In this document: in pieces, positions 1 through 64,000 of the stretch
Position numbering within the stretch: the first letter of the stretch is position 1
Layout of the letters: each line of letters starts with the position of its first letter
Position numbers and translations under genes: made by a program
The notes under the pieces: model-generated
The model's database searches: none
The model's input: the letters and a program-made list of their open reading frames with translations, nothing else
What the model was told of the DNA's origin: nothing
DNA from: Candidatus Binataceae bacterium
Lineage (GTDB): Bacteria > Desulfobacterota > Binatia > Binatales > Binataceae
Direction of reading: 5' to 3'
Length of the DNA stretch: 64,000 bases
Assembly (NCBI GenBank): GCA_963752805.1
Contig: CAVWAA010000010.1
Span: 73,450 to 137,449, forward strand

Positions 1-450
1 GACGCCAAAACCGACCAGTGCCTGGTTGCGCTGGTCGGTGATCCGCGCGAGATCATAGGTCGCGCGCGCGTTGGCGACCTGATGATCCAATTCCGGCGAT
101 TCGAGCATGGCGACCAATTGTCCTTGCTGGACCTTATCGCCCTTATCGACGTAAATTCTCTTTAGGTAGCCGGCGATTTTGGCGTACACCGGCGTTTCGA
201 TGTAGCCATGGATCGTGCCCGGCACCTCAATTGAGCGCACTGGCGGCGTGTGGAGGACCGGCACGACCAATACTCGGGGCCCTAGTTCTTCTTGTAGTTC
301 GAGCTCAGTGGTTTGGCGGCTGAGCAAACGGCTGCGCGCCATTACCAGCCCTGTGGTTAAGCCGAGTACGGCCAGCACTAGCAGTGCCCAACCGACAAAA
401 AAGCTGCCACCGGGTGGCTTTGCGCTGTACTCCTGGGGATCTTCCTCCAT
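1..450 (-). CDS. RND efflux periplasmic adaptor (membrane fusion protein), first 150 codons; gene continues past the left edge
   Basis: Own minus-strand translation from the ATG at 450: MEEDPQEYSAKPPGGSFFVGWALLVLAVLGLTTGLV (membrane anchor) ... VRSIEVPGTIHGYIETPVYAKIAGYLKRIYVDKGDKVQQGQLVAMLESPELDHQV (lipoyl-like hairpin typical of HlyD/MFP proteins). Lies about 130 nt downstream of the RND pump on the same strand. Absent from the ORF track because it is open at the window edge. Confidence 0.75.
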   Translation of the reverse strand, partial: MEEDPQEYSAKPPGGSFFVGWALLVLAVLGLTTGLVMARSRLLSRQTTELELQEELGPRVLVVPVLHTPPVRSIEVPGTIHGYIETPVYAKIAGYLKRIYVDKGDKVQQGQLVAMLESPELDHQVANARATYDLARITDQRNQALVGFGV

Positions 451-581
451 CTAACTCGTTCTCGATTCCTCCAGCCTTCTTTATCGCAAACCGAACGTCT
501 GCCGCCGCTGGCAGGTCTTGCCTGGCTCTCTGCAAGCGGAATCCGCATAGCCTGAGCTAGGTCAAACCCGCACCGTTTTCA

Positions 582-3500
582 TCAGGCGCCCGGCGATGTA
601 ACCGCCTCGATTTCGGCGTCGCGCTCGTGCTTGCCCCTAACGTTTCGCGCCAAAGTCGAGTATACCGCCGGCACCACATATAAGGTCATCAACGTGGCGA
701 CCAGAAGCCCGCCAATTACTGCACGGCCGAGTGGCGCGTTTTGCTCGCCGCCTTCGCCGAGCGCGAGCGCCATCGGCAGCATTCCCAGAATCATCGCCAG
801 CGCCGTCATCAGCACGGGGCGCAGCCTGGTGCGCGCCGCCTCGATTGCCGCAGCCGCCGGTGAGTAACCCTGCTCGCGTAATTCGTTGGCGAAGATTATT
901 ACCAGGTTGCCGTTAGCCACGCCGACCCCGACCGCCATGATCGTGCCCATTAATGACTCAACATTAATCGATGTACCGGTGACCGCCAGCATCCAGAGCA
1001 CACCCGCGAGTACCCCGGGCACCGCCATCATGATCACCAATGGCTCCATCCAGGACTGGAAATTCGCAACCATCAGCAGATATACGAGGACCACCGCCAG
1101 AATGAGCCCCAGCTCGAGCGAGGAAAAAGACTCATTCATGGCCTGGCTTTGACCCCGCACTGTAATACGCATCCCCAGCGGAAGCGTTCCAAGGCGAGCG
1201 ATCGCGTGCTCCACTGCCGCCGCGGCACCGCCGAGGTCGCGGCCTTCGACGCTGCTATCCACATCGATCACGCGCTGAACATCATAATGGTTGACGACCG
1301 CCGGCTCGACTTCCTGACGGATGGCGGCAAGGTTGGAGAGAAGTTGCGGGGTTCCGGTCGAATGGTCCATTGCAGCTGGTGAAAGCGGCGTATTGTTTAG
1401 CGCCTGTACCGAATCGATCAGGTGTTGCGGGACTTGTTCCAGCACGCTGTAACTGACCCCGTTGCGTGGATCGAGCCACCAGTTCGGCGCAAGAAGGGTG
1501 TTGGTCGCGAGCGAGGTCAGCAAGTCGGAAGCAATCGAGCGCTGATCGATGCCCAACTGCAGCGCCTTGACCCGATCGACATTGACCCGAATCGTCGGGT
1601 AGTCCAGCAATTGCGGAATACGAACGTCGGTCAGCCCAGGGATCGCGCGCATTGATCGCTCCAGACGCTGAGCGACGCCATAGATTTCGTCGATCTTTAA
1701 TCCAGATACTTGCGCATCGATGGGCGCCGACAATCCGAAATTCAGCACCTGACTGACGATATCGGCGGCCTGAAAATAGACATGTACATCCGGGAAATCA
1801 TGTGCGACCATCTCTCGGATTTTTTGCTGATATTGTATGGTCGGGCGATGCCCGGGTTTGAGTGCGATCAGAAGGTCGGCGTCCTGCGGACCGATGCTGT
1901 CGGTCTGATAAAAGGCGAGCACGTAAGCAAAGGGCGGTAGCCCGATGTTATCGCTTATCTGATCGAGTTCGCTTCTCGGAATGATGCGCCGAATCGCGCG
2001 CTCCACCTGGTCAACGATTAGCTCGGTCTGTTCAACCCGTGTCCCGGTCGGCGCCCTCAGATGCAGCTTCATCATGCCGGCATCGACCGGCGGGAAAAAA
2101 TCCTGGCCAACCACCGGCACCAGAAATACCGATGAGCCCACCAGGACCGCAACGCAAGCCAATCCAAAGCTGCGCCGCGTCACGAATTTGCCGAGGCTCA
2201 CACGATAACCCTCACGAAAACGCTCGAACCCGCTTTCGAAACCGCCGGCAAAGCGCGCCCAAAGCCCGGCACCGGACTGAGCCTCATGCGTCTCCGGCAT
2301 CAGGTAACGCGCCATCGCCGGCACGAGTGTGCGCGAGAGCAGATACGAGGTCAACATTGAATAAACGACAGCAAGCGCCAGCGGCGTGAACAAAAACCGT
2401 GCGACGCCGTACAGCAGGACCACCGGGAAGAATACGATGCAAATGGCCAGCGTGCCGATCAATGCCGGCGTAGCAATTTCGCTGGAACCATCCAGAATCG
2501 CCACCAGCAGCGGCTTATGCATTGCATGATGGCGATGGATATTTTCGATCGCAACTGTGGCGTCATCGACCAGCATCCCGACCGCCAACGCGAGTCCGCC
2601 GAGGGTCATGATGTTGATGGATTGGCCGGAGAGTTTCAGCGCAATGATCGCGGTCAGAATCGAAAGCGGGATCGACAGGATTACGATCAGCATGCTGCGC
2701 GGCGAACCCAGAAAAATGAGGATCATAAGAGCAACCAGGCCGGCGGCGATAGTCGCCTCGCGCACCACTCCCCACAGCGCACCTCTCACGAACACCGACT
2801 GGTCGAACCCGAGGTTTACCCTCATTCCCTTGGGCGCGATTTGCCGGATGAGAGGAATCATCTCGCGCACTTTATTGATGACGGTCAGGGTCGAGGCCGC
2901 CGCGTGTTTGTAAATCGGCAGATAGGTGGCTCGTTTTCCGTCGATTCGCACAACGTTGGTCTGCACCATGTGCGTGTAGGTCACCGGGGCTACTTCCCCC
3001 AAAAAAACCGGAGCGCCATTGACTACTTTCACGGGCAGGTGGTTGAAATTAATGACGTCGCTGGGGCTGCCATTCAACTCGACCCGGTATTCGCGATTGC
3101 CGATTTTGGCCGAGCCGGCGGGAATAATGATGTTGCTCGCGGTAAGCGCGTTGCCGACATCCTGAGCCGACAAGCCATTGGCGTACATCTGGCTCGGATT
3201 AAGGTTGACCATCACCGCTGGATTGCGCCCTCCGAATGGCGACGGCACCGAGATTCCCTCAATGCTGTAAAGGCGTACGCGGATGAATTGCAGGCCGTAG
3301 TCAAAGATCGCCTGTTCTGACAAGGTGTCGCTGGATAGGTTGAGTTGCGCGACAGGGACGTTAGCGGCGTTGTAGTCGACTATGTTGGGTGCCTGCATTC
3401 CCGGGGGAAAGGCTAGAAGCAGAGTCTCGGCAAGTGCGTTAAGCTGCGCGATTGCGGTGGCGGTAGTAGTGCCTGCATGAAAGTAAAAGCGAATCACCCC

Positions 3501-3767
3501 GGCGCCAGCCAGCGACTCGGACTCCATATGCTCGATATCGTTAACGACGCTGCCGGAGGCGCGCTCGTCGATAATCACCACCCGGCGCTCCATATCCACT
3601 GCCGACAAACCAGGATAGCTCCACACCACTACGACCACCGGCAGGTCGATGGCGGGGAAGATATCGGCGTTCATCCGGGTGAACGACAGCACCCCTAGCA
3701 CCAGCATCAGCAGCGCCATGACCGCGGCCGACAACGGCCGGCGCAGGGCGAGACTTACGATCCACAT
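582..3767 (-). CDS. RND efflux transporter, inner-membrane permease (AcrB/MexB-like)
   Basis: 1061-aa ORF. The N-terminus MWIVSLALRRPLSAAVMALLMLVLGVLSF..IFPAIDLPVV and the C-terminal ..ANELREQGYSPAAAAIEAARTRLRPVLMTALAMILGMLPMALALGEGGEQNAPLGRAVIGGLL are hallmarks of ACR_tran pumps. The plus-strand ORFs across 631-3843 are GC-driven shadow ORFs. Confidence 0.95.
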   Translation of the reverse strand: MWIVSLALRRPLSAAVMALLMLVLGVLSFTRMNADIFPAIDLPVVVVVWSYPGLSAVDMERRVVIIDERASGSVVNDIEHMESESLAGAGVIRFYFHAGTTTATAIAQLNALAETLLLAFPPGMQAPNIVDYNAANVPVAQLNLSSDTLSEQAIFDYGLQFIRVRLYSIEGISVPSPFGGRNPAVMVNLNPSQMYANGLSAQDVGNALTASNIIIPAGSAKIGNREYRVELNGSPSDVINFNHLPVKVVNGAPVFLGEVAPVTYTHMVQTNVVRIDGKRATYLPIYKHAAASTLTVINKVREMIPLIRQIAPKGMRVNLGFDQSVFVRGALWGVVREATIAAGLVALMILIFLGSPRSMLIVILSIPLSILTAIIALKLSGQSINIMTLGGLALAVGMLVDDATVAIENIHRHHAMHKPLLVAILDGSSEIATPALIGTLAICIVFFPVVLLYGVARFLFTPLALAVVYSMLTSYLLSRTLVPAMARYLMPETHEAQSGAGLWARFAGGFESGFERFREGYRVSLGKFVTRRSFGLACVAVLVGSSVFLVPVVGQDFFPPVDAGMMKLHLRAPTGTRVEQTELIVDQVERAIRRIIPRSELDQISDNIGLPPFAYVLAFYQTDSIGPQDADLLIALKPGHRPTIQYQQKIREMVAHDFPDVHVYFQAADIVSQVLNFGLSAPIDAQVSGLKIDEIYGVAQRLERSMRAIPGLTDVRIPQLLDYPTIRVNVDRVKALQLGIDQRSIASDLLTSLATNTLLAPNWWLDPRNGVSYSVLEQVPQHLIDSVQALNNTPLSPAAMDHSTGTPQLLSNLAAIRQEVEPAVVNHYDVQRVIDVDSSVEGRDLGGAAAAVEHAIARLGTLPLGMRITVRGQSQAMNESFSSLELGLILAVVLVYLLMVANFQSWMEPLVIMMAVPGVLAGVLWMLAVTGTSINVESLMGTIMAVGVGVANGNLVIIFANELREQGYSPAAAAIEAARTRLRPVLMTALAMILGMLPMALALGEGGEQNAPLGRAVIGGLLVATLMTLYVVPAVYSTLARNVRGKHERDAEIEAVTSPGA

Positions 3768-4098
3768 AGGCGGGCGTCTTTACGAGTCTCCAGAGGCCGG
3801 ATGGCCTGCTCGCCTCCCGCGGAGGTCGAGCGAACGACCCTAAAAATAGGCTAATATCGACCGCGCCCGCAAGTTCGAGATTTTGAATACCCAATTCTGG
3901 CTATGGAGCCCGCGAGTCAATCCCGAGCCGCTGTCATTCCGATCAATACCAACTCCGAGCGGGGAATAACGTCTAAAACCCTGCGATTGTCCTAATTCAA
4001 AGGAGCGCTGGCCAAAAAGACTCTTAAATTGTGCTAAGAATTCGCGCCCATCGTAGTTGTATACCGCAACCGGAAGCGATAAAAAGATCGTTCACGGC

Positions 4099-4176
4099 GG
4101 GGTCGTAGTTCAGCCCGGTTAGAACGCCGGCCTGTCACGTCGGAAGTCGTGGGTTCAAATCCCATCGGCCCCGCCA
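4099..4176 (+). tRNA. tRNA-Asp (anticodon GTC), CCA encoded
   Basis: Hand-folded cloverleaf: GGGGTCG / TA / GTTC-AGCCCGGTTA-GAAC / G / CCGGC-CTGTCAC-GTCGG / AAGTC / GTGGG-TTCAAAT-CCCAT / CGGCCCC-G-CCA. All four stems pair. The layout parallels E. coli tRNA-Asp. Confidence 0.9.
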
Positions 4177-4182
4177 ATCGTA

Positions 4183-4671
4183 TTGAATCGATACGTGCCC
4201 GCGGCGTATCGCGAGTTGCGGAAGTTGAAGCTGACGGAACAAACCAGAAGCGTCTCGCACGAAGATGCGCTGCGCGGCCGGCGATGGGTCTTGATCGACG
4301 CGGAAGGACGCTCGTTGGGCCGGGTCGCATCACGGGCTGCCACGGTCCTGCGCGGCAAGCATCGCCCCGATTTTACTCCCCATCAGGATGCTGGCGATTT
4401 CGTGATTGTCATCAACGCGTCGAAGGTACTGCTGACCGGCGACAAGGCCCAAACTAAACTGTATCATCGCCATAGTGGCTACCCGGGCGGAATACGCACC
4501 ACCAGTGCCGGGAAAATGCGCCAGGAGAAGCCTGAGCGCCTGGTTGAGACGGCTGTGCGTGGGATGCTGCCGAAGAATCGCTTGGGGCGGCGGCTTTTCA
4601 CCAAGCTGAAAGTTTACCGCGGCGGCGAACACCCACATGCTGCCCAAAAACCTGAGACTATCCCGCTCTGA
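4183..4671 (+). CDS. rplM: 50S ribosomal protein L13
   Basis: ..[80 protein letters not shown] is the conserved L13 pattern, and the gene is followed by rpsI as in the universal operon. The ATG at 4183 lies only 7 nt after the tRNA, so the true start may be TTG 4216 or 4225. Confidence 0.93.
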
Positions 4672-4724
4672 ACTAAGATGCTCAGCCGCGGCAGCTTAGC
4701 TAATGAGACGACCACAACCGCAAA

Positions 4725-5123
4725 ATGGCAGAAAAGAAAAACACGATACGACGTACCGGCCGCCGCAAGACCGCGATTGCCAGTGTGCGGCTTGTCCCCG
4801 GCTCCGGCCAAATCTCGATCAATGAGCGAACCCTCGAGAATTATTTCCCGAGGGATACGGCGCGAATGCGCATCATCGAGCCGTTTGAAGTGACCGAAAC
4901 TGCTGGCCAGTTCGACGCTATAATCAGCGTCAAGGGTGGCGGCAGTTCGGCACAGGCAGACGCTGTTCGCCACGGAATTTCGCGGGCTTTGCTGACCAGC
5001 TCTGATGCCTTACGCTCGGCGCTTAGAAAAAATGGAATGTTGACGCGCGATCCGCGCGAAGTCGAACGCAAGAAATACGGCCGGCACAAGGCGCGAAAAC
5101 GTCCGCAATACTCGAAGCGCTGA
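4725..5123 (+). CDS. rpsI: 30S ribosomal protein S9
   Basis: ..[55 protein letters not shown] is the canonical S9 C-terminus. Confidence 0.95.
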
Positions 5124-5132
5124 TCAGGGTCG

Positions 5133-5588
5133 TCATGCCTGTGCCAGCGGCTGCCCGAACAGATCCTCGGCGCGATCGATTTTGATCAGAACCGCGAATC
5201 CCTTTTTCTCGGGGTCGCGGTCCTTTTCCGGCTGGATCAGACGATTCCAGACCTGCTCGTAGACCTCATTCGACTTGTGAATCGCGGCGATGCCGTAGAA
5301 GCGGGCTATGCCCCCAAGCGGCAGAATGCCCTCACCTCGCAGTGAAGATTTCCTGAAAAAGATCGTGACCTTGGTGCCGTCGGACCAATTCTCGGTGGTC
5401 GAACCGCGTCCGCGTTCCCACAATGCTATATGCTCGTCGTCGAACACCATCGTGCTGCCGCGCGGCGTCACTTGTGCGAAACCATTGGGAAGCACAGTCC
5501 CGATCAGACAGACATTGTCCGTAAAGGCTGCGTTGTTGATGTGTTGATGGAGTATTTTCGGTATTTTCGCCATCTTCACGATGACCAC
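5133..5588 (-). CDS. PPOX-class (pyridoxamine 5'-phosphate oxidase-like) flavin/deazaflavin-binding protein
   Basis: 151-aa ORF. ..GFAQVTPRGSTMVFDDEHIALWERGRGSTTENW..VTIFFRK.. resembles split-barrel PPOX-family proteins (motif memory only). The start may be ATG 5573 (MAKIPK..), which removes the overlap with the upstream gene. Confidence 0.5.
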   Translation of the reverse strand: MVIVKMAKIPKILHQHINNAAFTDNVCLIGTVLPNGFAQVTPRGSTMVFDDEHIALWERGRGSTTENWSDGTKVTIFFRKSSLRGEGILPLGGIARFYGIAAIHKSNEVYEQVWNRLIQPEKDRDPEKKGFAVLIKIDRAEDLFGQPLAQA

Positions 5589-6415
5589 GCCACAATGCCG
5601 GTGCCCGTCGACCAGGCTTTCAGCGGCTCATAAGCAAGTACGCGGGGCCGCATCCGCGCCGGCATTGCACCTGCCACCGCCAACCAGTCCCGAACTTCGT
5701 GACCGCCGTTGCCAGCAACGGCCTCGAGATCCTCGGACCGCGCGTAACGGTTCGTGATCTCCGGAACCCCATCCGCAATCAGCCTATCCAGGAACCATCG
5801 ATCGAATTCTTCATTTATCTTACCGGTCTCGGGCGGTCCGACCCAGTGCGATAAACCACCAGTGCCAAGAAACGCCACGCGCTGATTTTCCGGCCAGCGC
5901 TCGACACATGCGCCTACGAAGGCGCCCACGTCGAAACATCGCTTCAGCGTCGGCATCGGAGGCGCGAAGGCGTTCACCACAATGGGAATTATTGGGATGT
6001 TCCAGCGCGGGGTCAGGTGCATCATCGGCGCCATCTCGGCGTGATCGAGCGCAAGCTCTTCCGAAAAGGCGAAGTCCACCCCACCCTCGAGTCCCTCCCG
6101 CAGGATAAAGCGCGCCATTTTGCTTGCGATCGGCACACGCACTTGCGGTAAATCGAATCCTGCTATGGCCGGACCCTCGGCCTCATCTCCTACGCCGATC
6201 AGAAACGCCGGCAGGTTGTCGTAGAAGCAACGGTCAAAATGGTCGTCGGCAAAAGTTATCAGCACGTCGGGCCGCAACTCTTCCAGGAGCTGACGCCCGC
6301 GCGCAAAGCCAGCCCGCAGGTTATTGCGCTCAGGTTCGTGCAAACGATTCCAGTTTTCCTCTGAAGCCATGAAGGGAACGTGCGAGCAAGCGATTCCCGC
6401 CACTATCTGTGCCAT
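5576..6415 (-). CDS. Class III extradiol ring-cleavage dioxygenase, catalytic (LigB-type) subunit
   Basis: 279 aa. MAQIVAGIACSHVPF..VLITFADDHF..ALDHAEMAP..FLGTGGLSHWVG.. matches the LigB-family layout. It is paired with a LigA-like small ORF immediately upstream. Confidence 0.8.
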   Translation of the reverse strand: MAQIVAGIACSHVPFMASEENWNRLHEPERNNLRAGFARGRQLLEELRPDVLITFADDHFDRCFYDNLPAFLIGVGDEAEGPAIAGFDLPQVRVPIASKMARFILREGLEGGVDFAFSEELALDHAEMAPMMHLTPRWNIPIIPIVVNAFAPPMPTLKRCFDVGAFVGACVERWPENQRVAFLGTGGLSHWVGPPETGKINEEFDRWFLDRLIADGVPEITNRYARSEDLEAVAGNGGHEVRDWLAVAGAMPARMRPRVLAYEPLKAWSTGTGIVAWSS

Positions 6416-6418
6416 GGT

Positions 6419-6685
6419 TCATTCTCCTTGGACGATCCTGGGGTTCATCAAGGTGCTGTAATCCCGCATGTGCTTGCCGGCCGGGCCATGCGCCAACAGC
6501 AGCAGCAACGGGTTCACGCCGCGGTCATACAGTTTGCGTATTTCCCATCGCCTCAGCAGGTCCCGCTCCTCGGCCTCCAGCTTATAGTTATCGAGCACGC
6601 CGTCGATATCATCGCGGAACCGTGCCGCCAATTGATTATCGCGCCTGATATCGCGCAGCAGTTTGTCTACCTGATAGCGGCTCAT
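6419..6685 (-). CDS. LigA-like small subunit of the extradiol dioxygenase
   Basis: The internal ATG at 6685 gives MSRYQVDKLLRDIRRDNQLAARFRDD..NYKLEAEERDLLRRWEIRKLYDRGVNPLLLL, the LigA-type pattern. The stop is adjacent to the LigB-type start. The track ORF (to 6766) probably over-extends the 5' end. Confidence 0.65.
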   Translation of the reverse strand: MSRYQVDKLLRDIRRDNQLAARFRDDIDGVLDNYKLEAEERDLLRRWEIRKLYDRGVNPLLLLLAHGPAGKHMRDYSTLMNPRIVQGE

Positions 6686-6971
6686 GTGTGCGGCCCCCTT
6701 TGAGCAGAAGCCATTGACTCCAGAATGAGCCAGCCGCTCCGGCCTTAGGCTCGCTCTGAGACCCACTCCAATCTAAAGGTGCAAAGCCAATATCGTCAAT
6801 CCCGATGCGCTTTGTACCTCGGTGCCTGCGGTGGACTAGGAAGTTATTTGGGTGACCATTTGCGGCGGGAGCAGGATCAGACTAGAGATTTATAATCGGA
6901 AGAGAGCCTCAAGTTCACCCGGCAGATCAACGACCTCCTGATGGGGCGCGGGGCACAGATAGGTTTAATGG

Positions 6972-9900
6972 TTGACGATTGCGATAAAGAGGAGCCACCA
7001 AACGCGGGGCCGCCAGACTCCGAGCCGTAGCTTCTTCGTGGTGGGCATCGGCGCGTCGGCGGGTGGGGTAGCCGCTTTGCGGGAGTTCTTTAGCCATGTA
7101 AAAGCCGATAGCGGCATGGCGTATGTGGTGATCCAGCATCTATCACCGCAATACGCTAGCAATCTTCCGGCCCTGTTGCAGAACCAAACCACGGCACCCG
7201 TGACGCAGGTTACGGAGGCAGTCCGGGTCGAACCGAACCATATCTACGTCATTCCGCCCAATAAATATCTGATCATGGCCGATGGCTGGGTTCGGCTTAC
7301 CGAACCTGAAATGATGCGGGGCGGCCATACCTCGATTGATCTCTTCTTCCGCAGTCTGGCCGATTCCTACCGCAAAAACGCGATCGCAATCCTGCTCTCG
7401 GGTGCTGGGACCGACGGGACATTCGGATTGAGGCGCATTAAGGAAGGCGGGGGGTTCGTGATCGCCGAAGATCCGGCTGAGGCCGAATACCCCGAGATGC
7501 CGCGCAGCGCGATCAACAGTGGGCTGGTCAACCTGGTCTTATCGGTGGCCGAGATGCCGGATAAGTTGTGCGGCTTAAGAGACAGCGCGCAACGCATCCA
7601 GCTTCCGCTCGAACAAGAGGAACCCCTGCCCCAAACAGTAGATGAGGTGACGTTACGGGAGATATTGACGTTGCTGCGCCAGCGCACCGGCCACGACTTC
7701 TCCCAATACAAGCGTCCTACGCTGATGCGAAGAATCGGCCGCCGGATGCAGGTCCACGAAGTGAGCGAGCTGGCCGGCTACCTGAATTTTCTACATGAGC
7801 GCCCCGAGGAGTTGGAGGCGCTGTTCCGCGATCTGCTCATCAGCGTGACCAATTTTTTCCGCGATCGTGAATCTTTTGATTTCGTCGCCGAGAAGGTCAT
7901 TCCGAAGCTGTTCGAAGGCAAGCAAACGAACGACCAGGTGCGAGTCTGGTCGGTCGGCTGTGCGACGGGAGAAGAGGCCTACTCGCTTGCCATGTTGTTG
8001 TCTGAGTACGCGGCGCATCTGCTACAACCGCCTAAACTGCAGGTCTTTGCCACGGATCTCGATGACCGGGCAATCGGTGAAGGGCGTGAGGGCCAATATC
8101 CGGCAACTCTCACAACGGACGTCTCGCCTGAGCCCGTCGAGCAATTCTTCGTCAAAGACGGTGAACGTTACAGGGTAAAAAAGGAGCTGCGTGAGATAGT
8201 CCTCTTTGCAGTGCACAACGTGCTGCGCGATCCGCCTTTCTCCAGGATTGATCTGATTAGTTGCCGTAATCTGCTGATATATCTAAATCGTGAAATGCAG
8301 GAGCGAATCCTCGGAATTCTTCATTTCGCCCTGCGGCCCAACGGCTATCTCTTCCTCGGCGCCTCAGAATCGGCCGAGATCGCGCCATCTTTGTTCATTC
8401 CGGTTGATAAGAAGCACCGGATTTACGGCCGTCGCACAACAGTCGGGCCCGACCTTCGTATCGCTGACGAGTGGCTGAACGCCAAGCCGCGGCTACCTGA
8501 CGTCGTCGGAACCGCGAGCAGCGCCGTTCGCTCAGTTGGTGAGTTGCATCAGGAAGTAGTCGAACAGCTCGCACCGCCGAGCGTGCTCATCAACGAAGAC
8601 TTTGACATTGTGCATATGAGTGCGCACGCCGGCCTCTATCTCCGCTTCACCGGCGGTGAACCAACGCGCAACCTGCTGAAATTAATCCATCCCCAACTGC
8701 GTCCGGATCTGCATGCGGCACTGATCGAGGCCAGGAGTCGGAGCCCGGGCAGCGCCGTGCAAACCCGGCGGCTCAGCCTTGAACTAGAGGGCAAACCTTG
8801 CTGGGTAGCAGTGACAGTACGGCCGGCCACCCATCGCCCCGAAGCAGCCCGCGGCTGTTACCTGGTGATCTTCGAGGAAGCTGCCGAGGCCCCTTCCATA
8901 GGGTCCGGACCAGCACTGGAAGCCGGTGATGTCAGCCGCATGGAATCGGTGGACCGGCTCGAAGAAGAGCTGCAGCGTACCAAGGACCAACTCCGTTTAA
9001 CCATCGAGCAGTACGAAACTTCGACCGAGGAACTGCGCGCTTCTAACGAAGAGCTCCAAGCGATTAACGAAGAGTTACGTTCAGCCACTGAGGAACTGGA
9101 GACCAGCAAAGAAGAATTACAATCGGTCAACGAAGAATTGACCACGGTCAACCAGGAATATCGTGAAAAAATCGAAGAGCTCGGCCGCGCGAACAGCGAC
9201 CTCCAAAATCTGATGGCATCGACCGACATCGGCACCATCTTCCTGGACCGCGCTCTGCAGATAAAGCTCCATACTCCTCCCGCAGAGGAGTTGTTTAACA
9301 TTGTCGGGGGCGATATTGGGCGGCCGCTCCAACATTTCACCCACAAGCTCGACTATGATTCGCTGCCGGCTGACGCGCAGGAAGTCCTGCGGACTCTTCA
9401 GACCATCGAACGAGAAGTCCATAGCTCAGATGGCCGCTGGTATCTGGCGCGTCTGCGGCCTTACCGCACGCTCGACGACAAGATCGACGGCGTCATTCTG
9501 ACTTTCGTCAACATCACCAGCCGGCGCCGGGTCGAGGAACAGTTGCGCGAGCAGGCAGCTCGGCTGCGCGAGCAGGCTGAGATCGTCAACCTCGGTGATC
9601 TGATGGTTCGCGATGCCGATGATCGGATCGTATTGTGGAGCGCCGGCTGTGAGCGCCTGTACGGCTACACTCGGCAGGAGGCACTTGGGAAAGATATACA
9701 TGAACTACTCAAGACCGAGTTCCCGCAGCCGCTGTCAGAAATAAACTCGGAGCTGCAGAGGAGTGGCCAATGGGAAGGCGAGTTGATTCATATTGACCGC
9801 GCTGGGAACCGTATCGTGGTCGTCAGCCACTGGGCGATCCATCGCCCCGAGGAGAATCGTCCGCCCGTAGTTCTTCAGGTCAACAGCGACATTACAGCCC

Positions 9901-11039
9901 GCCGTCAGGCGGAAGAGGCGTTGCGTAACGCCGACCGCAACAAGGACCAATTCCTCGCAACCCTCGCCCATGAGTTGCGCAATCCGCTGGGTGCAATGCT
10001 CAACAACGTCGAATTGCTGCATCGGCCGGCAAAGGGCGGCCAAGAGGTCGAACGGGTGAGTGATGTTTTGCAACGGCAGATCCGGTATTTGCTCCGGCTG
10101 GTGGATGACCTGCTCGACGTCGAACGCCTGGCCCATGGCAAGATCGCGCTACAGAAAAAAAGCACCAGGCTCTCAGACATCGTCAACGCCGCGATGGAAA
10201 TCTGCCGCCCGCTAATCGATCCCGGCTGCCACCACTTTATTGTCTCGCTTCCAACCGAGCCAACGTCGCTCCATGTCGACAGCGACCGCATCGCCCAGGT
10301 GATCGCTAATTTGGTGCACAACGCCTTTAAATACACTCCATCAGGCGGGCGCATCGAGTTGGCGGCCGAAGTCCAGGATCGTGATGTGACTATTCGTGTC
10401 CGGGACACCGGCGCTGGTATTGGGGCTGAGGTTCTGCCGCACATCTTCGACATGTATACACAAGGCGGAGGCTCATCGGGCACAGGACTCAAAGGGCTGG
10501 GCGTCGGCCTCGCTCTGGTCCGTCAATTGGTCGAATTGCACGGCGGCAGCGTCGCCGCCTACAGTGAAGGCTTACAAAAAGGCAGTGAATTTGTGGTACG
10601 GCTGCCGGTCGTAGAGGATGCATCGGTCACTCAACCCCTGCGCCCAATGCCTGGAAACGCCGCGGCCGGCGTTTCCGACGGAAATTCAAAAATTCTGATC
10701 GTCGATGATCATCGCGACGCGGCTGATGCGTTGGCCGCCCTGCTGGAGAGTTTTGGCCACGAAGTAGTAGCCTGCTACGAGGGACCCGCAGCGATCGAAA
10801 CGGCAAAGAGCTGTCGGCCACAGGTAGTCATTCTGGATATTGGTTTGCCGGGAATGAACGGTTACCAAGTGGCGCGGCAAATCCGCAAGATGCTGCCAGA
10901 TGCGAGGCTGATTGCACTGACTGGTTGGGTAGCTGAGGACAACTCTACCCAGGCACAAGAAGCTGGCTTCGACCACTATCTCGTCAAGCCAGTACAGCTC
11001 GCGGAATTGGAAAAGCTGCTGGCAAACCCCGGTAGATAA
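6972..11039 (+). CDS. CheB methylesterase / CheR methyltransferase-fused, PAS-containing hybrid sensor histidine kinase with C-terminal receiver
   Basis: 1355 aa. VVGIGASAGGVAAL.. (CheB-type), ..VWSVGCATGEEAYSLAMLL.. (CheR SAM site), a heptad-rich linker (EELRASNEELQAINEELRSATEELETSKEELQSVNEEL), PAS segments, the H-box LATLAHELRNPL, N/G boxes (HNAFKYT, DTGAGI, GLGVGLALV) and a REC domain (ILIVDDHRD..DIGLPGMNG). The TTG start at 6972 is uncertain. Confidence 0.9.
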   Translation: MTIAIKRSHQTRGRQTPSRSFFVVGIGASAGGVAALREFFSHVKADSGMAYVVIQHLSPQYASNLPALLQNQTTAPVTQVTEAVRVEPNHIYVIPPNKYLIMADGWVRLTEPEMMRGGHTSIDLFFRSLADSYRKNAIAILLSGAGTDGTFGLRRIKEGGGFVIAEDPAEAEYPEMPRSAINSGLVNLVLSVAEMPDKLCGLRDSAQRIQLPLEQEEPLPQTVDEVTLREILTLLRQRTGHDFSQYKRPTLMRRIGRRMQVHEVSELAGYLNFLHERPEELEALFRDLLISVTNFFRDRESFDFVAEKVIPKLFEGKQTNDQVRVWSVGCATGEEAYSLAMLLSEYAAHLLQPPKLQVFATDLDDRAIGEGREGQYPATLTTDVSPEPVEQFFVKDGERYRVKKELREIVLFAVHNVLRDPPFSRIDLISCRNLLIYLNREMQERILGILHFALRPNGYLFLGASESAEIAPSLFIPVDKKHRIYGRRTTVGPDLRIADEWLNAKPRLPDVVGTASSAVRSVGELHQEVVEQLAPPSVLINEDFDIVHMSAHAGLYLRFTGGEPTRNLLKLIHPQLRPDLHAALIEARSRSPGSAVQTRRLSLELEGKPCWVAVTVRPATHRPEAARGCYLVIFEEAAEAPSIGSGPALEAGDVSRMESVDRLEEELQRTKDQLRLTIEQYETSTEELRASNEELQAINEELRSATEELETSKEELQSVNEELTTVNQEYREKIEELGRANSDLQNLMASTDIGTIFLDRALQIKLHTPPAEELFNIVGGDIGRPLQHFTHKLDYDSLPADAQEVLRTLQTIEREVHSSDGRWYLARLRPYRTLDDKIDGVILTFVNITSRRRVEEQLREQAARLREQAEIVNLGDLMVRDADDRIVLWSAGCERLYGYTRQEALGKDIHELLKTEFPQPLSEINSELQRSGQWEGELIHIDRAGNRIVVVSHWAIHRPEENRPPVVLQVNSDITARRQAEEALRNADRNKDQFLATLAHELRNPLGAMLNNVELLHRPAKGGQEVERVSDVLQRQIRYLLRLVDDLLDVERLAHGKIALQKKSTRLSDIVNAAMEICRPLIDPGCHHFIVSLPTEPTSLHVDSDRIAQVIANLVHNAFKYTPSGGRIELAAEVQDRDVTIRVRDTGAGIGAEVLPHIFDMYTQGGGSSGTGLKGLGVGLALVRQLVELHGGSVAAYSEGLQKGSEFVVRLPVVEDASVTQPLRPMPGNAAAGVSDGNSKILIVDDHRDAADALAALLESFGHEVVACYEGPAAIETAKSCRPQVVILDIGLPGMNGYQVARQIRKMLPDARLIALTGWVAEDNSTQAQEAGFDHYLVKPVQLAELEKLLANPGR

Positions 11040-11077
11040 CCCCGATAGACCAGCTCATCCCGGCTGCCGCTGCATAA

Positions 11078-11114
11078 GCGGCCGCAACGTCGAAAGTCGC
11101 GGCCGCTTGGTTTT
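11078..11114. terminator. Candidate bidirectional intrinsic terminator between convergent genes
   Basis: GCGGCCGC (11078-11085) pairs with GCGGCCGC (11099-11106) across a 13-nt loop and is followed by TTGGTTTT. Lies between the kinase stop (11039) and the convergent GFA gene stop (11153). Confidence 0.4.
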
Positions 11115-11152
11115 ACTCTCAACTGAATGCGCCCACGGTGTATTTCAAGCCG

Positions 11153-11575
11153 TTACTTATCGAATCCAGCGACCTTGGGCAGTTGGTCAGCGCCTTCAAG
11201 CCAGGGCACTCGATCCGGCCAAAAGGCATGCCGCAGACTTTCGGCTGGCTGACCGGGATCCGCGTTGGGGTCAATGCATGCCCGGCTGACTGCAATCAGG
11301 TCCGGCAGGGCGTCCAGATTGATGGTCAAGGGTGATCCGCAGTTTTTGCACCGATTACGATGGACCTTGTCGGAACTGTTGAATGTTTGCAGGTCACCCC
11401 CTTTCGTCCATCGAAAACCCGCCTTCGGAAAAATTGATAGCGTAACGAAGGCTGCACCTTGCAGCCGCCGGCAAATTGAACAATGGCAGTGATGGGTATC
11501 CACTGCCGGCTGCATGATCGCAAACTGGTTTGCTCCGCAATAGCATGAGCCCTTAACTTCAGCGAAATTAGCCAC
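11153..11575 (-). CDS. GFA family (glutathione-dependent formaldehyde-activating / CENP-V-like) zinc protein
   Basis: GSCYCGANQFAI..HHCHCSICRRLQGAAF..CKNCGSPL reproduces the Cys pattern of the GFA fold. Confidence 0.8.
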   Translation of the reverse strand: MANFAEVKGSCYCGANQFAIMQPAVDTHHCHCSICRRLQGAAFVTLSIFPKAGFRWTKGGDLQTFNSSDKVHRNRCKNCGSPLTINLDALPDLIAVSRACIDPNADPGQPAESLRHAFWPDRVPWLEGADQLPKVAGFDK

Positions 11576-11835
11576 GACTCGTCCTCCCGCGCGAATGGCT
11601 TCAAGTTACCCACCTACCTGTGGGTAACTTGTCAACCTGTCAACGGTTCTAAAAAATGCCATGGTCTTAATACTTGTTTGGCCCGAATCAGACGTTAGAC
11701 CCTTCACTCACTCACTGAGTCGGCGAGCCCGTTGCCTCCCTCTGGTCAGCCGGCAGGATCAAATCCTACTGCGGTCATCTGCAAAAACGATCCTGCTCTT
11801 CTAGCACGCTTTCGCGCGAATCTTTTTGTTCAGTG

Positions 11836-13566
11836 CTAGGCAGCGCAACGCACCAGCCTGCCGGGATAGGCCTTGGTGTCCTTACCCTCCTCGAACGATA
11901 CTTCGCCATTGACCATGATCCAGCGATAGCCGCGCGGCCGCTGGACCAGGCGCGAATCGTTATTGGGCGGCAGATCGTAAATCATCTCTGGCTCTTCGAC
12001 CGCCAGCTTCAGCAGATCATAAATGATCAGGTCCGCGGCCATTGCTTCGCGGATACATCCTCGATCTTTGAATCCCGCCACCCAGGCCGGCATGTAACTT
12101 AAATGGTAATGCGCTTGCTCAAGCGTGATTGCACCGGCATCACGCACAACGCGCGAGAGCAGGTCGGTCGGGAACATGCCGAGCGTCTGGAACTTTGCAT
12201 GTGCACCACCGTCGGAGAAACCCGCGACCGCACGATGCGCCAGCATCTCTCGGCAGTGATCGGGCCGCGAATTGAATGCCGGGGTCTGCCATTGCGTCTT
12301 CCAACCATCAGCCGCGGAAATGTCCAGCACCACATCAATCACGTGCTTGTCCTCGCTTTTGGCGATATCAGCGGCGGTGCGATCCTGGTACCTGGCCCTG
12401 AGGTCTTGGCTATTGATCTTGCGGCAGATGAAGTGCGAGATATCGCCGACACTGCGCGGTTGCCTGGTCTGGTCATAGATCTGCTTCATTTGCTGACGCC
12501 GAACAGGGTCGCTCAAGCGGTTGATGCGCTCCTCAAAACTGCCCATTAGCGCCTCCCGCCAGACGTCCACGTTGTCAAAGAACGTCCACTTCTCGCCGAA
12601 ACAGCAGCGGAGATAAAGCGGCGCAGTGAGCGCATGCGCCACTAGCGGTACCCCGCGCTTGTTGTATTCGTCCACCACTGCGAGCTGACCGCGAAACACG
12701 TCTGGCCGCTTTTCGATGGGGACCACTGCATTGAAAATCAGCGGCCGATTTGCCGCCTCAGCCAGCCGGCCGGCGAAATCCATGTCACGCCGCGGTCCGT
12801 CTGCGCCCTCGTCGATATTGCCGGAAGCTTGCGCGAATTGGATATGACCGCGATCGTACTTCCGCAGCCCTTTCGCCAAAGCCAGGTAAAAATCGTCCGG
12901 CATGATATCCGAGACCATCAAGGTACCATCATAATCCCGCTGCACTGAAACATTGCCGAGCAACCGCTGCGCCGCCCAGCCATTCGCGCCGGCCGCCATC
13001 GCCTCATCGATGATCTCGATCATGCGGGCCATTTCCTTCTCGGTCGGCCCTCGGCTCTTCGCCTCCTCGTATCCGCCCATCACATAACTGACCAGCGGAG
13101 TAACCGGAACGAGTTGGATCATGTTGACCGCCTTCGGCAGCCGTTCGATTTGATCCATCCATTGCGGGAAGGTCTCCCAGTTAAACGGCATTGCTGCCTT
13201 CATCGCTTCGTACGGGATTGCCTCGTTCCGCTCCATCGAAAGCATCGAACGGTCCGCGTCCTTGGCATGAACCGGTGCAAATCCGAACCCGCAGTTGCCA
13301 TTAGTGACCGATGTAACACCATGCCAGCTTCCGATCGAGCAGGCCGGGTCCCAGAACACCGGCGCGTCATAATGGCAATGCAGATCGACGACGCCCGGGG
13401 CGACGATCAGCCCGCTGGCATCGATGGTCTGAGAGGCATCAATGCTCTTGAGATGACCGATCTTGGCAATTCTGCCGTCTTTGATGCCGACATCCGCCTT
13501 AAAAGGAGGCGTCAAGGTGCCGTCAACGATAGTTCCGCCTTTTACTATTTTGTCGAACTCAGCCAT
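11836..13566 (-). CDS. D-aminoacylase (N-acyl-D-amino-acid deacylase) family amidohydrolase
   Basis: 576 aa. IVKGGTIVDGT..ADVGIKDGRIAKIG..IDASGLIVAPGVVDLHCHYD.. is the typical N-terminus of this amidohydrolase subfamily. Confidence 0.8.
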   Translation of the reverse strand: MAEFDKIVKGGTIVDGTLTPPFKADVGIKDGRIAKIGHLKSIDASQTIDASGLIVAPGVVDLHCHYDAPVFWDPACSIGSWHGVTSVTNGNCGFGFAPVHAKDADRSMLSMERNEAIPYEAMKAAMPFNWETFPQWMDQIERLPKAVNMIQLVPVTPLVSYVMGGYEEAKSRGPTEKEMARMIEIIDEAMAAGANGWAAQRLLGNVSVQRDYDGTLMVSDIMPDDFYLALAKGLRKYDRGHIQFAQASGNIDEGADGPRRDMDFAGRLAEAANRPLIFNAVVPIEKRPDVFRGQLAVVDEYNKRGVPLVAHALTAPLYLRCCFGEKWTFFDNVDVWREALMGSFEERINRLSDPVRRQQMKQIYDQTRQPRSVGDISHFICRKINSQDLRARYQDRTAADIAKSEDKHVIDVVLDISAADGWKTQWQTPAFNSRPDHCREMLAHRAVAGFSDGGAHAKFQTLGMFPTDLLSRVVRDAGAITLEQAHYHLSYMPAWVAGFKDRGCIREAMAADLIIYDLLKLAVEEPEMIYDLPPNNDSRLVQRPRGYRWIMVNGEVSFEEGKDTKAYPGRLVRCAA

Positions 13567-13791
13567 AAAGCCCTCCTGCGCGGCTCAGCCAGAGCAGGCA
13601 TTTGAAACATTCCGTCACATGCACGGCTGAGATTGTCAAGGGCTGGAAGCACGGACCACAGACTGGATCAGTCCTTACCGATCGCTCGCCCAAAAAACCC
13701 CTGTTTCTAAGGCCGACCTTCACGATAGAACTTAAGGTAAAAGCGAAAACAGATGGATCGTAGAGAGGTCAAATGTCGAAAACGGGGACGT

Positions 13792-15267
13792 TCACTTTTG
13801 CACATTCCGCACGGTTCTTGGCTCCTTTCGGTCGGGCGCAGCGCTTTCGCCCACTGCTGAGGGGTGCTCGACCCGATGCAGCAGAGATTCACCCGGGGAA
13901 GGGTCGGGTGCGCCGAATTGGTCGCGCAGCCACTTTTCGCTCACCCGCAATCCGCGATCTACCGCGGGTCCAAGTCCTGCCATCAGTTCGGTCAGGTCGG
14001 CCTTCTCATTAAACCCAATACTGATTTGCGGGTAACGGCGCCGCGGTCCTCGATTCAGATCGATCAGCGGCTTCACCAGGTCGCGACTCAGCGTCGCAGC
14101 TACCCGGCGCGCATCGTCGGTAGCGATGTCCCTGCGCACCACGTCATGCACTTCGGCCGCCGCCCGGCTCCCCGCGCCGCGCGGCAACGAGGTCGTCAGC
14201 TCCTGCCCGAGCACCCCGATCGTCACCATCTTGTCGATGTACATGCACAGCTTCTCGTACATCTCATGCGACGCCTGCCCGCCACCCCTCGACTCTCGAC
14301 AAACTCAATCGCCATCGACTCGGGAATAATCGCGGCCGCGTCAGTGCCGATATTCGCCACCGCCCGCAGCAGCGCCGCCTTGTCAGCCTCCGTGGCGCCC
14401 GGCCCGTACTTGCCGAGCCGCATCGGCTGGCCGTAGACCTCGGCGAACACCACCCAATCTTTGAGCACGTAATTCTTGAAGAGGTAAGCCCAGATTGCGA
14501 TCCGCGCGAGGCCGCCGCGAATCGGCAGCCCCGCCTTGGCCCGCGTGATATGCGTGATGAACTTGAACGGCGCCAACGGCGAGGTCGCCGGCTGAATCCC
14601 GATCTGCTGCGCCGCCGTGCCGGCTGCGCACCCGCAGATTCATCGGTGACAAACGCGAGTCCCACGATTCGCGCCCGACCGGCAATTGCGGACCTAATTC
14701 CGCCGTCCCGCTGAGCGTGCGCACCAGCAGTTGTTCTCCAGAGACCCAGTCGAACATGAACCATCGCGGGTCGCGCCACTTGAGCGCAAACGGCAGCCAA
14801 TACGGCGCGCCCGTCTGCACATTCACCCCGTCGAAGTCCCAGATTATTTCGGTCGCGCTGAAGCCCTTGCCCAGCGCATCGAGCATCTCGAACACCACGT
14901 CGTGCAGGTCCACCTGCGACGAGTCAATCAGGATGTCGCGGATAAACTCGGAATCCTCGATTGACTGCGCGTCATCACCCGCTGCCTGCACGTCGATATC
15001 GAGCTGCGACACCGCCATCTTCCGCGTATGCAGCACGCCCTGGTAGAGCAGATCCTTTTCTTCCATCCGCTCCGCCAGCTCAAGGTAAAGCCAGGGGTCG
15101 CCAAACTCCGCCGTGCGCAGAATCCCGGCCACCTTCTCGGGGGTGAGCCCAATCGACTCGTCGATAATCGAATAGATGTTGCGGATGCCGAGCAGGGTAG
15201 GCGCCGCCTGCTCCTCCCGCAAAGCCTCGATCACAATCGGCCGCCCATATGCATCAAGCAATGGCAT
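13792..15267 (-). pseudogene. Mu gp29-like portal protein (DUF935 family), split over three reading frames
   Basis: Three track ORFs join into one DUF935-type sequence. 14383..15288 gives MPLLDAYGRPI..EKVAGILRTAEFGDPWLYLELAERMEEKDLLYQGVLHTRK..FALKWRDPRWFMF. 14223..14576 gives ..APFKFITHITRAKAGLPIRGGLARIAIWAYLFKNYVLKDWVVFAEVYGQPMRLGKY. 13792..14262 gives ..YEKLCMYIDKMVTIGVLGQELTTS... Frame changes lie near 14590-14650 and 14265-14285. Confidence 0.8.
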
Positions 15268-15433
15268 TATGAAGTCACCCCTCGTCACCGCATCAGGCTA
15301 CCCCGCTGGTGTGCAAAGTCTCCCTGGTCACGGGGAGAGTTTTGGTTACCCTCGCACGGCTGTAGCCGTTCATCTCTTGCTTAAAACCTCCGCGCCTGAC
15401 AGCGCGGAGGAATGTCAGAGCCGCACTGCTTCT

Positions 15434-16142
15434 TCATCTCCCATCCACCGTCAGAAAATAAGTGTTGCTGCTTGCGATATACTGCACCGTCACCCGGTCA
15501 ACGCAGCTGTTCGCCGTGCACGCGTTCGCCGGATAATCCGCCAGCGAATCGGGACACGTGCCGCTGGGGCAGACCAGGCTCGCGCCGCCCCCCGCACTGA
15601 ACGTCCACGTATCAATCACCCCGCTCGCCGGCTGGGTCAGATTGTAACTATGAGTGAGGTTCGGCCCCGAGGTCGAACCGAAACTCAGCACCGTCGCCGC
15701 GTTCGCGCCATTCCCGCATAGCGTGTAATTGTGCTCGTTCTGGCTGCCGCTGTCGGTGCCGCCGCTGTAGCAGGAATTAGCCGACGCATTGAAGCCGAGC
15801 TGGTTCAGGGTCTGCACGCTGCTCGGCGTCGACCCGCACGACCATTGCCCGTTCACCCCCAAGGCAAACGCGCCCGTGCCGCCGCCGGCGCAGGGAGTGC
15901 CGTTCGCCCCGTCGGTGACGTAGTACATCTGGCCGTTGGTGACGATCGCGGGGAGCTGGTAGAAGAAGATGTGCACGATCTGCGGCGCAATCGTGTCCTG
16001 GCCATTGAGCTTCGAGTTGATCGCATTGCGAAACTGCTGCCCCGCCAGATTCCCGTTGAAGTTCGGAATCGGATTGTACTGAGCAGTGCACCACGCCCGA
16101 CGAGCACAGCAGGATCATGAGCGCGAGCAGCGTTTCTGTCAT
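15434..16142 (-). pseudogene. Secreted Cys-rich protein of unknown function; signal peptide and mature part in different frames
   Basis: ATG 16142 gives MTETLLALMILLCSSGVVHC (signal peptide). The mature part (TAQYNPIPNFNGNLAGQQFRNAINSKLNGQDTIAPQIVHIFFYQL.. = track ORF 15434..15976) is in the +1 frame and has no start of its own. The ATG lies inside the terminus of MITE copy M1. Confidence 0.45.
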
Positions 16143-16320
16143 CCCGACAGAGCCGGAGCGCCAGCGAGGCGACGAGGGATCAACGCGAAGCGATTCAGTG
16201 CTCGATGCGCGCAAGGGATCTCCGCGAAAGGAACAGCAGGCTGCCGGTTCAGATTGCTTGGCAGCTCGCTCGGCAGCATTGTCACGCTTCGCTTGCCCCT
16301 CGGCTGCGCACGGGGTGACA
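16137..16320. mobile_element. MITE-like element M1 (~185 bp, TGTCAYCCCGA.. termini)
   Basis: tgtcatcccgacagagc..atcaacgcgaagcgattcagtgctcgatg..ggctgccggttcag..cggctgcgcacggggtgaca. Its left terminus contains the ATG of the signal-peptide gene (16142). Confidence 0.8.
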
Positions 16321-16387
16321 AATAAAGAGTGCGCTGTCACCCTCGCGCGGCTGCCGCGAAGGCTCGCTCCGCTCTTCGCTCCTCATC

Positions 16388-17074
16388 TCAATACCCCAGC
16401 GCCACCCAGCCGATCCCGGTGATGCCCGTCTCATGCGGCACCTGCGCCGATGCGATCAATTGCCCCTGCGTGGTCGTGTTGTTAATCAACAGCAGCGCGA
16501 GCTGATTACCCTGCTTCTGCAACGGGGTCACCGCCTTCGCCATGATTGAGAGCGACGAGAATACCGCCGTCACCGCATCGGTCTCCAGGTACGGCCACAG
16601 CGCCCAAATCGCATTGGGGAACGCGATCGGAAAATTGAAGCTGAACACCGCCGGCATCGGCGGCGGCGGACCCCCTGGCGGCGCCGGATTCCCATAGGCG
16701 CCCAGCGAGATCGTGCCCCATTGCATGATCGGCTGGATTTGCCCCAGGTTGATATCGCTGACGCCAAATTTCAGCCACCCATTGAGGCCGCCCCGGCGTG
16801 AATACACCCGCAGTGTTCAAATCCACACTCGAAGTGAAAGAGATCGTCCCCAGCGCCGACCAGATTCGCTTCGTCGGCAACCTGCTTCGCGTGAATCTGC
16901 TGCAGCTTGTCGAGAATCAGCTGATGAGGCTGGTTCGCGTCCCCCTGGCCGCCGAACGACGCCCCCGGCCAGTCCCCTTCCACCGTATCGGTCTGCGGGA
17001 TGAGATAGACGTCGCCATCCACCCAGACGTAGCCAGCATTTGCATTCAGATATGTAGTGCCGGTCGGATTACAT
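16388..17074 (-). pseudogene. Tail fibre protein, tandem copy B (start lesion plus frameshift)
   Basis: NPTGTTYLNANAGYVWVDGDVYLIPQTDTVEG..ANQPHQLILDKLQQIHAKQVADEANL parallels copy A. The start reads ATGTAATCCG where copy A has ATGCCTAATCCG (2-nt loss). The C-terminal part GLNGWLKFGVSDINLGQIQPIMQWGT..FSFNFPIAFPNAIWAL (track ORF 16388..16807) is in another frame. Confidence 0.6.
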
Positions 17075-17085
17075 GGTGCTCTCTT

Positions 17086-17260
17086 AATACCTCTCCCTCG
17101 TCGGGAGAGGTCGGCGCGAAGCGCCGGGTGAGGGACATTATTCCATTTGCGCGCCCGGCGCGCATTTGAAATGCTTCCGCTTCCGCCGCTGCACGTTCCG
17201 CGATGATTCCTCATCTGCGCTGGCTTCGCCTGCGCGCCTCTCGCTCAGTGAGAGGTTAAA
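17086..17260. mobile_element. G-type TIR element G1 between the two tail-fibre copies
   Basis: Left aatacctctccctcgtcgggagaggtcggcgcgaagcgccgggtgagggac; right cctcatctgcgctggcttcgcctgcgcgcctctcgctcagtgagaggttaaat (imperfect inverted repeats). Confidence 0.75.
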
Positions 17261-17889
17261 TCAATACCCCAGCGCCACCCAGCCGATTCCCGGTCAGCCC
17301 CACTGTTCCGTTCGGAGCATAGGCAATCGTCGGAAACCCGCCGCTCGCCCCGGTCAGCCACCCCATCTGATTATTCTGCTTTTGCAGCGGCGTGATCGGC
17401 ATGAAGGTAATCTCGGGCTGGTTGCTCCCGCCTGCGTTGTTCGATTCCGCATAGGCCGACAGCACCCACACCGCATTGGGAAAGGCTATCGGGAAGCTGA
17501 AGGGAAACAGACATCGGCGGCTTATTCGACGATCCGCCGTAGGGCAGCACGGAAATCGTGCCCCATTGAAGGATCGGATATATCTGCCCAAGATTCACAT
17601 CGTTGGAACTGAGCTTCATCCATCCATTGAGCCCGACTGCCGAAGTGAGCGTGAGTATGGTTTGCAGCGCGGATATGTTCGCTTCATCGGCGAGCTGATT
17701 CTTGTGCAGGAGCTGGGCCTTGTTCAGCAGCGCCTGATGAGGCTGGTTGTCCACTCCGAGCCCGGCGAACGAAGCGCCAGTCGCCGCCCCCTCGCTCTGG
17801 TCGGTCTGCGGAATCTGGTACACGTCGCCGTCAGTCCAGACGTAGGAATTATTCGCCTGCAGATAAACTGTGCCAGTCGGATTAGGCAT
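17256..17889 (-). pseudogene. Tail fibre protein, tandem copy A (frameshifted)
   Basis: MPNPTGTVYLQANNSYVWTDGDVYQIPQTDQSEGAATGASFAGLGVDNQPHQALLNKAQLLH (conserved fibre N-terminus) ..GLNGWMKLSSNDVNLGQIYPILQWGT. It then continues in another frame (track ORF 17256..17591) as FPFSFPIAFPNAVWVLSAYAES.., a gp53-like fibre C-terminal pattern. Confidence 0.65.
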
Positions 17890-17890
17890 C

Positions 17891-17965
17891 TCTTTCTGTC
17901 ACTCTCGCATCTCTTTCTGTCACCCTCGCGTGGCTGCCGCGAAGGGTCCCGCGTCTTCGCTCATC
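17891..17965. repeat. R-family element R1 (TGTCACCCTCGCG.. type)
   Basis: ctgtcactctcgca..ctgtcaccctcgcgtggctgccgcgaagggtcccgcgtcttcgc. Confidence 0.75.
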
Positions 17966-17977
17966 TCAGATTCTCGG

Positions 17978-18058
17978 TTCGCTCCGCTGTGCGCACGTCC
18001 AATAGGCCCTTGCGGGCCGTTCGGCAGACTCCTTAGCTGCGGCTCCGCTGCGCTACAC
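17978..18058. repeat. C-module copy C1
   Basis: ttcgctccgctgtgcgcacgtccaataggcccttgcgggccgttcggcagactcct..gcggctccgctgcgct. Confidence 0.8.
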
Positions 18059-18068
18059 GACTATGCTC

Positions 18069-18739
18069 TCACATGCTCACTGCCCACGTCCCCGAGAAAT
18101 TCCCTCCGCCCGTGTACGGAAACGCCGGCACCACCACATGCGCGATCATCGGAGTCGGCGCCGTGCTCTTCGCCACCAGCGTCCATACCGCCGTGTTATC
18201 TGTGGTCGTCGTCCCAATCACCGTGGACCAGGTCGGATGCGCCCCGCCCGAGGTCCCTGCCGGTAGTGCAGCGCTGAATATTCCCATTCGAATCGGCGAT
18301 CAGATTGCCCACCACGTAGGGATTGGCTGGCCGCCCAAGCCGGATTCGCCGTGCCGATCGCGGCGGGCAGATTCACTCCGCCGGTATTGCCGAACAGCCC
18401 CATCTCCGCGATTGTCAGCGGATTCGCCGCATAGTCAGCCGTCACCAATGAGTAGGCGAATTGCACGGTGCCCGCCGCGATCCCGCCGCTCGGACCGATG
18501 GTCACTGTACCAACCGCGTTGTAGTAAGCGGGATTCGTCGCCAGCGCGGTGTCGGTCGCCAGCGGCCCGGTGCTGCCCGATCCGAAGCCCACCGAGGCAA
18601 CGAACTGCCCAGCGGTCACGCCGCCCAGCAAACTCGCGAGCGCAGTGAGGCCGCCATTGACAACGAGGTTCTCCCGCTCCCAAAGCAACCTGCCGCGCCA
18701 CCAGCACGGCCCTTCGTACAGTCTGACTATGCCCCTCAC
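18069..18739 (-). pseudogene. Fibre / receptor-binding-like protein with a C-terminal GT(S/T)G..P.W..G.T..D.T..W repeat; two frameshifts
   Basis: GTG 18739 is preceded by AGGAGAAAATTG. ..ENLVVNGGLTALASLLGG..FGSGSTGPLATDTALATNPAYY.., then by own translation PYVVGNLIADSNGNIQRCTT in a second frame and AGTSGGAHPTWSTVIGTTTTDNTAVWTLVAKS in a third (track ORF 18069..18287). The joined motif matches the repeat inserted in the sheath. Confidence 0.5.
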
Positions 18740-18750
18740 CAATTTTCTCC

Positions 18751-18828
18751 TAGTAGAACAGGCTTTAGCCTGTTGGTTCTCTTTCTCCTGACTTTTAAAG
18801 ACCACAGGCTAAAGCCTGTGCCACCTCA
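18751..18828. repeat. Twin-hairpin element H1 (left arm degenerate)
   Basis: ..aacaggctttagcctgtt..ccacaggctaaagcctgtgccac. Confidence 0.7.
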
Positions 18829-19162
18829 GAACGTCGGGTGGGGTCTTCGCCCCCTCCAGCACATGTTTGCAATGATCCGGTGACAGTGCGTCCAACGCTG
18901 CGCAGAGCGCCTTCGCCACCGGGTCGCCGGCCGCCGCGCGGGTCGCTATATTCCACGATATCGTATGCGCCGGGTCATCAAACAGAATGCCGCTGCCGGC
19001 GCGGTCGAGCAGCCACAACTCCAGGTACAAGTTCGGATCGTTGGCTTCGATCCACCCCAACAACCCGCCCCAATTATCTGGCGAGGGTGCAGCGCCGAGT
19101 CGTTGCGTCAGCAACTCTTTGACCAGCGGATCCATCGGCCTAGGAGTATTAGGAACAACCAT
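18809..19162 (-). CDS. Hypothetical protein (117 aa)
   Basis: Intact ORF with AGGGAGGAAAATTAAATG supplied by the edge of twin-hairpin copy H2. No family recognised. Confidence 0.5.
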   Translation of the reverse strand: MVVPNTPRPMDPLVKELLTQRLGAAPSPDNWGGLLGWIEANDPNLYLELWLLDRAGSGILFDDPAHTISWNIATRAAAGDPVAKALCAALDALSPDHCKHVLEGAKTPPDVLRWHRL

Positions 19163-19177
19163 TTAATTTTCCTCCCT

Positions 19178-19240
19178 AGTGGCACAGGTTCCAGCCTGTG
19201 TTTTTCTCTTTAAAGACCACCGGCTAAAGCCGGTGCCACT
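19178..19240. repeat. Twin-hairpin element H2
   Basis: agtggcacaggttccagcctgtg..caccggctaaagccggtgccact. Confidence 0.85.
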
Positions 19241-19483
19241 TCAGAACGTAGACACCGAAATCGCCGCCGCCAGGACTGCCGCCGCCCCGGCGAACATCGA
19301 CATATCAGTGTGCTGCGTCGGAATCGTCTCGGCCTTGCCATCCTTGATGCATGCGGTAAAGGTCTCAGCCGAAATCACATCCGGATGAATCTTGGTGGTC
19401 CGGCAATCGTTACCGGCAAGGTCGGTGAAGTTCACTTCCTTGACCCGCGCACATCCGGAGGCGCACAACAGCACAAGCAGCAA
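19241..19483 (-). CDS. Putative small lipoprotein
   Basis: If translation starts at TTG 19483 (after GGAGCAATTAAAATC from repeat C2) the product begins MLLVLLCASGCARVKEVNF.. (lipobox-like ASGC). The upstream part of track ORF 19241..19591 is repeat-derived. Confidence 0.35.
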   Translation of the reverse strand: MLLVLLCASGCARVKEVNFTDLAGNDCRTTKIHPDVISAETFTACIKDGKAETIPTQHTDMSMFAGAAAVLAAAISVSTF

Positions 19484-19568
19484 GATTTTAATTGCTCCGC
19501 TGACGCTCCGCTGTGCGCACGTCGCAGACTCCTTTGCTCGCTCCGCGCGGGGACGCGCTCCGCTAGTG
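19484..19568. repeat. C-module copy C2 (short form)
   Basis: gattttaattgctccgctgacgctccgctgtgcgcacgtcgcagactcctttgctcgctccgcgcgg..gctccgctagtg; starts right after the gpI-like stop. Confidence 0.8.
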
Positions 19569-20435
19569 CTAATGCGCAATCGGCACTCCATTTCTTGTCA
19601 GCGGCCCATCGGCCACGTGCGGCTCGTTCTGCCCGTAGGTAATCCCCGCGTGGTAATAACGCAGGTTCCAGTACGGCACGATCGGCTTGGTATCCGCGAT
19701 CGGGAAGAACGGCGCGCTGATAAAGTCGCTTGGCGCCGGTAACAAAAAGTCATGCTGCGTGAAAATATTCGTCAGCCGGTCGCTTATCGGCGGAATCAAG
19801 GTGTCAAACAGCCGCCAGCCGAATTGCACGCTATCCAGCCAGCAGCGCGCCGGCTTCCAGAAATTGCAGATTGCAGCTACCCGCGCGGCCAGCGTGCTCA
19901 ATTCTGTGCCCGGCGGCACCGTCGATAAGTCAATCAGCACCCGGAACACCGCCCATCCTTCGTTCGACGGCCAAGTGGTGCCGCCCCAGCTGTTCTGCCC
20001 CTCCTGCACAATCGCGTTGGGATAGCCGAGCCCAGCCAGCGCGTTCTTCAGTCCTGCCACCGATCCCATCAACGAATGGAGCGCGGTGCTGAGCTGGATC
20101 AGCGTCCGATACTGCGCATAACTCTGCTGCAGAGTGGGCGTCTCCGCCCCCTCGGCCTGATACTGCAACAGGTCGAGATTAATCAGCGTGTCGATTCCGC
20201 TGACCGGGTCCCAGCCCGGAAAGGCGAGCGTGATAATCTGCGACAGCTCGGGCAGCAGCAGGGGATTCAATACGTCCCAGTCCCACGCCATAGGAAGAAC
20301 CGCAGAATCCACCAGCGACGGAATCCGGTAGACCAGGATCGGCGACAGGTCAAGATCGCCGAGCCGTTCGATCAAATCCAGATGCGCCTGCGAGCGCGCA
20401 TCATTGATCGAAGGCTGCATTTGAAGCTCAGCCAT
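19569..20435 (-). CDS. Phage tail protein I (P2 gpI-like)
   Basis: ..SQAHLDLIERLGDLDLSPILVYRIPSLVDSAVLPMAWDWDVL.. is the Tail_P2_I N-terminal pattern. It lies downstream of the gpJ-like gene as in P2 and Mu. Confidence 0.75.
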   Translation of the reverse strand: MAELQMQPSINDARSQAHLDLIERLGDLDLSPILVYRIPSLVDSAVLPMAWDWDVLNPLLLPELSQIITLAFPGWDPVSGIDTLINLDLLQYQAEGAETPTLQQSYAQYRTLIQLSTALHSLMGSVAGLKNALAGLGYPNAIVQEGQNSWGGTTWPSNEGWAVFRVLIDLSTVPPGTELSTLAARVAAICNFWKPARCWLDSVQFGWRLFDTLIPPISDRLTNIFTQHDFLLPAPSDFISAPFFPIADTKPIVPYWNLRYYHAGITYGQNEPHVADGPLTRNGVPIAH

Positions 20436-20443
20436 TATTCCTT

Positions 20444-20490
20444 ATTTGTCACCCTCGCGTGTCTGGCGCGAAGCGTCCCGCGTCTGCGCT
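20444..20490. repeat. R-family element R2 (half)
   Basis: tttgtcaccctcgcgtgtctggcgcgaagcgtcccgcgtctgcgctc; read as the C-terminus of ORF 20449..20730. Confidence 0.7.
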
Positions 20491-20730
20491 CTTCAAGGAC
20501 TCCAATCCCTTCGTGCTTATCTGCCATTTGCCGCGCGCGGAGCCGGCCTCCACCAGCCCTTTGCGTTTGAGCCCCACTAGGCATGCGGTGGTGGCGTCTT
20601 TGGTCGCCGAGCCGCAGACGCGAAACACCTCATCGACCGTGCAATCCGGATCGCCACCACTCGACTGCGACTCAGCGAGGTAGCGCAAAATCCGCGTTGC
20701 AACCCGCCGCCCGCCCCATTGGCTTGCCAT
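20449..20730 (-). CDS. Small winged-helix-like protein inserted between gpJ and gpI
   Basis: 93 aa. ..RILRYLAESQSSGGDPDCTVDEVFRVCGSATKDATTACLVGLKRKGLVEAG..WQISTKG resembles a wHTH. The last ~12 codons are read from repeat R2. Confidence 0.45.
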   Translation of the reverse strand: MASQWGGRRVATRILRYLAESQSSGGDPDCTVDEVFRVCGSATKDATTACLVGLKRKGLVEAGSARGKWQISTKGLESLKSADAGRFAPDTRG

Positions 20731-20744
20731 TACTTACACTCTGA

Positions 20745-20796
20745 AGTGGCACCGGCTTTAGCCGGTGGTCTTTCAAGAGAAGAAGCCTGTGCCACT
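20745..20796. repeat. Twin-hairpin element H3 (right arm truncated)
   Basis: agtggcaccggctttagccggtg..agcctgtgccact. Confidence 0.8.
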
Positions 20797-22166
20797 CAAG
20801 AGTGCTCCGTCCCAATCAGCTGCGTTAGTGTAATCGCCGTGCAATTCGCCCATTGACCGGCAGTCAACTGAGTATAACTCGGCTGTGTCAATTGTACTCT
20901 ATACACCCCCGGCACTGAACCTATCGCCGCGATAATCTCCTCCGGCACGATGTCTCTTTGAATCCTATTCGCTATGTTCTGCGCGAATTGACCCGCCGCG
21001 GTGTTCGCCGCCGACATCGTCACCCCCGGATCGGCATCAGAGTAAAGTGTCACCGTGCCGACGATCGTGTAATTTACTTCGGTCACCGCGAGCGCATTTA
21101 CGGTGTCGGTCAGCGGCCGAATCGCATCCGAATTGACGATCGCAGCCACCTTGCCGAGAATCACGCTCGACGCCACTCCCGACGTATTCGGCGAGACCGC
21201 CGGCTGCGTCACCGGGCCCATCAGCACGTACACGTTCACCGTCCCCGGCACCGGAGTCGTCACCAGCACGTCCACGATTCCAGGGTCGGCCGACAAGGCC
21301 CAGAAGCGGTAGGCGCCCACCGGCCCGGCCACGCTGAAGCGGTTTGGCGCCGCCTGAATCCGGTCCCGCAGATGGGCATCGGTCTCGATATTGCCTCCGC
21401 CGCTGGTGACGGTGGTATTAGTCACTGCGCTAATCAGCGTGTTCGGATTGAGCTGCACACTCACCTGGCCGACCGCGTAATTGTTTGCCGCCGCGCCGGG
21501 AGTGGTGCAGACCGCGCTTGCCACGCCGACTGTTGCTCCTGCCGGAATAATCAGATCCTGCAGCAGCGCGAACGTAAACACGCCGTCCTGGGTGCCAACC
21601 AGGGTCGCCGATGGAATATCGAAATCGAACGGCTGGGCTGCTGCCAGCGTGAATTGCAGCGTGCAGCTTGCCCCCTGCGCCGGCAGCCGCGTCACCCCCA
21701 GCAACTGCCCCAGATAGTCGAGCATGGGATAGGCCGCGAACGCCACGAGGCACTGCATGGCCGCGTACTGGATCGCATTGCGGACTAAGGATTCGCGGTA
21801 GGCATAGAGGTCGATCAGCAACCGCTCGACTTGCGCCGGATAGAGCGTGCGGCCCGCGAGAGATTGGAAGGACGCGATCATGTCATTGAGTATCAGGTTA
21901 GGGTCGAGTCCATCCGCGTCGTTGACAAAATTCGGTATGGGAAGCGAGACAATGCCGGTCGGCAGCGACACCACTTCGAGCACCGCCACGCAGGTCCAGC
22001 CGCCGGTGCCGTCGGCCGTGAACGCACCCAGCACGCTGCCCCAATTCGGTGGAATCGCCCCGGTAGAACCGGGCGTGCTGCTCCACTGCTGCACATTGGA
22101 GTTAGGGTCAATGATGACCTTCCCCGCAGCAACGGGCGCATTCGGCGACCAGGCAGGATTAGGCAT
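20796..22166 (-). CDS. Baseplate protein J (gpJ-like) with an N-terminal repeat-motif extension
   Basis: ..DAHLRDRIQAAPNRFSVAGPVGAYRFWALSADPGIVDVLV.. is the Baseplate_J core. The N-terminal ~65 aa (GKVIIDPNSNVQQWSSTPGSTGAIPPNWGSVLGAFTADGTGGWTCVA) carry the same motif as the sheath insertion. Confidence 0.85.
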   Translation of the reverse strand: MPNPAWSPNAPVAAGKVIIDPNSNVQQWSSTPGSTGAIPPNWGSVLGAFTADGTGGWTCVAVLEVVSLPTGIVSLPIPNFVNDADGLDPNLILNDMIASFQSLAGRTLYPAQVERLLIDLYAYRESLVRNAIQYAAMQCLVAFAAYPMLDYLGQLLGVTRLPAQGASCTLQFTLAAAQPFDFDIPSATLVGTQDGVFTFALLQDLIIPAGATVGVASAVCTTPGAAANNYAVGQVSVQLNPNTLISAVTNTTVTSGGGNIETDAHLRDRIQAAPNRFSVAGPVGAYRFWALSADPGIVDVLVTTPVPGTVNVYVLMGPVTQPAVSPNTSGVASSVILGKVAAIVNSDAIRPLTDTVNALAVTEVNYTIVGTVTLYSDADPGVTMSAANTAAGQFAQNIANRIQRDIVPEEIIAAIGSVPGVYRVQLTQPSYTQLTAGQWANCTAITLTQLIGTEHS

Positions 22167-22174
22167 TGCTCCGC

Positions 22175-22239
22175 AGTGGCACAGGCTTTAGCCTGTGGCC
22201 TTTCCGGGCAGCAGAACACAGGCTAAAGCCTGTGCCACT
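22175..22239. repeat. Twin-hairpin element H4
   Basis: agtggcacaggctttagcctgtg..cacaggctaaagcctgtgccact. Confidence 0.9.
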
Positions 22240-22253
22240 GAAGTCACTGCTCC

Positions 22254-23726
22254 TCATTCAAACCATCCCTCGACCGCTACGCCTGGCGTTGTCGTACCCA
22301 CTCCGCTGCCTGTATAGGCGCCGATATTCGTGTTGCCCGTCACCAGGCCGCTGAGTCCCGCGTTAATCAGAGCGCTGCCAGCGAGGAAATCGAATACCCC
22401 GGTGCTGGTGGATACGTACTGCGGATTGACCGCATTCTTGTCGTGTGCGGCGAGAGTGGTGGATCCCGCGCATCCGAGGTAACCTTGGTTGCCCTGCACT
22501 CCGCCGATATCGTTGTAATCCTCGGTGCATGACGTATAGCCGCCGTCATTCGCGATTGTCACTGTGCCATTGCCGCCTGATGCGCCGCCGTCGAAGATAT
22601 TATTGCGCAGGTCGAGCGTCGATCCGCTGTAGGTCCCCACGTTCGCCCCGTTGCAGGTGATGCCTCCGTACGATCCTCCCGCCGCGGTGCTCGCGTTGTT
22701 GTTATTCATGTAGAAAGTATTGTTGTAGACCTTATAGGCATTGGCTACCGTGTGGCCGCTGGCGACTCCACCCGGACAAATCTGCATCGCGACGTTGATG
22801 TCGTATCCGATGTTCTGCTGAAACGTGATTGTGCTGTGAGGGGAGAAGACATTCTCAGTGTAATAGCAGGGAGAGACTGAACTGCCCGAGCCGCCAGAGG
22901 TTCCCAACAATCCGAGCGAAGCGCCACCGTCGCAGATGTTGTTCGCGACCAGCGCAGGCGTCGCTGTGGCGCCGTCCCCCTTCACGTCGATATTGCCGTG
23001 GACGCCGCCCGGCCCGACGATATTGCCCTGCACCACCACGGCGCCGGTATCGTGATGCACTTCGAGCAGATTATGGCCCCCGCCCCATTTCACGATATTG
23101 TTGAGAAACTGCACGCCGTCGGCGCCCTGGCCGGAATCCTCGAAGTCCAGTTGATTGGCGTAAGTGTAGACCGTATCTGTGCCCAGACAGGCCGTGCTCG
23201 AGGTTGAGCATCCCACTCCGGTATTGTGGATATAGCTATTCGATACCGTGATGCCGGGCATGGTTCCGCCGCTGGTCTGAAACGTCACCCCCATCTGCTT
23301 GGCGTGTTCGCATTCGAGCTGGTCTATCGTGACGTAGCTGACCGTGGTGCCGATCGCGTCGACGCAGTACTGCGTCGTGTTGTTTTCGTCGAGAATCCAG
23401 CGGCCCGTTCCGAATCCTGAGCATGACGTGAACACGATCGGCGATCCCGACGATCCGGTAACGCCCGCCAGGTCCAACTGCGCGCTGGCGGTTCCGCTCC
23501 CGCCAGTCGATTGCCAGGTATCGCCGCCGCGCATGCAGACCGTCTCGCCCGCCGTAAATCCGGTCTCGACGCTACGCACCTTGTTGATCGTTGCCCAAGG
23601 AGCCGCAAGCGTTCCGGTCCCCGTGCTGTCATTGCCGGTTGAGGACGAGACGTAGACCGTGGTGAGCGCATGCGCGGGAGATGCGCACAGCATCATCGCC
23701 AGGCCGAGCAGAAGCGCACACCTAAT
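22254..23726 (-). CDS. Secreted right-handed beta-helix protein (pectate-lyase-fold-like), start codon uncertain
   Basis: ..ALLLGLAMMLCASPAHA/LTTVYVSSSTGNDSTGTGTLAAPWATINKV.. (signal peptide then a beta-helix-type N-cap) and many G/N-rich turns. At the position where the paralogous context at 32535 has ATG, this gene has ATT (23726). The track ORF start at 23858 lies in a non-coding conserved leader. Confidence 0.6.
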   Translation of the reverse strand: MRCALLLGLAMMLCASPAHALTTVYVSSSTGNDSTGTGTLAAPWATINKVRSVETGFTAGETVCMRGGDTWQSTGGSGTASAQLDLAGVTGSSGSPIVFTSCSGFGTGRWILDENNTTQYCVDAIGTTVSYVTIDQLECEHAKQMGVTFQTSGGTMPGITVSNSYIHNTGVGCSTSSTACLGTDTVYTYANQLDFEDSGQGADGVQFLNNIVKWGGGHNLLEVHHDTGAVVVQGNIVGPGGVHGNIDVKGDGATATPALVANNICDGGASLGLLGTSGGSGSSVSPCYYTENVFSPHSTITFQQNIGYDINVAMQICPGGVASGHTVANAYKVYNNTFYMNNNNASTAAGGSYGGITCNGANVGTYSGSTLDLRNNIFDGGASGGNGTVTIANDGGYTSCTEDYNDIGGVQGNQGYLGCAGSTTLAAHDKNAVNPQYVSTSTGVFDFLAGSALINAGLSGLVTGNTNIGAYTGSGVGTTTPGVAVEGWFE

Positions 23727-23929
23727 GCCTCTCCCCGACGGGAGAGGTCGGCGCGAAGCGCCGGATGAGGGACCTTCAGAAAATGTCTGATGCGCAGGGC
23801 GATTAGATAATAATACCTTTACTAATCCCCCTAGCTGATATATCCCTTCCAAAGTCACTCCGGTCTCCCTGTCGGCCCCTCACCCGCGCTGGCTTCGCCT
23901 GCGCGACCTCTCCCGTCGGGGAGAGGTAT
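23724..23929. mobile_element. G-type TIR element G2 (carries conserved leader copy 1)
   Basis: Left aatgcctctccccgacgggagaggtcggcgcgaagcgccggatgagggacc; right cctcacccgcgctggcttcgcctgcgcgacctctcccgtcggggagaggtatt. Fills the gap between the gpW stop and the beta-helix gene. Confidence 0.8.
23775..23848 (-). promoter_or_regulatory. Conserved ~75-nt leader, copy 1 (upstream of the beta-helix signal-peptide gene)
   Basis: ttcagaaaatgtctgatgcgcagggcgattagataataatacctttactaatccccctagctgatatatccctt. Near-identical to 32579-32653. Lies inside G-type element G2. Confidence 0.5.
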
Positions 23930-24391
23930 TTAGGCCAAACTCCTCGGCACCGTGATCGTCAATTGTTGATTACCCACTCCGCTCACGTCGATCTTCAATT
24001 GCCAGACTATCGTGATAAGCAAATTGGCCCGCGTTCCCCCGACCAGGTTGACGACGACGCTCAACACCCGGACTCTCGGCTCCCACTTCGTTATCCCCTC
24101 GACGATCTCCCGGACCAGCGCCGGACGCGCGACCGTAATCGGCGCATCGATCAATTGCCACAGATCGCAGGCGAACGTCGGCCGTAGCGGGTCGCTCCCT
24201 TTCGGCGTCGAGAGGATAATTCCGATGCACTGGTTGATATCCGCTATCCCTTGCACCACGAGTCCAAGTCCCGCGCCAGGCAGTATGGCGGAATTAATTC
24301 CGCCCTCCCCGGCACCGACGACCGAAGTGTCGAGGCACAGCGACCAATCCGCCGAGGTGATATCGTCAAGTGTAATCGCCCCCGCACTCAT
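23930..24391 (-). CDS. Baseplate protein W (gp25/GPW family) carrying an in-frame palindrome-element insertion
   Basis: ..INQCIGIILSTPKGSDPLRPTFACDLWQLIDAPITVARPALVREIVEGITKWEPRVRV.. is the GPW_gp25 pattern. Residues GEGGINSAILPG are encoded by GGCGGAATTAATTCCGCC (24287-24304). Confidence 0.8.
   Translation of the reverse strand: MSAGAITLDDITSADWSLCLDTSVVGAGEGGINSAILPGAGLGLVVQGIADINQCIGIILSTPKGSDPLRPTFACDLWQLIDAPITVARPALVREIVEGITKWEPRVRVLSVVVNLVGGTRANLLITIVWQLKIDVSGVGNQQLTITVPRSLA
24287..24304. repeat. Palindrome element P1 (variant GGCGGAATTAATTCCGCC), in frame inside gpW
   Basis: Encodes GGINSA within GEGGINSAILPG of ORF 23930..24391. Confidence 0.6.
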
Positions 24392-24405
24392 TTTTAAGAT
24401 TCCTA

Positions 24406-24470
24406 AGTGGCACAGGCTTCAGCCTGTGTTCTTTCTCTTTCAAAGACCGCCGGCTAAAGCCGGGGCCACC
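24406..24470. repeat. Twin-hairpin element H5
   Basis: agtggcacaggcttcagcctgtg..cgccggctaaagccggggccac. Confidence 0.85.
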
Positions 24471-24472
24471 TT

Positions 24473-24781
24473 TCAATCCGCCGCTACCACATCAAAGATA
24501 AACTCACTGCTGTATACCGGCCCTACCGGCCCCGGAAATATCACCGCAACCATTCCATGCCATCGCCCAATCGCGAACTCTCCCGCGATGACTGAATATT
24601 CCCATTCAATAGTCACTGCATTCCAGACGAGCGCCCGCGTGTAGAGAATGCCGTCCTGGTCACGCAGGCAGAGGGTCGCCATGGCGCCGGTGAAGGTGTT
24701 GGCGTTGCCACTCTGCTGTAACAGCGGAAATCCCAGCACTTTGCCGTTATCGGCGGTCGTTATGGTGTAGTACCCCACCAT
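24473..24781 (-). CDS. Hypothetical protein (about 102 aa)
   Basis: ATG 24781 (MVGYYTITTADNGK..) follows CACTAGGAAAAGCAGGC from twin-hairpin copy H6. No family recognised. Confidence 0.4.
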   Translation of the reverse strand: MVGYYTITTADNGKVLGFPLLQQSGNANTFTGAMATLCLRDQDGILYTRALVWNAVTIEWEYSVIAGEFAIGRWHGMVAVIFPGPVGPVYSSEFIFDVVAAD

Positions 24782-24794
24782 GCCTGCTTTTCCT

Positions 24795-24857
24795 AGTGGC
24801 ACAGGCTTTAGCCTGTGTTCTTCTCTTTAACGACCACCGGCTAAAGCCGGTGCCACT
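24795..24857. repeat. Twin-hairpin element H6
   Basis: agtggcacaggctttagcctgtg..caccggctaaagccggtgccact. Confidence 0.9.
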
Positions 24858-24865
24858 TCAGAGTG

Positions 24866-25826
24866 CTAGCCCAGTCTCGCGTCGAACGTAATCACCTGGC
24901 CAAGCCGCGCATCGAATCGAATCGCCAGGTCGAGCATCGCTGCTGTGAATATCACTCGCGGCGCGCCCGGCGACGGAACCGGCGGCGCCAATGACGCCCC
25001 GAGCCCCAGCTCAATCTGCCCGAGCTGCGAAATCTGAATGCCTAATTGGCCGGTAAAAGTCATCTCAATCGTCGCAGACGGTGCGTAAATATCCCGGTTC
25101 GCCAGCGGCAGGCGTATGCTGAGCGACTCCGCTGACATTCACATTCCCGGCATTTCCCCCTGCGTTTCCAGCGGAGCCTCCAACCGCCTGAGTCGCGGTC
25201 GCCGATCCGGCGATCCCATTAGTCCCAGTTTCATTTATTCGTATTGAGATACCGCTGCCGAGATTGCCGGCAACGGATGTCCCGCCAGCTGGGGCGCCTG
25301 GAGCGCTCGTGCATGCACCATTATTCGTTCCGCCGCCAATGCCGTGATGCTCGGTTAGCAGCACGCCATTAATTGTGATGGTGCTGTCTCCACCGTTCCC
25401 CCCCGCGACTGGAGTGGTCGGGTCGTTAGTTCCTGCGGCGCCAGCAGCGCCCAGTGCGTAGGTAAGAGTACCGGAGGGGTTTTTGATCTCCACTTCCGAG
25501 CAGGCCCCGGCTGAGCCGCTAGCCGCCGTGCATGCCGTTGTCGCTCCAGTGAGCTGCCCTCCTCCACCTCCCCCACCTGCGCAAATTCGGAGCATCAGGT
25601 TGATGCAAGTCGTTGGAACCGTATAGGTTGTTCCGGTCGTTAAATATTGCGTATCGGGCTCGATACGTGGCACGTAGGCCGCATAACTCCAATAGCCCAC
25701 CGCGATAGCGATCGCAGCCGAGAGGACTGATCTCCACGTTTTTGAACGCACCTCCAATAGGCCCTTGCGGGCCGTTCGGCAGACTCGTTTGCTCGGCTCC
25801 GCTTCGCTCCGCCTGGTGGTGTTCAC
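24866..25826 (-). pseudogene. Membrane-anchored glycine-rich fibre-like protein (frameshift near 25130)
   Basis: ..SVLSAAIAIAVGYWSYAAYV (TM) ..TTGTTYTVPTTCINLMLRICAGGGGGGG.. is the T.T.P / poly-G pattern of glycine-rich prophage fibre-region proteins. It continues in another frame as track ORF 24866..25138. The 5' ~25 codons derive from repeat C3. Confidence 0.4.
25748..25818. repeat. C-module copy C3 (truncated)
   Basis: cgcacctccaataggcccttgcgggccgttcggcagactcgtttgctcggctccgcttcgctccgcctggtg. Confidence 0.75.
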
Positions 25827-25910
25827 TGCTCACTTGGGAGATGGATTCGGCCATCCTGGCTGCGTTCGCGATTTCGCCGGGCTCGGAGCAGGGCTCGGAG
25901 TCGCGGCAGG

Positions 25911-25940
25911 TGAGGACGGAATTAATTCCGTCCTACTCAT
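25911..25940. repeat. Palindrome element P2
   Basis: tgaggacggaattaattccgtcctactcat; core GACGGAATTAATTCCGTC at 25915-25932. Confidence 0.85.
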
Positions 25941-26200
25941 TTGCTGATGCGACCCATTGTTGACCGCATCGCTGCTGCCGATCTGTTTCTGCAAGTCAGC
26001 GAGCTGCTTGCCGAGTTCCTGGATCTGCTTCTTCAGCTCGTCGCGCTGGATCACCAGGGCTGCGTCCTGCTGCTCATACTGGTCGCGCTCGTCATGCAGC
26101 ATGCTCGCGTATTGAGTCTCGCCCTGGAGATTCTTCTTGCATTGCTCTCCCTGCGATAAAGCCAATGCTGCCGCGCCGACTCCCGCTCGTGCGATGCCAC

Positions 26201-26229
26201 AGGAGGACGGAATTAATTCCGTCATACCG
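26201..26229. repeat. Palindrome element P3
   Basis: aggaggacggaattaattccgtcataccg; core 26206-26223. Confidence 0.9.
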
Positions 26230-26253
26230 ACGGCACAGAGAACGACAAGGCCA

Positions 26254-26282
26254 AGGAGGACGGAATTAATTCCGTCATACCC
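26254..26282. repeat. Palindrome element P4
   Basis: aggaggacggaattaattccgtcatacccc; core 26259-26276; 53 nt from P3. Confidence 0.9.
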
Positions 26283-26510
26283 CCTCTTAATCTCCCCCTG
26301 GTCAGGGGGAGATATTGGAGCCACAGCATCCTCGTAGGGGTCGCCCGGATCGAATGCCTTCGCCGCCTCTGGGTCACACTCGCATTTGCACCACGTCTGC
26401 AGTCCGCAATCCCAGTGTTGCCCGCGTTCACAAGCAGAACACATCTCCATGTGCTTCCTCGTAAAACCTCCCCCCCGACCAGGGGGAGGGTAGGTGAAGG
26501 TTTTCTCTGA

Positions 26511-27248
26511 TTATAGTTCTGCCCATTTTCCGGTCGCAAAATCGACGAAGCCGAGTTCTTCGTACTGGATTGAAATGTTCACCGCCGCGTTCACCCCGTC
26601 GAAGGTATCTGTCGTGTGCGGGGTTGCCGCCACCGAGAACGCGCCCGTGTCCTGCTTCTTTACCAGGATAACGCGGGTAGTGCCGGTCGCTGCGGGAAAG
26701 TTGACAACGCAATTTGCTGTCAATGTGGTGGAACCAACTAAGAGGAATACGTCAGTTGACAGAACTGTATAGGGACAGGACGCTTGGGGAACCTGAGTCA
26801 CCGTGTAGAACCCGCCAGTCCCGGTAACTGTCAGGCTGAGAGTTCCCGCGCCTGTGGACCACGAACAGCCGGTGCAGCCCACGGTCGCCGGAGCCGGATC
26901 GGCGCCAGTCGAGCCGACCAGCAACTGGCCGTTGGTCATCACCGCGGTTGATACCATCGAGCTGGTGCCTTCACCCAGGATGACTCCATGCGCGGTGTAC
27001 GTGGTCGGCGTATATGGACCAATCAGCGAGAGCGTGACGGCTCCGGTGCTGCCCGACACGTTGACCTGGTTCGCGGTCCCGGCGAGCGAGGTCACGCCCG
27101 AGTTAGCGATCACTCGCGAGGTGGCGCCGGCGGTAGTTGTGATCGTAATGCCAGTGCCTGCGGTGTAGATCGTGTTTGCGGCCCATGCCGGCGCGCAAAG
27201 CAGCATCGCCAGCAGTCCCGCAAGCATGCGCAGTTTAGTGTGTTTCAT
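26511..27248 (-). CDS. Secreted protein with a fibre-type C-terminal knob domain
   Basis: MKHTKLRMLAGLLAMLLCAPAWA/ANTIY (signal peptide). The C-terminus SCPYTVLSTDVFLLVGSTT..VNFPAATGTTRVILVKKQDTGAFSVAATPHTTDTFDGVNAAVNISIQYEELGFVDFATGKWAEL is paralogous to the end of 27308..27907. Own SD GAAGGAGAGTAGGAG. Confidence 0.6.
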   Translation of the reverse strand: MKHTKLRMLAGLLAMLLCAPAWAANTIYTAGTGITITTTAGATSRVIANSGVTSLAGTANQVNVSGSTGAVTLSLIGPYTPTTYTAHGVILGEGTSSMVSTAVMTNGQLLVGSTGADPAPATVGCTGCSWSTGAGTLSLTVTGTGGFYTVTQVPQASCPYTVLSTDVFLLVGSTTLTANCVVNFPAATGTTRVILVKKQDTGAFSVAATPHTTDTFDGVNAAVNISIQYEELGFVDFATGKWAEL

Positions 27249-27280
27249 GGACTCCTACTCTCCTTCTGTTATTCTCTCGC

Positions 27281-27309
27281 GGTATGACGGAATTAATTCC
27301 GTCCTCCTC
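27281..27309. repeat. Palindrome element P5
   Basis: ggtatgacggaattaattccgtcctcctc; core 27286-27303. The TGA stop of ORF 27308..27907 overlaps its edge. Confidence 0.9.
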
Positions 27310-27907
27310 ATGCAACGACCCACTGGCCCGGACTGTCGTAGACAAACCACACACTCTCATACGCGATATCGACGTTATAGTTCGCATTGGCCCCGTTGAT
27401 CGTATCGACCCCGTGTGGAGTGACTATCACGTGCTGGGCGAAGCCGTCCGACGCCCGCATTATCACGATCGGCTCAATTCGCGTTCCATCGGCTGGCGGC
27501 AGCAACACAATCGTGGGCGCGCTCGCTCCCGCCGCCACTACCAGGAAGTTGTCGTCGGCATCGACGGTATAAGGTGAATTGGCGAAGGTCACGGAGACTG
27601 CCGGCCCCAGCGTCAACAAGGCCGCGATATCCTGCTGGAACTGCCGCAGAGCGCCGGCTGTGAGTACAGCGGTGACAGTTGCCCCGCTGCGGTGAGCACT
27701 GGCGCTAGTCCCTTCGGCGCCGCGCGTGAGGGAGGAGAACGAATTACCCGACACCGCGCCCGCAATGATTATCTCGCTGTCAATCAGCACTCGAAATGTC
27801 CCGCTAGCAGGGAACGCCGCCGCACTGGTCACCGTTAGAAACGCATCTCCGGCGAGCATCTCCGCCGAGAGCGTCGTTTGAGCATTATTGGCGAACTGCT
27901 CACTCAT
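27308..27907 (-). CDS. Tail-fibre-like protein (no signal peptide) with the same C-terminal knob
   Basis: MSEQFANNAQTTLSAEMLAGDAFLTVTSAAAFPASGTFRVLIDSEIIIAGAVSGNSFSSLTRGAEGTSASAHRSGA (common prophage fibre N-domain) ..NSPYTVDADDNFLVVAAGASAPTIVLLPPADGTRIEPIVIMRASDGFAQHVIVTPHGVDTINGANANYNVDIAYESVWFVYDSPGQWVVA. Confidence 0.55.
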   Translation of the reverse strand: MSEQFANNAQTTLSAEMLAGDAFLTVTSAAAFPASGTFRVLIDSEIIIAGAVSGNSFSSLTRGAEGTSASAHRSGATVTAVLTAGALRQFQQDIAALLTLGPAVSVTFANSPYTVDADDNFLVVAAGASAPTIVLLPPADGTRIEPIVIMRASDGFAQHVIVTPHGVDTINGANANYNVDIAYESVWFVYDSPGQWVVA

Positions 27908-27910
27908 GCT

Positions 27911-27940
27911 GAGGAGGACGGAATTAATTCCGTCATACCC
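27911..27940. repeat. Palindrome element P6
   Basis: gaggaggacggaattaattccgtcataccc; core 27917-27934; 4 nt upstream of the ATG at 27907. Confidence 0.9.
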
Positions 27941-27947
27941 TTTTGTT

Positions 27948-28116
27948 TGTCACCCCGAGCGAAGTCGAGGGGTCGACGCGCAGCGATTCAGTGCTCGATG
28001 CACGCTTGCGCGCCGATCGGTTTGAACCAGCAGGCTGCCTGTTCAAATTGTTTGGCGACCAACCTGGCGGCATTGCCGCGCTCCGCGTTGTTTCCTCGGC
28101 TGCGCTCGGAATGACA
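27948..28116. mobile_element. MITE-like element M2
   Basis: tgtcaccccgagcgaagtcgaggggtcgacgcgcagcgattcagtgctcgatg..ggtttgaaccagcaggctgcctgttcaaattg..cctcggctgcgctcggaatgaca. Confidence 0.85.
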
Positions 28117-28162
28117 AAACCAAAGCCGGAAGGTAGGGTGGGGGTCGTCGTCTGCATCTTTC

Positions 28163-28735
28163 TTATCGCGCTCGCAGGGTCATCAACTGATTAGGCACTC
28201 CCGTATTTCCCTCACTCGGATCGCTATGCGTGTGAGTGTTATACGTGTCAATAATCCCGTTCACCGAATCGGTGTGCTCGTCGGTTTTGAATGTGACATC
28301 CCCATTCGGCGCGCTCAGATTGATGTTGCCCCCATTCGCGGTGATATTCGCGCTACCGCCATTGACCGTGATGTTAATCGTCCCGTTGCTCGGGACGTTG
28401 ATCGCGAGCGTGTGACTACTGCGGTCATACTCAAACGTCGCGGTGTCCTTCATGGTCACGTGCCACTTATCGGCGGTCATTGAGGGCGGCGTCGTATCGG
28501 CTTGCGAATAGATCGCGCCCAGCACTGCGCCGTCTTCGTCATGCGCGTCCATCAGGCACACCACCTGCTCGCCGATATCAGGAATCCAATACGCCTTGTC
28601 GTTCTGCGACTTCGGCACCACGATCGGCAGCCACCATGAAATGAGCTGATTGCGGTCGGGAAATGTCACTCTCACGCGGCAATTCTGCACGTCCTGCGCC
28701 TGCACCAAGCCAACTCGAAACTGCCGTCGTGGCAT
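28163..28735 (-). CDS. Baseplate assembly / spike protein V (P2 gpV, Mu gp45-like)
   Basis: ..FRVGLVQAQDVQNCRVRVTFPDRNQLISWWLPIVVPKSQNDKAYWIPDIGEQVVCLMDAHDEDGAVLGAIYS.. followed by the ..TVNGGSANITANGGNINLSAPNGDVTF..THTHSDP spike tip. Confidence 0.85.
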   Translation of the reverse strand: MPRRQFRVGLVQAQDVQNCRVRVTFPDRNQLISWWLPIVVPKSQNDKAYWIPDIGEQVVCLMDAHDEDGAVLGAIYSQADTTPPSMTADKWHVTMKDTATFEYDRSSHTLAINVPSNGTINITVNGGSANITANGGNINLSAPNGDVTFKTDEHTDSVNGIIDTYNTHTHSDPSEGNTGVPNQLMTLRAR

Positions 28736-28753
28736 GTTCTGGTTCGTCGTGCA

Positions 28754-30470
28754 TCACAACCCTGTCTGCTTCCACGCCGCGCCATTGCAGTAGATTTCGC
28801 AGTGCGTGGTGCCAGCACTGGTCGCGGTCGTGCCGTTTGCGCAGGCTGCGGTGCTGTTCGTCTGCGTGCCTCTCGCGCCTTCCATCGCCGCGTTGCACGT
28901 TCCAAAATTCGCCAACAGCTGGGGCTTGACGATAAGCGGTTCATCATAGGTGGTTGGGTTGCCGGTGTTGGAATGGTTGAAGTAGTGATAATCGAATGCG
29001 CCCGCGCTGGCCAGCGTGCTGCCAGAGTCAACATTACTCAACGGAGTAGTGCATACCCCACCCTGGAACCGGCCTTGTATGTGTACTGCGTCTACGTCGG
29101 TGCCGCCGTTGATTACTATGCAGTTGGTTGGCTCCGTCGAAAACCCGCCGCCATGCTGAATATACCAGGCGGGCATGTTGATGTTGTAGCCGCCCGTAAT
29201 GCTTAGCGGGAGGGTCGTGGCATCGACCTTGCTCAGTTCCTCGTACATATTCGGCATGTAGATGCCGTCTGGAAACAGGCTGCCGATCGGCTCGATGCTC
29301 ACGTATTTGACACCAGTCGCGTTAATGTCCACGATGGCGCACGTGTTGCACACAAAGTCAGTCCACCTGCCGCGATGACCAGTCCGCGAGTGCTGGCGCC
29401 GGTACCGCCTCCGGTTATCCATATGCCGTTAGCATAAATTAGGTTGCCGCTTCCGCCGCCCTGGCCATCAACGAGCATGGCGGTGGAGTTATTAGCTTCG
29501 CTGATGTCAAGTGTGCGAGATATGCCAGGCCGGAGACGTTATCAACCCACAGCGACGCTTCGGTGATGGTCGCGCTAGCGCTCGGGCTTAGGATACAGCC
29601 TTCCACGTCCATGTGGGTATTGTTGGCCGTGATGTTCGCGCTGCTTGCTACTATCGCGGTGCCGTTGAACGTGCTCGCAGCGTTAATTTTGCCGCCGCCA
29701 TTACGCGCCCAGGTGTGACAAATCAGGCGGCCGGAATCAGTCAGCGAAATGCAAGGTCCGGTGCCGCTTGTGTCAGTGCAATTTATCGACGCGCCGTCCA
29801 GTTCCAGAGCTTGTGGATAGCCGGTCGATTGCGCATTCGGAGAGCCGACCGTCAGAACTGATGGCACCGTGTAGGAGACGCCGGGATCGCCATGCACCAC
29901 ACATGCCGCCGTTGGCGCGGCGCCTCCGGGGCATTGGCTGAATGCGGTTACTATGCCCGTGGTGAGAAGACCTGCATGAATTACATGAGGGACGGGATTC
30001 GCATGCTGGCTGGCGGATGCATAATACATCTCATTGCCGGTTTCAGTCGGGCTAGTGATGGCTGCGCTGCCCGCTGTCGCCCCATTCGGGCCAATGAAAT
30101 TAACATTGTATGTTCCCGCGGCAGCGTTGGTCGGACTTACGATGGTGCCTAGATACTCACCTCCGCTCGTTGGAATCACCGCCCCCGCGTCAACGCAGTC
30201 TCCAGCGGTAGTAGGATCGACTTGAGCGTAATCACCCGCGGTAATGCCGCCGCTAAACACGCATGGAGCCACGCCCATGATCTGAATGGTCGCCGTTCCT
30301 GAAGTACCGCAACCTGCGACGCACGGCCCTTGCACTCCCGCCGTCGCTCCCGCTGGTGCAATTTGTGCCTGGTTGGAGCTGGTTACGATAGCGAGTATGT
30401 TGAGCGTCGTGCCGGTGCTGGAGTTCGCGAGAGAGAGCGGTATTCCTGCGGTGCGCGCCACGGCGAGCAT
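28754..30470 (-). pseudogene. Large G/T/A-rich tailspike-like (beta-helix-like) protein, frameshifted near 29430
   Basis: Track ORFs 29439..30470 and 28754..29422 join through a third frame (own translation ..VDGQGGGSGNLIYANGIWITGGGTGAS..). Repetitive turns such as INAASTFNGTAIVASSANITANNTHMDVEGC suggest a beta-helix. The 5' boundary with the preceding gene (30383-30650) is unclear. Confidence 0.35.
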
Positions 30471-30548
30471 GCCGGAGCAATGTCGCTCGCATTCGCGGTC
30501 AACACCTTATCCCAGAGGGTGGCCGCACGTTCCTGCACCGAGACTGTC

Positions 30549-32535
30549 TCATTCGTTCCCAGAGCGATATTGCTGGTGGAACTTAATCGAATCACCAGCG
30601 AACGGATGGACATTGCAGAGCTGGGTGGACGAGATGTTCTTGACTTCATAGCGCCGCTTCAGCGTCTGATTTCCCGCTTGCGGCAGGTTGAACTGGCAGG
30701 CCCCCGACGAGCAGTTGCAATCGACCATCTGGTCGCTGCTGAGTGGGCTATAGGGAGAACCCGCATCGACGAAAGTAGTGATGCCAACCCCTGGCGCGGT
30801 GTATGGCACAGTGCTGCTACAGTGCGTTATCCAGGATGAATCGCCGGCGTCCCAGGTATAGGCCACATCCATTTTATTCGTTGGCGAGACCGAGCGCCGG
30901 GCAACTGGAACCCTGAATGCCGCCTGTGGCGAACGTGGTGAATGTCGCTGTGTGTGCGGCGTCCTGCACAATATGGAAACCGATCTCGCTGCCGGTCAGA
31001 CATCCGGAGGTCGGCAGGGTATAGGTAACGCTCGCCCCGGACAGGGAGCCGATGTACTCATGCCGGATCGGCCAGGAACCGCCCGCCGCCGAAGTGGAGA
31101 GACAGGTAACGGCAGTGTTGACGGTCGGCAGCGTATCGTTCTGCACCTGCTCCAGCGGGGAGAAGGAACCTGGCGAGCCCAGCGCCGGCAGAGCCGCCTT
31201 TCCCGCCGTGCCGCCGCCGAGCGCCGTCCAGAAGGGAGACGCATTGATGTCAGCGCCGCTGACATCCGCCGCGCCGATAGCCTGTGCCGCCGCCTGCCCC
31301 GCCGCGGCCTGGCCGGTGCAGCCCTGCGCGACCGTGCAAGGCACCATCTGCGTCGCGAGCGGACTAATCGTTGCCCCGCCAATCCTGGCAATCGTCGGAC
31401 TCGCGGGGGTGCCGCCGAGATCCCCCGCGACCTGGGCATAAGCGCTCACAGCCGGGTGGACGCCGCAACTGGCGAGTGTGAGCACTGCCGTCGCGGCGTT
31501 CCATTTTGCGTAATAGTACACTGTGGTATTTGCGGCCGGCGCGCCACAGGCATTCGCCCGCGCGGTAGTTGCCGCGCCACTCACTGCCGTGACGTTGGCG
31601 TCGGACAGGCCGGGTTGAGTCGATGCCCACGTTACTCCAGTGTTGGCCGCAAATAGAATGTCGGACGGTGCAGTTGAGCCAATAGCTACTTCGATATCGA
31701 CGGTCTGCCCGTCGGTGAGCACTGTGCTGGCTGGAGCTGTCAGGGTGAGCGCCGTCGAGGTTGTCCCGTTGGCGACGCGATTGATGTCAGCACAATTAGC
31801 AGTGGTGCAAAGCGTCTGAAGAGTGGCCGCACCTGATGTGACAACAGGCGTGTGGGTAAAGCCGGGAGTGCCGCTCGATGGGGTCGGCGGCACGGTACCC
31901 GCGCTGCAATCAGATACCCATGACGAGCGTGTCGCATTGTATTTATATCGCCACGTTGCTTGATTGCCGACGGTAGTGCCAAGCGCGGGACAGGTAGCGC
32001 CCTCGATTCCGCCGCTCGCGGAGGTGGTGAATGTCGCGGTGTGGGCGGCGTCCTGTATCGCGGTTACGTTTATGCTCGCGTTGTCGATGCATCCCGAGGA
32101 CGGGAGTGTGTATGTGACGTTGGCGCCGGACAGGGCCCCGCTGTACCAGTGAGTATCTGGATAATTGCCGCTCGGATTGATGCAAGCCAAAGTCGCACTG
32201 GCAGTTGGCAACGGACTATTTGTCGTTTGTTCGAGGGCTGCCCACGGCCCCGGTGAGCCTGCCGCGGGCATAGCGGTAACGCCGTTGCAACCTTGCGCGA
32301 CCGTGCAAGGCACCGTCTGCGTCGCGAGCGGACCAATCGTCGCGCCGCCAATCTTGGAGACCGTCGGACTGCTGTTGGTGCCGCCGATATCCCCACCGAT
32401 CTGTACTCCGCCGCTGACTGGACCGCCACTGCCGCTGATTCCGCCACCTCCGCCGATCGATTGGGCAAAGGCTGCCGACGCGAGCAGCAAGAGAGCCGCG
32501 ACAATAATGACACACTCTGCGGCACAAGGCCGCAT
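30549..32535 (-). pseudogene. Secreted protein with two ~230-aa internal repeats and a knob-like C-terminus (frameshift near 30880)
   Basis: MRPCAAECVIIVAALLLLASAAFA/QS (signal peptide). The unit IGGATIGPLATQTVPCTVAQGC..TYTLPSSGC..VTAIQDAAHTATFTTSASGGIEGATCPALG occurs twice. After ..SSCPALGLAN the sequence continues in another frame (track ORF 30549..30971: KMDVAYTWDAGDSSWITHCS..GSPYSPLSSDQMV..). Confidence 0.5.
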
Positions 32536-32656
32536 CTCCCCCTGTCGAGGAGGACGGGCGAAGCGCCGGGTGAGGGACCTTCAGACAATGTCTGCTGCGC
32601 GGGGTGATTAGCTGATAACACCTTTACTAATCCCCCTAGCTGATATATCCCTTGCA
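32532..32656. mobile_element. G-type element G3 (left TIR plus leader copy 2; right TIR replaced by P7)
   Basis: catctccccctgtcgaggaggacgggcgaagcgccgggtgagggacc followed by the leader. The ATG at 32535 lies at its edge. Confidence 0.7.
32579..32653 (-). promoter_or_regulatory. Conserved ~75-nt leader, copy 2 (upstream of the 553-aa signal-peptide gene)
   Basis: ttcagacaatgtctgctgcgcggggtgattagctgataacacctttactaatccccctagctgatatatccctt. Contains the 13-bp palindrome CAGACAATGTCTG (32582-32594), whose core GACAATGTC equals that of the operator-like site at 50641. Confidence 0.5.
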
Positions 32657-32674
32657 AATTAATTCCGTCATACC
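32657..32674. repeat. Palindrome element P7 (half copy fused to G3)
   Basis: aattaattccgtcatacc; the left half is replaced by the conserved leader. Confidence 0.7.
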
Positions 32675-32727
32675 GACGCGCTCCTTTGCGCGGCGCAGAG
32701 AGGCTCCTTCGTTTCTTCATCTGCTAG

Positions 32728-33009
32728 TTAGAAATCACAGAATGAATAGGTCGTGCCGCTCGCGCTGATCGCGGCGACGTCGCCCCCCGGCACCATCTTC
32801 GGTCCCGCCGCGGTCAGCACCCAGCTCGCCCCCGGCGCCAGATAGATATCGCTCGACGTTGCGGTGTTACTTGATCCGATCGCCACGTTCATCGGATTCG
32901 TCGTGCCGGTGTTCTGGATCAGCATGTAATGGCGCCCCGTCAGGCCGGCGATATCGTTGGCCCCCACAATCGCGGTCGAAGATGAGGTGACCGCGCCGTG
33001 CAGGTGCAT
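32728..33009 (-). CDS. Hypothetical small beta-rich protein (93 aa)
   Basis: Intact ORF MHLHGAVTSSSTAIVGANDIAGLTGRHYMLIQNTGTTNPMNVAIGSS..; no family recognised. Flanked by twin-hairpin H7 and the G3/P7 repeats. Confidence 0.45.
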   Translation of the reverse strand: MHLHGAVTSSSTAIVGANDIAGLTGRHYMLIQNTGTTNPMNVAIGSSNTATSSDIYLAPGASWVLTAAGPKMVPGGDVAAISASGTTYSFCDF

Positions 33010-33037
33010 ACCGCGTATGCCCGCGAAATCAGCAGCA

Positions 33038-33114
33038 GAACACAGGCTAAAGCCTGTGCCACCAGGAAAGGAATTGTCTGCCTCTTAAGTGGCACCGGCT
33101 TTAGCCGGTGTTCT
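33038..33114. repeat. Twin-hairpin element H7 (arms in swapped order)
   Basis: gaacacaggctaaagcctgtgccac..agtggcaccggctttagccggtgttc. Confidence 0.8.
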
Positions 33115-33517
33115 TCAAGGAGTTTTCTGCGCAAAGGTAATCACCCCCACCGCAGTCGGCGTGGTCCCGCCGAGCTTAGGCACAGTTGATCTCCGCCTGG
33201 CGCGGTAAAACAAATTGAGTGAAGCGACCACGTCGCGCGTGGCAGCGCTCATCGCACCCGTCAGCGCGGTTGTCCCGGTATCGCAATCGGTCGTGGTTTT
33301 GGTCCCATAATCAAATTCGAGCGTCGGCGAAGTGCCGCCGAGGTCTATAGCTGTAGCCGCAGACCTGGATTGGTTCGCCGGTCTCGGGGAGAACGATCTG
33401 ATGCTCGCCTGCTCCGCTGGTGGTGATCGAAATCGCCGCGCTCTCCTTGGGCACGTTGGAGGATTGACACCAATCAGCCCCGGTCATCTGGGCGCTGGCG
33501 GATACCGCAATCAGCAT
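33115..33517 (-). pseudogene. Hypothetical secreted protein, frameshifted near 33330
   Basis: ..LLYAMLIAVSASAQ/MTGADWCQSSNVPKE.. (signal-peptide-like). After ..QVCGYSY the sequence continues in another frame (own translation DLGGTSPTLEFDYGTKTTTDCDTGTTALTG..VITFAQKTP, stop 33115-33117). The start codon is unclear. Confidence 0.3.
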
Positions 33518-33560
33518 TGCGTAGAGCAGAACTGCCAGACTAAAGAGGTCGAATCTTAAT

Positions 33561-33769
33561 CAGCGGAGCCGAGGAATCAACGCGAAACGGTAGCGGCGAT
33601 ATCGCCAGGCGGGTTGCCAAACAATTTGAACTGGCAGCCTTCTGGTTCAAACGGATCGGTGCGGAGCGTGCAATCGAGCACTGAATCGCTTCGCGTTGAC
33701 CTCTCGGCTGTGCTCGGGGTGACATCAGAAGAGCCAAAACGTTGATCTCGGCTGCGCTCGGAATGACAG
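33561..33769. mobile_element. MITE-like element M3 (opposite orientation, one terminus truncated) plus an adjacent solo terminus
   Basis: cagcggagccgaggaatcaacgcgaaacgg..caatttgaactggcagccttctggttcaaac..gaatcgcttcgcgttgacctctcggctgtgctcggggtgaca, then gttgatctcggctgcgctcggaatgacaga (33741-33769). Confidence 0.75.
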
Positions 33770-33771
33770 AA

Positions 33772-34754
33772 TCATACCTTTCGCACCTCCACTTCGGTCG
33801 TATAGCCTGTGCTGCGCTCCAGCCGGTGCTTGCTTGATTCGATGTGATACTTGCCGTCGAATGCCGAAGCCCTGTAGCGCGTTGACGCCGGCGGCCAGCA
33901 GAATCGTCCCCTCCGTCTCGATTCGGCCGGTCACCTGGTCCTTGTTCGCATCGTGCAGCGCGCTGTCCGCCTTGAGCTGTGCATGCTGCGGCGTTTCGCA
34001 GCGCGTGACGATATGCAGATCGTCGCCAGTAGGGACGGAATCAACGCCTCTCGCCTCCGACTGCGCGCGATCAATTGCTTCTTCGGCGGATTCTGATAGG
34101 CCACCGTCGCACTCCGGTAGATTTGCTGGGTGCGGGTCTTAAATTCGAAGCTCTTGGCGATCCGAAGGAAGGGCGGAATTGGTTCTGCTAAAGAGTCAGC
34201 ACAGGCGCCGCCTGCTCCAGCGGCGTCCGCGCATAGAAGATGAGCTGCGTCCCCCGAACCGAGAAATCATAATTGTGTGCAACCGCAATGCGCCGCAGGA
34301 AATACAGATCGGTCTCATTGTGCTGGGTCAGCCGCGACCAGGTAACGTTGATGTTGGCGGGGGCGCCGGTTACCGTCATTCGATGCCGGCTGGCGACCGT
34401 GCCCGCGACCTGGAGCAGGGTCTGCGATTCATATGCCGCGCTCCTGGGGGTGCGAATCGACGGCGTGATGCCCGCGGCGATGCACTTCAAATGAAACGTA
34501 TCGGGCGGCCCCTTCAGCTCCAGTTCGTCCACCTGAAAATCACCGCAGTTGAGCAGCTCCTCGCCGTCGTAACCGATCAGCAGAGTGACGATATCGCCGC
34601 ACACCGGGAACCACGGTCCCTGCCATCGGCGGTCGCGGTCCTCCAGCGTCACTGCGACTTCGTCACTGACGTGGGCTATTTTGTCGACGTAGCTGATCTC
34701 AGTCACCATCCCGGAAACGTCCGCCGTGATATTCACTCCCGAGTAAGTCAGCAC
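33772..34754 (-). pseudogene. Tail protein D (P2 gpD / Mu gpP-like), frameshifted
   Basis: VLTYSGVNITADVSGMVTEISYVDKIAHVSDEVAVTLEDRDRRWQGPWFPVCGDIVTLLIGY..CGDFQVDELELKGPPDTFHLKCIAAG..QHNETDLYFLRRIAVAHNYDFSV is the Phage_GPD pattern. The C-terminal part is scattered over other frames (..GRIETEGTILLAAGVNALQGFG then FDGKYHIESSKHRLERSTGYTTEVEVRKV, stop 33772-33774). Confidence 0.75.
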
Positions 34755-34868
34755 CCATCGCGGATGCCGGACTGGAAATGCAAACGGTCAGCCGCCAATC
34801 AGCGCAGCACCCTCACCCTTCCCTCTCCCGCAAAAGAGCAGTGAGGCCTCGACCGCGCGCCCGTTTTA

Positions 34869-34910
34869 GACCCTCGCGCGTGGCTGCCGCGTAATGCCCC
34901 GCGTTTTTGC
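34869..34910. repeat. R-family element R3 (fragment)
   Basis: gaccctcgcgcgtggctgccgcgtaatgccccgcgtttttgc. Confidence 0.6.
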
Positions 34911-34970
34911 CGGCCTTATCGTTTCCACGGTGGCAAATCCTCTGTTTCCTGCTTACCGCTGGATTCACTA

Positions 34971-35138
34971 TCAGGAGCGGCACTCCGATACCAGCCCCGC
35001 CTCGAATACCGCCTCGATCGGAATCTGCGGGTTGGTCTGGATAATCGGACCGAACAGGGACGCATCGCCGTAGTACTGCCAGGCAATCGAGTCCCATCGC
35101 TCGCCGGCGATGGTGATATGTGGAATGAACGCGCCCAT
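34971..35138 (-). CDS. Tail protein X-like (LysM-like) small protein, possibly truncated
   Basis: Own translation from ATG 35138: MGAFIPHITIAGERWDSIAWQYYGDASLFGPIIQTNPQIPIEAVFEAGLV.. follows the gpX pattern (GDRWD.IA..YYGD...ANP......G). The last codons may be frameshifted, since the alternative frame reads IGVPLLIV. Confidence 0.45.
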   Translation of the reverse strand: MGAFIPHITIAGERWDSIAWQYYGDASLFGPIIQTNPQIPIEAVFEAGLVSECRS

Positions 35139-35168
35139 TCTTAATAATGACCCTCTTTGCGGCTACGC

Positions 35169-35230
35169 CGCATCTCCCCCTGACAGGGGGAGAACGACGC
35201 CGTTGCCGCGGCGCAGAGAGGGCCCTTTCA
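35169..35230. repeat. Hairpin-plus-tail repeat, copy a
   Basis: catctccccctgacagggggagaacgacgccgttgccgcggcgcagagagggccctttcac. Confidence 0.7.
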
Positions 35231-35386
35231 CTCCGACAGCCGCTCCATGAACCTCATCAACGCGATCGATTCTTTCGACTCGGGCGGATACAGCAGAATC
35301 TCTTCGCCAAGCAGGCGGATAATCATGTTCATCGTGATGATGTCGATCTCTCCGCCTACCCTCATTACTTTTTTCAGTGCTTCCAT
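35228..35386 (-). CDS. Hypothetical small protein (52 aa)
   Basis: MEALKKVMRVGGEIDIITMNMIIRLLGEEILLYPPESKESIALMRFMERLSE. AT-richer than its surroundings and bracketed by direct repeats at 35169-35230 and 35698-35762. Coding status uncertain. Confidence 0.3.
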   Translation of the reverse strand: MEALKKVMRVGGEIDIITMNMIIRLLGEEILLYPPESKESIALMRFMERLSE

Positions 35387-35697
35387 TCGCTCAAAAATTG
35401 TAGGTCGATGATGGCGGCAGCAATGGACCCGGGTCGGGCTCGGCATCCGCCGCATGCGGCTGCTTCCGCCACCAGCGGAGCCACCATCGCCGCCAGCGCC
35501 AGCGATTCATCCCGCCCACCTCGATGTCATAGCCGCCAATGAGCGCGGGCACAGGAGACCGAAGTCGCGCCGGTCAGAGCAATTCCCTTATAAGTGACTG
35601 TGCTCATTTGCCTCGGGGCAGATCATCGCCACGTTGACGCAGCCGGAAAGGAGCAGCGCCGGCAGGAGGAGGAAAGGACCCCCTCTGCGCCGCCGAA

Positions 35698-35762
35698 ACG
35701 GCGGCGTTCTCCCCCTGTCAGGGGGAGATGCGGCGCTGTGCCGCAGAGAGGGTCCTTTGATC
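35698..35762. repeat. Hairpin-plus-tail repeat, copy b (direct with copy a)
   Basis: ggcggcgttctccccctgtcagggggagatgcggcgctgtgccgcagagagggtcctttgatc. Confidence 0.7.
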
Positions 35763-35769
35763 CTGCTCT

Positions 35770-36452
35770 TCATCCGGCCCTCACGATCGTCGATGGCGAC
35801 ACGTTGGCGGGATTGCCTGGTTGCGCGCGGCCGGGCCGCTGCCCACTACGCCACTCATCCCGGGCTGCGAATAGCGTCGCTGCACTGTAGGTCGCGCCGC
35901 CAAAGACCCCGGCACCGATCAGTTGCGCGATTTCGGACACCGGGGCGAGATTACCCGAGCTGATCGCTTCCAGCGGATCGAACGGGGACCGCAGTTGCTG
36001 CGGTCCTCCGATAATCTGCTGCACGATCCCAGGGGGCGGAGTCGCCCGTCGAGGGGGAGCAAGAGGATCGAAGTCCACCCCCGGGATCCACTCATGCAGC
36101 TCGACCTTGGCCGAGATTGCGATAAAGCTGCCGTCGTCGGCGAGCTGATGATGGGTCTCTTCGAGCTATTCAATCACGAAGTATCCCCGATGCACCCCGT
36201 TGCCGAAAATTAATGCTCGCGCCTGATGGTCCTCGGCCGCCGCCCGCAGCAGGTTCATCTGAGTCGCAGGATTGACGAACGCGACGTGGAAGCCGAGCTC
36301 GAGCGAAATCTTCTGCAGTTCGGTCGCTAGCCATTGCAGGCGCGGCCGCGCCTCGACCACCTCATGCTCAGCATAGTGTAGTCAGTCGTGGAGCGAAAAG
36401 CCTCCGGCGAGGTCAGCACTTCAAAGAAGATTTCACCTAATATCGCGAACAT
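35770..36452 (-). pseudogene. Tail protein U-like (Phage_P2_GpU family) with one frameshift and one in-frame TAG
   Basis: Own translation from ATG 36452 (SD AAAGGA): MFAILGEIFFEVLTSPEAFRSTTDYT, then a +1 shift to YAEHEVVEARPRLQWLATELQKISLELGFHVAFVNPATQMNLLRAAAEDHQARALIFGNGVHRGYFVIE, a TAG at 36166-36168, then LEETHHQLADDGSFIAISAKVELHEWIPG.. in the same frame. Confidence 0.65.
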
Positions 36453-36605
36453 TGCTTCATCCTTTCGGTTGTCGGAGGTCGACTGAAGTGAAAACACTCG
36501 TGCAACACTGGCCTTCGTTTCTGACGGCCCTATCAGTCTTATGTCTAAAGTGTCCGGCTGGTCTCGTCCGCTTCGCCCAATAGCATCTCCTACGGGGGCC
36601 AGCTG

Positions 36606-36989
36606 TCAGCGTCCTGCGGACAGGCGCCGCCATTTCAGCAACCGCCGACGGATAAAGTCAGGATTCAGTCCAAGGCAGTCGCAAGTTTCCGCAAAGGAAA
36701 AGAACGGACCGTTGTCGTATTCTCCGAAAATCCAGAAGTCTGCTTCCCGATATAACCGTTCGCGCAAGCCGGGAACGCAGTTTCCGTTAATGGCACTGAT
36801 CGTGGACACGGATTGCCAGCATTCGATAGCGTCCAGTAGAATCTGTTGCAGCATCCGCCTTTCCCCCTCGAAGTCCGCGAATTTGTGAAGCCGGTCAAGA
36901 AATTGCTCGGGCGTGAACAGATCAGGTGTGAAAGGCTTGTCGAAGTCGCTTATCGAATTGTCACCGTTCCAGATCTCACCTAGGCGCAT
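36606..36989 (-). CDS. Hypothetical protein (127 aa) in an AT-richer island occupying the chaperone/tape-measure slot
   Basis: Intact ORF with a strong SD (GCGGAGGTAAACATG). MRLGEIWNGDNSISDFDKPFTPDLFTPEQFLDRLHKF..LYREADFWIFGEYDNGPFFSFAETCDCLGLNPDFIRRRLLKWRRL. No family recognised. Composition visibly differs from neighbouring phage genes. Confidence 0.6.
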   Translation of the reverse strand: MRLGEIWNGDNSISDFDKPFTPDLFTPEQFLDRLHKFADFEGERRMLQQILLDAIECWQSVSTISAINGNCVPGLRERLYREADFWIFGEYDNGPFFSFAETCDCLGLNPDFIRRRLLKWRRLSAGR

Positions 36990-37198
36990 GTTTACCTCCG
37001 CAACGCCTATCGGCCTTAATAGGCATATTTCACAGGTCGTCCGGGTTCATATTCCGAGCAAGTTCACTGGCGCTCTTTTAAATCGAGCCGAGCTAAATCG
37101 TGCAGGCATTCGGCTCTTCGCCATTGGCTATTCGTGCTTAACGTATTCGGCCGAATGACCGCAGGTGTTCATCACTTCTTAGCTCATTCTTAACTCAT

Positions 37199-37720
37199 TC
37201 AAATCGCGCCGATGTTGGCGCGGAATTGCGCTAGCTGATCGACCCCGTTGACCACGTACATATTCGCCATCAGGTCGTACAGCAGGAACTGCACTCCCCC
37301 GATGTAGTATTCGCAATGATAGACCACCAGCGTGGTGGGGAAATCGACCTGCTCATGCTGCTTGAAGTTGAGCGGGCCGCCGTCTTTGAATTGCGCCGTC
37401 ATCAGTCCGATGAATGGCACTTCCGCGGTTCGCCCCTGCGAGGTGTACATCTCTTTCGATGCGCGAATCTGGAACTGATGCGACGCGAAAATCGACATAT
37501 TCGCCATCACTTCCTCGTACACGCTAATCCACTTGAGCTTGGCTTCGAGCTTGTCGATGCCCGCGGGAAACTCGCCGGTGCCGAACATCCCGAGGCCCTT
37601 GTGGTCAACCATCTTGGCCTTGGGGAAGGCCAGCTCCACCTCTTCGGCCCGGCCGAGCAGGGAAGAGCCGTCCATATAGATATTGGCGTTGGTGATGCGC
37701 GAGACGTTAATAAGTGCCAT
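37199..37720 (-). CDS. Major tail tube protein (P2 FII-like)
   Basis: MALINVSRITNANIYMDGSSLLGRAEEVELAFPKAKMVDHKGLGMFGTGEFPAGIDKLEAKLKW.. is the Phage_tube (FII) pattern. It lies directly downstream of the sheath gene. Confidence 0.85.
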   Translation of the reverse strand: MALINVSRITNANIYMDGSSLLGRAEEVELAFPKAKMVDHKGLGMFGTGEFPAGIDKLEAKLKWISVYEEVMANMSIFASHQFQIRASKEMYTSQGRTAEVPFIGLMTAQFKDGGPLNFKQHEQVDFPTTLVVYHCEYYIGGVQFLLYDLMANMYVVNGVDQLAQFRANIGAI

Positions 37721-37747
37721 TGCTTTGTTCCTTCCGGTCGGCTTATT

Positions 37748-37856
37748 CTGTCATTCTCGCGCGTCTGTCCTTGCCTGGCGCGCGAAGAATCCCGAAGACG
37801 CCAGTAGCGAAGACGCGGTGACCCTTCGCGGCAGCCACGCGAGGGTGACTGAGACA
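37748..37856. mobile_element. R-family element R4 (complete, between sheath and tube)
   Basis: ctgtcattctcgcgcgtctg..ggcgcgcgaagaatcccgaagacgc..gcgaagacgcggtgacccttcgcggcagccacgcgagggtgactgagaca. Confidence 0.8.
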
Positions 37857-37862
37857 AACGCC

Positions 37863-40034
37863 TCATCCAGTCGCGGCCGCCGTGGTTCCTGCGGTGCTCG
37901 CGGCCCCGGTCAGGGCCGACAGCAGGGTCGTGTCAATAAATACGTTGAAGGTCAGCCGCTCGGCCGGCGGCGGCGGCATGCAATCGATATCGAAGACCAG
38001 CTGCCCCGCGGCGATTTGCGATGGCGGATTTTCTGCTGGATTATAACTCGCGGTGCCTGCGACCAGCGCGCCGCGTCCGATCAGCACGCGGATAAAGCTG
38101 TTGACGCTGGCGAGAATCGTCGTGATCAGCGCGTTCGAAATCGGCTGGTCGAGGAACTGCATCATCGAGAGCATCACGCTCTGCTCGATCACGTCCATCG
38201 TGCGGCGAATCGGGATAAAGACGTCGGGCGTGGTGTAGGACGGAAAGCCCGCGCTGCGATTGCCCCACACCCGGATGCCGGTGCCGAAGGCCTGGAACGC
38301 AGTGAGTATTCCCTGGCTATTGAGCACATTGGTGTCGCTGGCCGAATCGATGAAGCTCGAATAAACCGAGACGTCAGGCCCGAGCACGCCGATAATCTGC
38401 GTATTCGACGGCGACCACCAGTATCCCTGCGCCAGGTCCTTGGCCGAGGTTGCGCCTGCGACCCACGGCGACAAAGGGCCCGCATGAGTGAGGTTGGCAA
38501 TCGTCTGAATCGCCTTGCCGGCGATTGGATCGACTCCGATTCCGGTCGGCACGATTCCGCTGTCGAGAAACAGTTGCTGCGGGCCGCAGAGGACCGCGCG
38601 CTTGTCGCTGGTATTGAACGAATTGCCCGAAGCGCCCCGATTCGAAAGCAACGTCGCCGGCGAGCTGCCCGCCGGACAATCGACGAAGTACATCGCGCGC
38701 ATCGCGACGGCCACCGCCGCCATCCCGGCCGCCACCGTCGCATCCTGCGATCCGGCCGTCTGCCCGGAGGCAACGTAAGCGCCAAAGCTCGGCGCGATCA
38801 GCAGCTTGGGAAAGAAACCCATCAGGCCGTAGCTGAGCTTCCAGCATTGCATCCCGGTGTAGACGTTGCCGGTGACATTGCCGACCAGGTCGCTGTCCGC
38901 CAGCTTGCTTGGGTCCGCATAATTGCAGCTAAGCTTGACGCTCTGTCCTGCGGTCAGCAGTCCGCCGCCGGTCGCAGTGATGACGCCGTTGACGCGGTCG
39001 ACAGTGAAGTCCGCGCCCTCGACGTAAGTGGTTGTTCCCGCCGAGTTGGTGAGCTTGATCGTGGACAGCCCCATGTGGCCGACGTTGATCGTCTGCGCTC
39101 CCGATGCCGGGAACGCATAGATGACTGCGGTGAGCGTCGAGTAATGTTTGGTCTGGTCGAAGACGTTGACCGTTATCGCCTGCCCCGCGCCCTGCGCGAA
39201 GACCTGATTGAGCGCATAGGGAATCGTGAAGCCCTGAATCAGCGGGCCGAAGGTGCCTGACTGTCCCGGCGCCAGCGAGTTCGGATTCGACCCCGCCACC
39301 AGCATGGGGGTCTGGAGATTTGCAATCGGCCCCTTTGCTGTGAGCGTCCAGGTGATGCTGCCGGTCGCCGTGGCGATAGTGTCGGTCGCTGTGTTGCCGA
39401 CGATTGTTGCCCAGGTCGGCGCCGCCGTGGCGCTGGTTATCGCCGCCTTGCCGATAGCGACTAAGGTCCAAGTGACCGTGCCATCGACGACCGTCGCGCC
39501 GAGCGCGGTCGGCCATACCGGCCCTGCGCCGGTAGTTCCTGCGGTAGTGCAGCGCTGCGTATTGCCGTTGGTATCGAGCACCAGGTTGCCGGCCACATAC
39601 GCGGTTGTCGCGGCCCAGTTCGGCAGCGTGATCGCAGTCGCGGTCTGGATATTGCCGTTGCTGTCGATACATTGCTGGCCAGCCGCCGCGCCGATCGCGA
39701 CCAGCGTCCAGACCGTGGTGCCGTCATTCGTAGTAGCGCCGAGTGTGCGCGCCCAAGCCGGCGTCGTAGTGCCGGTGGTGCCGGCGGTGGTGCATTTCTG
39801 AGTATTGCCGTTCGCATCGACGATCAGATTGCCGACGAGTTCTGCGGTTGAAGCGCTCCAGGCCGGAGCCGCCTGCACCAGCCAGGACAAATCCCATAGC
39901 GGCAAGGCGCCGGGGACGGCAAACAGGGGAGCCGATCCGACCAGCCCGATGACCGCGGAGTTGACGACATTGATCGGAACCGGTCCGAGATTGAACTCGA
40001 AGACCTCGACCCCGTGGAGGAAACTAGCTGGCAT
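37863..40034 (-). CDS. Contractile tail sheath protein with a ~195-aa repeat insertion near the N-terminus
   Basis: MPASFLHGVEVFEF..VIGLVGSAP start. C-terminal ..GIRVWGNRSAGFPSYTTPDVFIPIRRTMDVIEQSVMLSMMQFLDQPISNALITTILASVNSFIRVLIGRGALVAG..AGQLVFDIDCMPPPPAERLTF is the sheath C-domain pattern. Residues ~41-236 are 3-4 copies of a G.L..D.NGN.Q.CTTAGTTG..P.W....GAT..DGTV.WTLVA motif. Confidence 0.85.
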   Translation of the reverse strand: MPASFLHGVEVFEFNLGPVPINVVNSAVIGLVGSAPLFAVPGALPLWDLSWLVQAAPAWSASTAELVGNLIVDANGNTQKCTTAGTTGTTTPAWARTLGATTNDGTTVWTLVAIGAAAGQQCIDSNGNIQTATAITLPNWAATTAYVAGNLVLDTNGNTQRCTTAGTTGAGPVWPTALGATVVDGTVTWTLVAIGKAAITSATAAPTWATIVGNTATDTIATATGSITWTLTAKGPIANLQTPMLVAGSNPNSLAPGQSGTFGPLIQGFTIPYALNQVFAQGAGQAITVNVFDQTKHYSTLTAVIYAFPASGAQTINVGHMGLSTIKLTNSAGTTTYVEGADFTVDRVNGVITATGGGLLTAGQSVKLSCNYADPSKLADSDLVGNVTGNVYTGMQCWKLSYGLMGFFPKLLIAPSFGAYVASGQTAGSQDATVAAGMAAVAVAMRAMYFVDCPAGSSPATLLSNRGASGNSFNTSDKRAVLCGPQQLFLDSGIVPTGIGVDPIAGKAIQTIANLTHAGPLSPWVAGATSAKDLAQGYWWSPSNTQIIGVLGPDVSVYSSFIDSASDTNVLNSQGILTAFQAFGTGIRVWGNRSAGFPSYTTPDVFIPIRRTMDVIEQSVMLSMMQFLDQPISNALITTILASVNSFIRVLIGRGALVAGTASYNPAENPPSQIAAGQLVFDIDCMPPPPAERLTFNVFIDTTLLSALTGAASTAGTTAAATG

Positions 40035-40053
40035 TGTGTTTCACCGCCTCCTG

Positions 40054-40144
40054 TGTCACCCCGAGCCCAGCGAGGGGTCCAGGCAAATCGCTTCGCGTTG
40101 ATCCCTCGTCGCCTCGCTGGCGCTCTGGCTCTGTCGGGATGACA
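40054..40144. mobile_element. MITE-like element M4a (internally deleted, ~90 bp)
   Basis: tgtcaccccgagcccagcgaggggtcc..cgcttcgcgttgatccctcgtcgcctcgctggcgctctggctctgtcgggatgaca. Confidence 0.75.
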
Positions 40145-40158
40145 GAAGGGGCAAGAGC

Positions 40159-40326
40159 GTCACCCCGAGCGAAGCCGAGGGGTCAACGCGAAGCGGTTCA
40201 ATGCGCGATACGCGCTCTTGCGACGGTCCGTTTGAACCAGCAGGGTGCCGGTTCGAATTGTTTTGTGGCTCACCCGGCATCATGCTTCCGCTCCGCGTTG
40301 ATTCCTCGGCTGCGCTCGGAATGACA
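40159..40326. mobile_element. MITE-like element M4b (full length)
   Basis: gtcaccccgagcgaagccgaggggtcaacgcgaagcggttcaatg..gtttgaaccagcagggtgccggttcgaattg..gattcctcggctgcgctcggaatgaca. Confidence 0.85.
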
Positions 40327-40336
40327 GAACAAAAGC

Positions 40337-40552
40337 TCAATAGCGAAAATTGTAGTTATGCCCCCCGACGCCCGGAAAAATCCCGATGCACCCCAGAAAC
40401 CACAGCAACACCAGCAGCCCGACCAGGAGCTTGATCAGCACCCAGACTGGCGGCGGCAGAATCAGCAGCGAGGCGAAGGCCACCTGGACGATGTAGAAGA
40501 CGATCGTCAGCACAATCGCGATGATGATCAGGCCGATCAGACATTCAATCAT
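40337..40552 (-). CDS. Small two-TM membrane protein (holin candidate)
   Basis: MIECLIGLIIIAIVLTIVFYIVQVAFASLLILPPPVWVLIKLLVGLLVLLWFLGCIGIF.. The start follows GGAGCGAATTAAAA from repeat C4. Located in the lysis region between the head and tail modules. Confidence 0.45.
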   Translation of the reverse strand: MIECLIGLIIIAIVLTIVFYIVQVAFASLLILPPPVWVLIKLLVGLLVLLWFLGCIGIFPGVGGHNYNFRY

Positions 40553-40635
40553 TTTTAATTCGCTCCGCTTCGCTCCGCCGTGCGCACGTCGCAGACTCCT
40601 TTGCTCGCTACGCGCGCGGACGCGCTCCGCTAGTG
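40553..40635. repeat. C-module copy C4 (short form)
   Basis: tttttaattcgctccgcttcgctccgccgtgcgcacgtcgcagactcctttgctcgctacgcgcgcgg..gctccgctagtg; abuts the ATG at 40552. Confidence 0.85.
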
Positions 40636-40651
40636 TTTAAATCCGCTCTTT

Positions 40652-40678
40652 AGTGGCACAGGCTTTAGCCTGTGATTC
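40652..40678. repeat. Twin-hairpin element H8 (single arm)
   Basis: agtggcacaggctttagcctgtg. Confidence 0.75.
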
Positions 40679-40682
40679 TTCT

Positions 40683-41168
40683 TCACGAGATGAACCTCAA
40701 TGCGATGCTCACCGCTAATGCGACCAGCCATGCGACCGCGGTGACTGCCCAAATCCGGCCCTGCAGGTTCGCCTGGTTGTTTTCAAGCGCGCCGATGCGG
40801 TCGCTCAGGACGTTGCGCTCGCGGTCGCTGGCATCCCGCCCCGCGTAGAATTTCTCCTCCATCGACCGGATCAACGCTGTCGCCTCAGACCGCGGCATCA
40901 GCATCTTGGCCTGGTCATCGAGCTGGCCGCGGAACTCATTGCTGCGTTCGTTGTATGCGCGCTGTGCCTCTTCGGACTTCACGATCGCCTTTTCATTCGC
41001 CACGAAGGCCAGTGCCACTGCTTCCCTTTGCGCACTCACCGCCGCCTGCATCGCGAGGTCGGCCGCCCGGAAGCGGGCGTCGTATTGCCGGTCGCGCTCA
41101 TCGAGCAGCCGCTCGAGGAACTCGCGCAGGCCGACTGACGGCGCATCAGCCATAGGCGCATCAGTCAT
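40683..41168 (-). CDS. Coiled-coil protein with a C-terminal TM anchor (lysis-cassette associated, unknown role)
   Basis: ..FLERLLDERDRQYDARFRAADLAMQAAV..NERSNEFRGQLDDQAKMLMPRSE..LENNQANLQGRIWAVTAVAWLVALAVSIALRFIS. Intact 161-aa ORF. Confidence 0.5.
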   Translation of the reverse strand: MTDAPMADAPSVGLREFLERLLDERDRQYDARFRAADLAMQAAVSAQREAVALAFVANEKAIVKSEEAQRAYNERSNEFRGQLDDQAKMLMPRSEATALIRSMEEKFYAGRDASDRERNVLSDRIGALENNQANLQGRIWAVTAVAWLVALAVSIALRFIS

Positions 41169-41176
41169 AGATTTTC

Positions 41177-41194
41177 GACGGAATAAATTCCGTC
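41177..41194. repeat. Palindrome element P8 (one mismatch)
   Basis: gacggaataaattccgtc; just upstream of the ATG at 41168. Confidence 0.7.
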
Positions 41195-41204
41195 CTGCCC
41201 TCCT

Positions 41205-41605
41205 TTAAGTGGCACAGGCTTCAGCCTGTGTCTTCTCATACGCGGCCAGCCAGCGCGCCAGATATTCCGGGTTGCGCTTGCCTTCGACGAATACTGCCTG
41301 CTCGCCGAGGTTCCACGCCTGCACGATCAAATCGCGCTCGTCCTGGTCCGCATTCAGCCATAGATGCGTCCGCAGAAACGTCGCGCACGCTTTGATAAAT
41401 GCGGTGGTCCAGGTGTCGTCAGTGGCGGGCGGGAAGCGCAGAACGGCGATGTAAAATCGTTTGAAGGTCGCCGGATGCATCTGCAGTAAGCCGAACGACT
41501 TGGCCTCCATCTCCAATCCTGTATTCGTCCTCGTTTGATTCGATGATCGCGAACGCGCGGACTTCGTCTGCGTACTCACCTGCGATGCTGTAGTTAATCG
41601 CAATA
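41205..41605 (-). pseudogene. Lytic transglycosylase (SLT-like) endolysin, frameshifted near 41510
   Basis: IPIAINYSIAGEYADEVRAFAIIESNEDEYRIGDGG (track ORF 41419..41784 frame; catalytic-Glu context IIES), then AKSFGLLQMHPATFKRFY.. (track ORF 41205..41651 frame; GLLQM motif). The 5' end abuts palindrome copy P9. Confidence 0.5.
41208..41234. repeat. Twin-hairpin element H9 (single arm)
   Basis: agtggcacaggcttcagcctgtg. Confidence 0.75.
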
Positions 41606-41635
41606 GGTATGGCGGAATTAATTCCGTCCTCCTCA
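41606..41635. repeat. Palindrome element P9
   Basis: ggtatggcggaattaattccgtcctcctca; at the 5' edge of the transglycosylase remnant. Confidence 0.85.
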
Positions 41636-41696
41636 TCGTCCACAGATCCACTTGCCTCCGCTACTTCGTCGCGTCGCGCCACAGCCCACGGACAGG

Positions 41697-41894
41697 TCAA
41701 TTGCGCGAGTACCTGGCGCCAACCATTCGCTTGCGCATTGGCACTACCCTCGCACGCTTTTTCTGCGGCTGCCGCCGCTTCCAACTCTCAACGGCAAAGC
41801 ACAGCGAGTAGCCGGCGCCGATAGCGGCGAGCATAATGCCCGAGGAGGACGGAATTAATTCCGTAATACGGCCCATCAGAAAATCAGTGCTCAC
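41697..41894 (-). other. Small ORF interrupted by a palindrome element; Gly/Ala-rich TM segment (possible signal-anchor or holin fragment)
   Basis: GTG 41894 (after GGAGCGAATTAAAATC of C5): MSTDFLMGRITELIPSSSGIMLAAIGAGYSLCFAV.. Residues ITELIPSS are encoded by P10. A second frame continues ELEAAAAAEKACEGSANAQANGWRQVLAQ.. toward the transglycosylase. Confidence 0.25.
41842..41870. repeat. Palindrome element P10
   Basis: gaggaggacggaattaattccgtaatacg; inside the small ORF 41697..41894. Confidence 0.85.
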
Positions 41895-41998
41895 GATTTT
41901 AATTCGCTCCGCCTACGCTCCGCTATGCGCACGTCCAGTAGGCCCTTACGGCCGTTCGGCAGACTCTTTTGTTCGGCTCCGCTTCGCTCCGCCTAGTG
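41895..41998. repeat. C-module copy C5 (long form)
   Basis: gattttaattcgctccgcctacgctccgctatgcgcacgtccagtaggcccttacggccgttcggcagactcttttgttcggctccgcttcgctccgcctagtg; abuts the GTG at 41894. Confidence 0.9.
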
Positions 41999-42001
41999 CC
42001 C

Positions 42002-42032
42002 GGTATGGACGGAATTAATTCCGTCCTCCTGA
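42002..42032. repeat. Palindrome element P11
   Basis: ggtatggacggaattaattccgtcctcctga; provides the stop of ORF 42015..42362. Confidence 0.9.
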
Positions 42033-42362
42033 GAATGCTGCATAGTCGAGCACCAGCGGATCATCAGCCGGCACCGTGACATGGTCGCCCGGCAGGATTG
42101 CGCGCCAGGCAGTCGCATACGCCTTGCGCCAGCCGAGCCCGTCAGCGGTCATCGATGGGCCGAAGTAAATCGCGTCGGGCGGGAGCTGCGTCAACGGCAT
42201 CGGATAGGTCACGACGCTCAGCCAGCAGGGCTTGTCGATGCTCGGGACGCGATAGAGGTCGCGGCTCCTCGAGTAGAGAATAGTAACCAGCCTTGTCCCC
42301 TTCCGGTTGCCTCTCCCCCTCGGGAGAGGTCGCCGTGCTTTGCGCGGCGGGTGAGGGACCAC
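42015..42362 (-). CDS. Hypothetical protein; the 5' ~25 codons are repeat-derived
   Basis: ..TILYSRSRDLYRVPSIDKPCWLSVVTYPMPLTQLPPDAIYFGPSMTADGLGWRKAYATAWRAILPGDHVTVPADDPLVLDYAAF. The N-terminal PPRKARRPLPRGRG is read from G-type element G4, and the stop lies in palindrome copy P11. Confidence 0.35.
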   Translation of the reverse strand: MVPHPPRKARRPLPRGRGNRKGTRLVTILYSRSRDLYRVPSIDKPCWLSVVTYPMPLTQLPPDAIYFGPSMTADGLGWRKAYATAWRAILPGDHVTVPADDPLVLDYAAFSGGRN

Positions 42363-42519
42363 CAGAAAGATTTTCGACTGTGCTTTTAGCCACGTTATGT
42401 TCTCTCTTTTCTCTCAGTGGGTTCCCGCTGGTCCGGGTTTCGATCCGTCGATTCGCCTGGCGGTCCCTCATCCGCGCCGGCTTCGCCTGCGCGAACTCTC
42501 CCGACTGGGAGAGGCATTT
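42306..42519. mobile_element. G-type TIR element G4
   Basis: Left ttgcctctccccctcgggagaggtcgccgtgctttgcgcggcgggtgagggacc; right ggtccctcatccgcgccggcttcgcctgcgcgaactctcccgactgggagaggcattt. Confidence 0.8.
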
Positions 42520-42701
42520 CGGACGTCGCCTCGAATGCTTGTCTCAAGCCCTGCAATTCGACCCATGCTTCTTCTAATCCCGGCGTCCACCGGCAGCGTC
42601 GCGATAATCCTTGACCAGCTCGTCGTCGATACTGACGCTCTTGCTGCCGCGACTATGCTGCGGCCCGAACGCGGCGATCCGGTAGTAGCTGCGGCCGCGC
42701 A

Positions 42702-42863
42702 TCACGCAGGGCAGACCAGGCCCGGCCGATGCCATTCCAGAGGTACCGGCAGCGGATGCTTATCGACGCCGAGCCACAGGCCGCGCTCGCGTCCGGCACC
42801 GGTGACGGCATAGAATTGCCCGCCCGCACTGAGAATGACTTCCACTTCGGCTTGCTCACCCAT
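42702..42863 (-). CDS. Hypothetical small protein (53 aa), possibly the 5' part of a frameshifted gene
   Basis: Own translation from ATG 42863: MGEQAEVEVILSAGGQFYAVTGAGRERGLWLGVDKHPLPVPLEWHRPGLVCPA. A second frame continues MRGRSYYRIAAFGPQHSRGSKSVSIDDELVKDY... Confidence 0.25.
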   Translation of the reverse strand: MGEQAEVEVILSAGGQFYAVTGAGRERGLWLGVDKHPLPVPLEWHRPGLVCPA

Positions 42864-42905
42864 AAGTCGGATGCCTCTCTGTCATTCCTCTCGTCATTCT
42901 CGGGC

Positions 42906-42934
42906 GGTATGACGGAATTAATTCCGTCCTCCTA
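42906..42934. repeat. Palindrome element P12
   Basis: ggtatgacggaattaattccgtcctccta; its TAA (42918-42920, minus strand) terminates the upstream gene. Confidence 0.9.
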
Positions 42935-43237
42935 CCTGCAGGATCTCAGGCGGCTGCTTGTTGAGCATCTCGGTCAGTCCCGCCAGCAGGATCTTCGCCA
43001 CCTCCAGATTCGGCACGTCGAGAGTCGCCTCGCCGATTACCGTGGGACCGCCGGCGAGACGCGGATGAGATTAATGCCGAAAATTTGCATATCCGCTGCC
43101 TGCGCCTGCACCAGCGGCACGTGCATCGCGTAGAGCTTGTAGCGCCTGCGGCCGTTGGCATAATCGTCGCGCACCCAGGAGCTGGTAACCATCGCGGCCG
43201 CGGGCACCGGTGGGGCTCCATTCTTGGTGATATCCAT
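42918..43237 (-). pseudogene. Hypothetical head-tail region protein, frameshifted at a CCGGCGG run; stop codon supplied by a palindrome element
   Basis: MDITKNGAPPVPAAAMVTSSWVRDDYANGRRRYKLYAMHVPLVQAQAADMQIFGINLIRVSP, then (own translation, other frame) GGPTVIGEATLDVPNLEVAKILLAGLTEMLNKQPPEILQVGGRN, ending at the TAA inside GGACGGAATTAA of P12. Confidence 0.35.
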
Positions 43238-43340
43238 GATTCTTAATGGCTCCGATTACGCTCCGCTGTGCGCACGTCCAATAGGCCCTTACGGGCCGTT
43301 CGGCAGACTCCTTTGCTCGGCTCCGCTTCGCTCCGCCTAG
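43238..43340. repeat. C-module copy C6 (long form)
   Basis: gattcttaatggctccgattacgctccgctgtgcgcacgtccaataggcccttacgggccgttcggcagactcctttgctcggctccgcttcgctccgcctag; fills the whole gap between the gp37-like stop and the ATG at 43237. Confidence 0.9.
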
Positions 43341-43342
43341 AG

Positions 43343-44221
43343 TCAGTTATTCGGTGCGAACGGGACGCTGCCGCCGCTTGCTAATGCGGTCACTACGTCG
43401 CTGTACGCATAGCTGACCGCGACCGTCGCGCCGCTCGGGATTCCGCCGCTTGCATTCCGCATAATAATTCCGTTCACCCTATCCACTGAGTAGTCACTGC
43501 TCGCGATGTAGGTAGTGGCAAGGTCCGCGCTCTTGACGATCACCGCCGAAATATTTTGCTGCGGCAGGGTGATGCTACCCGGTGTTCCGGCGAACGTCAG
43601 TAAGACGGAATTAATTCCGTCCTCCTCTCCGACCTGTACTGCGGTCACGCCCGCCTCTTCCTGCGCCGTGCCCTTGATGAACAGCGGATAGTTGGGTAGC
43701 TGATAATTCTCGATTACGACCGTACGGGTGGCGAAGATGATCTCGTAGACCCAGACACCGCCCTGCCTATCGCGGTCGACGAAGCGTTCGCGGATTGCCT
43801 TCATCGGGGTGCATCCGGTATTCACCTGAAAGCCCAGCAGGGCGAGTCTGATCGCTTCCAGAATCTGGTAGGCCCCCGGACTCGTGCCGCTCGGCTGTCC
43901 GCCGAACGCCCACCCCAAATCACGAATCCGGAGGCCTACCGCAAACTCAAGCGTGCGCTCCTGCGCGACGTGGCCGATATCGAGAATTTCGCCGTAGTCG
44001 CCGCCCATATAGATGACCATCGCGACCCCGATGCGATGGCGCATTTCGTAGGCTTCGGGCTTGTCGGGGAAGTGGATGACTTCGATCATCTGCGATCCGA
44101 GCGCAGCGCCGAGATAAGTCTGCAACTGGGCGACAATCGCAGCCTCGATCGCCGCGATATCGAGCGGAGTGGCCGGACTGAAGGTCTGCCCGGTCCAGGG
44201 ACTATCAAGAAATGCTACCAT
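43343..44221 (-). CDS. Mu gp37-like protein (DUF1834) fused through an in-frame palindrome element to an extra C-terminal domain
   Basis: MVAFLDSPW..LDIAAIEAAIVAQLQTYLG..IEVIHFPDKPEAYEMRHRIGVAMVIYMGGDYG.. is the gp37 pattern (~195 aa). It is followed by VGEEDGINSVLL (P13) and an ~80-aa domain, ..YIASSDYSVDRVNGIIMRNASGGIPSGATVAVSYAY, resembling the sheath segment YVEGADFTVDRVNGVITATGGGLLTAGQSVKLSCNYA. Confidence 0.65.
   Translation of the reverse strand: MVAFLDSPWTGQTFSPATPLDIAAIEAAIVAQLQTYLGAALGSQMIEVIHFPDKPEAYEMRHRIGVAMVIYMGGDYGEILDIGHVAQERTLEFAVGLRIRDLGWAFGGQPSGTSPGAYQILEAIRLALLGFQVNTGCTPMKAIRERFVDRDRQGGVWVYEIIFATRTVVIENYQLPNYPLFIKGTAQEEAGVTAVQVGEEDGINSVLLTFAGTPGSITLPQQNISAVIVKSADLATTYIASSDYSVDRVNGIIMRNASGGIPSGATVAVSYAYSDVVTALASGGSVPFAPNN
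43599..43628. repeat. Palindrome element P13, in frame inside the gp37-like ORF
   Basis: agtaagacggaattaattccgtcctcctct; read as EEDGINSVLL. Confidence 0.9.
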
Positions 44222-44225
44222 CTCA

Positions 44226-44357
44226 GATTCTTCGGTGGTTTCGCTTACGCTATGTCGCAGAACCCCCTCTTATCATTCCATCCTGTGCGCACGTCCAATA
44301 AGCCCTTGCGGGCCGTTGGGCAGACTTCTTTTGCTCGGCTCCGCTTCGCTGCGCCTA
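44226..44357. repeat. C-module copy C7 (long form with a diverged 3' third)
   Basis: gattcttcggtggtttcgcttacgc..cctgtgcgcacgtccaataagcccttgcgggccgttgggcagacttcttttgctcggctccgcttcgctgcgcctag; fills the gap between the gp36-like stop and the gp37-like start. Confidence 0.8.
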
Positions 44358-44358
44358 G

Positions 44359-44820
44359 TCAAAATCCTTTCAGCGTGCTTCTTCGAAAAATTCGTTGGGG
44401 CAGCGAGGGATCGCTGCCGAAGTTCTCGTCCATCACCACTGCTGGATTCGCAGGGTCGGCCGGCTCCTGGCTATCGGTGCTGAGGCCCAGCGTCCGCTTG
44501 CCGTCGCTCACCTCTTGCAGGAATGCGATTGCCTTTTCGTACTTGTCCTTGGCATCGGCGAGGTCGTGAATCGGCCGCAGCGAATTAAGATGATACATCG
44601 CGATCGCGCAGCAGAGCCGGGTCAGGATCGCCGGCGGGTCGGTCAGCGGCAGAGCGAAGCGCGATTCGAGGTACGCATCGATTTCGTCGGACGCGTCATT
44701 GAGAAACGTCGTCAGGAATCCGGTGTTGACCGTGGTGACGGTCGGGTCTTCGTTGGTGAGCTGCACCAGGTCCCGGTAGGGATAGCGCGCCTGCATATCG
44801 GTGACGATTGCGTAGCTCAC
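44359..44820 (-). CDS. Mu gp36-like protein (DUF1320)
   Basis: MSYAIVTDMQARYPYRDLVQLTNED..FLNDASDEIDAYLESRFALPL..PAILTRLCCAIAMYHL.. is the DUF1320 pattern. Confidence 0.75.
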   Translation of the reverse strand: MSYAIVTDMQARYPYRDLVQLTNEDPTVTTVNTGFLTTFLNDASDEIDAYLESRFALPLTDPPAILTRLCCAIAMYHLNSLRPIHDLADAKDKYEKAIAFLQEVSDGKRTLGLSTDSQEPADPANPAVVMDENFGSDPSLPQRIFRRSTLKGF

Positions 44821-44837
44821 GATTGCTGCTGCCTCTT

Positions 44838-45010
44838 TGTCACCCCGAGCGAGGCCGAGGGGGCAACGCGAAGCGATTCGGTGCTCGATACCGCATTCAG
44901 CGACGATCAGTTTGAACCAGCAGGCTGCCGGTTCAAATTGTTTGTCGGCAGCGCACCTCGCGACATTGCTTGCGCTTCGCGTTGATTTCTCGGCTCCGCC
45001 CGGAATGACA
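44838..45010. mobile_element. MITE-like element M5
   Basis: tgtcaccccgagcgaggccgagggggcaacgcgaagcgattcggtgctcgata..gtttgaaccagcaggctgccggttcaaattg..gatttctcggctccgcccggaatgaca. Confidence 0.85.
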
Positions 45011-45016
45011 CAAACA

Positions 45017-45886
45017 TCACACCACCGAGTTCAGTTCTTCCACCAAAGCTTTGAGGTCGAATCCGCTCGGGGCGGTGCCTGCCGCGTTTATCCAGTCGAA
45101 GGCCAGCTCTGCGTGGGCCTCTTCCACGTAGGGCATGCCGTCGTCGAACTTCGCCGCCATAAAGGCTGGAGTGACCGGCTGGAGTTTGCCCCAGGTTACG
45201 ATCCAGATTGTGCCGTCGCCGTCGTACTTGACAATCGGGACATCGTGGCCGCCGGCGAGCTGGGCGCCCGCTACATAGTCCCACGCGTCTCCCGCGTTGA
45301 ACTGATTCATCGCGCTGTCGGGGAAATTGAGCCCGAGCCGCGACGCGCCGAACAGGCACACCGCCCACTTGAGTTGATCGAGTTGCGTCGGATCGAGATT
45401 GGCTGAACCGTCGAGCTTTCTGTTCCCTCGCTCGCTGCCCAGCCATCCAGTCGCGGTCAGATACTGAATCACCGTGAGCTCGTCCGCGCCCTGGTCGGTG
45501 CTCGGGTCCTTGGGATTGTAGCCGGTGATCGCGCTGAATAAAGCGCCAGCACCTGCGCTGTGGTCGGAATCGTGATTGTCGCCCACGTTCGCCGTCCGCA
45601 GCATCTCCTGATGTCCGCAGTCAGCGATAGTGCAGTCCCCGACCGCATCATTGCCGAGCATCATCCATCCGCCGGGCGATTGCCGCATGACCTCGGTCAC
45701 CCAGTCGGGGGACGCTGCCGGCGCCGGGCCGAGGTCGGCGAGATGACGTGACATAATATGAGCACGCGCGAAGCTCGCGCGCGTAAATCGTGCAGGTTTA
45801 CGGCCCAGTTTCAAATTGCTACTTTCACCGACCGAGCATGTCGGCGCCAGACACGCGCTGGAATGACAGACAGTCCCTTTTGTCAC
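45017..45886 (-). CDS. Putative papain-like cysteine peptidase in the head module
   Basis: ..WMMLGNDAVGDCTIADCGHQEM.. (candidate nucleophile Cys) and ..AGGHDVPIVKYDGDGTIWIVTWG.. (candidate His). Assignment is from motif spacing only. The start is uncertain (45886, or ATG 45754). Confidence 0.4.
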   Translation of the reverse strand: MTKGTVCHSSACLAPTCSVGESSNLKLGRKPARFTRASFARAHIMSRHLADLGPAPAASPDWVTEVMRQSPGGWMMLGNDAVGDCTIADCGHQEMLRTANVGDNHDSDHSAGAGALFSAITGYNPKDPSTDQGADELTVIQYLTATGWLGSERGNRKLDGSANLDPTQLDQLKWAVCLFGASRLGLNFPDSAMNQFNAGDAWDYVAGAQLAGGHDVPIVKYDGDGTIWIVTWGKLQPVTPAFMAAKFDDGMPYVEEAHAELAFDWINAAGTAPSGFDLKALVEELNSVV

Positions 45887-45924
45887 CCTCGCGCGTGGCT
45901 GCCGCGCGAAGGGTCGCGTCTGGC
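45847..45924. repeat. R-family element R5 (two abutting ends)
   Basis: gccagacacgcgctggaatgacaga..tgtcaccctcgcgcgtggctgccgcgcgaagggtcgcgtctggc. Confidence 0.7.
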
Positions 45925-46059
45925 TGCTGCTTCGATCTCTTCGATTCGCCCGGAGAGCATCGCCGAAATTTCGATTAGCGGCTCGTTAATCGAGATCTTC
46001 GGAATCAGCAAATCAACTTTGTCTCGCAGCAGCCGCAGGAATGTGAGTTCATCGGTCAT
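45883..46059 (-). CDS. Hypothetical small protein (58 aa); C-terminus read from repeat R5
   Basis: Own translation from ATG 46059 (after GAGCGAGTTAAAAATCTGAC of C8): MTDELTFLRLLRDKVDLLIPKISINEPLIEISAMLSGRIEEIEAAARRDPSRGSHARG. Confidence 0.3.
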   Translation of the reverse strand: MTDELTFLRLLRDKVDLLIPKISINEPLIEISAMLSGRIEEIEAAARRDPSRGSHARG

Positions 46060-46063
46060 GTCA

Positions 46064-46097
46064 GATTTTTAACTCGCTCCGCTCACGCTCCGCTGTG
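46064..46097. repeat. C-module copy C8 (3' part only, fused to H10)
   Basis: gatttttaactcgctccgctcacgctccgctgtg. Confidence 0.7.
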
Positions 46098-46159
46098 ACA
46101 GGCTTTACTGTGTTCTTCTATTGAATTTTTAAAGACCACCGGCTAAAGCCGGTGCCACT
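46095..46159. repeat. Twin-hairpin element H10 (left arm degenerate)
   Basis: gtgacaggctttactgtg..caccggctaaagccggtgccact. Confidence 0.75.
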
Positions 46160-46181
46160 TAGAGCTCCACTAGTGCTTCTC

Positions 46182-46712
46182 CTAACGAACGACGGCCGGG
46201 CCCAGGGTCATTACAATGCCCGGTACGCCTGCCACTGCTGCGCAGGTCGCAACCACCGTCTCGCTGTAGGGCCCCTCACTCGCATTGTTATAGGTCACCA
46301 CAGCGGTAATGTTGGCGGTGCCCACCGCGAGCCCGTGAAGCATCGCGGTCATGCCCGAGGGTGCATCGACGGCCGCGACTGCTGGATTGTCAGATGTGAC
46401 CGCCAGCGAGGCGAGGGTTGGGTCGATTGCGGTAAGGGTCGGCGGCGTGGCGCCGTCGGTCTTTTCGACCGTAATCAAATAATCGTCCAGGTCAAGGATA
46501 GAAAAAGAAGGTACTACTGCTGCCATTCGACTCGCACCTCCATGCGGAACTTTCGCGATATTCATCACGATGCCCGCGCTGCTTTGTTCTGCCGCGACCA
46601 ATTCCGCGACAGCGCTGTTCAATGTAGTTAGCGCGCTGAGGATCTCATTCAGCGCGGCGGTCTGCGTCTTCAGCTCCGCCAGGATCTGGTTGAAAATCCA
46701 GGTGTCCGCCAT
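46182..46712 (-). CDS. Head-associated protein with an N-terminal coiled coil and a C-terminal Ig-like (Big_2-type) domain
   Basis: MADTWIFNQILAELKTQTAALNEILSALTTLNSAVAELVAAEQ.. then ..LASLAVTSDNPAVAAVDAPSGMTAMLHGLAVGTANITAVVTY.. (Big_2-like). Confidence 0.55.
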   Translation of the reverse strand: MADTWIFNQILAELKTQTAALNEILSALTTLNSAVAELVAAEQSSAGIVMNIAKVPHGGASRMAAVVPSFSILDLDDYLITVEKTDGATPPTLTAIDPTLASLAVTSDNPAVAAVDAPSGMTAMLHGLAVGTANITAVVTYNNASEGPYSETVVATCAAVAGVPGIVMTLGPAVVR

Positions 46713-46728
46713 TCTGTCGTTTCCGCCT

Positions 46729-46822
46729 CTGTCACCCTCGCGTGGCTGCCGCGAAGGGTCCCGCGTCCTCGCTTCTGCGTCTCGGGATTCCTCGCGCGCC
46801 AGACACGCGCGGGAATGACAGA
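46729..46822. mobile_element. R-family element R6 (complete, ~94 bp)
   Basis: ctgtcaccctcgcgtggctgccgcgaagggtcccgcgtcctcgcttctgcgtctcgggattcctcgcgcgccagacacgcgcgggaatgacaga. Confidence 0.8.
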
Positions 46823-46832
46823 CAGGCCTTGC

Positions 46833-47828
46833 TTATGCGAGCCATTCGCTGACTATCAGGGTTGCGTCGTTCAGGTAGATATTCGCCACTGGGATCGCTG
46901 CTTGATCGCGCCACGCACCGCCGGTCGTCCTGCGCCGAAGGTCGCATGCAGGAGCTGCCTGGCAACCTCCTCGAGGGCTGGCGGCACTACCAGGAAACGT
47001 GTGGTCGGCGGCCCGTTCCAGGCGCCGAACGGCACGCCTGCGTCGCTCTTGATCCCGCGCAACGCTGCCACTGCGGCCCCGTAATTCGCCGGGTTCGAGA
47101 GGTCGGTATTGCTTGCATAGGTCAACTGCCACAGGCCGACGCCGGCGTTGCATCGCACGTCCACGCCGTAGCGGAACAGCCGCTGCGAGAATACCGCTTC
47201 GTCAGTCACGGTGTTCATCCGGCTCACTGCGTATTCGCGCCGCTTCTGGAAGATGAAGGGCTTGATCGGCCGCGCCCCGTCGACCAGGTACCAGTAGGGG
47301 CCGGTGCCGGTCGAATTGACGTTCGAGTAAGTGGCACCGGACGAGGATTCGCCCGCCAGTCCAGCCGGATGCGTTGCGTAGTAGAGATTGTTGCCGTCGT
47401 AGCAAATCGGCACCGGGATCGGTAATTTTGCCAATCGTCACAGGGGCCCCAGTGATCGCTGCCTTCATCATGCCGAAGACCAGTTGGTCGGGATGGGTCT
47501 TCGCGTCCCATCCGAGCAGTTCGACCGCCGGCGCATAGACGCCGTACTGGTCGTCTTCGATCCGTTCGCGCTCAAGGCTGATAGTGTCTTCGAAGGTCTT
47601 ATTGACGATAGTGTAGGTATGGGCTTCGAGCGTTTGCATTATCCGGTCGCCGACCCATTCGCGGAACCCGGTGGTGCGGCCGAGCCAGGGATAAATCGTC
47701 TGGCTGGTGGACGACGGCACGATCGAACAGATCTTGTCGTAGTAGGAGGGCGCCGCCTCGAAGCCCTTCTGAAAGATCATGTCGAACCCGGTGAAGAGGG
47801 TAGTGAGGTTTTGCGCAGATACTTCCAT
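46833..47828 (-). pseudogene. Major capsid protein, Mu gpT-like, split over three frames
   Basis: MEVSAQNLTTLFTGFDMIFQKGFEAAPSYYDKICSIVPSSTSQTIYPWLGRTTGFREWVGDRI.. (gpT N-terminus, track 47202..47828), then ..PIPVPICYDGNNLYYATHPAG..KPFIFQKRREYAVSRMNTVTDEAVF.. (track 46871..47434). The true C-terminus AIPVANIYLNDATLIVSEWLA is in a third frame (end of track ORF 46833..47153). Confidence 0.8.
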
Positions 47829-47843
47829 GATTGTTTATTCCTT

Positions 47844-47907
47844 AGTGCGCACCGGCTTTAGCCGGTGGTCTTACAAAAGAAGAACACAGGCTAAAGCCTG
47901 TGCCACT
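47844..47907. repeat. Twin-hairpin element H11
   Basis: agtgcgcaccggctttagccggtg..cacaggctaaagcctgtgccact. Confidence 0.9.
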
Positions 47908-48107
47908 TAATCCACCCTCGGAGTGCCGATTCCTGTGATTTGTTGCGTGGCCACGTACCTGCCGTAAATCGCAAACAGGGCGCCGCCTAGGGCGGTTACG
48001 TTAGCTGGGGTCGGTCCACCCTGCGTGAACATGTCCGCCACAGCGCCGACCGCAGCGACGATTCCACCCCACATTGCTTTCGATGCGTACCAGGATTTTG
48101 AATCCAT
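47907..48107 (-). CDS. Small two-TM membrane protein
   Basis: MDSKSWYASKAMWGGIVAAVGAVADMFTQGGPTPANVTALGGALFAIYGRYVATQQ.. Intact, with SD AGGAAATT from the edge of H12. Confidence 0.45.
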   Translation of the reverse strand: MDSKSWYASKAMWGGIVAAVGAVADMFTQGGPTPANVTALGGALFAIYGRYVATQQITGIGTPRVD

Positions 48108-48122
48108 AATTTCCTAGCCTTG

Positions 48123-48194
48123 GTGGCACAGGCTTTAGCCTGTGTTCTTTACTCTCTTAACTTTAAAAGACCACCGACTAAACCGGTGCCACTT
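48123..48194. repeat. Twin-hairpin element H12
   Basis: ggtggcacaggctttagcctgtg..caccgactaaaccggtgccact. Confidence 0.85.
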
Positions 48195-48206
48195 CAGACA
48201 AACTCA

Positions 48207-48718
48207 TTATGCTGTCGCCAGGGCGAACTGCTGGAAGAAGTCGACGTACACCAGGCCACCGTCGATTGCGATCACGGTACCTGCGACAGGCGCCGCGGCG
48301 GTGTTGGTCGAGGTGCTGACCGTATGATCGTCAGCGCAATAAACCAGCGACCCGATATTCGCGAAGGTGATGCTAGAATCGTTGTCCATGCCGAACACGC
48401 CGCGGGCAACCTTCACCGAGATCGCGCCGGCTGCGCCGACAACGCCGGCTGCGCCTGGAAACAAGAATCCGTTGCCCGTCTGATTGAGCGCGTTGACGCC
48501 CGGCGGCAGATCGCCGCCGGCATAAACGGTCTCAAGGATACCAAGAACCTTCAGCGTAGCTCCACTGCAGTGCCTGGTACGGCATAGCCGGTAGTGGTGA
48601 TGCAGACCATGCCACCGACATAGAGGCTGGTCGACGCTTGCACAGGGATCAGCCCGTAATGCTGGCGCCGGCTGCCGGACCATTCGGGGGTGTTTCGTGA
48701 TGCACTCAGTGGTGCCAT
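48207..48718 (-). pseudogene. DUF2190-like head decoration protein, frameshifted near 48570
   Basis: Own translation from ATG 48718: MAPLSASRNTPEWSGSRRQHYGLIPVQASTSLYVGGMVCITTTGYAVPGTAVELR(stop), then in the +1 frame GATLKVLGILETVYAGGDLPPGVNALNQTGNGFLFPGAAG..VARGVFGMDND.. (track ORF 48207..48683). Confidence 0.55.
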
Positions 48719-48733
48719 TTTTGTTTTTCCTTA

Positions 48734-48801
48734 AGTGGCCCAGGCTTCAGCCTGTTTTCTTTTTCTCTAACTTAAAGAACACAGGCTAAAGCCTTGCCAC
48801 T
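48734..48801. repeat. Twin-hairpin element H13 (degenerate)
   Basis: agtggcccaggcttcagcctgtt..cacaggctaaagccttgccact. Confidence 0.75.
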
Positions 48802-48864
48802 AAAGAGTTTCGGCCTGCTTGCCCGAATTGGTATCATCAAGCCGCAGACTCGGGCGCGGGAATC

Positions 48865-50346
48865 TCAGGTCCCACTTCGTCTGCACCGCGGCGCATTTTC
48901 GAATTGTTCTTTGCTTTCCAGCCCGAGGTTGGCGAAGATGTCGATCTGATTCTGATTGAAGATAGAAGCGCCCTGGGGAGCATCGCCGATGCGCCCGGTG
49001 AAGGTGCCGTCGGCGCCCGCCTGCAGAATCCTGGGCTGCGCACCGATGAACTTCGCGAAGCCGTCTGCATCCGCCAGCGCATAGGAAATCATCACGTCGC
49101 GCTGGACCGGCAGCAGGCGGCCGGCGTGAATCGCAGCGTCAACCTTCTGAGTAGCGGCATCTCTGGCTCGGTTGGCTTCCAGGTCACTCATCTTGGCCAT
49201 GAGTTCAATGACTCGCGGATGCCTGGCAACCGCCTTCTCCAGCTCCGCCTTAGTCATCGCAGAACCATCACCTTTAGCCTCCCCCGCAAAGGAGCGGGCG
49301 AGGGGCCTAATCGCGCTCATCTTCGTTACTTCGCTGCTGCGCTTGGCGAAGCGTTCTTTCTCAGCCGCGTGCTTGGCCGCCAGCTCGGCTTTTTCGCCGT
49401 CGGTGGAGCACTTGGCCATTTCGTCGGTCTGGCGCGCCGCCATCTGGTCGGGGTTCTCGTTGCCGTAGGGATCGTTTGGATCCTGGCCGGCGGCGGTCTC
49501 GCCATCATCATCACCGCCGTCATCATCCTCACCGTCACTACCTGCCCCGAGGGCCGCGCCAGCCATTTCGAGGATTTTTTGCGGGGGCATGTCGGGGAAG
49601 AGATCTTCGAGTCCGGCGACGATATCGCTGATGCTTTTTTCGCCCGCCGCCATCTTTTTCTTTGCCATGGTAATGACGGAATTAATTCCGTCCTCCTTAA
49701 TCGCCTTAATCGCGTGTGCAATTGCAGGTAAATTCACCAGCGCGGGATTATTCGTGAGGGCCGCGCGCAGGATACGCTCGACCTTGCCGTCTTTATTGTG
49801 CTCGAACACCGGGGAGACGTAGCGGTATTTCTTGGCGATGACCGCTTCGGCCGCATCGGCGGTCCATTCGATCCGCGCGAAGATCGCACCGTTCTCGACC
49901 TTGAACTGCTTGATCCACCCCGCTGCCGGCGCCGGCCGCCCCTCGGGGGCAGCGAGGTCGGTGCTGTGGTCATAATCGAGCACCATCCCGACCTGCGGCA
50001 TTCTCGCAATACTCGCGGCGATGATTGAATCCGGGTCCTGGTTATCGAAGGGCCCGCGCCCATCGACCGCAGAGAACTTGCCGGCGGGGATGAGCTGGAG
50101 CCATTCGGGGGCAGCGTCAGTGTTAATTGCAACTGCACAGGCAGAGACAAGGGCAGCACTTTCAGCCTGGCTCCCTTCCTCAGAGTCGCTCTCACCTCGC
50201 TTCTCTCGCGACTGGGCGGGAGAGGCACAGGCTAAGCAGGCGAGAGGCAGAGCGGCGGAGGCGTGTTTGTAACCGCCGGTGGGTCCTTTAACCTTCGGCT
50301 GCGGTAACGGGCCTTCGTGCTTGTTGCCAAAGCGTTTCGCCGCCAC
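48865..50346 (-). CDS. Mu gpI-like head maturation protease plus scaffold region, with an in-frame palindrome element between the two parts
   Basis: ..APEWLQLIPAGKFSAVDGRGPFDNQDPDSIIAAS..VLDYDHSTDLAA..AAGWIKQFKVENGAIFARIEWT..YRYVSPVF is the Mu-like protease pattern. IKEDGINSVIT is encoded by P14 and is followed by MAKKKMAAGEKS.. and an acidic, helical scaffold-like half. The true start is uncertain; the first ~60 codons contain repeat-like sequence (50226-50245). Confidence 0.75.
   Translation of the reverse strand: MAAKRFGNKHEGPLPQPKVKGPTGGYKHASAALPLACLACASPAQSREKRGESDSEEGSQAESAALVSACAVAINTDAAPEWLQLIPAGKFSAVDGRGPFDNQDPDSIIAASIARMPQVGMVLDYDHSTDLAAPEGRPAPAAGWIKQFKVENGAIFARIEWTADAAEAVIAKKYRYVSPVFEHNKDGKVERILRAALTNNPALVNLPAIAHAIKAIKEDGINSVITMAKKKMAAGEKSISDIVAGLEDLFPDMPPQKILEMAGAALGAGSDGEDDDGGDDDGETAAGQDPNDPYGNENPDQMAARQTDEMAKCSTDGEKAELAAKHAAEKERFAKRSSEVTKMSAIRPLARSFAGEAKGDGSAMTKAELEKAVARHPRVIELMAKMSDLEANRARDAATQKVDAAIHAGRLLPVQRDVMISYALADADGFAKFIGAQPRILQAGADGTFTGRIGDAPQGASIFNQNQIDIFANLGLESKEQFENAPRCRRSGT
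49670..49698. repeat. Palindrome element P14, in frame inside the protease/scaffold ORF
   Basis: gtaatgacggaattaattccgtcctcctt; read as KEDGINSVIT. An ATG follows 8 nt after the hairpin on the coding strand. Confidence 0.9.
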
Positions 50347-50640
50347 GCGCAGGAGTCTCGCACCATGCTGCCCGCGGCGGACGGACTGATTCGAAGAGGG
50401 CGCCGCCCAAACAAGTCAAAATCCCGTATACTTCCTTACAGCTGCCGACCGCCAGACGTCCGCGATAACCCGACGCATTGCCCGAGCCAAGTCTGTAGAT
50501 GTTGAGCGCGGCTGAGCATAAAGGTTCGCGAAGGCTATAGGATGCAGGGGTGCTCGCTATGGCAGCAGCTACGGCTCGACCACTTGGACGCGCTCTCATT
50601 GGCTTCCATCCTGATGACTCGGCCCGACTGACAAAAGAGG

Positions 50641-50651
50641 TGACAATGTCA
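50641..50651. promoter_or_regulatory. Operator-like palindrome TGACA-A-TGTCA upstream of the head-gene block
   Basis: GGTGACAATGTCACC is a perfect 15-bp palindrome about 290 nt upstream of the protease ORF start. Confidence 0.35.
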
Positions 50652-50856
50652 CCCCTATGCGGAACGATGTGCGGAATCGTAGAAGGCGCAGGTTAAGAGT
50701 GGTCAGCGCTGCAGTGCGGCCGACATCTGCTGACCGCCGATAGTAACTACCTCAGCGCGGCAATGCGCACTGGCTATAATCGGCCGGGGAGTTTAGTTGA
50801 CTTTGCCGTTTGATCTGTGAGGCCCGGTCTCGCGGATGACGAAGGGCCGAACCTAA

Positions 50857-51297
50857 TCAGATTTTCCGCTCGCTCGCGCAGACGGCTTCATAGACCCGTG
50901 CTAATTCGCGCGCGCTCAGCCTTTCGAGTGTTACAACAGCGCGCCCGAGCACGCGCGCGGCGAGTTCGCAAACTTCATTGTTCGAGCGCCGCGTCTTAGC
51001 CGCCTTGATGCGAATCGCGTCGAGGATCTGCTGGGGCCACTGCCCATTGCGCGCCGCCGGCAAGCCAGGATCGAGCGATCCTCCATTCACTCTCACCACA
51101 CCGCTCGTTCCAAAGTTGATCAGGTTATTGTCGCCGCGGATAGTGATCTGCGGGACCTTCAGCTTGCGCTCGGCAGGGCTGGCGGTACGAAGCGGTTCGA
51201 AGCTTTGCGGCCTAGGCTTTGCCAACTCTTTGTCATGTTGCATTAACTTGTAGCTTCCCCCCTCGACAATCTTAGCCCGGCGGCGCGTAAAGTCCAC
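50857..51297 (-). CDS. Hypothetical protein (146 aa) downstream of the HTH gene
   Basis: Intact ORF MDFTRRRAKIVEGGSYKLMQHDKELAKPRPQ..ITIRGDNNLINFGTSGVVRVNGG... No family recognised. Confidence 0.45.
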   Translation of the reverse strand: MDFTRRRAKIVEGGSYKLMQHDKELAKPRPQSFEPLRTASPAERKLKVPQITIRGDNNLINFGTSGVVRVNGGSLDPGLPAARNGQWPQQILDAIRIKAAKTRRSNNEVCELAARVLGRAVVTLERLSARELARVYEAVCASERKI

Positions 51298-51341
51298 ACC
51301 TTTTTTGGCGCCAGCCGCTTTTACGCTCGAAGTAGTAAGCG

Positions 51342-51785
51342 TCAGGGCGCGGCGCGCCGGAGAAAATCCAGAATTTTCGCCCGGTGAATCTCGCCTTTGC
51401 CCGGGCGCCGATAGAACTCATACGCGGCGGCCACCACGCGAGCCTTGTCGCGAGACTTCATCCGGTACTGGTCACCGCGAAGGGCTAGGGCGCTCTCGAC
51501 GTGCTCGATTATCTGGGCCAGCAGCTCAAGATCGAGCGATGTTTGATCGGTTAGTGATGGTGACTCGTCGTCGGAGCGTTTTGGTCCCCGGCCAAGGTAC
51601 AGCCACTCCGCGCAGAAGCCGGTCGCGTCGGCGATCTTCGTGACAGTTTGAAACTTCGGGTTCTTGGCGCGTTTGAGCCAGGCTGAGATCGTGGTCTGAT
51701 CAACGCCGCTCACGCGCTCCAGCTCTTTTTGCCCGCCTACGTGGTCAACCACCTCGCGCAGGCGCTCGATGAAGCCGTATTGCAC
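51342..51785 (-). CDS. XRE-type HTH regulator (prophage repressor candidate)
   Basis: ..FIERLREVVDHVGGQKELERVSGVDQTTISAWLKRAKNPKFQTVTKIADATGFCAEWLYLGRG is an HTH_3 pattern. No S24 peptidase domain. Start chosen at GTG 51785; the track ORF extends to 51938. Divergent from the plus-strand early-like ORFs. Confidence 0.6.
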   Translation of the reverse strand: MQYGFIERLREVVDHVGGQKELERVSGVDQTTISAWLKRAKNPKFQTVTKIADATGFCAEWLYLGRGPKRSDDESPSLTDQTSLDLELLAQIIEHVESALALRGDQYRMKSRDKARVVAAAYEFYRRPGKGEIHRAKILDFLRRAAP

Positions 51786-52002
51786 AGAAACCCCGCTGCA
51801 ATGGATCGTTGGCCTCGATAAATGGCTTGACCATGTACGCCCAAAGTCGTAAGCTCGATGACCAGCATGCAAAATCGCACAATACGCAACGCGACGGAAG
51901 AAGCCAACCGGCAAAGACAGCGGATTCACACTTATCATAGCCTGCCGTTTGGCAACGCATTCGGCTTGACTCGCGCTTTGGCCTTTTTTGTTCTGTTCGG
52001 CG

Positions 52003-52013
52003 TGACATTGTCA
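52003..52013. promoter_or_regulatory. Operator-like palindrome TGACA-T-TGTCA in the divergent repressor/early region
   Basis: cGTGACATTGTCAat lies between the HTH gene (minus) and the first plus-strand ORF (52089). Same half-sites as 50641-50651. Confidence 0.35.
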
Positions 52014-52088
52014 ATGAGAGGGTTCATAGCCGACAGATTCCTATTTTAAACACACTCGCATGTACTGCGGACATCGGAGGACGCGCAA

Positions 52089-52313
52089 ATGAGGCTTGAA
52101 CTCTGCCGGTCGCATCTCGAGATTCTGCCCGAGGGGGAGGCCGACCTTGCTTACATCGAGGATACGCTAGGACTCCGCAAGGCCGGCAGCCAAATCCCGC
52201 TGATCCGACTCGATTATGCGGGCGGACGCGTGACTCTAATCCGTTTGGCTGCCGGCAGTCTCCGCGCTTCACAGCCGCGGCGCCGGCGGCACGAAGCGCA
52301 GGCCGAAGAATAG
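52089..52313 (+). CDS. Hypothetical small protein (74 aa)
   Basis: ATG preceded by GGAGGACGCGCAA. First plus-strand ORF of the divergent module. Confidence 0.4.
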   Translation: MRLELCRSHLEILPEGEADLAYIEDTLGLRKAGSQIPLIRLDYAGGRVTLIRLAAGSLRASQPRRRRHEAQAEE

Positions 52314-52398
52314 TCGCACCATGAAAGACGATGCCGGTCTTGGGAAAGCCACCACCGGCAAAGCCGACCAGGAATCACAACTCTCTGGAGGACGAGAG

Positions 52399-52605
52399 AT
52401 GAGCGAAGCGATTAGGCTGCCGGACGTAAACGAAATTGCAACTTGGCTTGGTGAGCGCTGCCATCTTGAACGAGCCCGCCTGCGCAATGAACTTGCTTTT
52501 ATTCACGGCGATCGCGCGCACGGTGGACCACCGCGCGAGGATTTGGCTGCCGCGTTGAAATTCCGGCTTGCGGCAATCGATAAACGCCTCGACGGCATTA
52601 CTTAA
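52399..52605 (+). CDS. Hypothetical small protein (68 aa)
   Basis: ATG 52399 preceded by GGAGGACGAGAG: MSEAIRLPDVNEIATWLGERCHLERARLRNELAFIHGD... Confidence 0.4.
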   Translation: MSEAIRLPDVNEIATWLGERCHLERARLRNELAFIHGDRAHGGPPREDLAAALKFRLAAIDKRLDGIT

Positions 52606-52740
52606 TGGCAGAAGCCGCTCTGAGCGCTGACTCGCACGTCAACATAGGAGCGTCAAAGTAAAAACCTCAAAAATCGATACGCGGACTTCTGTGGCCGGGT
52701 GAAAATCTGGCGCCGCAATTAGCAGAGCACAGGAAAGGCA

Positions 52741-53226
52741 GTGAGCCCTTGCTCGAAGCAAAGGACAAATAGGCAACGCAAAATGAGCATGCGATATACA
52801 CAGCCTGCGGGCGCAGTGCGGACGCCAGATGCGAGACGATGGTTGCCTTTAACCGTAAAGAAATCGCTGCTGCACACACTGGTTGAGCTGGTGGGTTGCG
52901 AGTCTGCTGAGAAGATGATCGCCGAATTTGGCGGAGCACGTATCTGGGTGCCGGTCCGAAGCACGGCGGACGCGAAGCTCACCCAGGTTCTTGGAGACCG
53001 CGCCGCATCCGCGCTGTGCGCCCATTTTGGTGGGGATTACCTGCAGGTCCCCAATACCATGACCGGCGGAAACGTACACCTCCGCATTGCTGAATTGCAC
53101 CGGCAGGGTTGCAAGATCAACGATATCGCGCTGGCCGTCGGCCGCAGCCGCCGTACCGTTTTTCGGTTGCTCCGCAAGAAGATTACGGATTTGCGCAGAA
53201 CCGGGGGATGGGAGGCGGATCAATAG
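52741..53226 (+). CDS. Mor-family transcriptional activator-like protein
   Basis: ..LLHTLVELVGCESAEKMIAEFGGARIWVPVRS..LCAHFGGDYLQVP..RIAELHRQGCKINDIALAVGRSRRTVFRLLRK parallels the Mu Mor layout (GG..vYiP block, then a C-terminal HTH). Confidence 0.55.
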   Translation: MSPCSKQRTNRQRKMSMRYTQPAGAVRTPDARRWLPLTVKKSLLHTLVELVGCESAEKMIAEFGGARIWVPVRSTADAKLTQVLGDRAASALCAHFGGDYLQVPNTMTGGNVHLRIAELHRQGCKINDIALAVGRSRRTVFRLLRKKITDLRRTGGWEADQ

Positions 53227-53786
53227 GTGGCGAGCTAACCCGTATATCGCTCATGCGCGTAGGATTCGCCTCGCTCTCCAGAGCGCGACAATCTACAACA
53301 TTGCAGTTCCGGCAGTCGATGCGGATGACATCGTCACCAGTTTGGACGTTGCCGTTGTCTGGCTAACTTGCTCCAATGCGCCACCTGATTCAGTTATACC
53401 AGGTGAGCGTCATGAGTTCCGGTAGTATGTGGGCCAGCCGCACGCTTTCAGCCTAGTTAATGTGGTTGCCAACCCTGGATTGCTCCGGAACTCGCGGTAA
53501 CGAGCATGAGCAACACGGGTCTCTCAATACCTCCTTTGTCGCGGAATAATGCTGTTTGCGTGATCGCATATCATTTCGGTTTTCCGGCGCAGTAGCCATG
53601 GGGTTTGGGTCTAGTCGTCTTGTGGGAGTATCGTACAAGATATTGAACTCCGCATCACTGAGGTCGAGACAATACTAGCGCAGCGAAATAGTACTGTATT
53701 CGCCCAACTCAATTAATGATAACAAAAAGATAAATGCTCAACCAGGAAACGATTCGTCAAAGGCAGAACACCGCACGAAATTCAGC

Positions 53787-54233
53787 CTACGCACTCGCTG
53801 CGTCCTCCAGAACTTGGCTGGCGTGGTCCGCAGGGTTCACCTTGCGGTAGACAGCCGCGATTTTCCCCTGCTCGTCGATGAGATAGCTGATGCGTGCAGG
53901 ATAACCAGCCCGGACATCGCTGCAGGCTCCATAAGCCAAACCAATTTTGCGGTCGGTATCGCACAGCAAGCTGAATGGGAAATGGTTCTTGCGGGCAAAA
54001 GCGGCGTTAGAGGCAACATCATCGAAGCTAACGCCGAGAATGACGATGCCGCAGTTTTCGAAAGCCGTGTATTGGTCGCGGAACCCGCAACCCTCGCGTG
54101 TTCAGCCTCCGGTATCGGCTTTCGGATAAAACCACAAAAGAACCTTGCGGCCACGCAGAGATGAGAGTGACAGGGGCTGCCCCTCATGCGTGGTCGCGGT
54201 GAACTCTGGCGCGTTTTCACCAACGTTAAGCAT
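53787..54233 (-). CDS. bcp: BCP/PrxQ-type peroxiredoxin with in-frame UGA at the peroxidatic-Cys position (candidate selenoprotein)
   Basis: Own translation from ATG 54233: [43 protein letters not shown]-[TGA 54102-54104][59 protein letters not shown]... One 149-codon frame. The UGA replaces the Cys of the conserved PGCT motif, and the resolving Cys sits 5 residues later as in BCP. Confidence 0.7.
54074..54092 (-). promoter_or_regulatory. SECIS-like hairpin 9 nt downstream of the in-frame UGA
   Basis: mRNA UGA ACACGCGAG GGUUGCGG-GUU-CCGCGACC forms an 8-bp stem (7 Watson-Crick pairs plus 1 G-U) with a G/U-containing apical loop. The spacing resembles the E. coli fdhF SECIS, whose upper stem starts 11 nt after the UGA. 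Confidence 0.5.
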
Positions 54234-54702
54234 CAGATTTACTCCACCGTACCCGATTAATTCCAATCGATATTCGCTAAATTCATCTGCTTTCGCAACA
54301 AATACGCTGTGTTACAGCGCGCTCTCCCCTGCGACATTGAATATGGCAGCCGCGAGCCGCGGGCATCGCGGCATTGTTCTCGAGCCGAAACTCCTACTGG
54401 TTTTAATCTGCGAAAATCTCGAGTAACAATTGGCGAGCGCAAAAAGGGCAGGGCGGCTGCGGCGCCGGCATATGGAGGGGAAATGGGCTGCGCCTGATTA
54501 GGCGGGAAGCGCAGGGTCGAGGCCGTAATCAGAAACCTCAACACGTCGAAACAATTGCTGCCGGCACCACCGCCGCAAAACAAAATATGCCGTGAACGCT
54601 TTGCCGAAAACACCGGTGACGATGTCACCCGTTGCATACTAATCCACGGAACTTGACCATCTGGATGCTTGCAATAGTTGTCGCGAGACGTAAGACCCAG
54701 AG

Positions 54703-55929
54703 TCAGGCACCCGACTGAAATTTCGCAGTGCCACGCAATAAGTCTTCGATTTCGGCACCGCTGTAACCTAATTGTTCCAAAATCTCGCGAGTATGAGCGC
54801 CAACCTCCGGCGCTGCCGACGGTTGACGTTTTGACTCACCGCTGACGAACAGCGGGCTGTTGACGGTCTCGATGTGACCTGCCAGCGGGTGATTCAACCC
54901 AATGATCGCCTCTGCGGCGCGCAGTTGAGGATCTTTCACGACATCCTCGAGCCGCGGCAGTGGCGCCCATTTGATATCGCTGCGCTTGAAGACGTCGGCC
55001 CATTGAGCCAGATCGCGGGCTTCGAACTGAGACCGCAGGATTTCATACAGGGCCGCCGCGTTTTCTTCGCGGGCGGCATTCGTGCAAAAGAGGTCGCTCG
55101 CCGACAACTCCGGCTGGTCAAGGATTCGGCACAAGCGGGGAAATTCAACGTCCGGATCTATCAGAACCAGCAAAAAAATCTTGCCATCGCGGCTCAGATA
55201 GGCGGCGGTGAGCGGATTTGGCGGATGGCCGCCTGCGCTCCGCTGAGGGAACTCTGCATTGAGCAGCTTCGCCTGGATATCACATGCATTCGCCCAGGCG
55301 CCGCTTGCGAGCAACGAGGTTGTGACGCGCGCGCCCTGACCTGTACGCTCCCGCCGGTATAGCCCAAGCATGATCGCACCGAACATCGACATCGCGGTCG
55401 GATGATCTCCCATCGCAGGCCGCGGGGCAGCCGGCGAGCCATCGCTACCGGTCACGCTCATCATCAGTCCGGAGCGCGCCCAGTAAGCCAAAGCGTCGAA
55501 GGCCGGTGCATCGGCATCCTCGCCAGCGTCTCCATAACCGGTCAAATGTGCGTAAATTAGCCGTCGATTGGCCGGTGCAAGATCTTCCCAGGTAAGACGG
55601 AACTTCTCGAGCAGGGTTCGCTGATAATTAGTCACGAACACATCCGCAGTGCCGACTAAACGGAGGAGCACTTCGCGGCCTTCAGGTCGGCCAAGATCCA
55701 GTGCAATGCTCTTCTTGTTGCGATTGGTTAATACCCAGCACCAGTCCAAATTGCATTTGGCTACGCCGGGAAGCTTGGAGAACAGCCGCCACAGGTCGCC
55801 ACCGCCTGGCCGCTCTATTTTGATTACTTCAGCACCGAAGTCGGACATCACTGTCGCCGCCGCAGGCCCGGCGACGTAAGTTCCACAATCGATCACGCGG
55901 ATTCCAGCGAGTACCCCGCGCTCATCCAT
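54703..55929 (-). CDS. Family III CoA-transferase (CaiB/BaiF-like)
   Basis: ATG 55929: MDERGVLAGIRVIDCGTYVAGPAAATVMSDFGAEVIKIERPGGGD.. is the CoA_transf_3 N-terminus. The track ORF start at 56004 probably over-extends. Confidence 0.85.
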   Translation of the reverse strand: MDERGVLAGIRVIDCGTYVAGPAAATVMSDFGAEVIKIERPGGGDLWRLFSKLPGVAKCNLDWCWVLTNRNKKSIALDLGRPEGREVLLRLVGTADVFVTNYQRTLLEKFRLTWEDLAPANRRLIYAHLTGYGDAGEDADAPAFDALAYWARSGLMMSVTGSDGSPAAPRPAMGDHPTAMSMFGAIMLGLYRRERTGQGARVTTSLLASGAWANACDIQAKLLNAEFPQRSAGGHPPNPLTAAYLSRDGKIFLLVLIDPDVEFPRLCRILDQPELSASDLFCTNAAREENAAALYEILRSQFEARDLAQWADVFKRSDIKWAPLPRLEDVVKDPQLRAAEAIIGLNHPLAGHIETVNSPLFVSGESKRQPSAAPEVGAHTREILEQLGYSGAEIEDLLRGTAKFQSGA

Positions 55930-56031
55930 CAATAGTACCTCCAAAAATCCTTGGCACGTCAGCCACGAGTTGGGCTTGTATGGCCCCGCATCCGTGCAAC
56001 GCATCGCGCATTGAGGAAAAAACCGTCACGC

Positions 56032-57006
56032 CTATTTGTTGAGTTTTAAGATCCGGGCAGCGTTCTCGGAGTAAATCAACTCTCGCTCAGAAGGTGTGAG
56101 CCTTATACTGTCAATAAATTCACGTGTGCGCTCCATAAAATTGGTGCCACGCATGAAGTAGTCGGTGCCGAAGATAATATGATCAAGCCCCACCAGTTCG
56201 CGCGCGCATTCGAACGCTCCCCGGTTCCAACCAAGCGCTGTATCGACGTAGAACTTGCGCATGGTTTCGCTCGGACGCTGCCTCGGCTTAAGATAGGAGC
56301 CATAGAATCCGGGGGAGTCGAAAGCGATGTCGATACGGCGGGCGAGAAAGGGCAGCGCACCGCCGAGATGAGCGAGTACCAAGGTCAGCTCAGGGAAATG
56401 CTCGAACAAATTGCAGTGCACGAGCTTATACGCAGACAACGTCGTATCGAACGGAAATGAAAGTAAGGTCGGCGGCTGGTCGTCGCGATATGAGGGCGAA
56501 TTCGCCGGATGCATGAATACCGGCGTCCTGCGCCGATTTACCTCTGTCCAAAACGGCACAAATTCCGGTGCGTCCAAATAGCGTCCCGCGATATTCGAGG
56601 TGACTAACACGCCCACGCACCCGAGTTGATCAAGCGCCCGCGCCATTTCGCTGAGGGCCGCGTCGCCTTCGTTGAACGGCAGATGCGCCAATGCTTTGAA
56701 ACGGCTGGGCTCGCGGCGGCATGATTCCGCGAGTGCATCGTTTACCAGCCGGCACAATTCCGGGGCGCGCTCGTCAACTCGGCTGTACAGCGGCGGCGTC
56801 AACAGGATTTCAACATCGATGCCAGCACGGTCAATATCCTCCAGGCGCGCATCGTGATCCCATACAGGCAGTGGAGTGTTTGCCCAGAGCGCGAACTTCC
56901 GGCCATTCTCGTCCTGCCTGAGGTCGATGGCCTCCGGATAGATATGCTGCATCGCCTTGAAGAATTCGGCCGGGAAGGCGTGGCAGTGAAAGTCGATTTT
57001 GCGCAC
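56032..57006 (-). CDS. Amidohydrolase-2 family protein (ACMSD-like metal-dependent hydrolase/decarboxylase)
   Basis: MRKIDFHCHAFP.. (HxH metal site) ..VFMHPAN..LVLAHLGGALPF..IFGTDYF... Confidence 0.8.
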   Translation of the reverse strand: MRKIDFHCHAFPAEFFKAMQHIYPEAIDLRQDENGRKFALWANTPLPVWDHDARLEDIDRAGIDVEILLTPPLYSRVDERAPELCRLVNDALAESCRREPSRFKALAHLPFNEGDAALSEMARALDQLGCVGVLVTSNIAGRYLDAPEFVPFWTEVNRRRTPVFMHPANSPSYRDDQPPTLLSFPFDTTLSAYKLVHCNLFEHFPELTLVLAHLGGALPFLARRIDIAFDSPGFYGSYLKPRQRPSETMRKFYVDTALGWNRGAFECARELVGLDHIIFGTDYFMRGTNFMERTREFIDSIRLTPSERELIYSENAARILKLNK

Positions 57007-57054
57007 AATTCGCCTGACGACGCAGCTTGGGTTACGAGCCCGCGGACGAACAGG

Positions 57055-57705
57055 TCAGCGGTTGCCGCCCATCATCGCCTTCATCGCCTCGGCCATCTCG
57101 CCCAGCGCTTTTTCAACCGATGGGCGCTCTTGTACTTTGTTCCACCAAGCCGCGAGCCTGGGACGATGCTCCAACGGGGCCTTGGCGCCGAATCCCGGCA
57201 GCATATTGGTGACGAAGAACGTCGTCGGAGCCAACGCACAATCCGCCAGGGTAAAATCCTGGCCGGCGGCGAAATTACCTGGTTCAGCCAGCATCGACTC
57301 CAGTTGATCGAGCCGCGTCTGCAATTCCGTCAGCCTCTCATTCACGATCTTTTCGTCGCGGCTTTTCGGATTCAACTGTCCGAACAACGCACGCAAGGGC
57401 GGCTCGAGGTAGAGGTCATGGAAACGGGTCAGGAGGCGGACCTTGGCCCGCGCTTCTGGACTCCTGGGCAGGAGGGGAGGATTAGGAAACTTCTCCTCAA
57501 GATATTCGTTGATAATCTCTGATTCCGGGATGATGGTGCCGTCGGCATCGAGCGTGGGAACCTTACCGAGCGGATTGATTTTCAAATACTCAGGCGATTT
57601 CATCCCGCCCGGCGGCGCCACAATTTCAATGTTGGCGCCCTTTTCATAGACGACAATGCGCGATTTGGTCGCGAAGTTCGAGAGATTCATGCCGTAGAGC
57701 TTCAT
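57055..57705 (-). CDS. Glutathione S-transferase
   Basis: MKLYGMNLSNFATKSRIVVYEKGANIEIV..INPLGKVPTLDADGTIIPESEIINEYLEE.. is the GST N-domain pattern. Confidence 0.85.
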   Translation of the reverse strand: MKLYGMNLSNFATKSRIVVYEKGANIEIVAPPGGMKSPEYLKINPLGKVPTLDADGTIIPESEIINEYLEEKFPNPPLLPRSPEARAKVRLLTRFHDLYLEPPLRALFGQLNPKSRDEKIVNERLTELQTRLDQLESMLAEPGNFAAGQDFTLADCALAPTTFFVTNMLPGFGAKAPLEHRPRLAAWWNKVQERPSVEKALGEMAEAMKAMMGGNR

Positions 57706-57840
57706 TCACTTGACTCCTGGTCGTTTTGCTTCGAGCCGCTGCCGTGAAACCCGCGCCCGGATTTGAAGTGCAAAGATAGGCCGTCGGACAAATCCTTATT
57801 ACAGAGACGCGCACGCTCCGCAAGGTGAGCATGAGTTGAA

Positions 57841-58125
57841 TTAGTCGCTCGCGTTCTGGGCATGATTCATCTGGTCGAGGTGCTCCGCGACTCGATTTAT
57901 TTCTCGGGTCGCCTCCTCAACCGTCTTTTGCGCGCGGTCGGCCGCGATTTGCGCCTGCTGAGCCGCGGCTCGTGCTCGATTTGCCGCGGCCTCAGCCTGC
58001 TCGGCCTTCAGCTCAGCCTGCTGTGCGCTTAATTCAATTCGCCTGGCCTGGTCTTCCGATCCGCTACACCCAGCGAATCCAGTCGCGCCGGCAAGTGCGA
58101 GGGCGCCCGCAACGCTCAACCGCAT
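57841..58125 (-). CDS. Small coiled-coil lipoprotein
   Basis: ATG 58125: MRLSVAGALALAGATGFAGCSGSE (lipobox FAGC), then Ala/Gln-rich heptads. Confidence 0.6.
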   Translation of the reverse strand: MRLSVAGALALAGATGFAGCSGSEDQARRIELSAQQAELKAEQAEAAANRARAAAQQAQIAADRAQKTVEEATREINRVAEHLDQMNHAQNASD

Positions 58126-58276
58126 GACGGTTGATGCAGGACACCTGATGAGCCTGCGCCACACGGCTTGCGGGTGCAGAGTCAGCAGAGAGCTGGACCC
58201 GAACGCAGGATTGCGGGCCATGTGAAATCGGCTGGCGACAGCGAGACGGTGGTTGATGCCGAAACCGGGGAAAATC

Positions 58277-59155
58277 CTATTGCCCTGGTGCCAACGCTTC
58301 CATCACACGTGGATCTGGCAGCGTTTCGCTGTCCGCGCGAATCGGCAGGATGCAGACGTGAGTAGCTCCGGCCTTCAGATGCGCATCGATACGGTCGCGG
58401 ATCTTCTGCTCGTTACCCCAGGCCACAATCGCATCGACCAACGCGTCGCTGCATCCGTTTTGAAAATCTTCATCCTTCCAGCCGAGCGCCTTCAGATTAT
58501 TGGTGTAATTCGGCAGGCGCGGCACATAGGTTTTCATATAAGTCCGCGCCATCGCGCGGGCTTTGGCCGCATCAGTTTCGAGAATTACCGCCTGCGCCGC
58601 GCAGATCCATGGTTTGGTCCCAATTGCTGCGCGCGCTTTCGAGGTATGCTCGGGAGGAACGAAGTATGTGTGTGTCCCGTTGGCCTCGCTGGCTGCAAGC
58701 TGAAGCATTTTGGGATGAAGCGCGGCAAGGACTACAGGCACCTCTTGGGGTGGCTGCGGCGCACGATAAAGCGCACCTTTCATCTTCGGCAGGTATTCCC
58801 GCATGTAGCTGTACGGCTTGTCATAGGAGTGGCCGCGCAAGTTAACGACCAAAGGCCGATGACTCACCCCGATGCCCAACAGGAAACGCCCGCCTGAGGC
58901 TTCGGCAACCGTCTTCGACGCGGCCGACATCGTGAGCGGGTCGCGCGCATAAATATTCGCGATGCCAGTGGCGAAGACAATTTTCTCCGTATGGCCCGCC
59001 AGGTAGCCGATATGGGCGAATGGATCCCGCCCCACCGCCTCCGGTATCCACATTGCGCCATAGCCCAATTTTTCGGTCTTGCGAACGAATTCGACCGTCT
59101 GAGCTGCGGTCATTGCGTCGAGGAAGAACCAGATTCCGATTTTGCCGATATCCAT
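58277..59155 (-). CDS. LLM-class (luciferase-like) flavin/F420-dependent oxidoreductase
   Basis: MDIGKIGIWFFLDAMTAAQTVEFVRKTEKLGYGAMWIPEAVGRDPF..GRFLLGIGVSH... Confidence 0.8.
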   Translation of the reverse strand: MDIGKIGIWFFLDAMTAAQTVEFVRKTEKLGYGAMWIPEAVGRDPFAHIGYLAGHTEKIVFATGIANIYARDPLTMSAASKTVAEASGGRFLLGIGVSHRPLVVNLRGHSYDKPYSYMREYLPKMKGALYRAPQPPQEVPVVLAALHPKMLQLAASEANGTHTYFVPPEHTSKARAAIGTKPWICAAQAVILETDAAKARAMARTYMKTYVPRLPNYTNNLKALGWKDEDFQNGCSDALVDAIVAWGNEQKIRDRIDAHLKAGATHVCILPIRADSETLPDPRVMEALAPGQ

Positions 59156-59379
59156 AGTGACTTCTTAATTAGTCGCACCGCTGCGGGCTATCAAGGTACA
59201 GGTAGCGCCTTCTTCGGTGGAAGATTCCATCCCCGACCCAATAATCACTTTTGCGGCGGACTATTGCGCTAACTGTCTTCTCCCGTCGCCGCCGATCGTT
59301 GAAAAACTGTTTCCAAATGAGTTCGCGCCGCGATAGATCTGGGGGACTCTGGCGCGCCGTTAAGGAAGGGAACGTCTCC

Positions 59380-60237
59380 ATGAAATTCGGTTTGATGTTT
59401 GTCAATTCCGGTCCGTTCAGCAACCATGACCTGCTCGCTCACTTGGCGCAGACTGCCGAGCAATGCGGCTTCGAGTCCCTCTGGACGGTCGAGCATGTCG
59501 TCATTCCCAAGGATTATCAATCGCCGTATCCCTATTCTAAAAGCGGCAAAATTCCCGGCGGCGAGGACGTCGCGATTCCGGACCCGCTGCTGCCGCTAAG
59601 CTTCGCCGCGGCACTCACGAAGAAGATTCGCCTGGCAACCGGTGTGGTGATTCTGCCCCAGCGCCATCCGTTGTATCTTGCCAAGGAGATCGCCACGCTA
59701 GACCTGCTTTCGGGCGGCCGCGTACTCCTTGGCGTCGGCTCGGGATGGCTCAAAGAGGAGTTCGACGCACTCGGGCTCGATTTCCATGCGCGTGGCGCTC
59801 GCACCGACGAGGCGATTCAGGCAATGCGCGAGTGCTGGCGCGAGAATGCTTCGAGTTTCCACGGCAAGCACTTCAACTTCGGTCCAATATTCAGCTACCC
59901 AAAACCGCCGCACAACGACGTGCCGATTCATATCGGTGGCCATTCACCGGCTGCGGCTAAAAGGGCCGGGCGGCTGGGCGACGGCTTTTTCCCGGCGCTC
60001 GGCGAAATTCCGAAGCTCCAGGAGCTATTCGCGACGATGCGCGAGGCGGCTCAGAAGGCGGGCCGCGATCCCAGTGACATCGAACTCTCATGCATGGCGC
60101 GCGCGGCGATCGATTCGGTCAAAGCGGTCGAGGACATCGGTATCAGCCGGGTAGTCGTCGCACCTCCAGCATTCGATAAAGAAGGACTCTCGCGCGGTCT
60201 CGAAAAAATCGGCAACGAGGTAATCGCCCGTGTATGA
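59380..60237 (+). CDS. LLM-class oxidoreductase, paralogue 1
   Basis: ATG 59380 (SD AAGGAAGGG): MKFGLMFVNSGPFSNHDLLAHLAQTAEQCGFESLWTVEHVVIP..LLSGGRVLLGVGSGWLKEEF... Confidence 0.85.
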   Translation: MKFGLMFVNSGPFSNHDLLAHLAQTAEQCGFESLWTVEHVVIPKDYQSPYPYSKSGKIPGGEDVAIPDPLLPLSFAAALTKKIRLATGVVILPQRHPLYLAKEIATLDLLSGGRVLLGVGSGWLKEEFDALGLDFHARGARTDEAIQAMRECWRENASSFHGKHFNFGPIFSYPKPPHNDVPIHIGGHSPAAAKRAGRLGDGFFPALGEIPKLQELFATMREAAQKAGRDPSDIELSCMARAAIDSVKAVEDIGISRVVVAPPAFDKEGLSRGLEKIGNEVIARV

Positions 60238-60389
60238 CCCCGGGTCGAACCGCTTATCATTAAGCCTCCCGCTCTGTCTGTGCCTCTCCCGCTGCTTGCG
60301 GCGGCAGTGAGCGTGATTTGTGGAAAAGGGTCTGGATCAGAGCGCTGCGGTCATCTCAAGCGGCAACTGAAATCAAAAGGAATCATCCG

Positions 60390-61244
60390 ATGAAACTTGG
60401 AATCAGCTTCGCCAATTCAGGAAAGTTTAGCCGGCCTGAACTATTCGCCGAACTCGCCCGCGATTGCGAGACCCTCGGCTTCGAATCGATCTGGACCGTC
60501 GAGCACGTCGTTATTCCGCAGCCACATATGCCCTATCCCGGTTCCAAAGACGGCCAAATGCCTGGCGGGGATCAGGTGCCGATTCCCGATCCGTTGATCC
60601 CGCTGGCCTATGCCGCGGCCATTACCACGAAATTGAAGCTCTCCACCGGAGTCATCATCCTGCCGCAACGCCATCCGCTTTATCTGGCCAAGCAGCTCGC
60701 AACGCTCGACCTCCTGTCCAACGGCCGCATGATGATTGGAATTGGCAGCGGCTGGATGAAAGAAGAATTCGACTCGTTACAGATTCCGTTCAACGTACGT
60801 GGCGCCCGCACCGACGAATCGATCCAAGCGATGCGCACGTTATGGAGTGAGCCGGTTGCGAGCTTTCATGGCAAGCACTTCCACTTTCACGACGTGAAAA
60901 GCTATCCAAAGCCGGTTCAGAAAAGCGGAATTCCGATTCACATTGGCGGCCATTCGCTGGCAGCCGCTCGCCGCGCCGGCCGCTTCGGCGATGGTTTCTT
61001 CCCAACGCTCACTAGCCCGGAAAAGCTGAGCGAATTGTTCGCTGTTACGCGAGAAGAAGCCAAGAAGGCCGGGCGCAATCCAGAAGCAATCGAGTTTTCC
61101 GCGATGGCCGCGCCGAAGGCGGATTCGCTGAAAGCGCTCCGCGATATCGGTGTGACACGGATAATTATGGCACCACCGTCCTCAGATCCGGCTAAACTTC
61201 GCGCCGGCCTGGAGAAGATCGCCGATGATTTGGCAGACATCTGA
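60390..61244 (+). CDS. LLM-class oxidoreductase, paralogue 2
   Basis: ATG 60390: MKLGISFANSGKFSRPELFAELARDCETLGFESIWTVEHVVIP..; collinear with, and clearly similar to, the upstream paralogue. Confidence 0.85.
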   Translation: MKLGISFANSGKFSRPELFAELARDCETLGFESIWTVEHVVIPQPHMPYPGSKDGQMPGGDQVPIPDPLIPLAYAAAITTKLKLSTGVIILPQRHPLYLAKQLATLDLLSNGRMMIGIGSGWMKEEFDSLQIPFNVRGARTDESIQAMRTLWSEPVASFHGKHFHFHDVKSYPKPVQKSGIPIHIGGHSLAAARRAGRFGDGFFPTLTSPEKLSELFAVTREEAKKAGRNPEAIEFSAMAAPKADSLKALRDIGVTRIIMAPPSSDPAKLRAGLEKIADDLADI

Positions 61245-61335
61245 CGCTTTGACCGCTCGCGGCTAGCAATCAGCGAGGTGATTCAGCGCGGCCGGGGGGC
61301 CGAGCAAGCCTAAAGCCTTAGCGCCCGGCGGCCAC

Positions 61336-62482
61336 TTACCTGATTGCCGTCCGCTGAGCTTGAGCCGTCTCGACCTCAGCCGCATCCTCTAATCCGAAGC
61401 TCCATTCGAACCTGCCTCGTGACGTCTGCAGAGTCACGCGATATCGATGACCGGAGGATAATGGTGTGCGAGGAATCAGCACCACCGCACCGTAAGCATC
61501 CAGCAGTTCACGGCCGCGTTTTTGCTGGATAGGGTCAGAGCTGCGGTAACTGGCCGCATCGAATCCGCATGCTTCAAGCGCGTCATCCAATGTCTGGTCG
61601 TGGAGCGAATAGGACCGCAATCACGAGCCGTCGACCAGTTTGCAGCGTAATCGGCAAGCCGGCCGGCCGCTCATAACCTGCGCATCCAGCCATAGGGTTC
61701 GGCCATTCGGTGCCGCTCAGCGCGTTGATGGAGATATTGGTGTTCGCAGGAGGAAACTCAATCGGGTCGCCGTGCTGCTGAGCCTCAAGCGGACCGCGCA
61801 AGGCCAATGCGGCGGCCCGGCGCGGATACTCGCCAAAACTGCCGTAACCGCCAAGCCGCGCCCATGGCGCAAGCAGTGATAGCCGGTGGAATGGAGCCAG
61901 TATCAAATTGTCGATGTCGCCCGATTCACTCCTACCCTCCCATGCGACATCAGCTCCCTGAATAACGTCGGCTGCAAGCGGCCCACCAATTGCCGCTTCT
62001 GCGCCTGCCGCCGTATAGGACGGGCTGTGTGAATTCTCGAGATGCGCTCGTGGGCCTATCCTGCGGTCGTAAGCGCGGAACCCGACGGCGTCCGCTGGTC
62101 CCTGAGCGATCAGGTAGCGGGCGTGTTCTTCGCTGCCATAGCTCAGGTGAGCATTTTCGGCAACAGCACGCAGACCCGCCATCCGCCGCCATTGATTGAG
62201 TTCGGAAAGCCACAGCGGCGCAGGCAGCGGTTCCATTGCCGCCGCCGATAAACCTCGCTCGAATACTGGCGACGGCAACGATCGGAAAGTCGTGGCCGGT
62301 AAGGCATCGCGAACCTTAAATGCTTTTTTTCCCCTCGCGGCCGGCACTATGCATATGGGTGCAACACCGCCCTCAGCGGATTTGAGGCTACCAGGCCCAG
62401 GGTCGTCTGATTTTAAATTTCGCCCAGAAGTTAATGAAGCTACGAGCGCGAGTATTCCCAATAACCCGAAAACCTTCTTCAT
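61336..62482 (-). CDS. Secreted CAP/SCP-domain protein; C-terminal ~90 codons are in a second overlapping frame
   Basis: ATG 62482: MKKVFGLLGILALVASLTSG.. (signal peptide) ..LNQWRRMAGLRAVAENAHLSYGSEEHARYL.. (CAP-like). Track ORF 61583..62512 stops at 61583, and the overlapping ORF 61336..61620 (RSYSLHDQTLDD..) may be its displaced C-terminus or a separate gene. Confidence 0.5.
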
Positions 62483-62608
62483 ACCCCCGGTCTGATGCCC
62501 CCACACGCACAAACGGCCCGCTTACGATAGTTGCTCGTCTCACCCGGGTAAAGTGGTGAGACCGTTTTAGGGCAGGAGAAGCTCGCCTTCAAACGATGCT
62601 GCCGAAAA

Positions 62609-63166
62609 TTAGCGGCCGGCGAGGCGGTCGAGAATCACGCTCGCGGCCGCGCGTACTGACAAATGATTATACTCGGCCGGCCCGCAGACCGCATCGAGGA
62701 CGACGTCGGCGCGCTCACGCATCGCCGGCGCGAGTCCGAATCCCGTACCAAACATCAACATAATCGGTGGTCCCTCGATGTTCTCGACTTTGCTTCTCAA
62801 CTCCCGGTAGGACGCACCGCCGCTTGCGCTTGCTGATGTATAGACCAGCAAAGGAAAAGCCTTCGCCAAAACCTCGGCTGCTTTCAGTGCCGCCTCGAGG
62901 TCTTCGACCACTTCGACCAGATCAAGCGCTTCACGGCGGCGGGAATCGTAGAGACGGCCATAGCCGAGCCTCCAATGGTCGAGCACCCGCAATGCGAATG
63001 CCCGTTGCTCGGCCACCGGATGGACCACGTACATCGCCCGAACACCGTAGGTGCGCGCGGAGCGGGCGATATCATGCAGGTCGAGGCTGGTGATGGCAGA
63101 GGTCACGATCCGGCCGTTGCGGTTGAGCACCGGATGGTGGATTAGAGCGACGAATAGATCCGCCAC
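62609..63166 (-). CDS. SPOUT-like SAM-dependent RNA methyltransferase (family often found next to trmD)
   Basis: GTG 63166, 1 nt after the trmD stop: VADLFVALIHHPVLNRNGRIVTSAITSLDLHDIARSARTYGV..; C-terminal ..MLMFGTGFGL... Confidence 0.6.
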   Translation of the reverse strand: MADLFVALIHHPVLNRNGRIVTSAITSLDLHDIARSARTYGVRAMYVVHPVAEQRAFALRVLDHWRLGYGRLYDSRRREALDLVEVVEDLEAALKAAEVLAKAFPLLVYTSASASGGASYRELRSKVENIEGPPIMLMFGTGFGLAPAMRERADVVLDAVCGPAEYNHLSVRAAASVILDRLAGR

Positions 63167-63167
63167 T

Positions 63168-63857
63168 TCAAAGTTTGTCCGTCCTGGAAAGCGGACGGGG
63201 ACGGCGTTGCGCGGTACGCTTGCGGGCTTCAGCCTCGCGCCAGGCGTCGATCCGGCGATGGTCACCGCTCAGCAGAACTTCCGGCACTCGCATTCCGCGA
63301 AATTCCTCGGGCCGGGTGAAATGCGGATATTCGAGCATACCCGAAGGACCGAACGATTCTTCCAGCAGTGATTCCGGATTGCCAAGCACACCTGGAAGCA
63401 GGCGCGCCACCGCCTCGATCACAACCATCGCCGGCAGCTCGCCGCCGCTCAGCACATATTCACCAATCGAAATTTCGCGGTCGACCATCGACAGCACGCG
63501 TTCATCGATACCTTCGTAGCGGCCGGCAATCAGAAGCAGGCCCGCCGCATTCTGAGCAAAGTCTCGCGCGATTGCCTGGTCCAGAATTTCGCCTTGCGGA
63601 CTCATGAGGATTCGCAGAAGCTTCGGATGCCGCGCCATCGCGTCATCAATAGCCGCGGCAAGCGGCTCCGGGCGCATCACCATGCCGCTACCACCGCCAT
63701 ACGGAGTATCATCGACCTGGCGATAGTTCCCGAGTCCATATTCCCGCAGATTGCGAGTGCGAATCGTGATCAATCCGCTCGCTTGTGCCCGCCCGATAAG
63801 GCCGGCCTCGAGCGCAGCAAACATTTCGGGAAACAGGGTGATTACATGAAATTCCAT
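63168..63857 (-). CDS. trmD: tRNA (guanine37-N1)-methyltransferase
   Basis: ATG 63857: MEFHVITLFPEMFAALEAGLIGRA..YRQVDDTPYGGGSGMVMRPEPL..LIAGRYEGIDERV..EISIGEYVLSGGELPAMVVIEAV is the canonical TrmD pattern. Confidence 0.93.
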   Translation of the reverse strand: MEFHVITLFPEMFAALEAGLIGRAQASGLITIRTRNLREYGLGNYRQVDDTPYGGGSGMVMRPEPLAAAIDDAMARHPKLLRILMSPQGEILDQAIARDFAQNAAGLLLIAGRYEGIDERVLSMVDREISIGEYVLSGGELPAMVVIEAVARLLPGVLGNPESLLEESFGPSGMLEYPHFTRPEEFRGMRVPEVLLSGDHRRIDAWREAEARKRTAQRRPRPLSRTDKL

Positions 63858-63916
63858 TTTTTCACTGGCCAGCATTTGCCATCACAGAACCTCCGCTGGT
63901 GAAGGTTATCGCCGCT

Positions 63917-64000
63917 CTAATTGCACCAGCGCGGATTGGCAATGCGGATGACGGCGTTCGGCTCTATCTGCCGGGCGTTATCGGACGAACTGTGGATTAA
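63917..64000 (-). CDS. rimM: Possible 3' end of rimM (partial, runs off the right edge)
   Basis: Position upstream of trmD fits the conserved rimM-trmD order. Own translation ..IHSSSDNARQIEPNAVIRIANPRWCN(stop) only loosely resembles the RimM PRC-barrel end. Confidence 0.3.
   Translation of the reverse strand, partial: LIHSSSDNARQIEPNAVIRIANPRWCN

Follow-up and report, generated by a model that had tools for sequence, protein, structure and literature searches.

REP elements, very probably moved by a host-lineage transposase, between the structural genes of a Mu-like prophage in Binatota

The 64,000-nucleotide stretch of Candidatus Binataceae DNA analysed here (hereafter the window) carries a Mu-like prophage in which a short hairpin-forming repeat recurs between structural genes, and the question raised by this locus is whether the repeat is a regulatory RNA module of the phage or belongs to a family of another origin. 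An earlier note on this DNA had described thirteen copies (H1-H13) of a twin-hairpin intercistronic element and proposed that its edge provides the ribosome-binding site of the downstream gene. An exhaustive covariance-model scan of the window identified 22 arms at 13 loci (E ≤ 4e-5), all within 18,750-48,803, with none in positions 1-18,749 or 48,804-64,000, which include about 24 kb of flanking chromosome. The arm pattern AGTGGCACMGGCTTTAGCCKGTG gave 19 matches in the window at up to three mismatches, compared with 0 expected from shuffles. Each arm joins an unpaired (A/G)GT(G/A)G head to a 7-bp stem, rich in G+C and capped by a 4-nt loop (TTTA or TTCA), and both stem versions claimed previously, CACAGGC/GCCTGTG (A-type) and CACCGGC/GCCGGTG (C-type), were confirmed among them. 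The density of arms in the prophage is about 0.7 per kb. The loci are as follows:

H1, 18752..18825, minus strand: head-to-head REP pair (arms 18752-18774 and 18803-18825, 28-nt spacer)
H2, 19178..19240, minus strand: head-to-head pair; on the coding strand a C-type arm precedes an A-type arm
H3, 20745..20796, minus strand: pair of a complete C-type arm (20745-20767) and an arm truncated to GCCTGTGCCACT
H4, 22175..22239, minus strand: head-to-head A/A pair, upstream of a baseplate J-like gene (ATG 22166)
H5, 24406..24470, minus strand: head-to-head C/A pair between ORF 24473-24802 and the baseplate wedge gene 23930-24391
H6, 24795..24857, minus strand: head-to-head C/A pair
H7, 33041..33110, no strand assigned: tail-to-tail arms (33041-33063 and 33088-33110), not a twin hairpin
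H8, 40652..40674, minus strand: single arm, 8 nt past the stop of ORF 40683-41168
H9, 41208..41230, minus strand: single arm
H10, 46092..46159, minus strand: pair of an intact C-type arm (46137-46159) and a degenerate arm (46092-46112)
H11, 47845..47907, minus strand: head-to-head pair of reverse polarity, the A-type arm being first on the coding strand
H12, 48122..48195, minus strand: head-to-head pair with a degenerate arm at 48168-48195 (25.8 bits)
H13, 48734..48803, minus strand: head-to-head pair after the head protease/scaffold gene

All thirteen loci were thus recovered where they had been described, but only ten of them hold head-to-head twins, namely H1, H2, H4, H5, H6, H11, H12 and H13 together with H10 (one arm degenerate) and H3 (one arm truncated), and the basic repeat unit is the single arm, not the twin.

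Concerning the placement of the arms, the proposed proximity to the upstream stop codon holds for ten of the thirteen loci, where the element overlaps the stop or lies within 14 nt of it. At H1 and H9 the reading frame terminates inside the arm or right after it: ORF 18809-19162, upstream of H1, ends at a TAG in the loop of the first arm, and ORF 41205-41651 reads through the H9 arm to a TAA right after CCACT. The TGA of ORF 19241-19591 abuts the AGTGG head at H2, and that of the baseplate gene 20796-22166 overlaps the first base of H3. At eight of the thirteen loci (H1, H2, H4, H5, H6, H11, H12 and H13), CCACT runs straight into a Shine-Dalgarno (SD)-like stretch of purines, and a start codon follows after 5-13 nt, as at H2, where CCACT is followed by AGGGAGG and an ATG at 19162; the gene that immediately follows H11 is the Mu gpT-like major head gene (ATG 47828). 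The purine stretch is absent at H7 and H8, the H7 edge offering neither an SD nor a start codon, and is too far from the start codon at H9 and H10. Comparison of the H13 junction, the one junction with recognisable homologues, indicates that the SD is a property of the downstream gene: the related contig L008 has a twin and a recognisably homologous SD, and L115 has a single arm and a more loosely homologous SD, separated from the REP by a 75-nt filler.

The distribution of the arm extends well beyond this prophage. An exact copy of the 22-mer was found in 19 IMG/VR contigs and, among the matches listed, in more than 117 loci of GTDB genomes, the hosts being soil MAGs (Binataceae, 'delta proteobacterium' MAGs, Bryobacterales and other Acidobacteriota); near-identical REPs are present in two phyla, Binatota and Acidobacteriota. 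Several MAGs carry many separate loci (for example CAVOPN01 and CAWIKC01), and several unrelated viral contigs hold the same REP beside terminase, portal and head genes. Among 264 arms, 124 are single and the adjacent pairs comprise 43 head-to-head, 19 tail-to-tail and 12 tandem arrangements; the head is GTGG in 238 and GTAG in 14, the consensus arm is (A/G)GTGGCACAGGCTTTAGCCTGTG, and subfamilies of pairs are distinguished by spacers of 6, about 17 and about 32 nt. An ORF covers 24% of arm centres compared with 80% of random positions, and single arms in genomes display no orientation bias (17 versus 13) and favour convergent gaps (16) over divergent ones (5). In many MAGs the arm lies dispersed between chromosomal genes, in all orientations, its chromosomal copies having no conserved outer flank. 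Since the arm is generic and its chromosomal copies are not tied to start codons, the family is that of an ordinary REP, an outcome which the earlier note had itself named as refuting its reading, and the notion of a phage-specific module whose edge serves as ribosome-binding site is not supported for it.

The phage copies form a subfamily of their own, characterised by the spacer GTCTTT(A/C)AAGAGAAGAA and a pyrimidine-rich outer flank, TCYNA, which chromosomal copies lack; an overly strict spacer-specific pattern for this subfamily recovered L007 only. No match was obtained for 24 kb of the prophage against deposited phages by megablast, or for one twin against deposited phages and plasmids by blastn. 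In Rfam, the window scanned at the gathering threshold and positions 40-49 kb scanned by E-value yielded nothing beyond a tRNA and chance-level matches.

The arms display the features of REPs, i.e. a short palindrome (20-40 nt in such families) that forms a stem-loop, a GTAG-like unpaired head, occurrence as singles, dimers and arrays, and inverted REPs on either side of a REP-associated tyrosine transposase (RAYT) gene. In this superfamily the GTAG tag is known to vary to GTRG and GTGG, and REP ends can supply stop codons (PMC3733652). RAYT genes flanked by inverted arms were observed in four loci (L108, L098, L137 and L140); the NCBIfam model for REP-associated tyrosine transposases, NF047646 (cut-off 80 bits), gives 95 bits for the L108 gene and 109 bits for that of L098, both genes also match Pfam Y1_Tnp, and among solved structures the L098 protein comes closest to 4ER8, TnpA-REP of E. 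coli (E = 7e-10). The RAYT genes reside in housekeeping neighbourhoods, beside mnmE/gidA and rpoD, and have 380 homologues, many of which are called RayT by their sources. Within a single Binataceae MAG, JAMXLL01, the RAYT of L108 occurs together with other REP-bearing contigs (L041 and L128) and with L115, a related prophage that carries REP arms. The window contains no RAYT gene, a weak tblastn match at 66-290 not being one; judging from its relatives, this genome presumably possesses a cognate RAYT.

Based on these findings, we conclude that the arms are very probably GTAG-superfamily REPs moved by a host-lineage RAYT which have colonised the Mu-like prophage, the twins being inverted REP dimers of the BIME/REPIN type. 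Family identity, association with RAYT, hairpin covariation, extragenic bias and insertion polymorphism are the observations that carry this conclusion. As in other members of its family, a chromosomal RAYT (Y1/HUH) of the Binatota host lineage would recognise the head and hairpin on single-stranded DNA and copy REPs or REP pairs into extragenic DNA. A Mu-like prophage residing in such a host would have become colonised, and its tightly packed genes would let insertions survive solely in the few nucleotides between a stop and the next SD; REPs may thus abut stops and SDs because insertions elsewhere between packed genes do not survive. Once transcribed in the late polycistronic mRNA, REP pairs would fold into very stable hairpins, which, by analogy with E. 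coli REPs, probably act as 3'-exonuclease barriers or partial attenuators that skew the expression of neighbouring genes. Such effects on late mRNA, for example stabilisation or attenuation, are plausible; altered RNA stability or processing, and recombination, would possibly be secondary consequences of the REPs.

Related phage contigs provide evidence of mobility. L007, which is 87-95% identical, lacks H4 and H5, retains H6 at the same junction and bears a twin where the corresponding junction of the window has none. H4 is present in L017 and absent from L007, L015, L016, L006 and L019, and L014 has kept both H8 and H9. Closely related phage contigs differ in the junctions that carry a REP, an insertion polymorphism that speaks for mobility, and the absence of H4 and H5 from close relatives speaks further against a phage-specific module. 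No clean pair of filled and empty sites was found among the related junctions, as other fillers differ too and leave the insertion point and target unreadable.

Besides the absence of a RAYT gene from the window and of a clean filled and empty pair, two further observations stand against this explanation. All 22 arms in the window lie in the prophage and none in its flanks, which reverses the pattern ordinarily seen at prophages and hints at something phage-specific; moreover, the phage copies have their own spacer and flank. Prophages are usually 'REP deserts', REPs marking old, stable chromosome (PMC3390384), and for REPIN-RAYT systems both vertical inheritance and an absence from mobile agents have been argued (bioRxiv 10.1101/2021.07.10.451892). 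It is conceivable, though we consider it unlikely, that temperate phages carry REP/REPIN lineages, with a phage-adapted REPIN subfamily that multiplies in phage genomes and rides between hosts. Phages acting as REP carriers would explain the near-identical REP in Binatota and Acidobacteriota, and the phage may have co-opted the hairpins for tuning late-gene stoichiometry.

A phage-evolved intercistronic RNA module, in which a long hairpin in the late mRNA is cut by RNase III or blocks exonucleases and the stop beside the SD permits re-initiation (translational coupling), is improbable. The eight twins that were folded all gave a predicted long arm-to-arm hairpin of about -30 to -54 kcal/mol with z-scores of -4 to -8 (-42.5 kcal/mol for H1 and -54.5 kcal/mol for H4), the outer flanks with the stop and SD regions being partly paired, and the predicted 23-bp duplex, with 0-2 internal mismatches (three at H5), is plausibly a candidate RNase III substrate. 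The proximity of stops (ten of thirteen loci) and SDs (eight of thirteen), the distinct phage subfamily with its purine-rich outer flank, and the action of E. coli REPs as stabilisers and attenuators (bioRxiv 10.64898/2026.03.23.713779) would also accord with such a module. Covariation, however, points to the short stems. For 35 distinct twins, pairing in the local stems amounts to 98%, and the covariation score is 0.114 (0.032 in shuffles), which none of 500 shuffles reached; in 138 distinct arms, 99.8% of cells in the 7-bp stem are paired and four of the seven stem pairs have changed on both sides, again reached by 0/500 shuffles. The 23-bp arm-to-arm pairing, in contrast, is 90.8% paired versus 90.9% in shuffles (321/500 reach it), the 35 distinct twins thereby revealing no arm-to-arm covariation above shuffles, and 18 of 43 pairs mix an A-type with a C-type arm. 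The earlier note's contention that selection acts on two local hairpins and not on a long inverted repeat is thereby substantiated. The RNA module is further weakened by the identity of its unit with a chromosomal REP that has its own transposase, by the variable presence of the element among phages that are 87-95% identical, by an SD that is kept where the REP is displaced, by the unbiased orientation and convergent preference of single genomic arms, and by the lack of an Rfam match.

A role as recombination hotspots, i.e. shared boundaries that would help related phages to exchange gene modules, is quite improbable as the origin of these repeats, dispersed repeats having such exchange as a consequence. 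The similarity of the window to L007, L014 and L008 does break at intergenic repeats, and gene content differs beside some elements, the H3 junction of L017, for instance, containing about 500 bp that bring three additional REP positions; these breaks are equally explained by gain or loss of the repeats themselves, and a cargo swap exactly at a REP edge was seen in zero cases. The prophage also contains at least four further intergenic repeat families, which would suit exchange at shared boundaries.

That the arms are intrinsic, partly bidirectional terminators or insulators of the late operon is highly improbable. An A-type arm with a T-rich tail (TTCTTCTCTTT) was flagged at H1, H2, H5, H6, H8, H12 and H13, but seven of the nine terminator-like matches face the antisense (plus) strand and two the sense strand, the coding strand being represented by H11 and the degenerate H12 arm only. 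On the sense strand the tails (GUCUUUAAAG) make poor U-tracts, no T-tail is conserved among chromosomal copies, and a single structural operon interrupted by thirteen terminators would defeat its own purpose. That the arms bind a phage repressor or activator, in the manner of stoperators or of Mor/C-type late-promoter sites, is scarcely conceivable: every arm is a perfect dyad, as is frequent in operators, and a Mor-family activator gene lies at 52741-53226, but the dyad-keeping paired changes (A-T to C-G, G-C to A-T) are needed by a hairpin and not by a dimeric protein, no element has a sigma-70-like promoter, and the sequence is scattered through the chromosomes of two phyla, where it flanks RAYT genes.

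If phages do carry REPs, this would contradict a strictly vertical inheritance of REPIN-RAYT systems and their exclusion from mobile elements, and phages would be a route for REP spread provided that the phage copies are packaged and transferred. A Mu-like prophage with its own REP subfamily runs counter to both the REP-desert and the vertical-inheritance expectations. REPs and RAYTs are ordinary in kind and already familiar, here from a phylum that has received little study; the unusual points are the dense settlement of REPs in this prophage and in several viral contigs unrelated to one another, and the sharing of a near-identical REP by two phyla. This locus also serves as a warning that covarying hairpins between phage genes can be selfish DNA of host type rather than phage regulatory RNA.

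Several known systems resemble these repeats in part, and the operator, attC, TIR-MITE and PeSL readings are ruled out by their defining features. The Correia elements (CREE) of Neisseria are short palindromic repeats between genes that are co-transcribed and whose long hairpins are RNase III substrates altering the stability of neighbouring mRNA; as MITEs they end in 26-bp terminal inverted repeats, duplicate a TA target and have no RAYT, whereas the present unit is a tagged hairpin without direct target duplication. A DDE-type MITE was rejected likewise, as the flanks are inverted (TCTGA...TCAGA or TAGGA) and chromosomal copies lack a conserved flank. RNase III sites of T7 and the promoter-early stem-loops (PeSL) of T4-type phages likewise recur as stem-loops between phage genes, but are phage-specific and linked to promoters or processing; the present unit has no promoter and is common to host chromosomes and a transposase. 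It is not a T7-type site, being neither phage-specific nor fixed (H4 and H5 are absent from L007, and copies are chromosomal in many MAGs), and the comparison with PeSL made previously fails as no element has a sigma-70-like site, such sites numbering 1 and 3 in two regions against 2.9 and 3.1 expected (sigma-70 consensus only). Integron attC is excluded as the consensus (A/G)GTGGCACAGGCTTTAGCCTGTG holds no R''/R' cores (RYYYAAC ... GTTRRRY).

The closest likeness is to the REP/BIME elements of E. coli (RAYT = TnpA-REP, YafM; PDB 4ER8), which share a GT(A/G)G head with a short G+C-rich hairpin, occurrence as singles, arrays and inverted dimers of two variants (A- and C-type here, Y and Z there), an extragenic position often right after stop codons, and a Y1/HUH gene flanked by inverted REPs, the RAYT found here matching 4ER8 best. 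Stem, loop and head nevertheless differ (GTGG is commoner here than GTAG), and the hosts are Binatota and Acidobacteriota, with the studied copies in a prophage structural operon. In the REPINs of Pseudomonas fluorescens (Bertels and Rainey 2011, PMC3116915), two inverted REPs with a subfamily spacer of fixed length are likewise the repeated unit, tied to a single-copy, chromosomally anchored RAYT as here. The paired REPs of the present family, in contrast, vary independently and are often different variants, and a strict REPIN, whose pair is kept as one long hairpin, was rejected in the absence of compensatory evolution between its two REPs. Finally, unlike the REPIN-RAYT systems described as vertically inherited (bioRxiv 10.1101/2021.07.10.451892), the present family has copies in phage genomes and a REP that spans two phyla.

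Very probably, the thirteen repeat loci H1-H13 are REP/BIME-type elements (REP, repetitive extragenic palindrome) of a family associated with RAYTs (REP-associated tyrosine transposases of the Y1/HUH type), which have spread into the gene junctions of a Mu-like prophage. The elements sit among prophage genes carried on the minus strand, the landmarks of which are as follows:

52741-53226, minus strand, Mor-family activator
48865-50346, minus strand, head protease/scaffold
47828-46871, minus strand, gpT-like major head gene
37863-40034, minus strand, tail sheath
23930-24391, minus strand, baseplate wedge gene
20796-22166, minus strand, baseplate J-like gene
15288-13792, minus strand, Mu-type portal

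No terminase or transposase was seen in the window's prophage. Its chromosomal flanks encode AcrB, a CheB/CheR hybrid kinase, tRNA-Asp, an amidohydrolase and a CoA-transferase, and are approximately 75% alike to 'delta proteobacterium' MAG loci (L072, L130). The host probably belongs to the Binatota. Two adjacent paralogous genes are also present in the chromosomal flank (59251-60237 and 60318-61244; DNA approximately 68% identical over 540 nt). Contigs related to the prophage at 75-95% identity were identified (L014/L004, L007, L008, L010, L011, L015-L017, L115 and L116), L115 and L116 being derived from Binataceae MAGs. The Mu-type portal is out of order, being located after the tail genes and beside the host amidohydrolase, and is in two or three pieces. 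Furthermore, the gpT-like gene (46871-47828) is broken by a 1-nt insertion near position 47421, whereas its counterparts in L008, L115 and L010 are unbroken (328-398 aa) and lack the insertion; this copy of the prophage may therefore be decaying, having become defective and rearranged, unless indel errors in the assembly are responsible.

An arm, the single REP unit, consists of an unpaired (A/G)GT(G/A)G head, a 7-bp stem and a 4-nt loop. The arm pattern AGTGGCACMGGCTTTAGCCKGTG was matched 19 times in the window at ≤3 mismatches, as against 0 matches expected from shuffles, while an unfiltered scan of the whole window with a one-arm covariance model (29 positions, 7 base pairs) returned 22 arms (E ≤ 4e-5). 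All 22 lie within 18,750-48,803, so that 30 kb of prophage contains every arm of the 64-kb window, and the same scan returned zero arms in the flanks outside this interval. The thirteen copies reported in the earlier note were all recovered in their places, but they are not equal twins, as a complete head-to-head pair is present at only eight:

H1, H2, H4, H5, H6, H11, H12, H13: complete head-to-head pairs
H10: pair with one degenerate arm
H3: pair with one truncated arm
H7: tail-to-tail pair
H8, H9: single arms

Read directly from the sequence, beginning at the head, one arm presents stop codons in each of the three frames, namely TGA (flank), TAG (loop) and TAA (spacer).

The proposal that each element forms two local hairpins was upheld. 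Across 138 distinct arms the local stem is paired in 99.8% of cells, and in four of the seven stem pairs both partners are substituted (A-U to C-G or G-C to A-U, for example), which none of 500 shuffles matched, bearing in mind that copies of a replicating element are non-independent events and that the arm alignment had been fitted to the model. Among 35 distinct pairs, the local hairpins are 98% paired with a covariation of 0.114 (0.032 in shuffles), whereas arm-to-arm pairing is no better than in shuffled pairs (90.8% versus 90.9%). The predicted RNA folds of the window pairs all favour the long hairpin (-30 to -54 kcal/mol, z-scores of -4 to -8), and this hairpin would be present in a transcript irrespective of any selection for it.

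The arm is also encountered well beyond this prophage. The exact 22-mer GTGGCACMGGCTTTAGCCKGTG is present in 19 IMG/VR contigs and, in species-representative genomes, at more than 117 loci among the matches listed; the hosts among those matches are Bryobacterales and other Acidobacteriota, Binataceae, 'delta proteobacterium' MAGs, one Dormibacterota MAG and two 'Clostridia' MAGs. Searches of deposited phages, plasmids and Rfam revealed nothing similar to the window elements. Of 264 arms counted in 1 Mb of fetched DNA, 124 are single, while adjacent arms are paired head-to-head (43), tail-to-tail (19) or in tandem (12). Arm centres fall inside ORFs in 24% of cases, compared to 80% for random positions. 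Between co-directional genes, chromosomal single arms have no preferred orientation (17 versus 13), and they are more frequent in convergent (16) than in divergent gaps (5); this placement is the REP pattern, with no tie to start codons. The unpaired head reads GTGG, with 14 arms having GTAG instead. Tandem arrays of three or four arms were observed in Acidobacteriota MAGs (L029 31-170; L044 3682-3792; L036 3558-3637 and 4194-4310).

A motif search of all ORFs of the loci identified two Y1-type proteins beside arms (L108 and L098), both of which match Pfam Y1_Tnp and score 95 and 109 bits, respectively, against NCBIfam NF047646 (REP-associated tyrosine transposase; cut-off 80 bits). Among solved structures, the L098 protein is matched best by E. 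coli TnpA-REP (4ER8, E = 7e-10), with IS200/IS605 transposases behind. The L108 gene sits between AGTGGCACAGGCTTTAGCCTGTG and its inverted partner, and inverted arms around a RAYT gene are the defining arrangement of a REP-RAYT system. Both reading frames (L108 1254-1806; L098 500-1061) end in ...ITG-stop, and the TGA falls within the loop of the REP on the 3' side, so that this REP provides the last codons and stop codon of the RAYT. A database search returned 380 homologues, many called RayT by their sources; among four further loci fetched, two have inverted arms around the RAYT gene, next to mnmE/gidA (L137) and rpoD (L140), while one has weak arm matches only and one has none. A more distant, apparently frameshifted homologue with arms on its flanks is present in a Bryobacterales MAG (L036). 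A single Binataceae MAG, JAMXLL01, holds a RAYT (L108), REP-bearing contigs (L041 and L128) and a related prophage with arms (L115); no RAYT gene was found within the 64-kb window.

The earlier note had further held that the edge of the element supplies the downstream ribosome-binding site. The adjacency is real, as a purine-rich SD immediately follows CCACT at 8 of 13 loci and the upstream stop overlaps or is ≤14 nt away at 10 of 13, but the SD is not part of the family. The outer flank of chromosomal arms is not conserved; at the H13 junction the window and L008 have homologous leaders (GGAAAAAC..ATG), and L115, in which the corresponding leader is shorter, has 75 nt of filler separating REP and SD; and at the H4 junction L007 keeps the SD GGAG with a different 190-nt filler in place of the REP, while L015 has no insert. 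The simplest account of the element positions is that, in so tightly packed an operon, insertions would be tolerated only between a stop and the next SD. In the phage copies, both outer flanks carry a shared pyrimidine-rich sequence, TCYNA, and the stop-side TCTGA persists where its TGA is out of frame (H1, H6), for which reason the phage subfamily may extend a few bases beyond the core. At H9, the SD AAGGAGG is approximately 30 nt from the ATG at 41168, and the small hairpin between them (GACGGAATTTATTCCGTC; window 41168-41207) could bring the two together.

Occupancy of junctions varies among relatives. Despite an identity of 87-95%, L007 and the window have different sets of occupied junctions: H6 is common to both, H4 and H5 are missing from L007, and L007 carries a twin at the junction matching 23858/23930, which is empty in the window. 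H8 and H9 are shared with L014. The phage copies are a separate subfamily with the spacer GTCTTT(A/C)AAGAGAAGAA, chromosomal subfamilies having spacers of 6 nt or approximately 32 nt. In seven cases the side that is T-rich and terminator-like points towards the antisense strand, and in two towards the sense strand, a bias that would fit selection against termination in the late operon. Arms also adjoin terminase, portal, head or tail ORFs in the viral contigs L003, L005, L013 and L018, in which no similarity to the proteins of this prophage was detected.

At least four other intergenic repeat families occur in the same prophage; within the DNA fetched they were confined to the window and to related viral loci, and this phage lineage seems, on the whole, to accept small inserts readily. 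Those located in the window include:

16163-16320, 27946-28126, 33562-33724 (inverted), 40159-40336, 44836-45016: MITE-like element, approximately 170 nt, five copies
17980-18054, 25747-25818, 41892-41998, 43235-43340, 44283-44359: leader-like modules, 75-105 nt
19486-19568, 40553-40635: leader-like modules, second group
16334-16384, 17916-17965, 20447-20494, 37747-37853 (inverted), 46727-46822 (also L007 4740-4860): third repeat family (..GACGCGGGACCCTTCGCGGCAGCCACGCGAGGGTGACA)

The MITE-like copies are 75-83% alike, with terminal inverted repeats TGTCATTCCGAGCGCAGCCGAGG and CCTCGGCTTCGCTCGGGGTGACA; outside the window, related viral loci were the only fetched DNA in which this element was found. 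The leader-like modules have the core GAGTCTGCCGAACGGCCCGTAAGGGCC, most copies finishing ..GCGGAGCGnnnGCGGAGCGAATTAAAA right before a start codon, and L015 contains eight copies of the second group; these modules may be the real phage-specific intercistronic modules. One L007 copy of the third family has a 21-nt direct repeat, GTGCCGAGGAGCCTGGCGTGA, at its flanks; the repeat is a duplicate of the upstream gene's 3' end, which suggests a different mechanism of insertion.

The kind of REP described here is already known, while its location is unusual. As a rule, prophages are REP deserts (PMC3390384), and REPIN-RAYT systems have been described as vertical and not carried in mobile agents (bioRxiv 10.1101/2021.07.10.451892); against this expectation, the window arms are all in a prophage, and unrelated-looking viral contigs carry arms too. 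The presence of the same REP in two phyla is likewise unusual. Judging from E. coli REPs (bioRxiv 10.64898/2026.03.23.713779), the elements could plausibly act on mRNA stability, in attenuation or in coupling. The GTGG/GTAG head agrees with the GTAG-tagged REP superfamily, in which both GTGG variants and stop-codon-supplying REP ends are on record (PMC3733652), and the tandem arrays of L029, L044 and L036 resemble multi-REP BIME clusters. Finally, an A-type arm (CACAGGC/GCCTGTG) is joined to a C-type arm (CACCGGC/GCCGGTG) in 18 of the 43 head-to-head pairs, a combination resembling that of the Y and Z REPs in E. coli BIMEs.

Follow-up and report, generated by a model that had tools for sequence, protein, structure and literature searches.

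The core baseplate genes of Mu and BcepMu are adjacent to each other, with overlapping or nearly overlapping stop and start codons, and a functional contractile-tail gene set also comprises a tape measure gene and chaperones in addition to an intact core. Additional genes placed between the conserved late genes of phages, which Hendrix and colleagues reportedly described as morons or mosaic accessory genes, are said to be dispensable for the virion, variable in content and in some cases responsible for exported proteins; in a moron, the inserted gene lies between a promoter and a terminator of its own. An integron-like cassette array, in turn, is defined by an integrase, an attI site and, for each cassette, an attC site with R''/L''-L'/R' cores (GTTRRRY). 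Among the described systems of short intergenic repeats, the REP/REPIN-RAYT systems consist of short palindromes, also as inverted doublets, that are linked to a RAYT and scattered over extragenic space (Bertels & Rainey 2011, PMC3116915). The PeSL motifs of T4-type phages are promoter/terminator stem-loops located at the ends of indels between close relatives (PMC2839356, PMC4122927), and the start-associated sequences of Cluster K mycobacteriophages are phage-restricted repeats found just upstream of start codons, often as inverted pairs (PMC3203893).

The DNA analysed here (the window, a stretch of 64,000 nucleotides) derives from an uncultured soil bacterium of the Binataceae and belongs to a metagenome-assembled genome (MAG; G000) of 3.4 Mb that is 70% complete. 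It contains a defective prophage of the BcepMu/Mu type, which has probably resided for long at this one locus and whose tail operon was, in our reading, shaped by phage mosaicism and by later colonisation with repeats. In the order of its genes (minus strand, from high to low coordinates) the protease, a truncated capsid gene, neck genes, sheath and tube are followed by U, X, D, the baseplate and fibre genes and a remnant of a Mu-type portal gene, which adjoins a host amidohydrolase gene at the low-coordinate end. The latter gene shows 99% identity to its counterpart in the related assembly L099, where a portal gene also adjoins it, and the genes of the right flank are common to G002:C11 and G003:C339. 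About 5.5 kb of the prophage consists of repeated sequence (families H, P, M, G, R, C, and Q). The comparisons are based upon a same-genus genome with the orthologous element (G002), the closest relatives (L099/L100), further related elements, and independent assemblies from other samples, viz. L099/L100 (JGI) and L101 and L098 (ENA). The features of the locus are as follows; genes named by one coordinate below are identified by their lower end.

13724..50346, minus strand: whole defective prophage, BcepMu/Mu or Mu/P2 type
19569..20435, minus strand: I, gpI/Mu gp48-like baseplate protein, intact (weak PHROG tail matches, 2.5e-5)
20436..20795, minus strand: J-I junction, a 93-aa wHTH-like ORF (20449-20730) with an R-type repeat on one side (20447-20494) and an H doublet, partly deleted, on the other (20737-20795)
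20796..22166, minus strand: J, gpJ/Mu gp47-like baseplate wedge protein, intact (phrog_6, E 1e-76)
22167..22253, minus strand: H REPIN that takes up exactly the space from the beta-helix gene to J, long hairpin of -54 kcal/mol
22254..23858, minus strand: beta-helix accessory gene (ORF 22254-23747), putative polysaccharide lyase/hydrolase-like product with N-terminal hydrophobic leader
23868-23934: C-type repeat upstream of the beta-helix gene
23930..24391, minus strand: W, gpW/gp25-like baseplate wedge protein, intact (phrog_43, E 2.5e-28)
24392..24865, minus strand: region of a 109-aa accessory ORF (24473-24802) with an H REPIN on either side (24392-24472 and 24788-24865)
24866..28162, minus strand: V-W accessory block, five ORFs with G, P, and M repeats
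about 24900-25054, minus strand: small conserved ORF, V-W block
25065-25826, minus strand: glycine-rich-domain ORF (listed in the V-W block as 25065-25746), Gly_rich_2 (PF21722) match
25747-25818: G-type repeat, V-W block
25830-26450, minus strand: coiled-coil ORF with two P palindromes inside
26511-27248, minus strand: signal-peptide fibre-like ORF
27268-27311 and 27910-27940: P repeats, V-W block
27308-27907, minus strand: short tail-fibre-like ORF with a tail-fibre-type N-terminus
27946-28126: M-type element, V-W block
28163..28735, minus strand: V, gpV/Mu gp45-like baseplate spike, intact (phrog_9992, E 3.6e-17)
28754..33724, minus strand: D-V accessory block
30585-32535, minus strand: internally duplicated signal-peptide gene, frameshifted near 30880
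32728-33009, minus strand: 93-aa ORF, 79-91% identity in relatives
33032-33122: H copies, D-V block
33311-33517, minus strand: small ORF, D-V block
33562-33724: M-type element in inverted orientation, D-V block
33775..34787, minus strand: D, gpD/Mu gp44-like hub, pseudogene (phrog_52 fragment 34188-34787, 2e-49)
34989..36452, minus strand: upstream decayed stretch with X, o44/o100 remnants and U
34989-35138, minus strand: X, truncated
35146-35242 and 35660-35757: inverted Q-repeat pair interrupting the o44/o100 remnants
35773-36452, minus strand: U, frameshifted once (near 36378) and interrupted by an in-frame stop (36166-36168)
37199-37720, minus strand: tube
37863-40034, minus strand: sheath

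The identities of D, V, W, J, and I and the gaps between them, as given in the initial annotation, are confirmed by the PHROG matches and by tblastn matches of BcepMu proteins to D (33778-34772), V (gp48; 28406-28720), W (23996-24370), J (20826-21950), and I (gp51; 19821-20435). The five homologues lie on one strand in the order of the Mu/BcepMu module, and the element resembles BcepMu, Mu (gp44-48) and P2 (D, V, W, J, I) both in these core proteins and their relative order and in its Mu-type portal, protease and capsid. It differs from these phages in having accessory genes between every pair of core genes, the gaps being about 5.0 kb (D-V), 3.8 kb (V-W), about 1.76 kb (W-J) and 0.36 kb (J-I), in that several core genes are broken, in that the region from tube to U has neither a tape measure gene nor chaperone genes, and in the location of the portal beyond the fibre genes. 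The baseplate orthologues of L099/L100 carry the Pfam domains PF04717 (V in L099), PF04965 (W in L099), and PF26078/9. J shows 94% identity to its L099/L100 orthologues and 39-44% to BcepMu-like phages, and its N-terminal 65-aa domain is also repeated in the sheath; it has evolved under purifying selection, its dN/dS in the comparison with G002 (456 codons, no indel) being 0.19 at a dS of 0.94. I, which is 89% identical to the L099 orthologue, adjoins J in all relatives.

The window copy of the element appears to be decaying. Compared with the intact D of G002 (373 aa) and L100 (335 aa), the window D is found by tblastn in pieces in frames -3, -2, and -1, indicating at least two probable frameshifts, and U, X, D, o100, and o987 all seem frameshifted relative to the intact L100 genes. 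The capsid gene covers only profile positions 2-127 of 303, and no tape measure homologue was detected in the window or in the 70%-complete MAG.

The initial annotation had described the inserted genes as fibre-like, beta-helix, glycine-rich and signal-peptide proteins that are partly paralogous. Our verification of these types is partial: the glycine-rich domain, the beta-helix, the paralogy (the products of ORFs 26511 and 27308 have a C-terminal domain in common, with 38% identity) and a fibre-like N-terminus were recovered, and hydrophobic N-terminal leaders were recognised by eye on the products of the 22254, 26511, and 30874 genes. The AF2 model of the ORF 22254-23747 product is a right-handed beta-helix (pLDDT 84.5, pTM 0.87), as had been proposed, and its Foldseek matches to GH136 enzymes, Pel9A and PL6 lyases (E 6e-9 to 1e-4) suggest a polysaccharide lyase/hydrolase-like protein, 36 homologues of which were found, chiefly in Binataceae. 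The 136-nt leader upstream of this gene (23727-23862) is shared with the 30874 gene (copy at 32536-32667). By eye, a terminator-like hairpin is seen at 26451-26510, 3' of gene 26511. The homologue of the 24473 ORF in G018:C20 sits between D and V, and the gene at 30585-32535 corresponds to the first ~660 residues of a 987-aa gene (o987) in L100. In G002 the J-I junction is occupied by a chaperone-like ORF together with a tape measure gene; this position of a tape measure gene was observed in this one genome, and other genomes have no such gene. Since eight relatives (listed below) are without the inserted genes, the latter are not canonical baseplate parts. Like morons, they lie between conserved late genes, some of them encode exported proteins and their content varies among relatives. 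In contrast to morons, however, many of the inserts resemble receptor-binding proteins, and every baseplate junction is occupied. A scan for promoter and terminator consensus sequences was not above chance and revealed no autonomous promoter-terminator pairs; such features as were seen are the terminator-like hairpin and the 136-nt leader common to two signal-peptide genes.

The supposition that the split of the operon varies between related elements is upheld by the comparison with relatives, whereas the accompanying claim that recombination or insertion takes place at the repeats is not. D, V, W, J, and I are contiguous in eight of 14 related elements (G028, G018:C20, G023, G015, G029, G007, G022, and G031) and hence the split is the derived state. 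Inserts of 1-9 kb between D and V are present in six elements (G000, G002, G006, G017, G018:C29, and G020), and this gap is a recurrent insertion point; in the orthologous G002 element, accessory genes homologous to those of G000 lie at other junctions. The synteny comparison that the initial annotation had proposed revealed the same interleaved order in L099/L100 and L098, including an identical order of the V-W block genes, which in L099 and L098 are accompanied by hardly any repeats or by none; the interleaved order is thus native to the window's sub-lineage, an outcome that the initial annotation had itself named as refuting its model. The junctions in these relatives are tight, and their elements contain 0-2 copies of H and 1-5 of P (about 1.5 H and one P in L099; 1-2 H and five P in L098) vs 15 H and 12 P in the window.

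Individual junctions are filled in one genome and empty in another. Between the 24473 ORF and W, L099 is empty (TAG-C-ATG), the window has an H REPIN and L098 a G/P-like insert; on the other side of this ORF, L098 is empty (TAA-ATG). The junctions 27308/26511, V/27308, and 24866/24473 are each empty in one genome and hold different fillers in others, and the space separating the 22254 gene from J is free of H in L099 and in L098 is taken by an R-type repeat. Because the hairpin elements arrived later, the repeats are not the cause of the split.

The repeat families themselves, first noticed in the letters of the sequence, are real and far beyond chance: GRCGGAATTAATTCCGYC is matched 13 times, CACMGGCTTTAGCCKGTG occurs at about 18 sites and each of two more motifs has 6-7 matches, where shuffled controls lead one to expect 0-0.01. 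Family H, an imperfect palindrome with a GTGG/GTAG head and a 7-bp stem (GTGG-CACMGGC-TTTA-GCCKGTG, with GTAG variants in G072), is a REP/REPIN family that owes its mobility to a RAYT (IS200-like Y1 transposase). It occurs as inverted doublets, ten of which, 65-87 nt long, fold at -30 to -54 kcal/mol, is confined to genomes of this bacterial family and is dispersed genome-wide (49 copies in G072 and 31 in G022; also in G025 and G007). An H-flanked ORF of G022 (L040:5513-6160) matches PF01797 (Y1_Tnp) with 31.5 bits vs a cut-off of 23. G000 also has six H copies that lie elsewhere than in the element, and these flank three C-terminal remnants of this RAYT gene (E 5e-14), and the cognate RAYT appears to be dead in this MAG. 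H therefore shares with known REP/REPIN-RAYT systems its head, its hairpin doublets (~65-80 nt), its location outside genes and a repeat-flanked Y1-transposase gene in a related genome with remnants in G000; it differs from them in that 15 of its 21 copies in G000 lie in one prophage operon and not dispersed over extragenic space. Family G is REP-like and host-wide, G000 containing 32 copies of it away from the element. M (180 nt, four copies, ~40-nt inverted ends, fold of -85 to -98 kcal/mol, no coding capacity) looks like a MITE-like element, with the hairpin, inverted ends and copy number of MITEs; a putative ORF at 27933-28157 was rejected as a gene, as it is the 180-nt M-type inverted-repeat element at 27946-28126. 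P is a 28-nt palindrome (AGGAGG-ACGGAATTAATTCCGT-CCTCCT) specific to the element, for which neither a mobilising enzyme nor a host-wide population was identified in the G000 MAG. M likewise has no host-wide population, which again is unlike REP/REPIN-RAYT systems.

The explanation that we favour, a long-resident defective prophage altered first by mosaicism and then by repeats, would involve two independent processes. Tail-fibre-like, glycine-rich-domain and secreted beta-helix carbohydrate-active proteins and small ORFs would have been acquired through the usual mosaicism of phages, by illegitimate or homologous exchange where genes meet, with a preference for the D-V gap. Several small mobile hairpin families would later have inserted repeatedly, throughout the element, in the spaces of a few nucleotides that separate a stop codon from the next start codon. 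Presumably only intercistronic insertions survive, because others would break a gene, and H may be tolerated because both stop codons and a Shine-Dalgarno-like end come with the element. The heavy repeat load could reflect relaxed selection on a dying, mostly silent operon, with local transposition perhaps helping. This reading draws on the identified genes, on synteny with relatives, on junctions observed both filled and empty, on the link of H to a RAYT and on the pseudogenes.

An alternative that we consider unlikely is that the hairpin doublets are functional intercistronic modules, repeatedly recruited by the phage lineage, each equipped with a stop codon, with a strong hairpin and with an end that resembles a Shine-Dalgarno sequence, and predicted to serve in translational coupling, in setting protein ratios via mRNA stability or processing, or (P palindrome) in regulator binding. 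Most of the ten H doublets do read, in the sense of the genes, as a stop codon (often the TGA of TCTGAAGTGG), REP, spacer, REP, CCACTNAGGA, 6-10 nt and ATG, and the Shine-Dalgarno-like end would pair with the 5' arm of the long hairpin; the AGGAGG/CCTCCT arms of P and the different, element-restricted families that G007 and G020 hold at the same junctions point in the same direction. As in the start-associated repeats of Cluster K (PMC3203893), short repeats, often in inverted pairs, stand just before start codons; however, the sequences and the host phylum are different, the elements are demonstrably present in one close relative and lacking in another, and a transposase belongs to one of the families. 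Moreover, close relatives manage with tight, repeat-free junctions, the copy that carries most repeats is also the one whose genes are broken, other genomes have H as an ordinary dispersed REP accompanied by a RAYT, and the promoter/terminator scan gave nothing above chance. A uniform orientation is also expected from strand-specific ssDNA transposition, since all genes are on one strand.

It is also conceivable, at low probability, that homologous recombination between repeats after colonisation caused some private deletions or rearrangements, such as the shortened J-I region or the decay around U-X-D, but not the interleaved order. Dozens of repeat copies of 40-180 nt with 80-98% identity, in both orientations, are available within 37 kb; the J-I region, flanked by H and R, measures 360 nt here vs 875 nt in L099 (with 208-aa and 84-aa ORFs, the wHTH part being 77% identical), and the inverted Q pair brackets the o100 remnant. 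Nevertheless, no breakpoint was mapped to a repeat, nor do alignments to L099 and L098 stop inside repeats in any consistent manner.

The model of the initial annotation, in which intercistronic repeats are recombination or insertion sites for the exchange of cargo cassettes in an integron- or PeSL-like manner, is very unlikely and already largely refuted. In its favour, cargo differs between related elements, homologous accessory genes occupy different junctions in G000 and the orthologous G002 element, single genes (e.g., J and the 24473 ORF) have H doublets on both sides, and the PeSL motifs (PMC2839356, PMC4122927), likewise short repeated stem-loops between genes in plastic myovirus regions, offer a precedent. 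Unlike in PeSL, however, it is the repeats that vary among the window, L099 and L098, whose gene order is the same; a promoter consensus is lacking, and at least one family is a host REP. The sole cargo replacement seen between close relatives (window ORFs 29439-30470 and 28754-29422, missing from L099/L100, vs the C-terminus of o987 and a 702-aa gene in L100) has no repeat at either border. Each cargo block had been described as bounded by repeats, but the border between cargo and V (28736-28753, 18 nt) is free of them, as are the D-V-block junctions 29423-29438 and 30471-30584. Such bounding is also not specific to cargo, because repeats occur at 32 of the 45 junctions that the element has in all, and in its head/neck module at 12 of 14, core head genes being flanked as often as cargo. 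In view of these counts, the repeat-poor L099/L100, the varying fillers and the repeats without cargo in G007, the repeats neither bound nor cause the cargo; G002 and G018:C29, conversely, have cargo without repeats. An integron-like cassette array was rejected, as no integrase was found among the ORFs scanned, no attC-like core or consensus is present in the repeat sequences, and repeats also flank core structural genes. A mis-assembly or binning artefact behind the interleaving or the repeats, which a 70%-complete MAG might invite, is hardly credible given the identical order in independent assemblies (L099/L100, L101, and L098) and the 224-kb contig with host genes on both sides.

Separating baseplate-operon mosaicism from later hairpin colonisation, which a single-sequence reading conflates, prevents a false annotation as a cassette array. 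The filled and empty REPIN-like sites between translationally coupled genes, resolved to the base, are rare material on target choice and survival, and prophage tail modules of unusually plastic gene order are documented for the uncultured phylum Binatota. Within 1% of the length of the 3.4-Mb MAG lie 15 of 21 H, 12 of 12 P and all M copies, although copies elsewhere may be missing because the MAG is only 70% complete. In two other genera the orthologous operon carries, in each case, a different hairpin family (12 of 17 copies in G007, 8 of 8 in G020), the copies in all three genera being gathered almost exclusively where stop and start codons adjoin, and the core genes D to I of G007, the only ones compared, have no internal stop codons. 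Neutral accumulation alone does not explain this concentration, which hints at targeting or function and would, if so, link REPIN/MITE biology with phage late-gene expression. It is a tentative, and as yet rather doubtful, proposition that the late (tail/baseplate) operon of this lineage of Binataceae prophages attracts, or benefits from, small hairpin elements; if true, prophage late operons may be preferred targets and reservoirs of REPIN/MITE-type elements, e.g., via ssDNA exposure during phage replication, or, alternatively, the hairpins would have been co-opted as intercistronic expression modules.

The phage gene cluster lies on the minus strand at approximately 13.7 to 52 kb of the window, in a MAG of 3.38 Mb that is 70% complete and whose host is Candidatus Binataceae, judging by relatives of the flanking genes. 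Its main features (window positions) are listed below.

Features of the phage gene cluster
48865-50346, minus: protease/scaffold gene (head)
47202-47828, minus: capsid gene fragment, with a match only to profile positions 2-127 of 303
within the cluster, minus: neck genes
37863-40034, minus: sheath
37199-37720, minus: tube
minus: U, X and D in pieces, then V, W, J, I and small fibre-like genes
33775-34787, minus: D
28163-28735, minus: V
23930-24391, minus: W
20796-22166, minus: J
19569-20435, minus: I
13724-15288, minus: remnant of a Mu-type portal gene, abutting a host amidohydrolase gene

The positions given for D, V, W, J and I in the initial annotation were borne out, with spacings of 5.0, 3.8, 1.76, and 0.36 kb between successive genes. 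However, D, which had been read as a plain gene, falls in three reading frames, and the supposed ORF at 27933-28157 is actually a 180-nt inverted-repeat element. The nearest phages in our collection are BcepMu-like (J identity 39–44%), and whereas the genes are separated here, in BcepMu the sheath, tube, chaperones, tape measure, U, X, D, V, W, J, I, and H genes form an unbroken run. A Mu-type portal gene is found beyond the fibre genes, adjoining the host amidohydrolase, both in the window and in L099 (18891-20351), a locus of the closest relative, where it is intact (486 aa, PF06074); neither locus showed a terminase gene. A Trp/Gly/Thr-rich domain of about 60 aa is repeated within the sheath (39327-39914), constitutes the N-terminus of J (21972-22166) and forms part of a fibre ORF (18159-18318); the J proteins from most other genera lack it, their query coverage beginning at about residue 68.

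Decay of the window's copy was judged from the assembled sequence by comparison with the intact genes of L100, which belongs to the same relative as L099. As assembled, U carries one frameshift and an in-frame stop, D at least two frameshifts and the gene for the 987-aa protein of L100 one, and the L100 gene o100 is split over three frames. X and the capsid gene are truncated; the sheath, tube, V, W, J, and I genes are intact.

To derive the gene order in relatives, the window's proteins were concatenated and searched for in 12 genomes from the family. D, V, W, J, and I are contiguous in G028, G018 (contig C20), G023, G015, G029, G007, G022, and G031. Between D and V, 1–9 kb is present in G006, G017, G018 (contig C29), G020, G002, and the window; the V–W junction is filled in G020 and the window, and the W–J and J–I junctions, among the genomes searched, only in the window's genus. 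As the five genes are contiguous in many relatives, the accessory ORFs are not canonical baseplate parts.

Most of the cargo ORFs gave no useful match in Pfam or PDB sequence searches, and their GC3 is similar to that of the core genes. The product of the W–J gene is modelled as a right-handed beta-helix (pLDDT 84.5, pTM 0.87), which is closest to the carbohydrate-active enzymes GH136, Pel9A, and PL6, with tailspikes lower in the list, and it has an N-terminal hydrophobic helix in place of a virion anchor. ORF 27308 has an N-terminus of tail-fibre type and ORF 25065 a Gly_rich_2 domain. A 136-nt leader, present in two copies that are 82% identical (23727-23862 and 32532-32667; folding at -44 to -58 kcal/mol) and without a match in Rfam, precedes two unrelated signal-peptide genes, viz. 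the beta-helix gene and the 30874 gene.

The repeats, of which the window contains at least seven families, are real, with only 0–0.01 matches expected in shuffled sequences. The initial annotation regarded them as bounding the cargo, but the border between the cargo and V lacks a repeat, and 32 of the element's 45 junctions contain one, among them 12 of the 14 that belong to the head/neck module; hence being bounded by repeats is not a property of the cargo.

It had also been proposed that the cargo is exchanged as cassettes via these repeats. This can be evaluated with L099/L100 (J 94% and I 89% identical to the window) and L098, from a second relative (~90% DNA identity across J), which were reached via homologues of the beta-helix protein; at least five contigs carry the gene set of L100. 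The window's gene order is present in both: a 987-aa gene, (a 702-aa beta-helix gene), V, genes for 199, 245, 145, 330, and 102 aa, W, beta-helix, J, a variable J–I segment, I, fibres, portal, and host. The window carries 15 copies of family H, 12 of P and 4 of M, plus others, whereas L099, whose junctions mostly overlap or span a few bases, has about 1.5 H and one P, and L098 has 1–2 H, five P and some G/R.

State of four junctions (window ORFs named by start) in L099; L098; window
24473/W: empty (GATTAG-C-ATG); G/P-like insert; H doublet
27308/26511: G fragment; empty (15 nt); P unit
V/27308: empty (overlap); P + G; M + P
24866/24473: 1.5 H; empty (TAA-ATG); full H doublet

Among loci of the same order, a junction filled in one is empty in another, so the gene order is conserved and the repeats are variable; the repeats inserted later, more than once and independently. 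The single visible cargo replacement, of ORFs 29439 and 28754 in the window versus the C-terminus of the 987-aa gene (o987) and the 702-aa gene in L100, has no repeat at either border. Repeat-mediated cassette exchange is thus not supported, since the relatives share the cargo order with few repeats and the sole visible replacement has repeat-free borders. At the beta-helix/J gap, L099 (11482-11664) contains a duplication of the first ~40 nt of J, and the window has an H REPIN (an inverted REP pair) at this junction.

Family H (GTGG-CACMGGC-TTTA-GCCKGTG) occurs mostly as inverted doublets folding at -30 to -54 kcal/mol and is dispersed in 10 of the 65 genomes of the family (49 copies in G072, 31 in G022) and in none outside it. 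In G022, H flanks an ORF matching PF01797 (Y1_Tnp), amid ordinary metabolic genes. The six H copies of the window's MAG outside the prophage flank, as inverted REPs, three inserts of ~140–235 nt (C13:72675-72931, C18:6286-6540, and C27:24704-24866). Those on C13 and C18 match the last ~35 codons of the gene for the RAYT, a Y1 transposase that mobilises REPs, and the inserts resemble a MITE that arose from a REPtron after its decay. The RAYT gene of G022 is itself frameshifted near its end, and the remnant shows no BLASTP match to the main ORF but matches the C-terminal piece. Based upon its doublets, dispersal, flanking of a Y1_Tnp gene and these remnants, H is a REP/REPIN family as defined previously (PMC3116915). 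The H-rich loci of other genomes are not prophages, as one is a RAYT locus and the rest lie among ordinary metabolic genes. In G025, another genome of the family, H-like REPs are arrayed in tandem and recur every 36 nt (C8:337524-337617 and 301949-302006).

Not all of the repeats can be host REPs, given the distribution of P and M. P (AGGAGG-ACGGAATTAATTCCGT-CCTCCT or a variant) is restricted to the window's sub-lineage of elements, with no copies in 100 relatives save three with one mismatch, and M (180 nt, inverted ends, folding at -85 to -98 kcal/mol) is found in a few other genomes and only as single copies. G has 32 copies elsewhere in the window's MAG. Two P palindromes (26206-26276), read as MTELIPSS, lie inside ORF 25830-26450, which may be two shorter ORFs or disrupted. 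An integron/attC origin was rejected because the integrase and attC core are absent and core genes are also flanked by repeats. A search of Rfam with the H hairpin gave only a chance miRNA-like match, and the promoter/terminator scan did not exceed chance.

Most H doublets follow one layout in the gene sense, viz. stop, REP, spacer, second REP, CCACTNAGGA, 6–10 nt and ATG, where the stop is often a TGA within TCTGAAGTGG, a TAG in the loop or a TAA in the spacer. With this layout an insertion would close the upstream frame and give the next gene a ribosome-binding site, which may be why H insertions were tolerated.

Hairpins are also concentrated in other elements. In G007, where the core genes are contiguous, a different doublet family (CCCCTTCCC-N7-GGGAAGGGG) is present at X–D, D–V, W–J, J–I, and further junctions, with 12 of its 17 genomic copies within 7 kb, and in G020 all eight copies of a third family are inside the element. 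Random scatter of REPs does not predict this concentration; it may stem from selection being relaxed where operons are silent, from transposition that is either local or directed by ssDNA, or from a co-opted function.

The content and placement of accessory genes at the baseplate junctions are nevertheless plastic, as the initial annotation had suspected, since homologous genes occupy different junctions in the window's MAG and in G002, of the same genus.

Positions of homologous accessory genes in G002; window's MAG
beta-helix gene: beside D; W–J gap
glycine-rich domain: D–V; V–W
102-aa lipoprotein-like ORF: V–W; downstream of I
240-aa peptidase-like gene: U–X; neck region

The G002 locus (L014) is tightly packed and lacks the repeat families. 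Its J–I gap holds a tape measure of 672 aa that matches PhageMin_Tail (PF10145, 65 bits; G002:C7:49169-51184, L014 4920-6938) and a 126-aa chaperone-like ORF (L014 7199-7579). In G003 (also of this genus) and G020 the tape measure, only 29–31% identical, occupies the canonical slot after the tube gene. None was found in the window or L100, and the tube–U slot (window 36606-37198; L100 6390-7140) holds, in three genomes, only a conserved 127-aa ORF (95% identical in L100, 57% in G002).

With regard to the flanks, the left-flank amidohydrolase of L099 is 99% identical to that of the window and again adjoins the portal gene; the right-flank host genes (window 54703-57006) are found ~10 kb past the sheath in G002:C11 and beside a sheath-like ORF in G003:C339. 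Between the window's MAG and G002, J comprises 456 codons in each and shows no indels, with a dS of 0.94 and a dN/dS of 0.19. The absence of indels together with these values shows that the element is old and that it was under selection during most of its history.

Follow-up and report, generated by a model that had tools for sequence, protein, structure and literature searches.

Results

A short palindromic repeat in a Mu-like prophage

The window analysed here, a 64,000-nucleotide stretch from a soil Candidatus Binataceae bacterium, contains a defective Mu-like prophage. Its genes include a gpW/gp25 baseplate gene (23930-24391, minus strand), a Gp37-like ORF (43343-44221, minus strand) and a Mu gpI-like protease/scaffold ORF (48865-50346, minus strand), identities given in a first-pass annotation and borne out by both Pfam and PHROGs, together with two regulator genes, one HTH (51342-51938) and one Mor-like (52741-53226). 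A hairpin-forming repeat of about 27 nt, family A, is dispersed from 24.3 to 49.7 kb; its consensus, GGAG-GACGGAATTAATTCCGTC-ATACC, consists of a GGAG, a hairpin with a stem of 7 bp and a loop of 4 nt (predicted free energy -9.5 kcal/mol) and an ATACC. A search of the window for the 18-bp palindrome gave 13 matches at two or fewer mismatches, nine of them exact, where shuffled sequence predicts 0.02; they start at 24287, 25915, 26206, 26259, 27286, 27917, 41177, 41611, 41848, 42008, 42911, 43604 and 49675. The 29-nt consensus was matched nine times at three or fewer mismatches, with none expected. There are 13 full copies; the fourteenth reported in the first-pass annotation is probably a half copy (AATTAATTCCGTC-ATACC; 32652..32674, plus strand) that reads AATTAATTCCGTCATACC and lies upstream of ORF 30874-32535 (minus strand).

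The copies are indeed confined to 24.3-49.7 kb, with none elsewhere in the window, although the host baseline for this enrichment consists of only ~24 kb of unbiased flanking DNA. The 18-mer is flanked asymmetrically, by GGAG at one end and by ATACC at the opposite end, and the fully palindromic GGAGG/CCTCC copies described earlier could not be recovered: no copy carries both. On the ATAC side the stem is bordered by the tetranucleotide GTAT in most copies, by GTAG in copy 2, and by GTAC at the Binataceae MAG loci L002, L042 and L058 as well as at L106. Rfam returned no match for the element, and no promoter-like or terminator-like consensus overlaps any of the copies. An assembly artefact was rejected because JGI and ENA assemblies, which are independent of one another, carry the element at orthologous sites. 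Family A is one of at least five repeat families in the prophage, another of which, family B, forms REPIN-like inverted doublets.

Copies within genes

At least six copies reside in frame in conserved ORFs (gpW, Gp37, the protease/scaffold linker, and coiled-coil, holin-like and endolysin-like proteins) and two more probably do so, where three had been counted before. As stated earlier, each orientation leaves two of the three frames open, and the recurrent DGINSV and TELIPS peptides are confirmed as well. Copy 1 (24282..24308, minus strand) encodes GEGGINSAIL within gpW and is a GGCGG..CCGCC variant; both of its arms have changed in a compensatory manner, which suggests some pressure to keep pairing. 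Three copies share a coiled-coil ORF (25830-26450, minus strand). Copy 2 (25911..25937, plus strand) has degenerate flanks, a GTAG preceding the hairpin on the coding strand, and reads SRTELIPSS in a Pro-rich linker. Copies 3 (26202..26228, plus strand; GMTELIPSS) and 4 (26255..26281, plus strand; YDGINSVLL) lie 53 nt apart in a putatively coding N-terminal part of the ORF, copy 3 flanking a short hydrophobic segment; relatives L084 and L082 have other sequence in place of 26198-26512.

Each of the next two copies has one mutated arm. Copy 8 (41606..41632, minus strand) reads EEDGINSAIP in the N-terminal region of a conserved protein of ~160 aa at the lysis-cassette position, frameshifted in the window, and copy 9 (41844..41870, plus strand) reads RITELIPSSS in a small holin-like membrane protein (41697-41894, minus strand). 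Two copies supply the TAA stop of a gene. In copy 10 (42002..42029, minus strand), at the 3' end of the conserved gene g3 (42015-42362, minus strand), the loop TAA is the stop codon (..AAFSGGRN-stop). Copy 11 (42906..42932, minus strand) stands at the 3' end of g1, a conserved gene that carries a frameshift in the window; in L100 the loop TAA is the g1 stop (..EILQVGGRN-stop).

Copies 12 and 13 sit at the domain junctions to which they had been assigned. Copy 12 (43599..43625, minus strand; EEDGINSV) occupies the linker between the Gp37 domain and a C-terminal domain, and copy 13 (49670..49696, minus strand; KEDGINSVIT) a hypervariable protease-scaffold linker. The C-terminal domain and the protease-scaffold architecture both predate the element, whose insertions hit only the linkers. 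Copy 13 is followed by a start codon in the order AAGGAG, hairpin, ATTACC, ATG (MAKKK), with a spacer, counted from the 18-mer, of 6 nt rather than the 8 nt given previously. The idea that the element created this internal scaffold start does not hold, since MAKK is conserved in ~45 homologues with or without the element; relatives without it have GGAG 5 nt before the scaffold ATG.

Intergenic copies and a possible role in translation

Three copies are intergenic. Copy 5 (27281..27307, minus strand) directly follows the TGA stop of gene 27308-27907 (minus strand), its hairpin 37 nt from the ATG of gene 26511-27248 (minus strand). Its extended 3' flank is ATACCGCGAGAGAATAACAGAAGGAG, and an extended version of ~50 nt is common to copy 5, copy 11 and L082:12200. 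Copy 6 (27913..27939, plus strand), reversed on the mRNA, stands 9 nt ahead of the gene 27308-27907 ATG; L084 has family D repeats at this position instead. Copy 7 (41172..41198, minus strand), with a TTTA loop and degenerate flanks, stands in the order stop TAA, AGGAGGGCAG, hairpin, 8 nt, ATG of gene 40683-41168 (minus strand); it is kept in L085, and at this junction in L115 the copy gives the upstream gene its TAA stop.

Copies between genes usually take the order GGAG, hairpin, 6-11 nt, ATG, which recurs at six sites: in the window ahead of the internal start of the scaffold and of gene 40683-41168, in relatives ahead of the capsid, sheath and MIECLIGL genes and one further gene. This arrangement suggests either that Shine-Dalgarno sites are targeted or that the copies are used as split ribosome-binding sites. 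None of the six has another Shine-Dalgarno sequence, and intergenic copies are nearly all oriented with theirs first (eight forward against one or two reverse), a strong bias that hints at a functional subset. One possibility is that family A is at heart a functional RNA or translation module, in which the Shine-Dalgarno sequence and stable hairpin form a split ribosome-binding site, signal coupling or stabilise the mRNA. Recombination would have spread it among late genes as an interchangeable regulatory cassette, much as PeSL cassettes spread in T4-type phages, with the in-gene copies as by-products. There is precedent in T4 genes 25 and 38, where a Shine-Dalgarno sequence, a stable hairpin, a short spacer and AUG likewise follow one another and folding makes the distance workable (for family A, 24-29 nt would become 6-11 nt), although each T4 structure is a single case tied to its own gene and proven by experiment, whereas family A is a dispersed repeat with a putative effect on translation (PMC3014915). 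Moreover, the same intergenic gaps in relatives hold alternative hairpin families, and a hairpin could be needed there.

We nevertheless regard this module as an improbable account of the family as a whole. Over half of the copies are within ORFs, one of them a host metabolic gene; positions are not conserved among relatives 90-97% identical; copies inside genes are decaying; and element-free relatives manage with tight ATGA gene overlaps and ordinary Shine-Dalgarno sequences. Copy 6 places CCUCC, not GGAG, ahead of its ATG, and the absence of promoter-like and terminator-like signals and of an Rfam match also weighs against it. GGAG was read earlier as a Shine-Dalgarno arm; a target or microhomology site is equally likely.

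Recent gain and loss among relatives

Copies have been gained and lost recently. Nearly every one has an empty site among about 20 related metagenomic prophages, and the reverse polarity, sites filled in relatives and empty in the window, is also seen. L115, at 89-97% identity, has 11 copies in 9 kb, four of them at sites without a copy in the window; one 37-kb relative has two exact copies; and none was found in the 3-7 kb around Gp37 in 11 relatives. In gpW, the L082 and L084 orthologues have the same ATG and N-terminus without the element, and 15 nt (LQAVV) correspond to 30 nt in the window. The window and L084 share copy 2; L082 lacks it and keeps its coiled-coil ORF in one frame up to the conserved C-terminal end QPGWPNPSPK-stop. 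Copy 5 is missing from L084. At the copy 8 site L087 has AVTS (12 nt) against 24 nt in filled genomes, and at the copy 9 site, empty in the L087 and L093 orthologues, 9 nt became 30 nt. The g3 gene of relatives ends ..AAFKS-stop and is overlapped by the next gene through ATGA, while the empty g1 target in L087, GGCGGAACGAAGTGA, shares 11 of 15 bases with the left arm GGAGGACGGAATTAA. Copy 12 is common to the window and L115 only: L100 reads GGA GTG GAG^CTG CTG against GGA GAG GAG[18-mer]TTA CTG in the window. An ordinary conserved protein motif therefore fails as an explanation, because 14 Gp37 and two gpW orthologues, like those of the holin-like, endolysin-like and coiled-coil proteins, have neither peptide nor palindrome. 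The proposal that the element has colonised coding genes in frame, in the manner of the Rickettsia palindromic elements (RPEs), is upheld by these empty orthologous sites.

These comparisons also bear on the idea that the 18-bp palindrome is an operator to which a phage protein binds as a dimer, such as the HTH or Mor-like product encoded at 51-53 kb. Present in many copies, the site would be regulatory or structural, comparable to mycobacteriophage stoperators or to the 17-bp dyad repeats of Cluster O. Perfect dyad symmetry, restriction within the window to the prophage late region and the presence of both regulator genes fit such a role. The Cluster O repeats, too, are short, phage-specific and inverted with a 7-bp half-site, occur in tens of copies, many at gene boundaries, and lie within ORFs in about one-third of cases (PMC4351075). 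However, those repeats are invariant across five phages, are thought to bind protein and are not in indels (PMC4351075), whereas family A sites vary between close relatives and are themselves indels. A relative with the same regulators has only two exact copies, older copies accumulate arm mutations, and a symmetric dimer leaves the conserved asymmetric GGAG and ATACC flanks unexplained. Copies also occur in a chromosomal DUF4440 gene that, in L112, has no phage gene among the called genes within 10 kb. We therefore consider an operator very unlikely.

Decay of in-gene copies separates them from at least one other. In copies 8 and 9 divergence is no slower than in the flanking sequence (copy 8 in L115 shows 5/31 differences against 8/107 in the flanks), and because older in-gene copies decay in this way, most copies look selfish or neutral. 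Copy 13, the only one common to the window and the more distant lineage L081/L109, is identical there over 27 nt between diverged flanks, and this perfect conservation, a point for a translation module, hints that a subset may be functional.

Patch replacement and transfer into a host gene

On insertion, 24-36 nt take the place of 9-15 nt of the target, which are lost; no target duplication is formed, and the net changes in length are +3, +12, +15, +18, +21, +21 and +21 nt. The element is also present elsewhere, in relatives and in a host gene, the DUF4440 gene, which acquired its two copies one at a time and encodes 125 aa when empty, 132 aa with one copy and 139 aa with two. Site 1 of this gene and phage copy 9 have 35 nt in common, including TCGGGCATT; of that flank, GGCAT(C/T) is an ancestral part of the phage gene, and at the site 1 junction a 9-nt match, TGCTCGCCG, follows. 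The insertion carries 9 nt of phage-specific flank, so that phage sequence has moved into a host gene with copy 9 as the donor type. Site 1 is the one event with an unambiguous donor flank; remaining microhomologies at junctions are short (5-9 nt) and imperfect.

Such anatomy must be weighed against a REP-type repeat moved in trans by a host HUH tyrosine transposase (RAYT or IS200/IS605-like), which would recognise a single-stranded hairpin plus tetranucleotide and insert 3' of a GGAG-like target without duplication. The 27-nt stem-loop, the conserved stem-adjacent tetranucleotide and the absent duplication all fit, the REPIN-like doublets of family B lie in the same prophage, and REPs within genes are documented (PMC3733652). 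The deletion of target and the carriage of one donor flank, however, are unexpected of HUH cut-and-paste, the palindrome is perfect where REPs are typically imperfect with unpaired tags, and copies are very sparse in host DNA (0 in 24 kb). The ~57 window ORFs tested yielded no transposase, integrase or HUH domain, and no Y1/HUH domain was found among called genes within 10 kb of the L112 host copy or in the 10 kb on either side of the L115 protease gene. A trans-acting enzyme such as a RAYT could possibly be encoded in the rest of the host genome, and we hold this route to be about as doubtful as the translation module.

Discussion

Family A fits the REP/RPE-like kind of repeat. Like RPEs (Ogata et al. 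2000, via PMC3184786, PMC3733652), it is palindromic, lies in frame in unrelated coding genes and between genes, is polymorphic among relatives, has no linked transposase and occupies permissive protein positions. There is no sequence relationship, and RPEs differ in being ~105-146 bp long, adding 30-50 residues (family A, at 27 nt, adds a net 4-7) and residing in the chromosome of an obligate intracellular alpha-proteobacterium rather than being concentrated in a Binataceae prophage. The earlier description of RPEs as the classic case needs widening, as small palindromes in genes are documented beyond Rickettsia (PMC3733652, PMC3184786). REP/REPIN sequences with their RAYTs, including GTAG- and CGTC-tagged ones, are likewise 20-40 nt stem-loops with a stem-adjacent tetranucleotide, no target duplication and strain-variable copy number, and some lie inside genes, preferring N- and C-termini (PMC3733652, PMC3479197, PMC8266576). 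They are, however, mostly extragenic, genome-wide, high in copy number and often beside a RAYT gene, whereas family A is mostly intragenic, with no RAYT seen, and inserts by patch replacement.

Two other systems invite comparison. The PeSL cassettes of T4-type phages are repeated intergenic stem-loops at gene boundaries that mark insertions, deletions and replacements between close phages (PMC2839356, PMC4122927); they pair an early promoter and a terminator-like stem-loop and reshuffle entire genes, whereas family A lacks that signature, is much smaller and enters coding sequence. Neisseria REP2 is also dispersed, bears a ribosome-binding site directly upstream of ORFs and is readable within ORFs, but it is larger, chromosomal and equipped with a promoter and ATG, and in-frame internal insertion in structural proteins is not reported for it (PMC3184786).

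Taken together, family A behaves like a selfish element rather than a conserved regulatory site. We think it probable, though well short of certain, that it is a very small, selfish, non-autonomous REP/RPE-type repeat that has been multiplying recently, mainly in this prophage lineage. On this reading new copies arise by copy-and-paste from an existing copy, a patch replacing the target, with junctions falling in short matches to the GGAGGACGG arm or donor flank. The anatomy suggests exchange between copies, through template switching or short-patch gene conversion that the hairpin may set off, rather than ends defined by a transposase. Selection would afterwards retain harmless insertions only. 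Because the 18-nt core leaves two of three frames open, copies survive in frame at the two ends of proteins and in the linkers between domains, and some serve as a gene's TAA stop; those in intergenic gaps sit just 3' of Shine-Dalgarno GGAG motifs.

If this interpretation is correct, family A ranges through Candidatus Binataceae genomes and their Mu-like prophages as a repeat whose copies are mostly functionless and decaying. A few may act as split ribosome-binding sites in which the hairpin brings GGAG near the AUG, the foremost candidate being the copy before the conserved internal scaffold start.

A palindromic repeat concentrated in a Mu-like prophage

The perfect 18-bp palindrome GACGGAATTAATTCCGTC has 13 matches in the window at up to two mismatches, nine of them exact, and every one falls within 24,287-49,692. 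Dinucleotide-preserving shuffles predict 0.02 such matches by chance, so the repeated element that the first-pass annotation placed between 24.3 and 49.7 kb is borne out. The extended consensus GAGGAGGACGGAATTAATTCCGTCATACC likewise gives nine matches at up to three mismatches against none expected, and the fourteenth copy counted earlier probably corresponds to the half copy (AATTAATTCCGTCATACC) that starts at 32,652. When the copies of the window and of its relatives are aligned in a single orientation, they define a 27-nt unit, GGAG followed by the 18-mer and ATACC, which we call family A and whose 13 copies we number along the window. Its flanks are asymmetric, with GGAG on one side and ATACC on the other, and in none of the aligned copies is GGAGG on one side matched by CCTCC on the other, contrary to what had been described for the fully palindromic copies.

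The unit is predicted to fold as RNA into a 7-bp stem with a 4-nt UUAA loop (-9.5 kcal/mol). Copy 1 (24287; GGCGG..CCGCC) is altered in both arms in a compensatory manner, and copy 7 (41177) departs from the palindrome in the loop only. The tetranucleotide adjoining the stem reads GTAT in the majority of copies and GTAG in copy 2 (25915); a Binataceae MAG and locus L106 have GTAC. CGTC also occurs, but paired inside the stem. In the Candidatus Binataceae MAG MFD06347 there are three GTAC-variant copies (L002:1071, L042:2072 and L058:678); GTAC lies 5' of the core in all three, and in L042 it lies 3' of the core as well (GTAC-core-GTAC). Family A had no match in Rfam, where the search returned the tRNA only; a literature search for the core sequence found unrelated primers and constructs only, and 24 kb of the window had no megablast match among 50,697 phage records. 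Two window proteins, looked up as exact sequences, likewise had no recorded entry. An assembly or adapter artefact is ruled out by orthologous copies in independent assemblies.

The Mu-like prophage spans 13.7-53.3 kb, with its genes on the minus strand. They include a Mu gpI-like protease/scaffold gene (48865-50346, minus), genes for the major head protein, Gp36, Gp37, sheath, tube and baseplate V/W/J/I, and regulators (a Mor-like activator and an HTH protein); a truncated Portal_Mu/MuF fragment (13792-15288) ends the prophage. Terminase, transposase and integrase had no match in the prophage, and none of the ~57 window ORFs scanned contained a transposase, nuclease or recombinase domain. Because the major head gene (46871-47828) and three others, the endolysin-position gene (41205-41784) and the conserved genes g1 and g2 (42500-43237), are frameshifted with respect to relatives, the prophage is probably defective, with sequencing errors as an alternative cause of the frameshifts. 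The genes on either side are chromosomal (AcrB, a CheB/CheR hybrid kinase and a CoA-transferase), the AcrB being 78-84% identical to proteins named Candidatus Binataceae, and the 24 kb of host flank in the window holds no family A copy.

Copies read in frame within conserved genes

With gene boundaries in the prophage defined by comparison with relatives, six copies lie in frame within conserved ORFs: copy 1 (24287) in gpW, copy 2 (25915) in the linker of a coiled-coil protein, copy 8 (41611) in the endolysin-position protein, copy 9 (41848) in a small holin-like membrane protein, copy 12 (43604) in the Gp37 interdomain linker and copy 13 (49675) in the protease-scaffold linker. The in-frame colonisation of protein genes, claimed earlier for three copies, thus holds for at least six of 13. 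Copies 3 and 4 (26206 and 26259) are in frame within a putative window-specific N-terminal extension, while copies 10 and 11 (42008 and 42911) replace the last codons of the conserved genes g3 and g1, the loop TAA serving as the stop (..GGRN, then stop). The remaining three are intergenic (copy 5, 27286; copy 6, 27917; copy 7, 41177). In-gene copies use only the two open frames, reading E-D-G-I-N-S-V or M-T-E-L-I-P-S-S by orientation; that DGINSV is a conserved protein motif is ruled out by orthologues lacking it. Copies 3 and 4 bound a Cys-rich, zinc-ribbon-like segment (MEMCSACERGQHWDCGLQTWCKCECD; 26280-26450) that is fused upstream of the coiled-coil protein in the window only and is absent from the related loci L084 and L082. 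Family A is an annotation hazard, as its DGINSV and TELIPS peptides, the false starts provided by the ATG in GGTATGACGG, and its loop-TAA stops will mislead gene callers in these genomes.

Empty sites and rapid turnover among relatives

Full-length Gp37 with its C-terminal domain is found in 14 IMG/VR relatives (65-90% identity), none of which carries the element, and the extra domain therefore predates it; the closest of the 14 reads GGA GTG GAG^CTG CTG ACG where the window has GGA GAG GAG[18-mer]TTA CTG ACG. In L082 and L084 the gpW orthologue begins at the same ATG and with the same N-terminus as in the window, and LQAVV (15 nt) stands in place of the window's GEGGINSAIL (30 nt). L082 also lacks the coiled-coil copy, its ORF staying in frame through to the same C-terminus, and orthologues of the holin-like, endolysin-position, g1 and g3 genes in L087, L088, L090 and L093 are all without the element. 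Other copies are missing from the window: one in the signal-peptide region of the 26511-27248 orthologue in L084, one ahead of the sheath ATG in L085 and one at the end of a small ORF in L083. L115, an 865-kb ENA contig whose closely related prophage shares its chromosomal insertion site with the window (89-97% identity), has 11 copies in 9 kb, and for four of them the corresponding site of the window is taken by a different repeat. One 37-kb relative contains two exact copies only, and in eleven more the 3-7 kb around Gp37 are free of the element. Taken across these genomes, the pattern is one of recent, repeated proliferation rather than of conserved sites.

Once inserted, some copies decay. 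Core and flank divergence was compared without gaps, a measure usable only for sites free of flank indels (copies 8, 9, 12 and 13). Pooling the sites gives a confounded figure, which was left out of our conclusions. Copy 8 differs from its orthologue at 5/31 positions against 8/107 in flanking coding sequence, and copy 9 at 3/31 against 7/107. Since they diverge at least as fast as their flanks, both are decaying relics. Copy 13 is the only copy common to a lineage with strongly diverged flanks, and its 27 nt are identical there, which suggests that it may be under constraint.

Insertion anatomy and transfer to a host gene

Seven filled/empty pairs show net length changes of +3, +12, +15, +18, +21, +21 and +21 nt; target bases were lost in every pair, and none has a target-site duplication. 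Similarity to an arm of the element is seen in several empty targets: GGCGGAACGAAGTGA agrees with GGAGGACGGAATTAA at 11/15 positions and TCATGAGCACCG with the arm TCAGGAGGACGG at 9/12, the empty Gp37 target GGAGTGGAG^ ends in the element's own 5' flank GGAG, and CCGTCACC and CCGTCCTCC have the arm end CCGTC in common. From this anatomy we infer that family A may propagate by short-patch, homology-seeded copying, which could proceed through template switching at a stalled hairpin or through gene conversion.

A scan of metagenome contigs for GGAGGACGGAATTAATTCCGTC found matches in two metagenomes only; one of the two, Ga0073928, includes a contig with 98.6% identity to the window. The matches comprised prophage contigs and also chromosomal loci, the latter with one copy downstream of fpg, one near a DUF1801 gene and two in frame in a DUF4440 gene (locus L112; GMTELIPSS twice) that lies between FeS-assembly and FAD-oxidase genes. 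Most homologues of the DUF4440 protein have 125 aa and are empty, one of 132 aa (88% identical) has the second insert only, and one of 139 aa has both. At the DNA level, site 2 has 30 nt in place of GTCACCGTC and site 1 has 36 nt in place of 15 nt. The site 1 insert is identical to prophage copy 9 over 35 nt, including the non-element TCGGGCATT, in which GGCAT(C/T) is ancestral to the phage holin-like gene (the empty L087 reads GGC ATC ATG CTC GCC). The presence of this ancestral flank identifies a phage-type copy as the donor. A 9-nt match, TGCTCGCCG, directly follows the junction at site 1, and the match pattern there implies that the ends of the patch were set by homology and not by the termini of the element. 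The three GTAC-variant copies in MAG MFD06347 suggest that the family predates the burst in this prophage and reaches more widely through Binataceae.

Translation starts and the Shine-Dalgarno-like arm

A scan with simple consensus patterns found neither sigma-70-like promoters nor terminators at family A copies; with no U-tract and no consensus match, roles as an intrinsic terminator or promoter are rejected. Intergenic copies are nearly all oriented GGAG first, and at six sites GGAG is followed by the hairpin, 6-11 nt and an ATG that has no other Shine-Dalgarno (SD) sequence. Two are in the window, at the internal scaffold start (copy 13; 6 nt) and at gene 40683-41168 (copy 7; 8 nt), and four in relatives, at the capsid gene (11 nt), the sheath gene (9 nt), an ORF beginning MIECLIGL (6 nt) and a further gene (6 nt); by locus, the spacings are 6 nt at L115:12450 and L115:19305, 11 nt at L115:12673 and 9 nt at L085:3468. 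These sites have the geometry of a split ribosome-binding site, with an SD more than 20 nt from the AUG and an intervening hairpin, predicted to be stable, that would bring the spacing back to 5-11 nt. That a hairpin keeps SD and AUG close has been shown experimentally in T4, for genes 25 and 38 (PMC3014915).

The earlier proposal that copy 13 creates an internal start for the scaffold fails, because the internal methionine (MAKK) is conserved in ~45 homologues whether the element is present or not; in one element-free relative, GGAG lies 5 nt ahead of the scaffold ATG. The MAKK start is preceded by a hypervariable linker of 0 to ~170 residues (homologues P0115-P0159). In some relatives the protease-scaffold linker contains a large conserved insert (..AEWDTAYVDDLPDSAFAYIEPGGKKD..HFPLK..AHVRNALSR..) together with several repeat-encoded peptides. 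The earlier account of the GGAG arm as an SD is likewise corrected: at the scaffold start, copy 13 landed just 3' of the SD. GGAG motifs may be preferred landing sites, or the hairpin may be tolerated or even useful there, holding the SD near the AUG. These several natural SD-hairpin-AUG constructs could test the generality of the T4 split-site principle.

Further repeat families in the prophage

Counting family A, at least five repeat families are restricted to the prophage. Family B (GTGGCAC[A/C]GGCTTTAGCC[T/G]GTG) has 20 prophage-confined copies between 18753 and 48768, for example at 20746, 22176/22217, 24407/24448, 24796/24835, 33041/33089 and 47846/47885. It too has a 7-bp stem and 4-nt loop, with one stem pair that covaries perfectly (A..T or C..G, never mixed), and it forms seven REPIN-like inverted doublets ~40 nt apart. 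Simple consensus patterns class several family B copies as terminator-like, on either strand, and one copy encodes the C-terminus (..EKTQAEACAT, then stop) of the ORF ending at 41205. Family C (17992, 25747, 41927, 43271 and 44288), family D (16336, 17919, 20448, 37820, 45875 and 46731) and the ~178-nt family E (16173, 27949, 40159, 44839 and 33671) are similarly prophage-confined. Family D contributes an in-frame peptide, SEDAGFLARQPRAGMT, to the protease linkers of relatives (P0119, P0122, P0124 and P0126) and also to the g2 N-terminus in L093. Family E lies ahead of operon-like starts (sheath, Gp36 and gene 27907), where it might include late promoters.

Corresponding intergenic gaps, flanked by the same conserved genes, are occupied by different families (A, B or C) in relatives that are 90-97% identical, as at 47800-48000, 48060-48260, 48660-48900 and 40520-40700 in the window compared with L115, L111 and L085; repeat-poor relatives have tight ATGA gene overlaps instead. 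Intergenic cassettes are being exchanged rapidly.

An exact 18-mer scan of 185,579 genomes found no match with phage-type flanks. Most matches were terminator-like singletons or belonged to a different 24-bp palindrome (GGGG..CCCC), and they were set aside as their relation to family A is not demonstrable. The identical core is part of the 24-bp palindrome GGGGACGGAATTAATTCCGTCCCC, of which about a dozen Gammaproteobacteria MAGs have as many as four dispersed loci each; we take these MAGs from isolate names to be sponge-associated (loci L001, L005, L008, L009, L012, L017, L018, L021, L025, L027, L029, L031, L032, L034, L039, L043-L046, L049, L053, L056, L059, L063, L064, L066 and L075). Some of its flanks are conserved across these MAGs, and the shared core may reflect either kinship with family A or convergence.

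Relation to known elements

We regard family A as a small selfish palindromic repeat, closest in behaviour to the Rickettsia palindromic elements (RPEs) and to intragenic REPs (PMC3184786, PMC3733652). Like RPEs, it inserts in frame into protein genes whose orthologues are empty; unlike them, it is 27 nt rather than ~100-150 bp and had no match, in Rfam or otherwise, that would place it in the RPE sequence families, so that it works like an RPE without being a member of the group. With REP/REPIN elements, which are stem-loop repeats of 20-40 nt, the likeness is partial, extending to the stem-loop and the size and perhaps to the GTAT/GTAC/GTAG tetranucleotide adjoining the stem, where REPs have a conserved, unpaired GTAG or CGTC at one end. 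REPs are abundant, mostly extragenic and spread chromosome-wide, whereas the palindrome of family A is perfect, most copies are intragenic (at least 6/13 in genes) and density is low in the 24 kb of host flank, which has none. REPs go with a gene for RAYT, a Y1 HUH transposase, that the repeats flank; such a gene was found neither among the ~57 window ORFs, nor among genes called up to 10 kb from the L112 host copy, nor in the 20 kb around the L115 protease gene.

MITEs have terminal inverted repeats and a target-site duplication, whereas family A makes no duplication and loses target bases. Cluster O 17-bp phage repeats and stoperators would be expected at conserved positions, and those of family A vary among related phages; the HTH and Mor-like genes of the prophage could encode candidate dimeric DNA-binding proteins. 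The T4 PeSL cassettes combine a promoter with a terminator-like stem-loop, and family A has neither signature.

The propagation mechanism of REPs is still debated. The filled/empty pairs described here are unusually clean and include a phage-to-host transfer traceable by its donor flank, so that a mechanism could be derived from them. One inclusive scenario, which we regard as unlikely, would make family A a phage-borne micro-element without a dedicated transposase, copied by hairpin-provoked template switching seeded at GGAG (SD-like) or arm-like microhomologies, to yield split ribosome-binding sites, new stops, linker insertions of 4-7 residues and patches exported from prophage to host genes; together with families B-E it would form an ecosystem, not described before, in which interchangeable hairpin repeats remodel gene boundaries in Binataceae Mu-like prophages. 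Family A shows that selfish palindromes of the REP/RPE kind can live mainly inside a prophage and that, across very small evolutionary distances, they remodel the linkers, N-termini and stop codons of phage structural proteins there.
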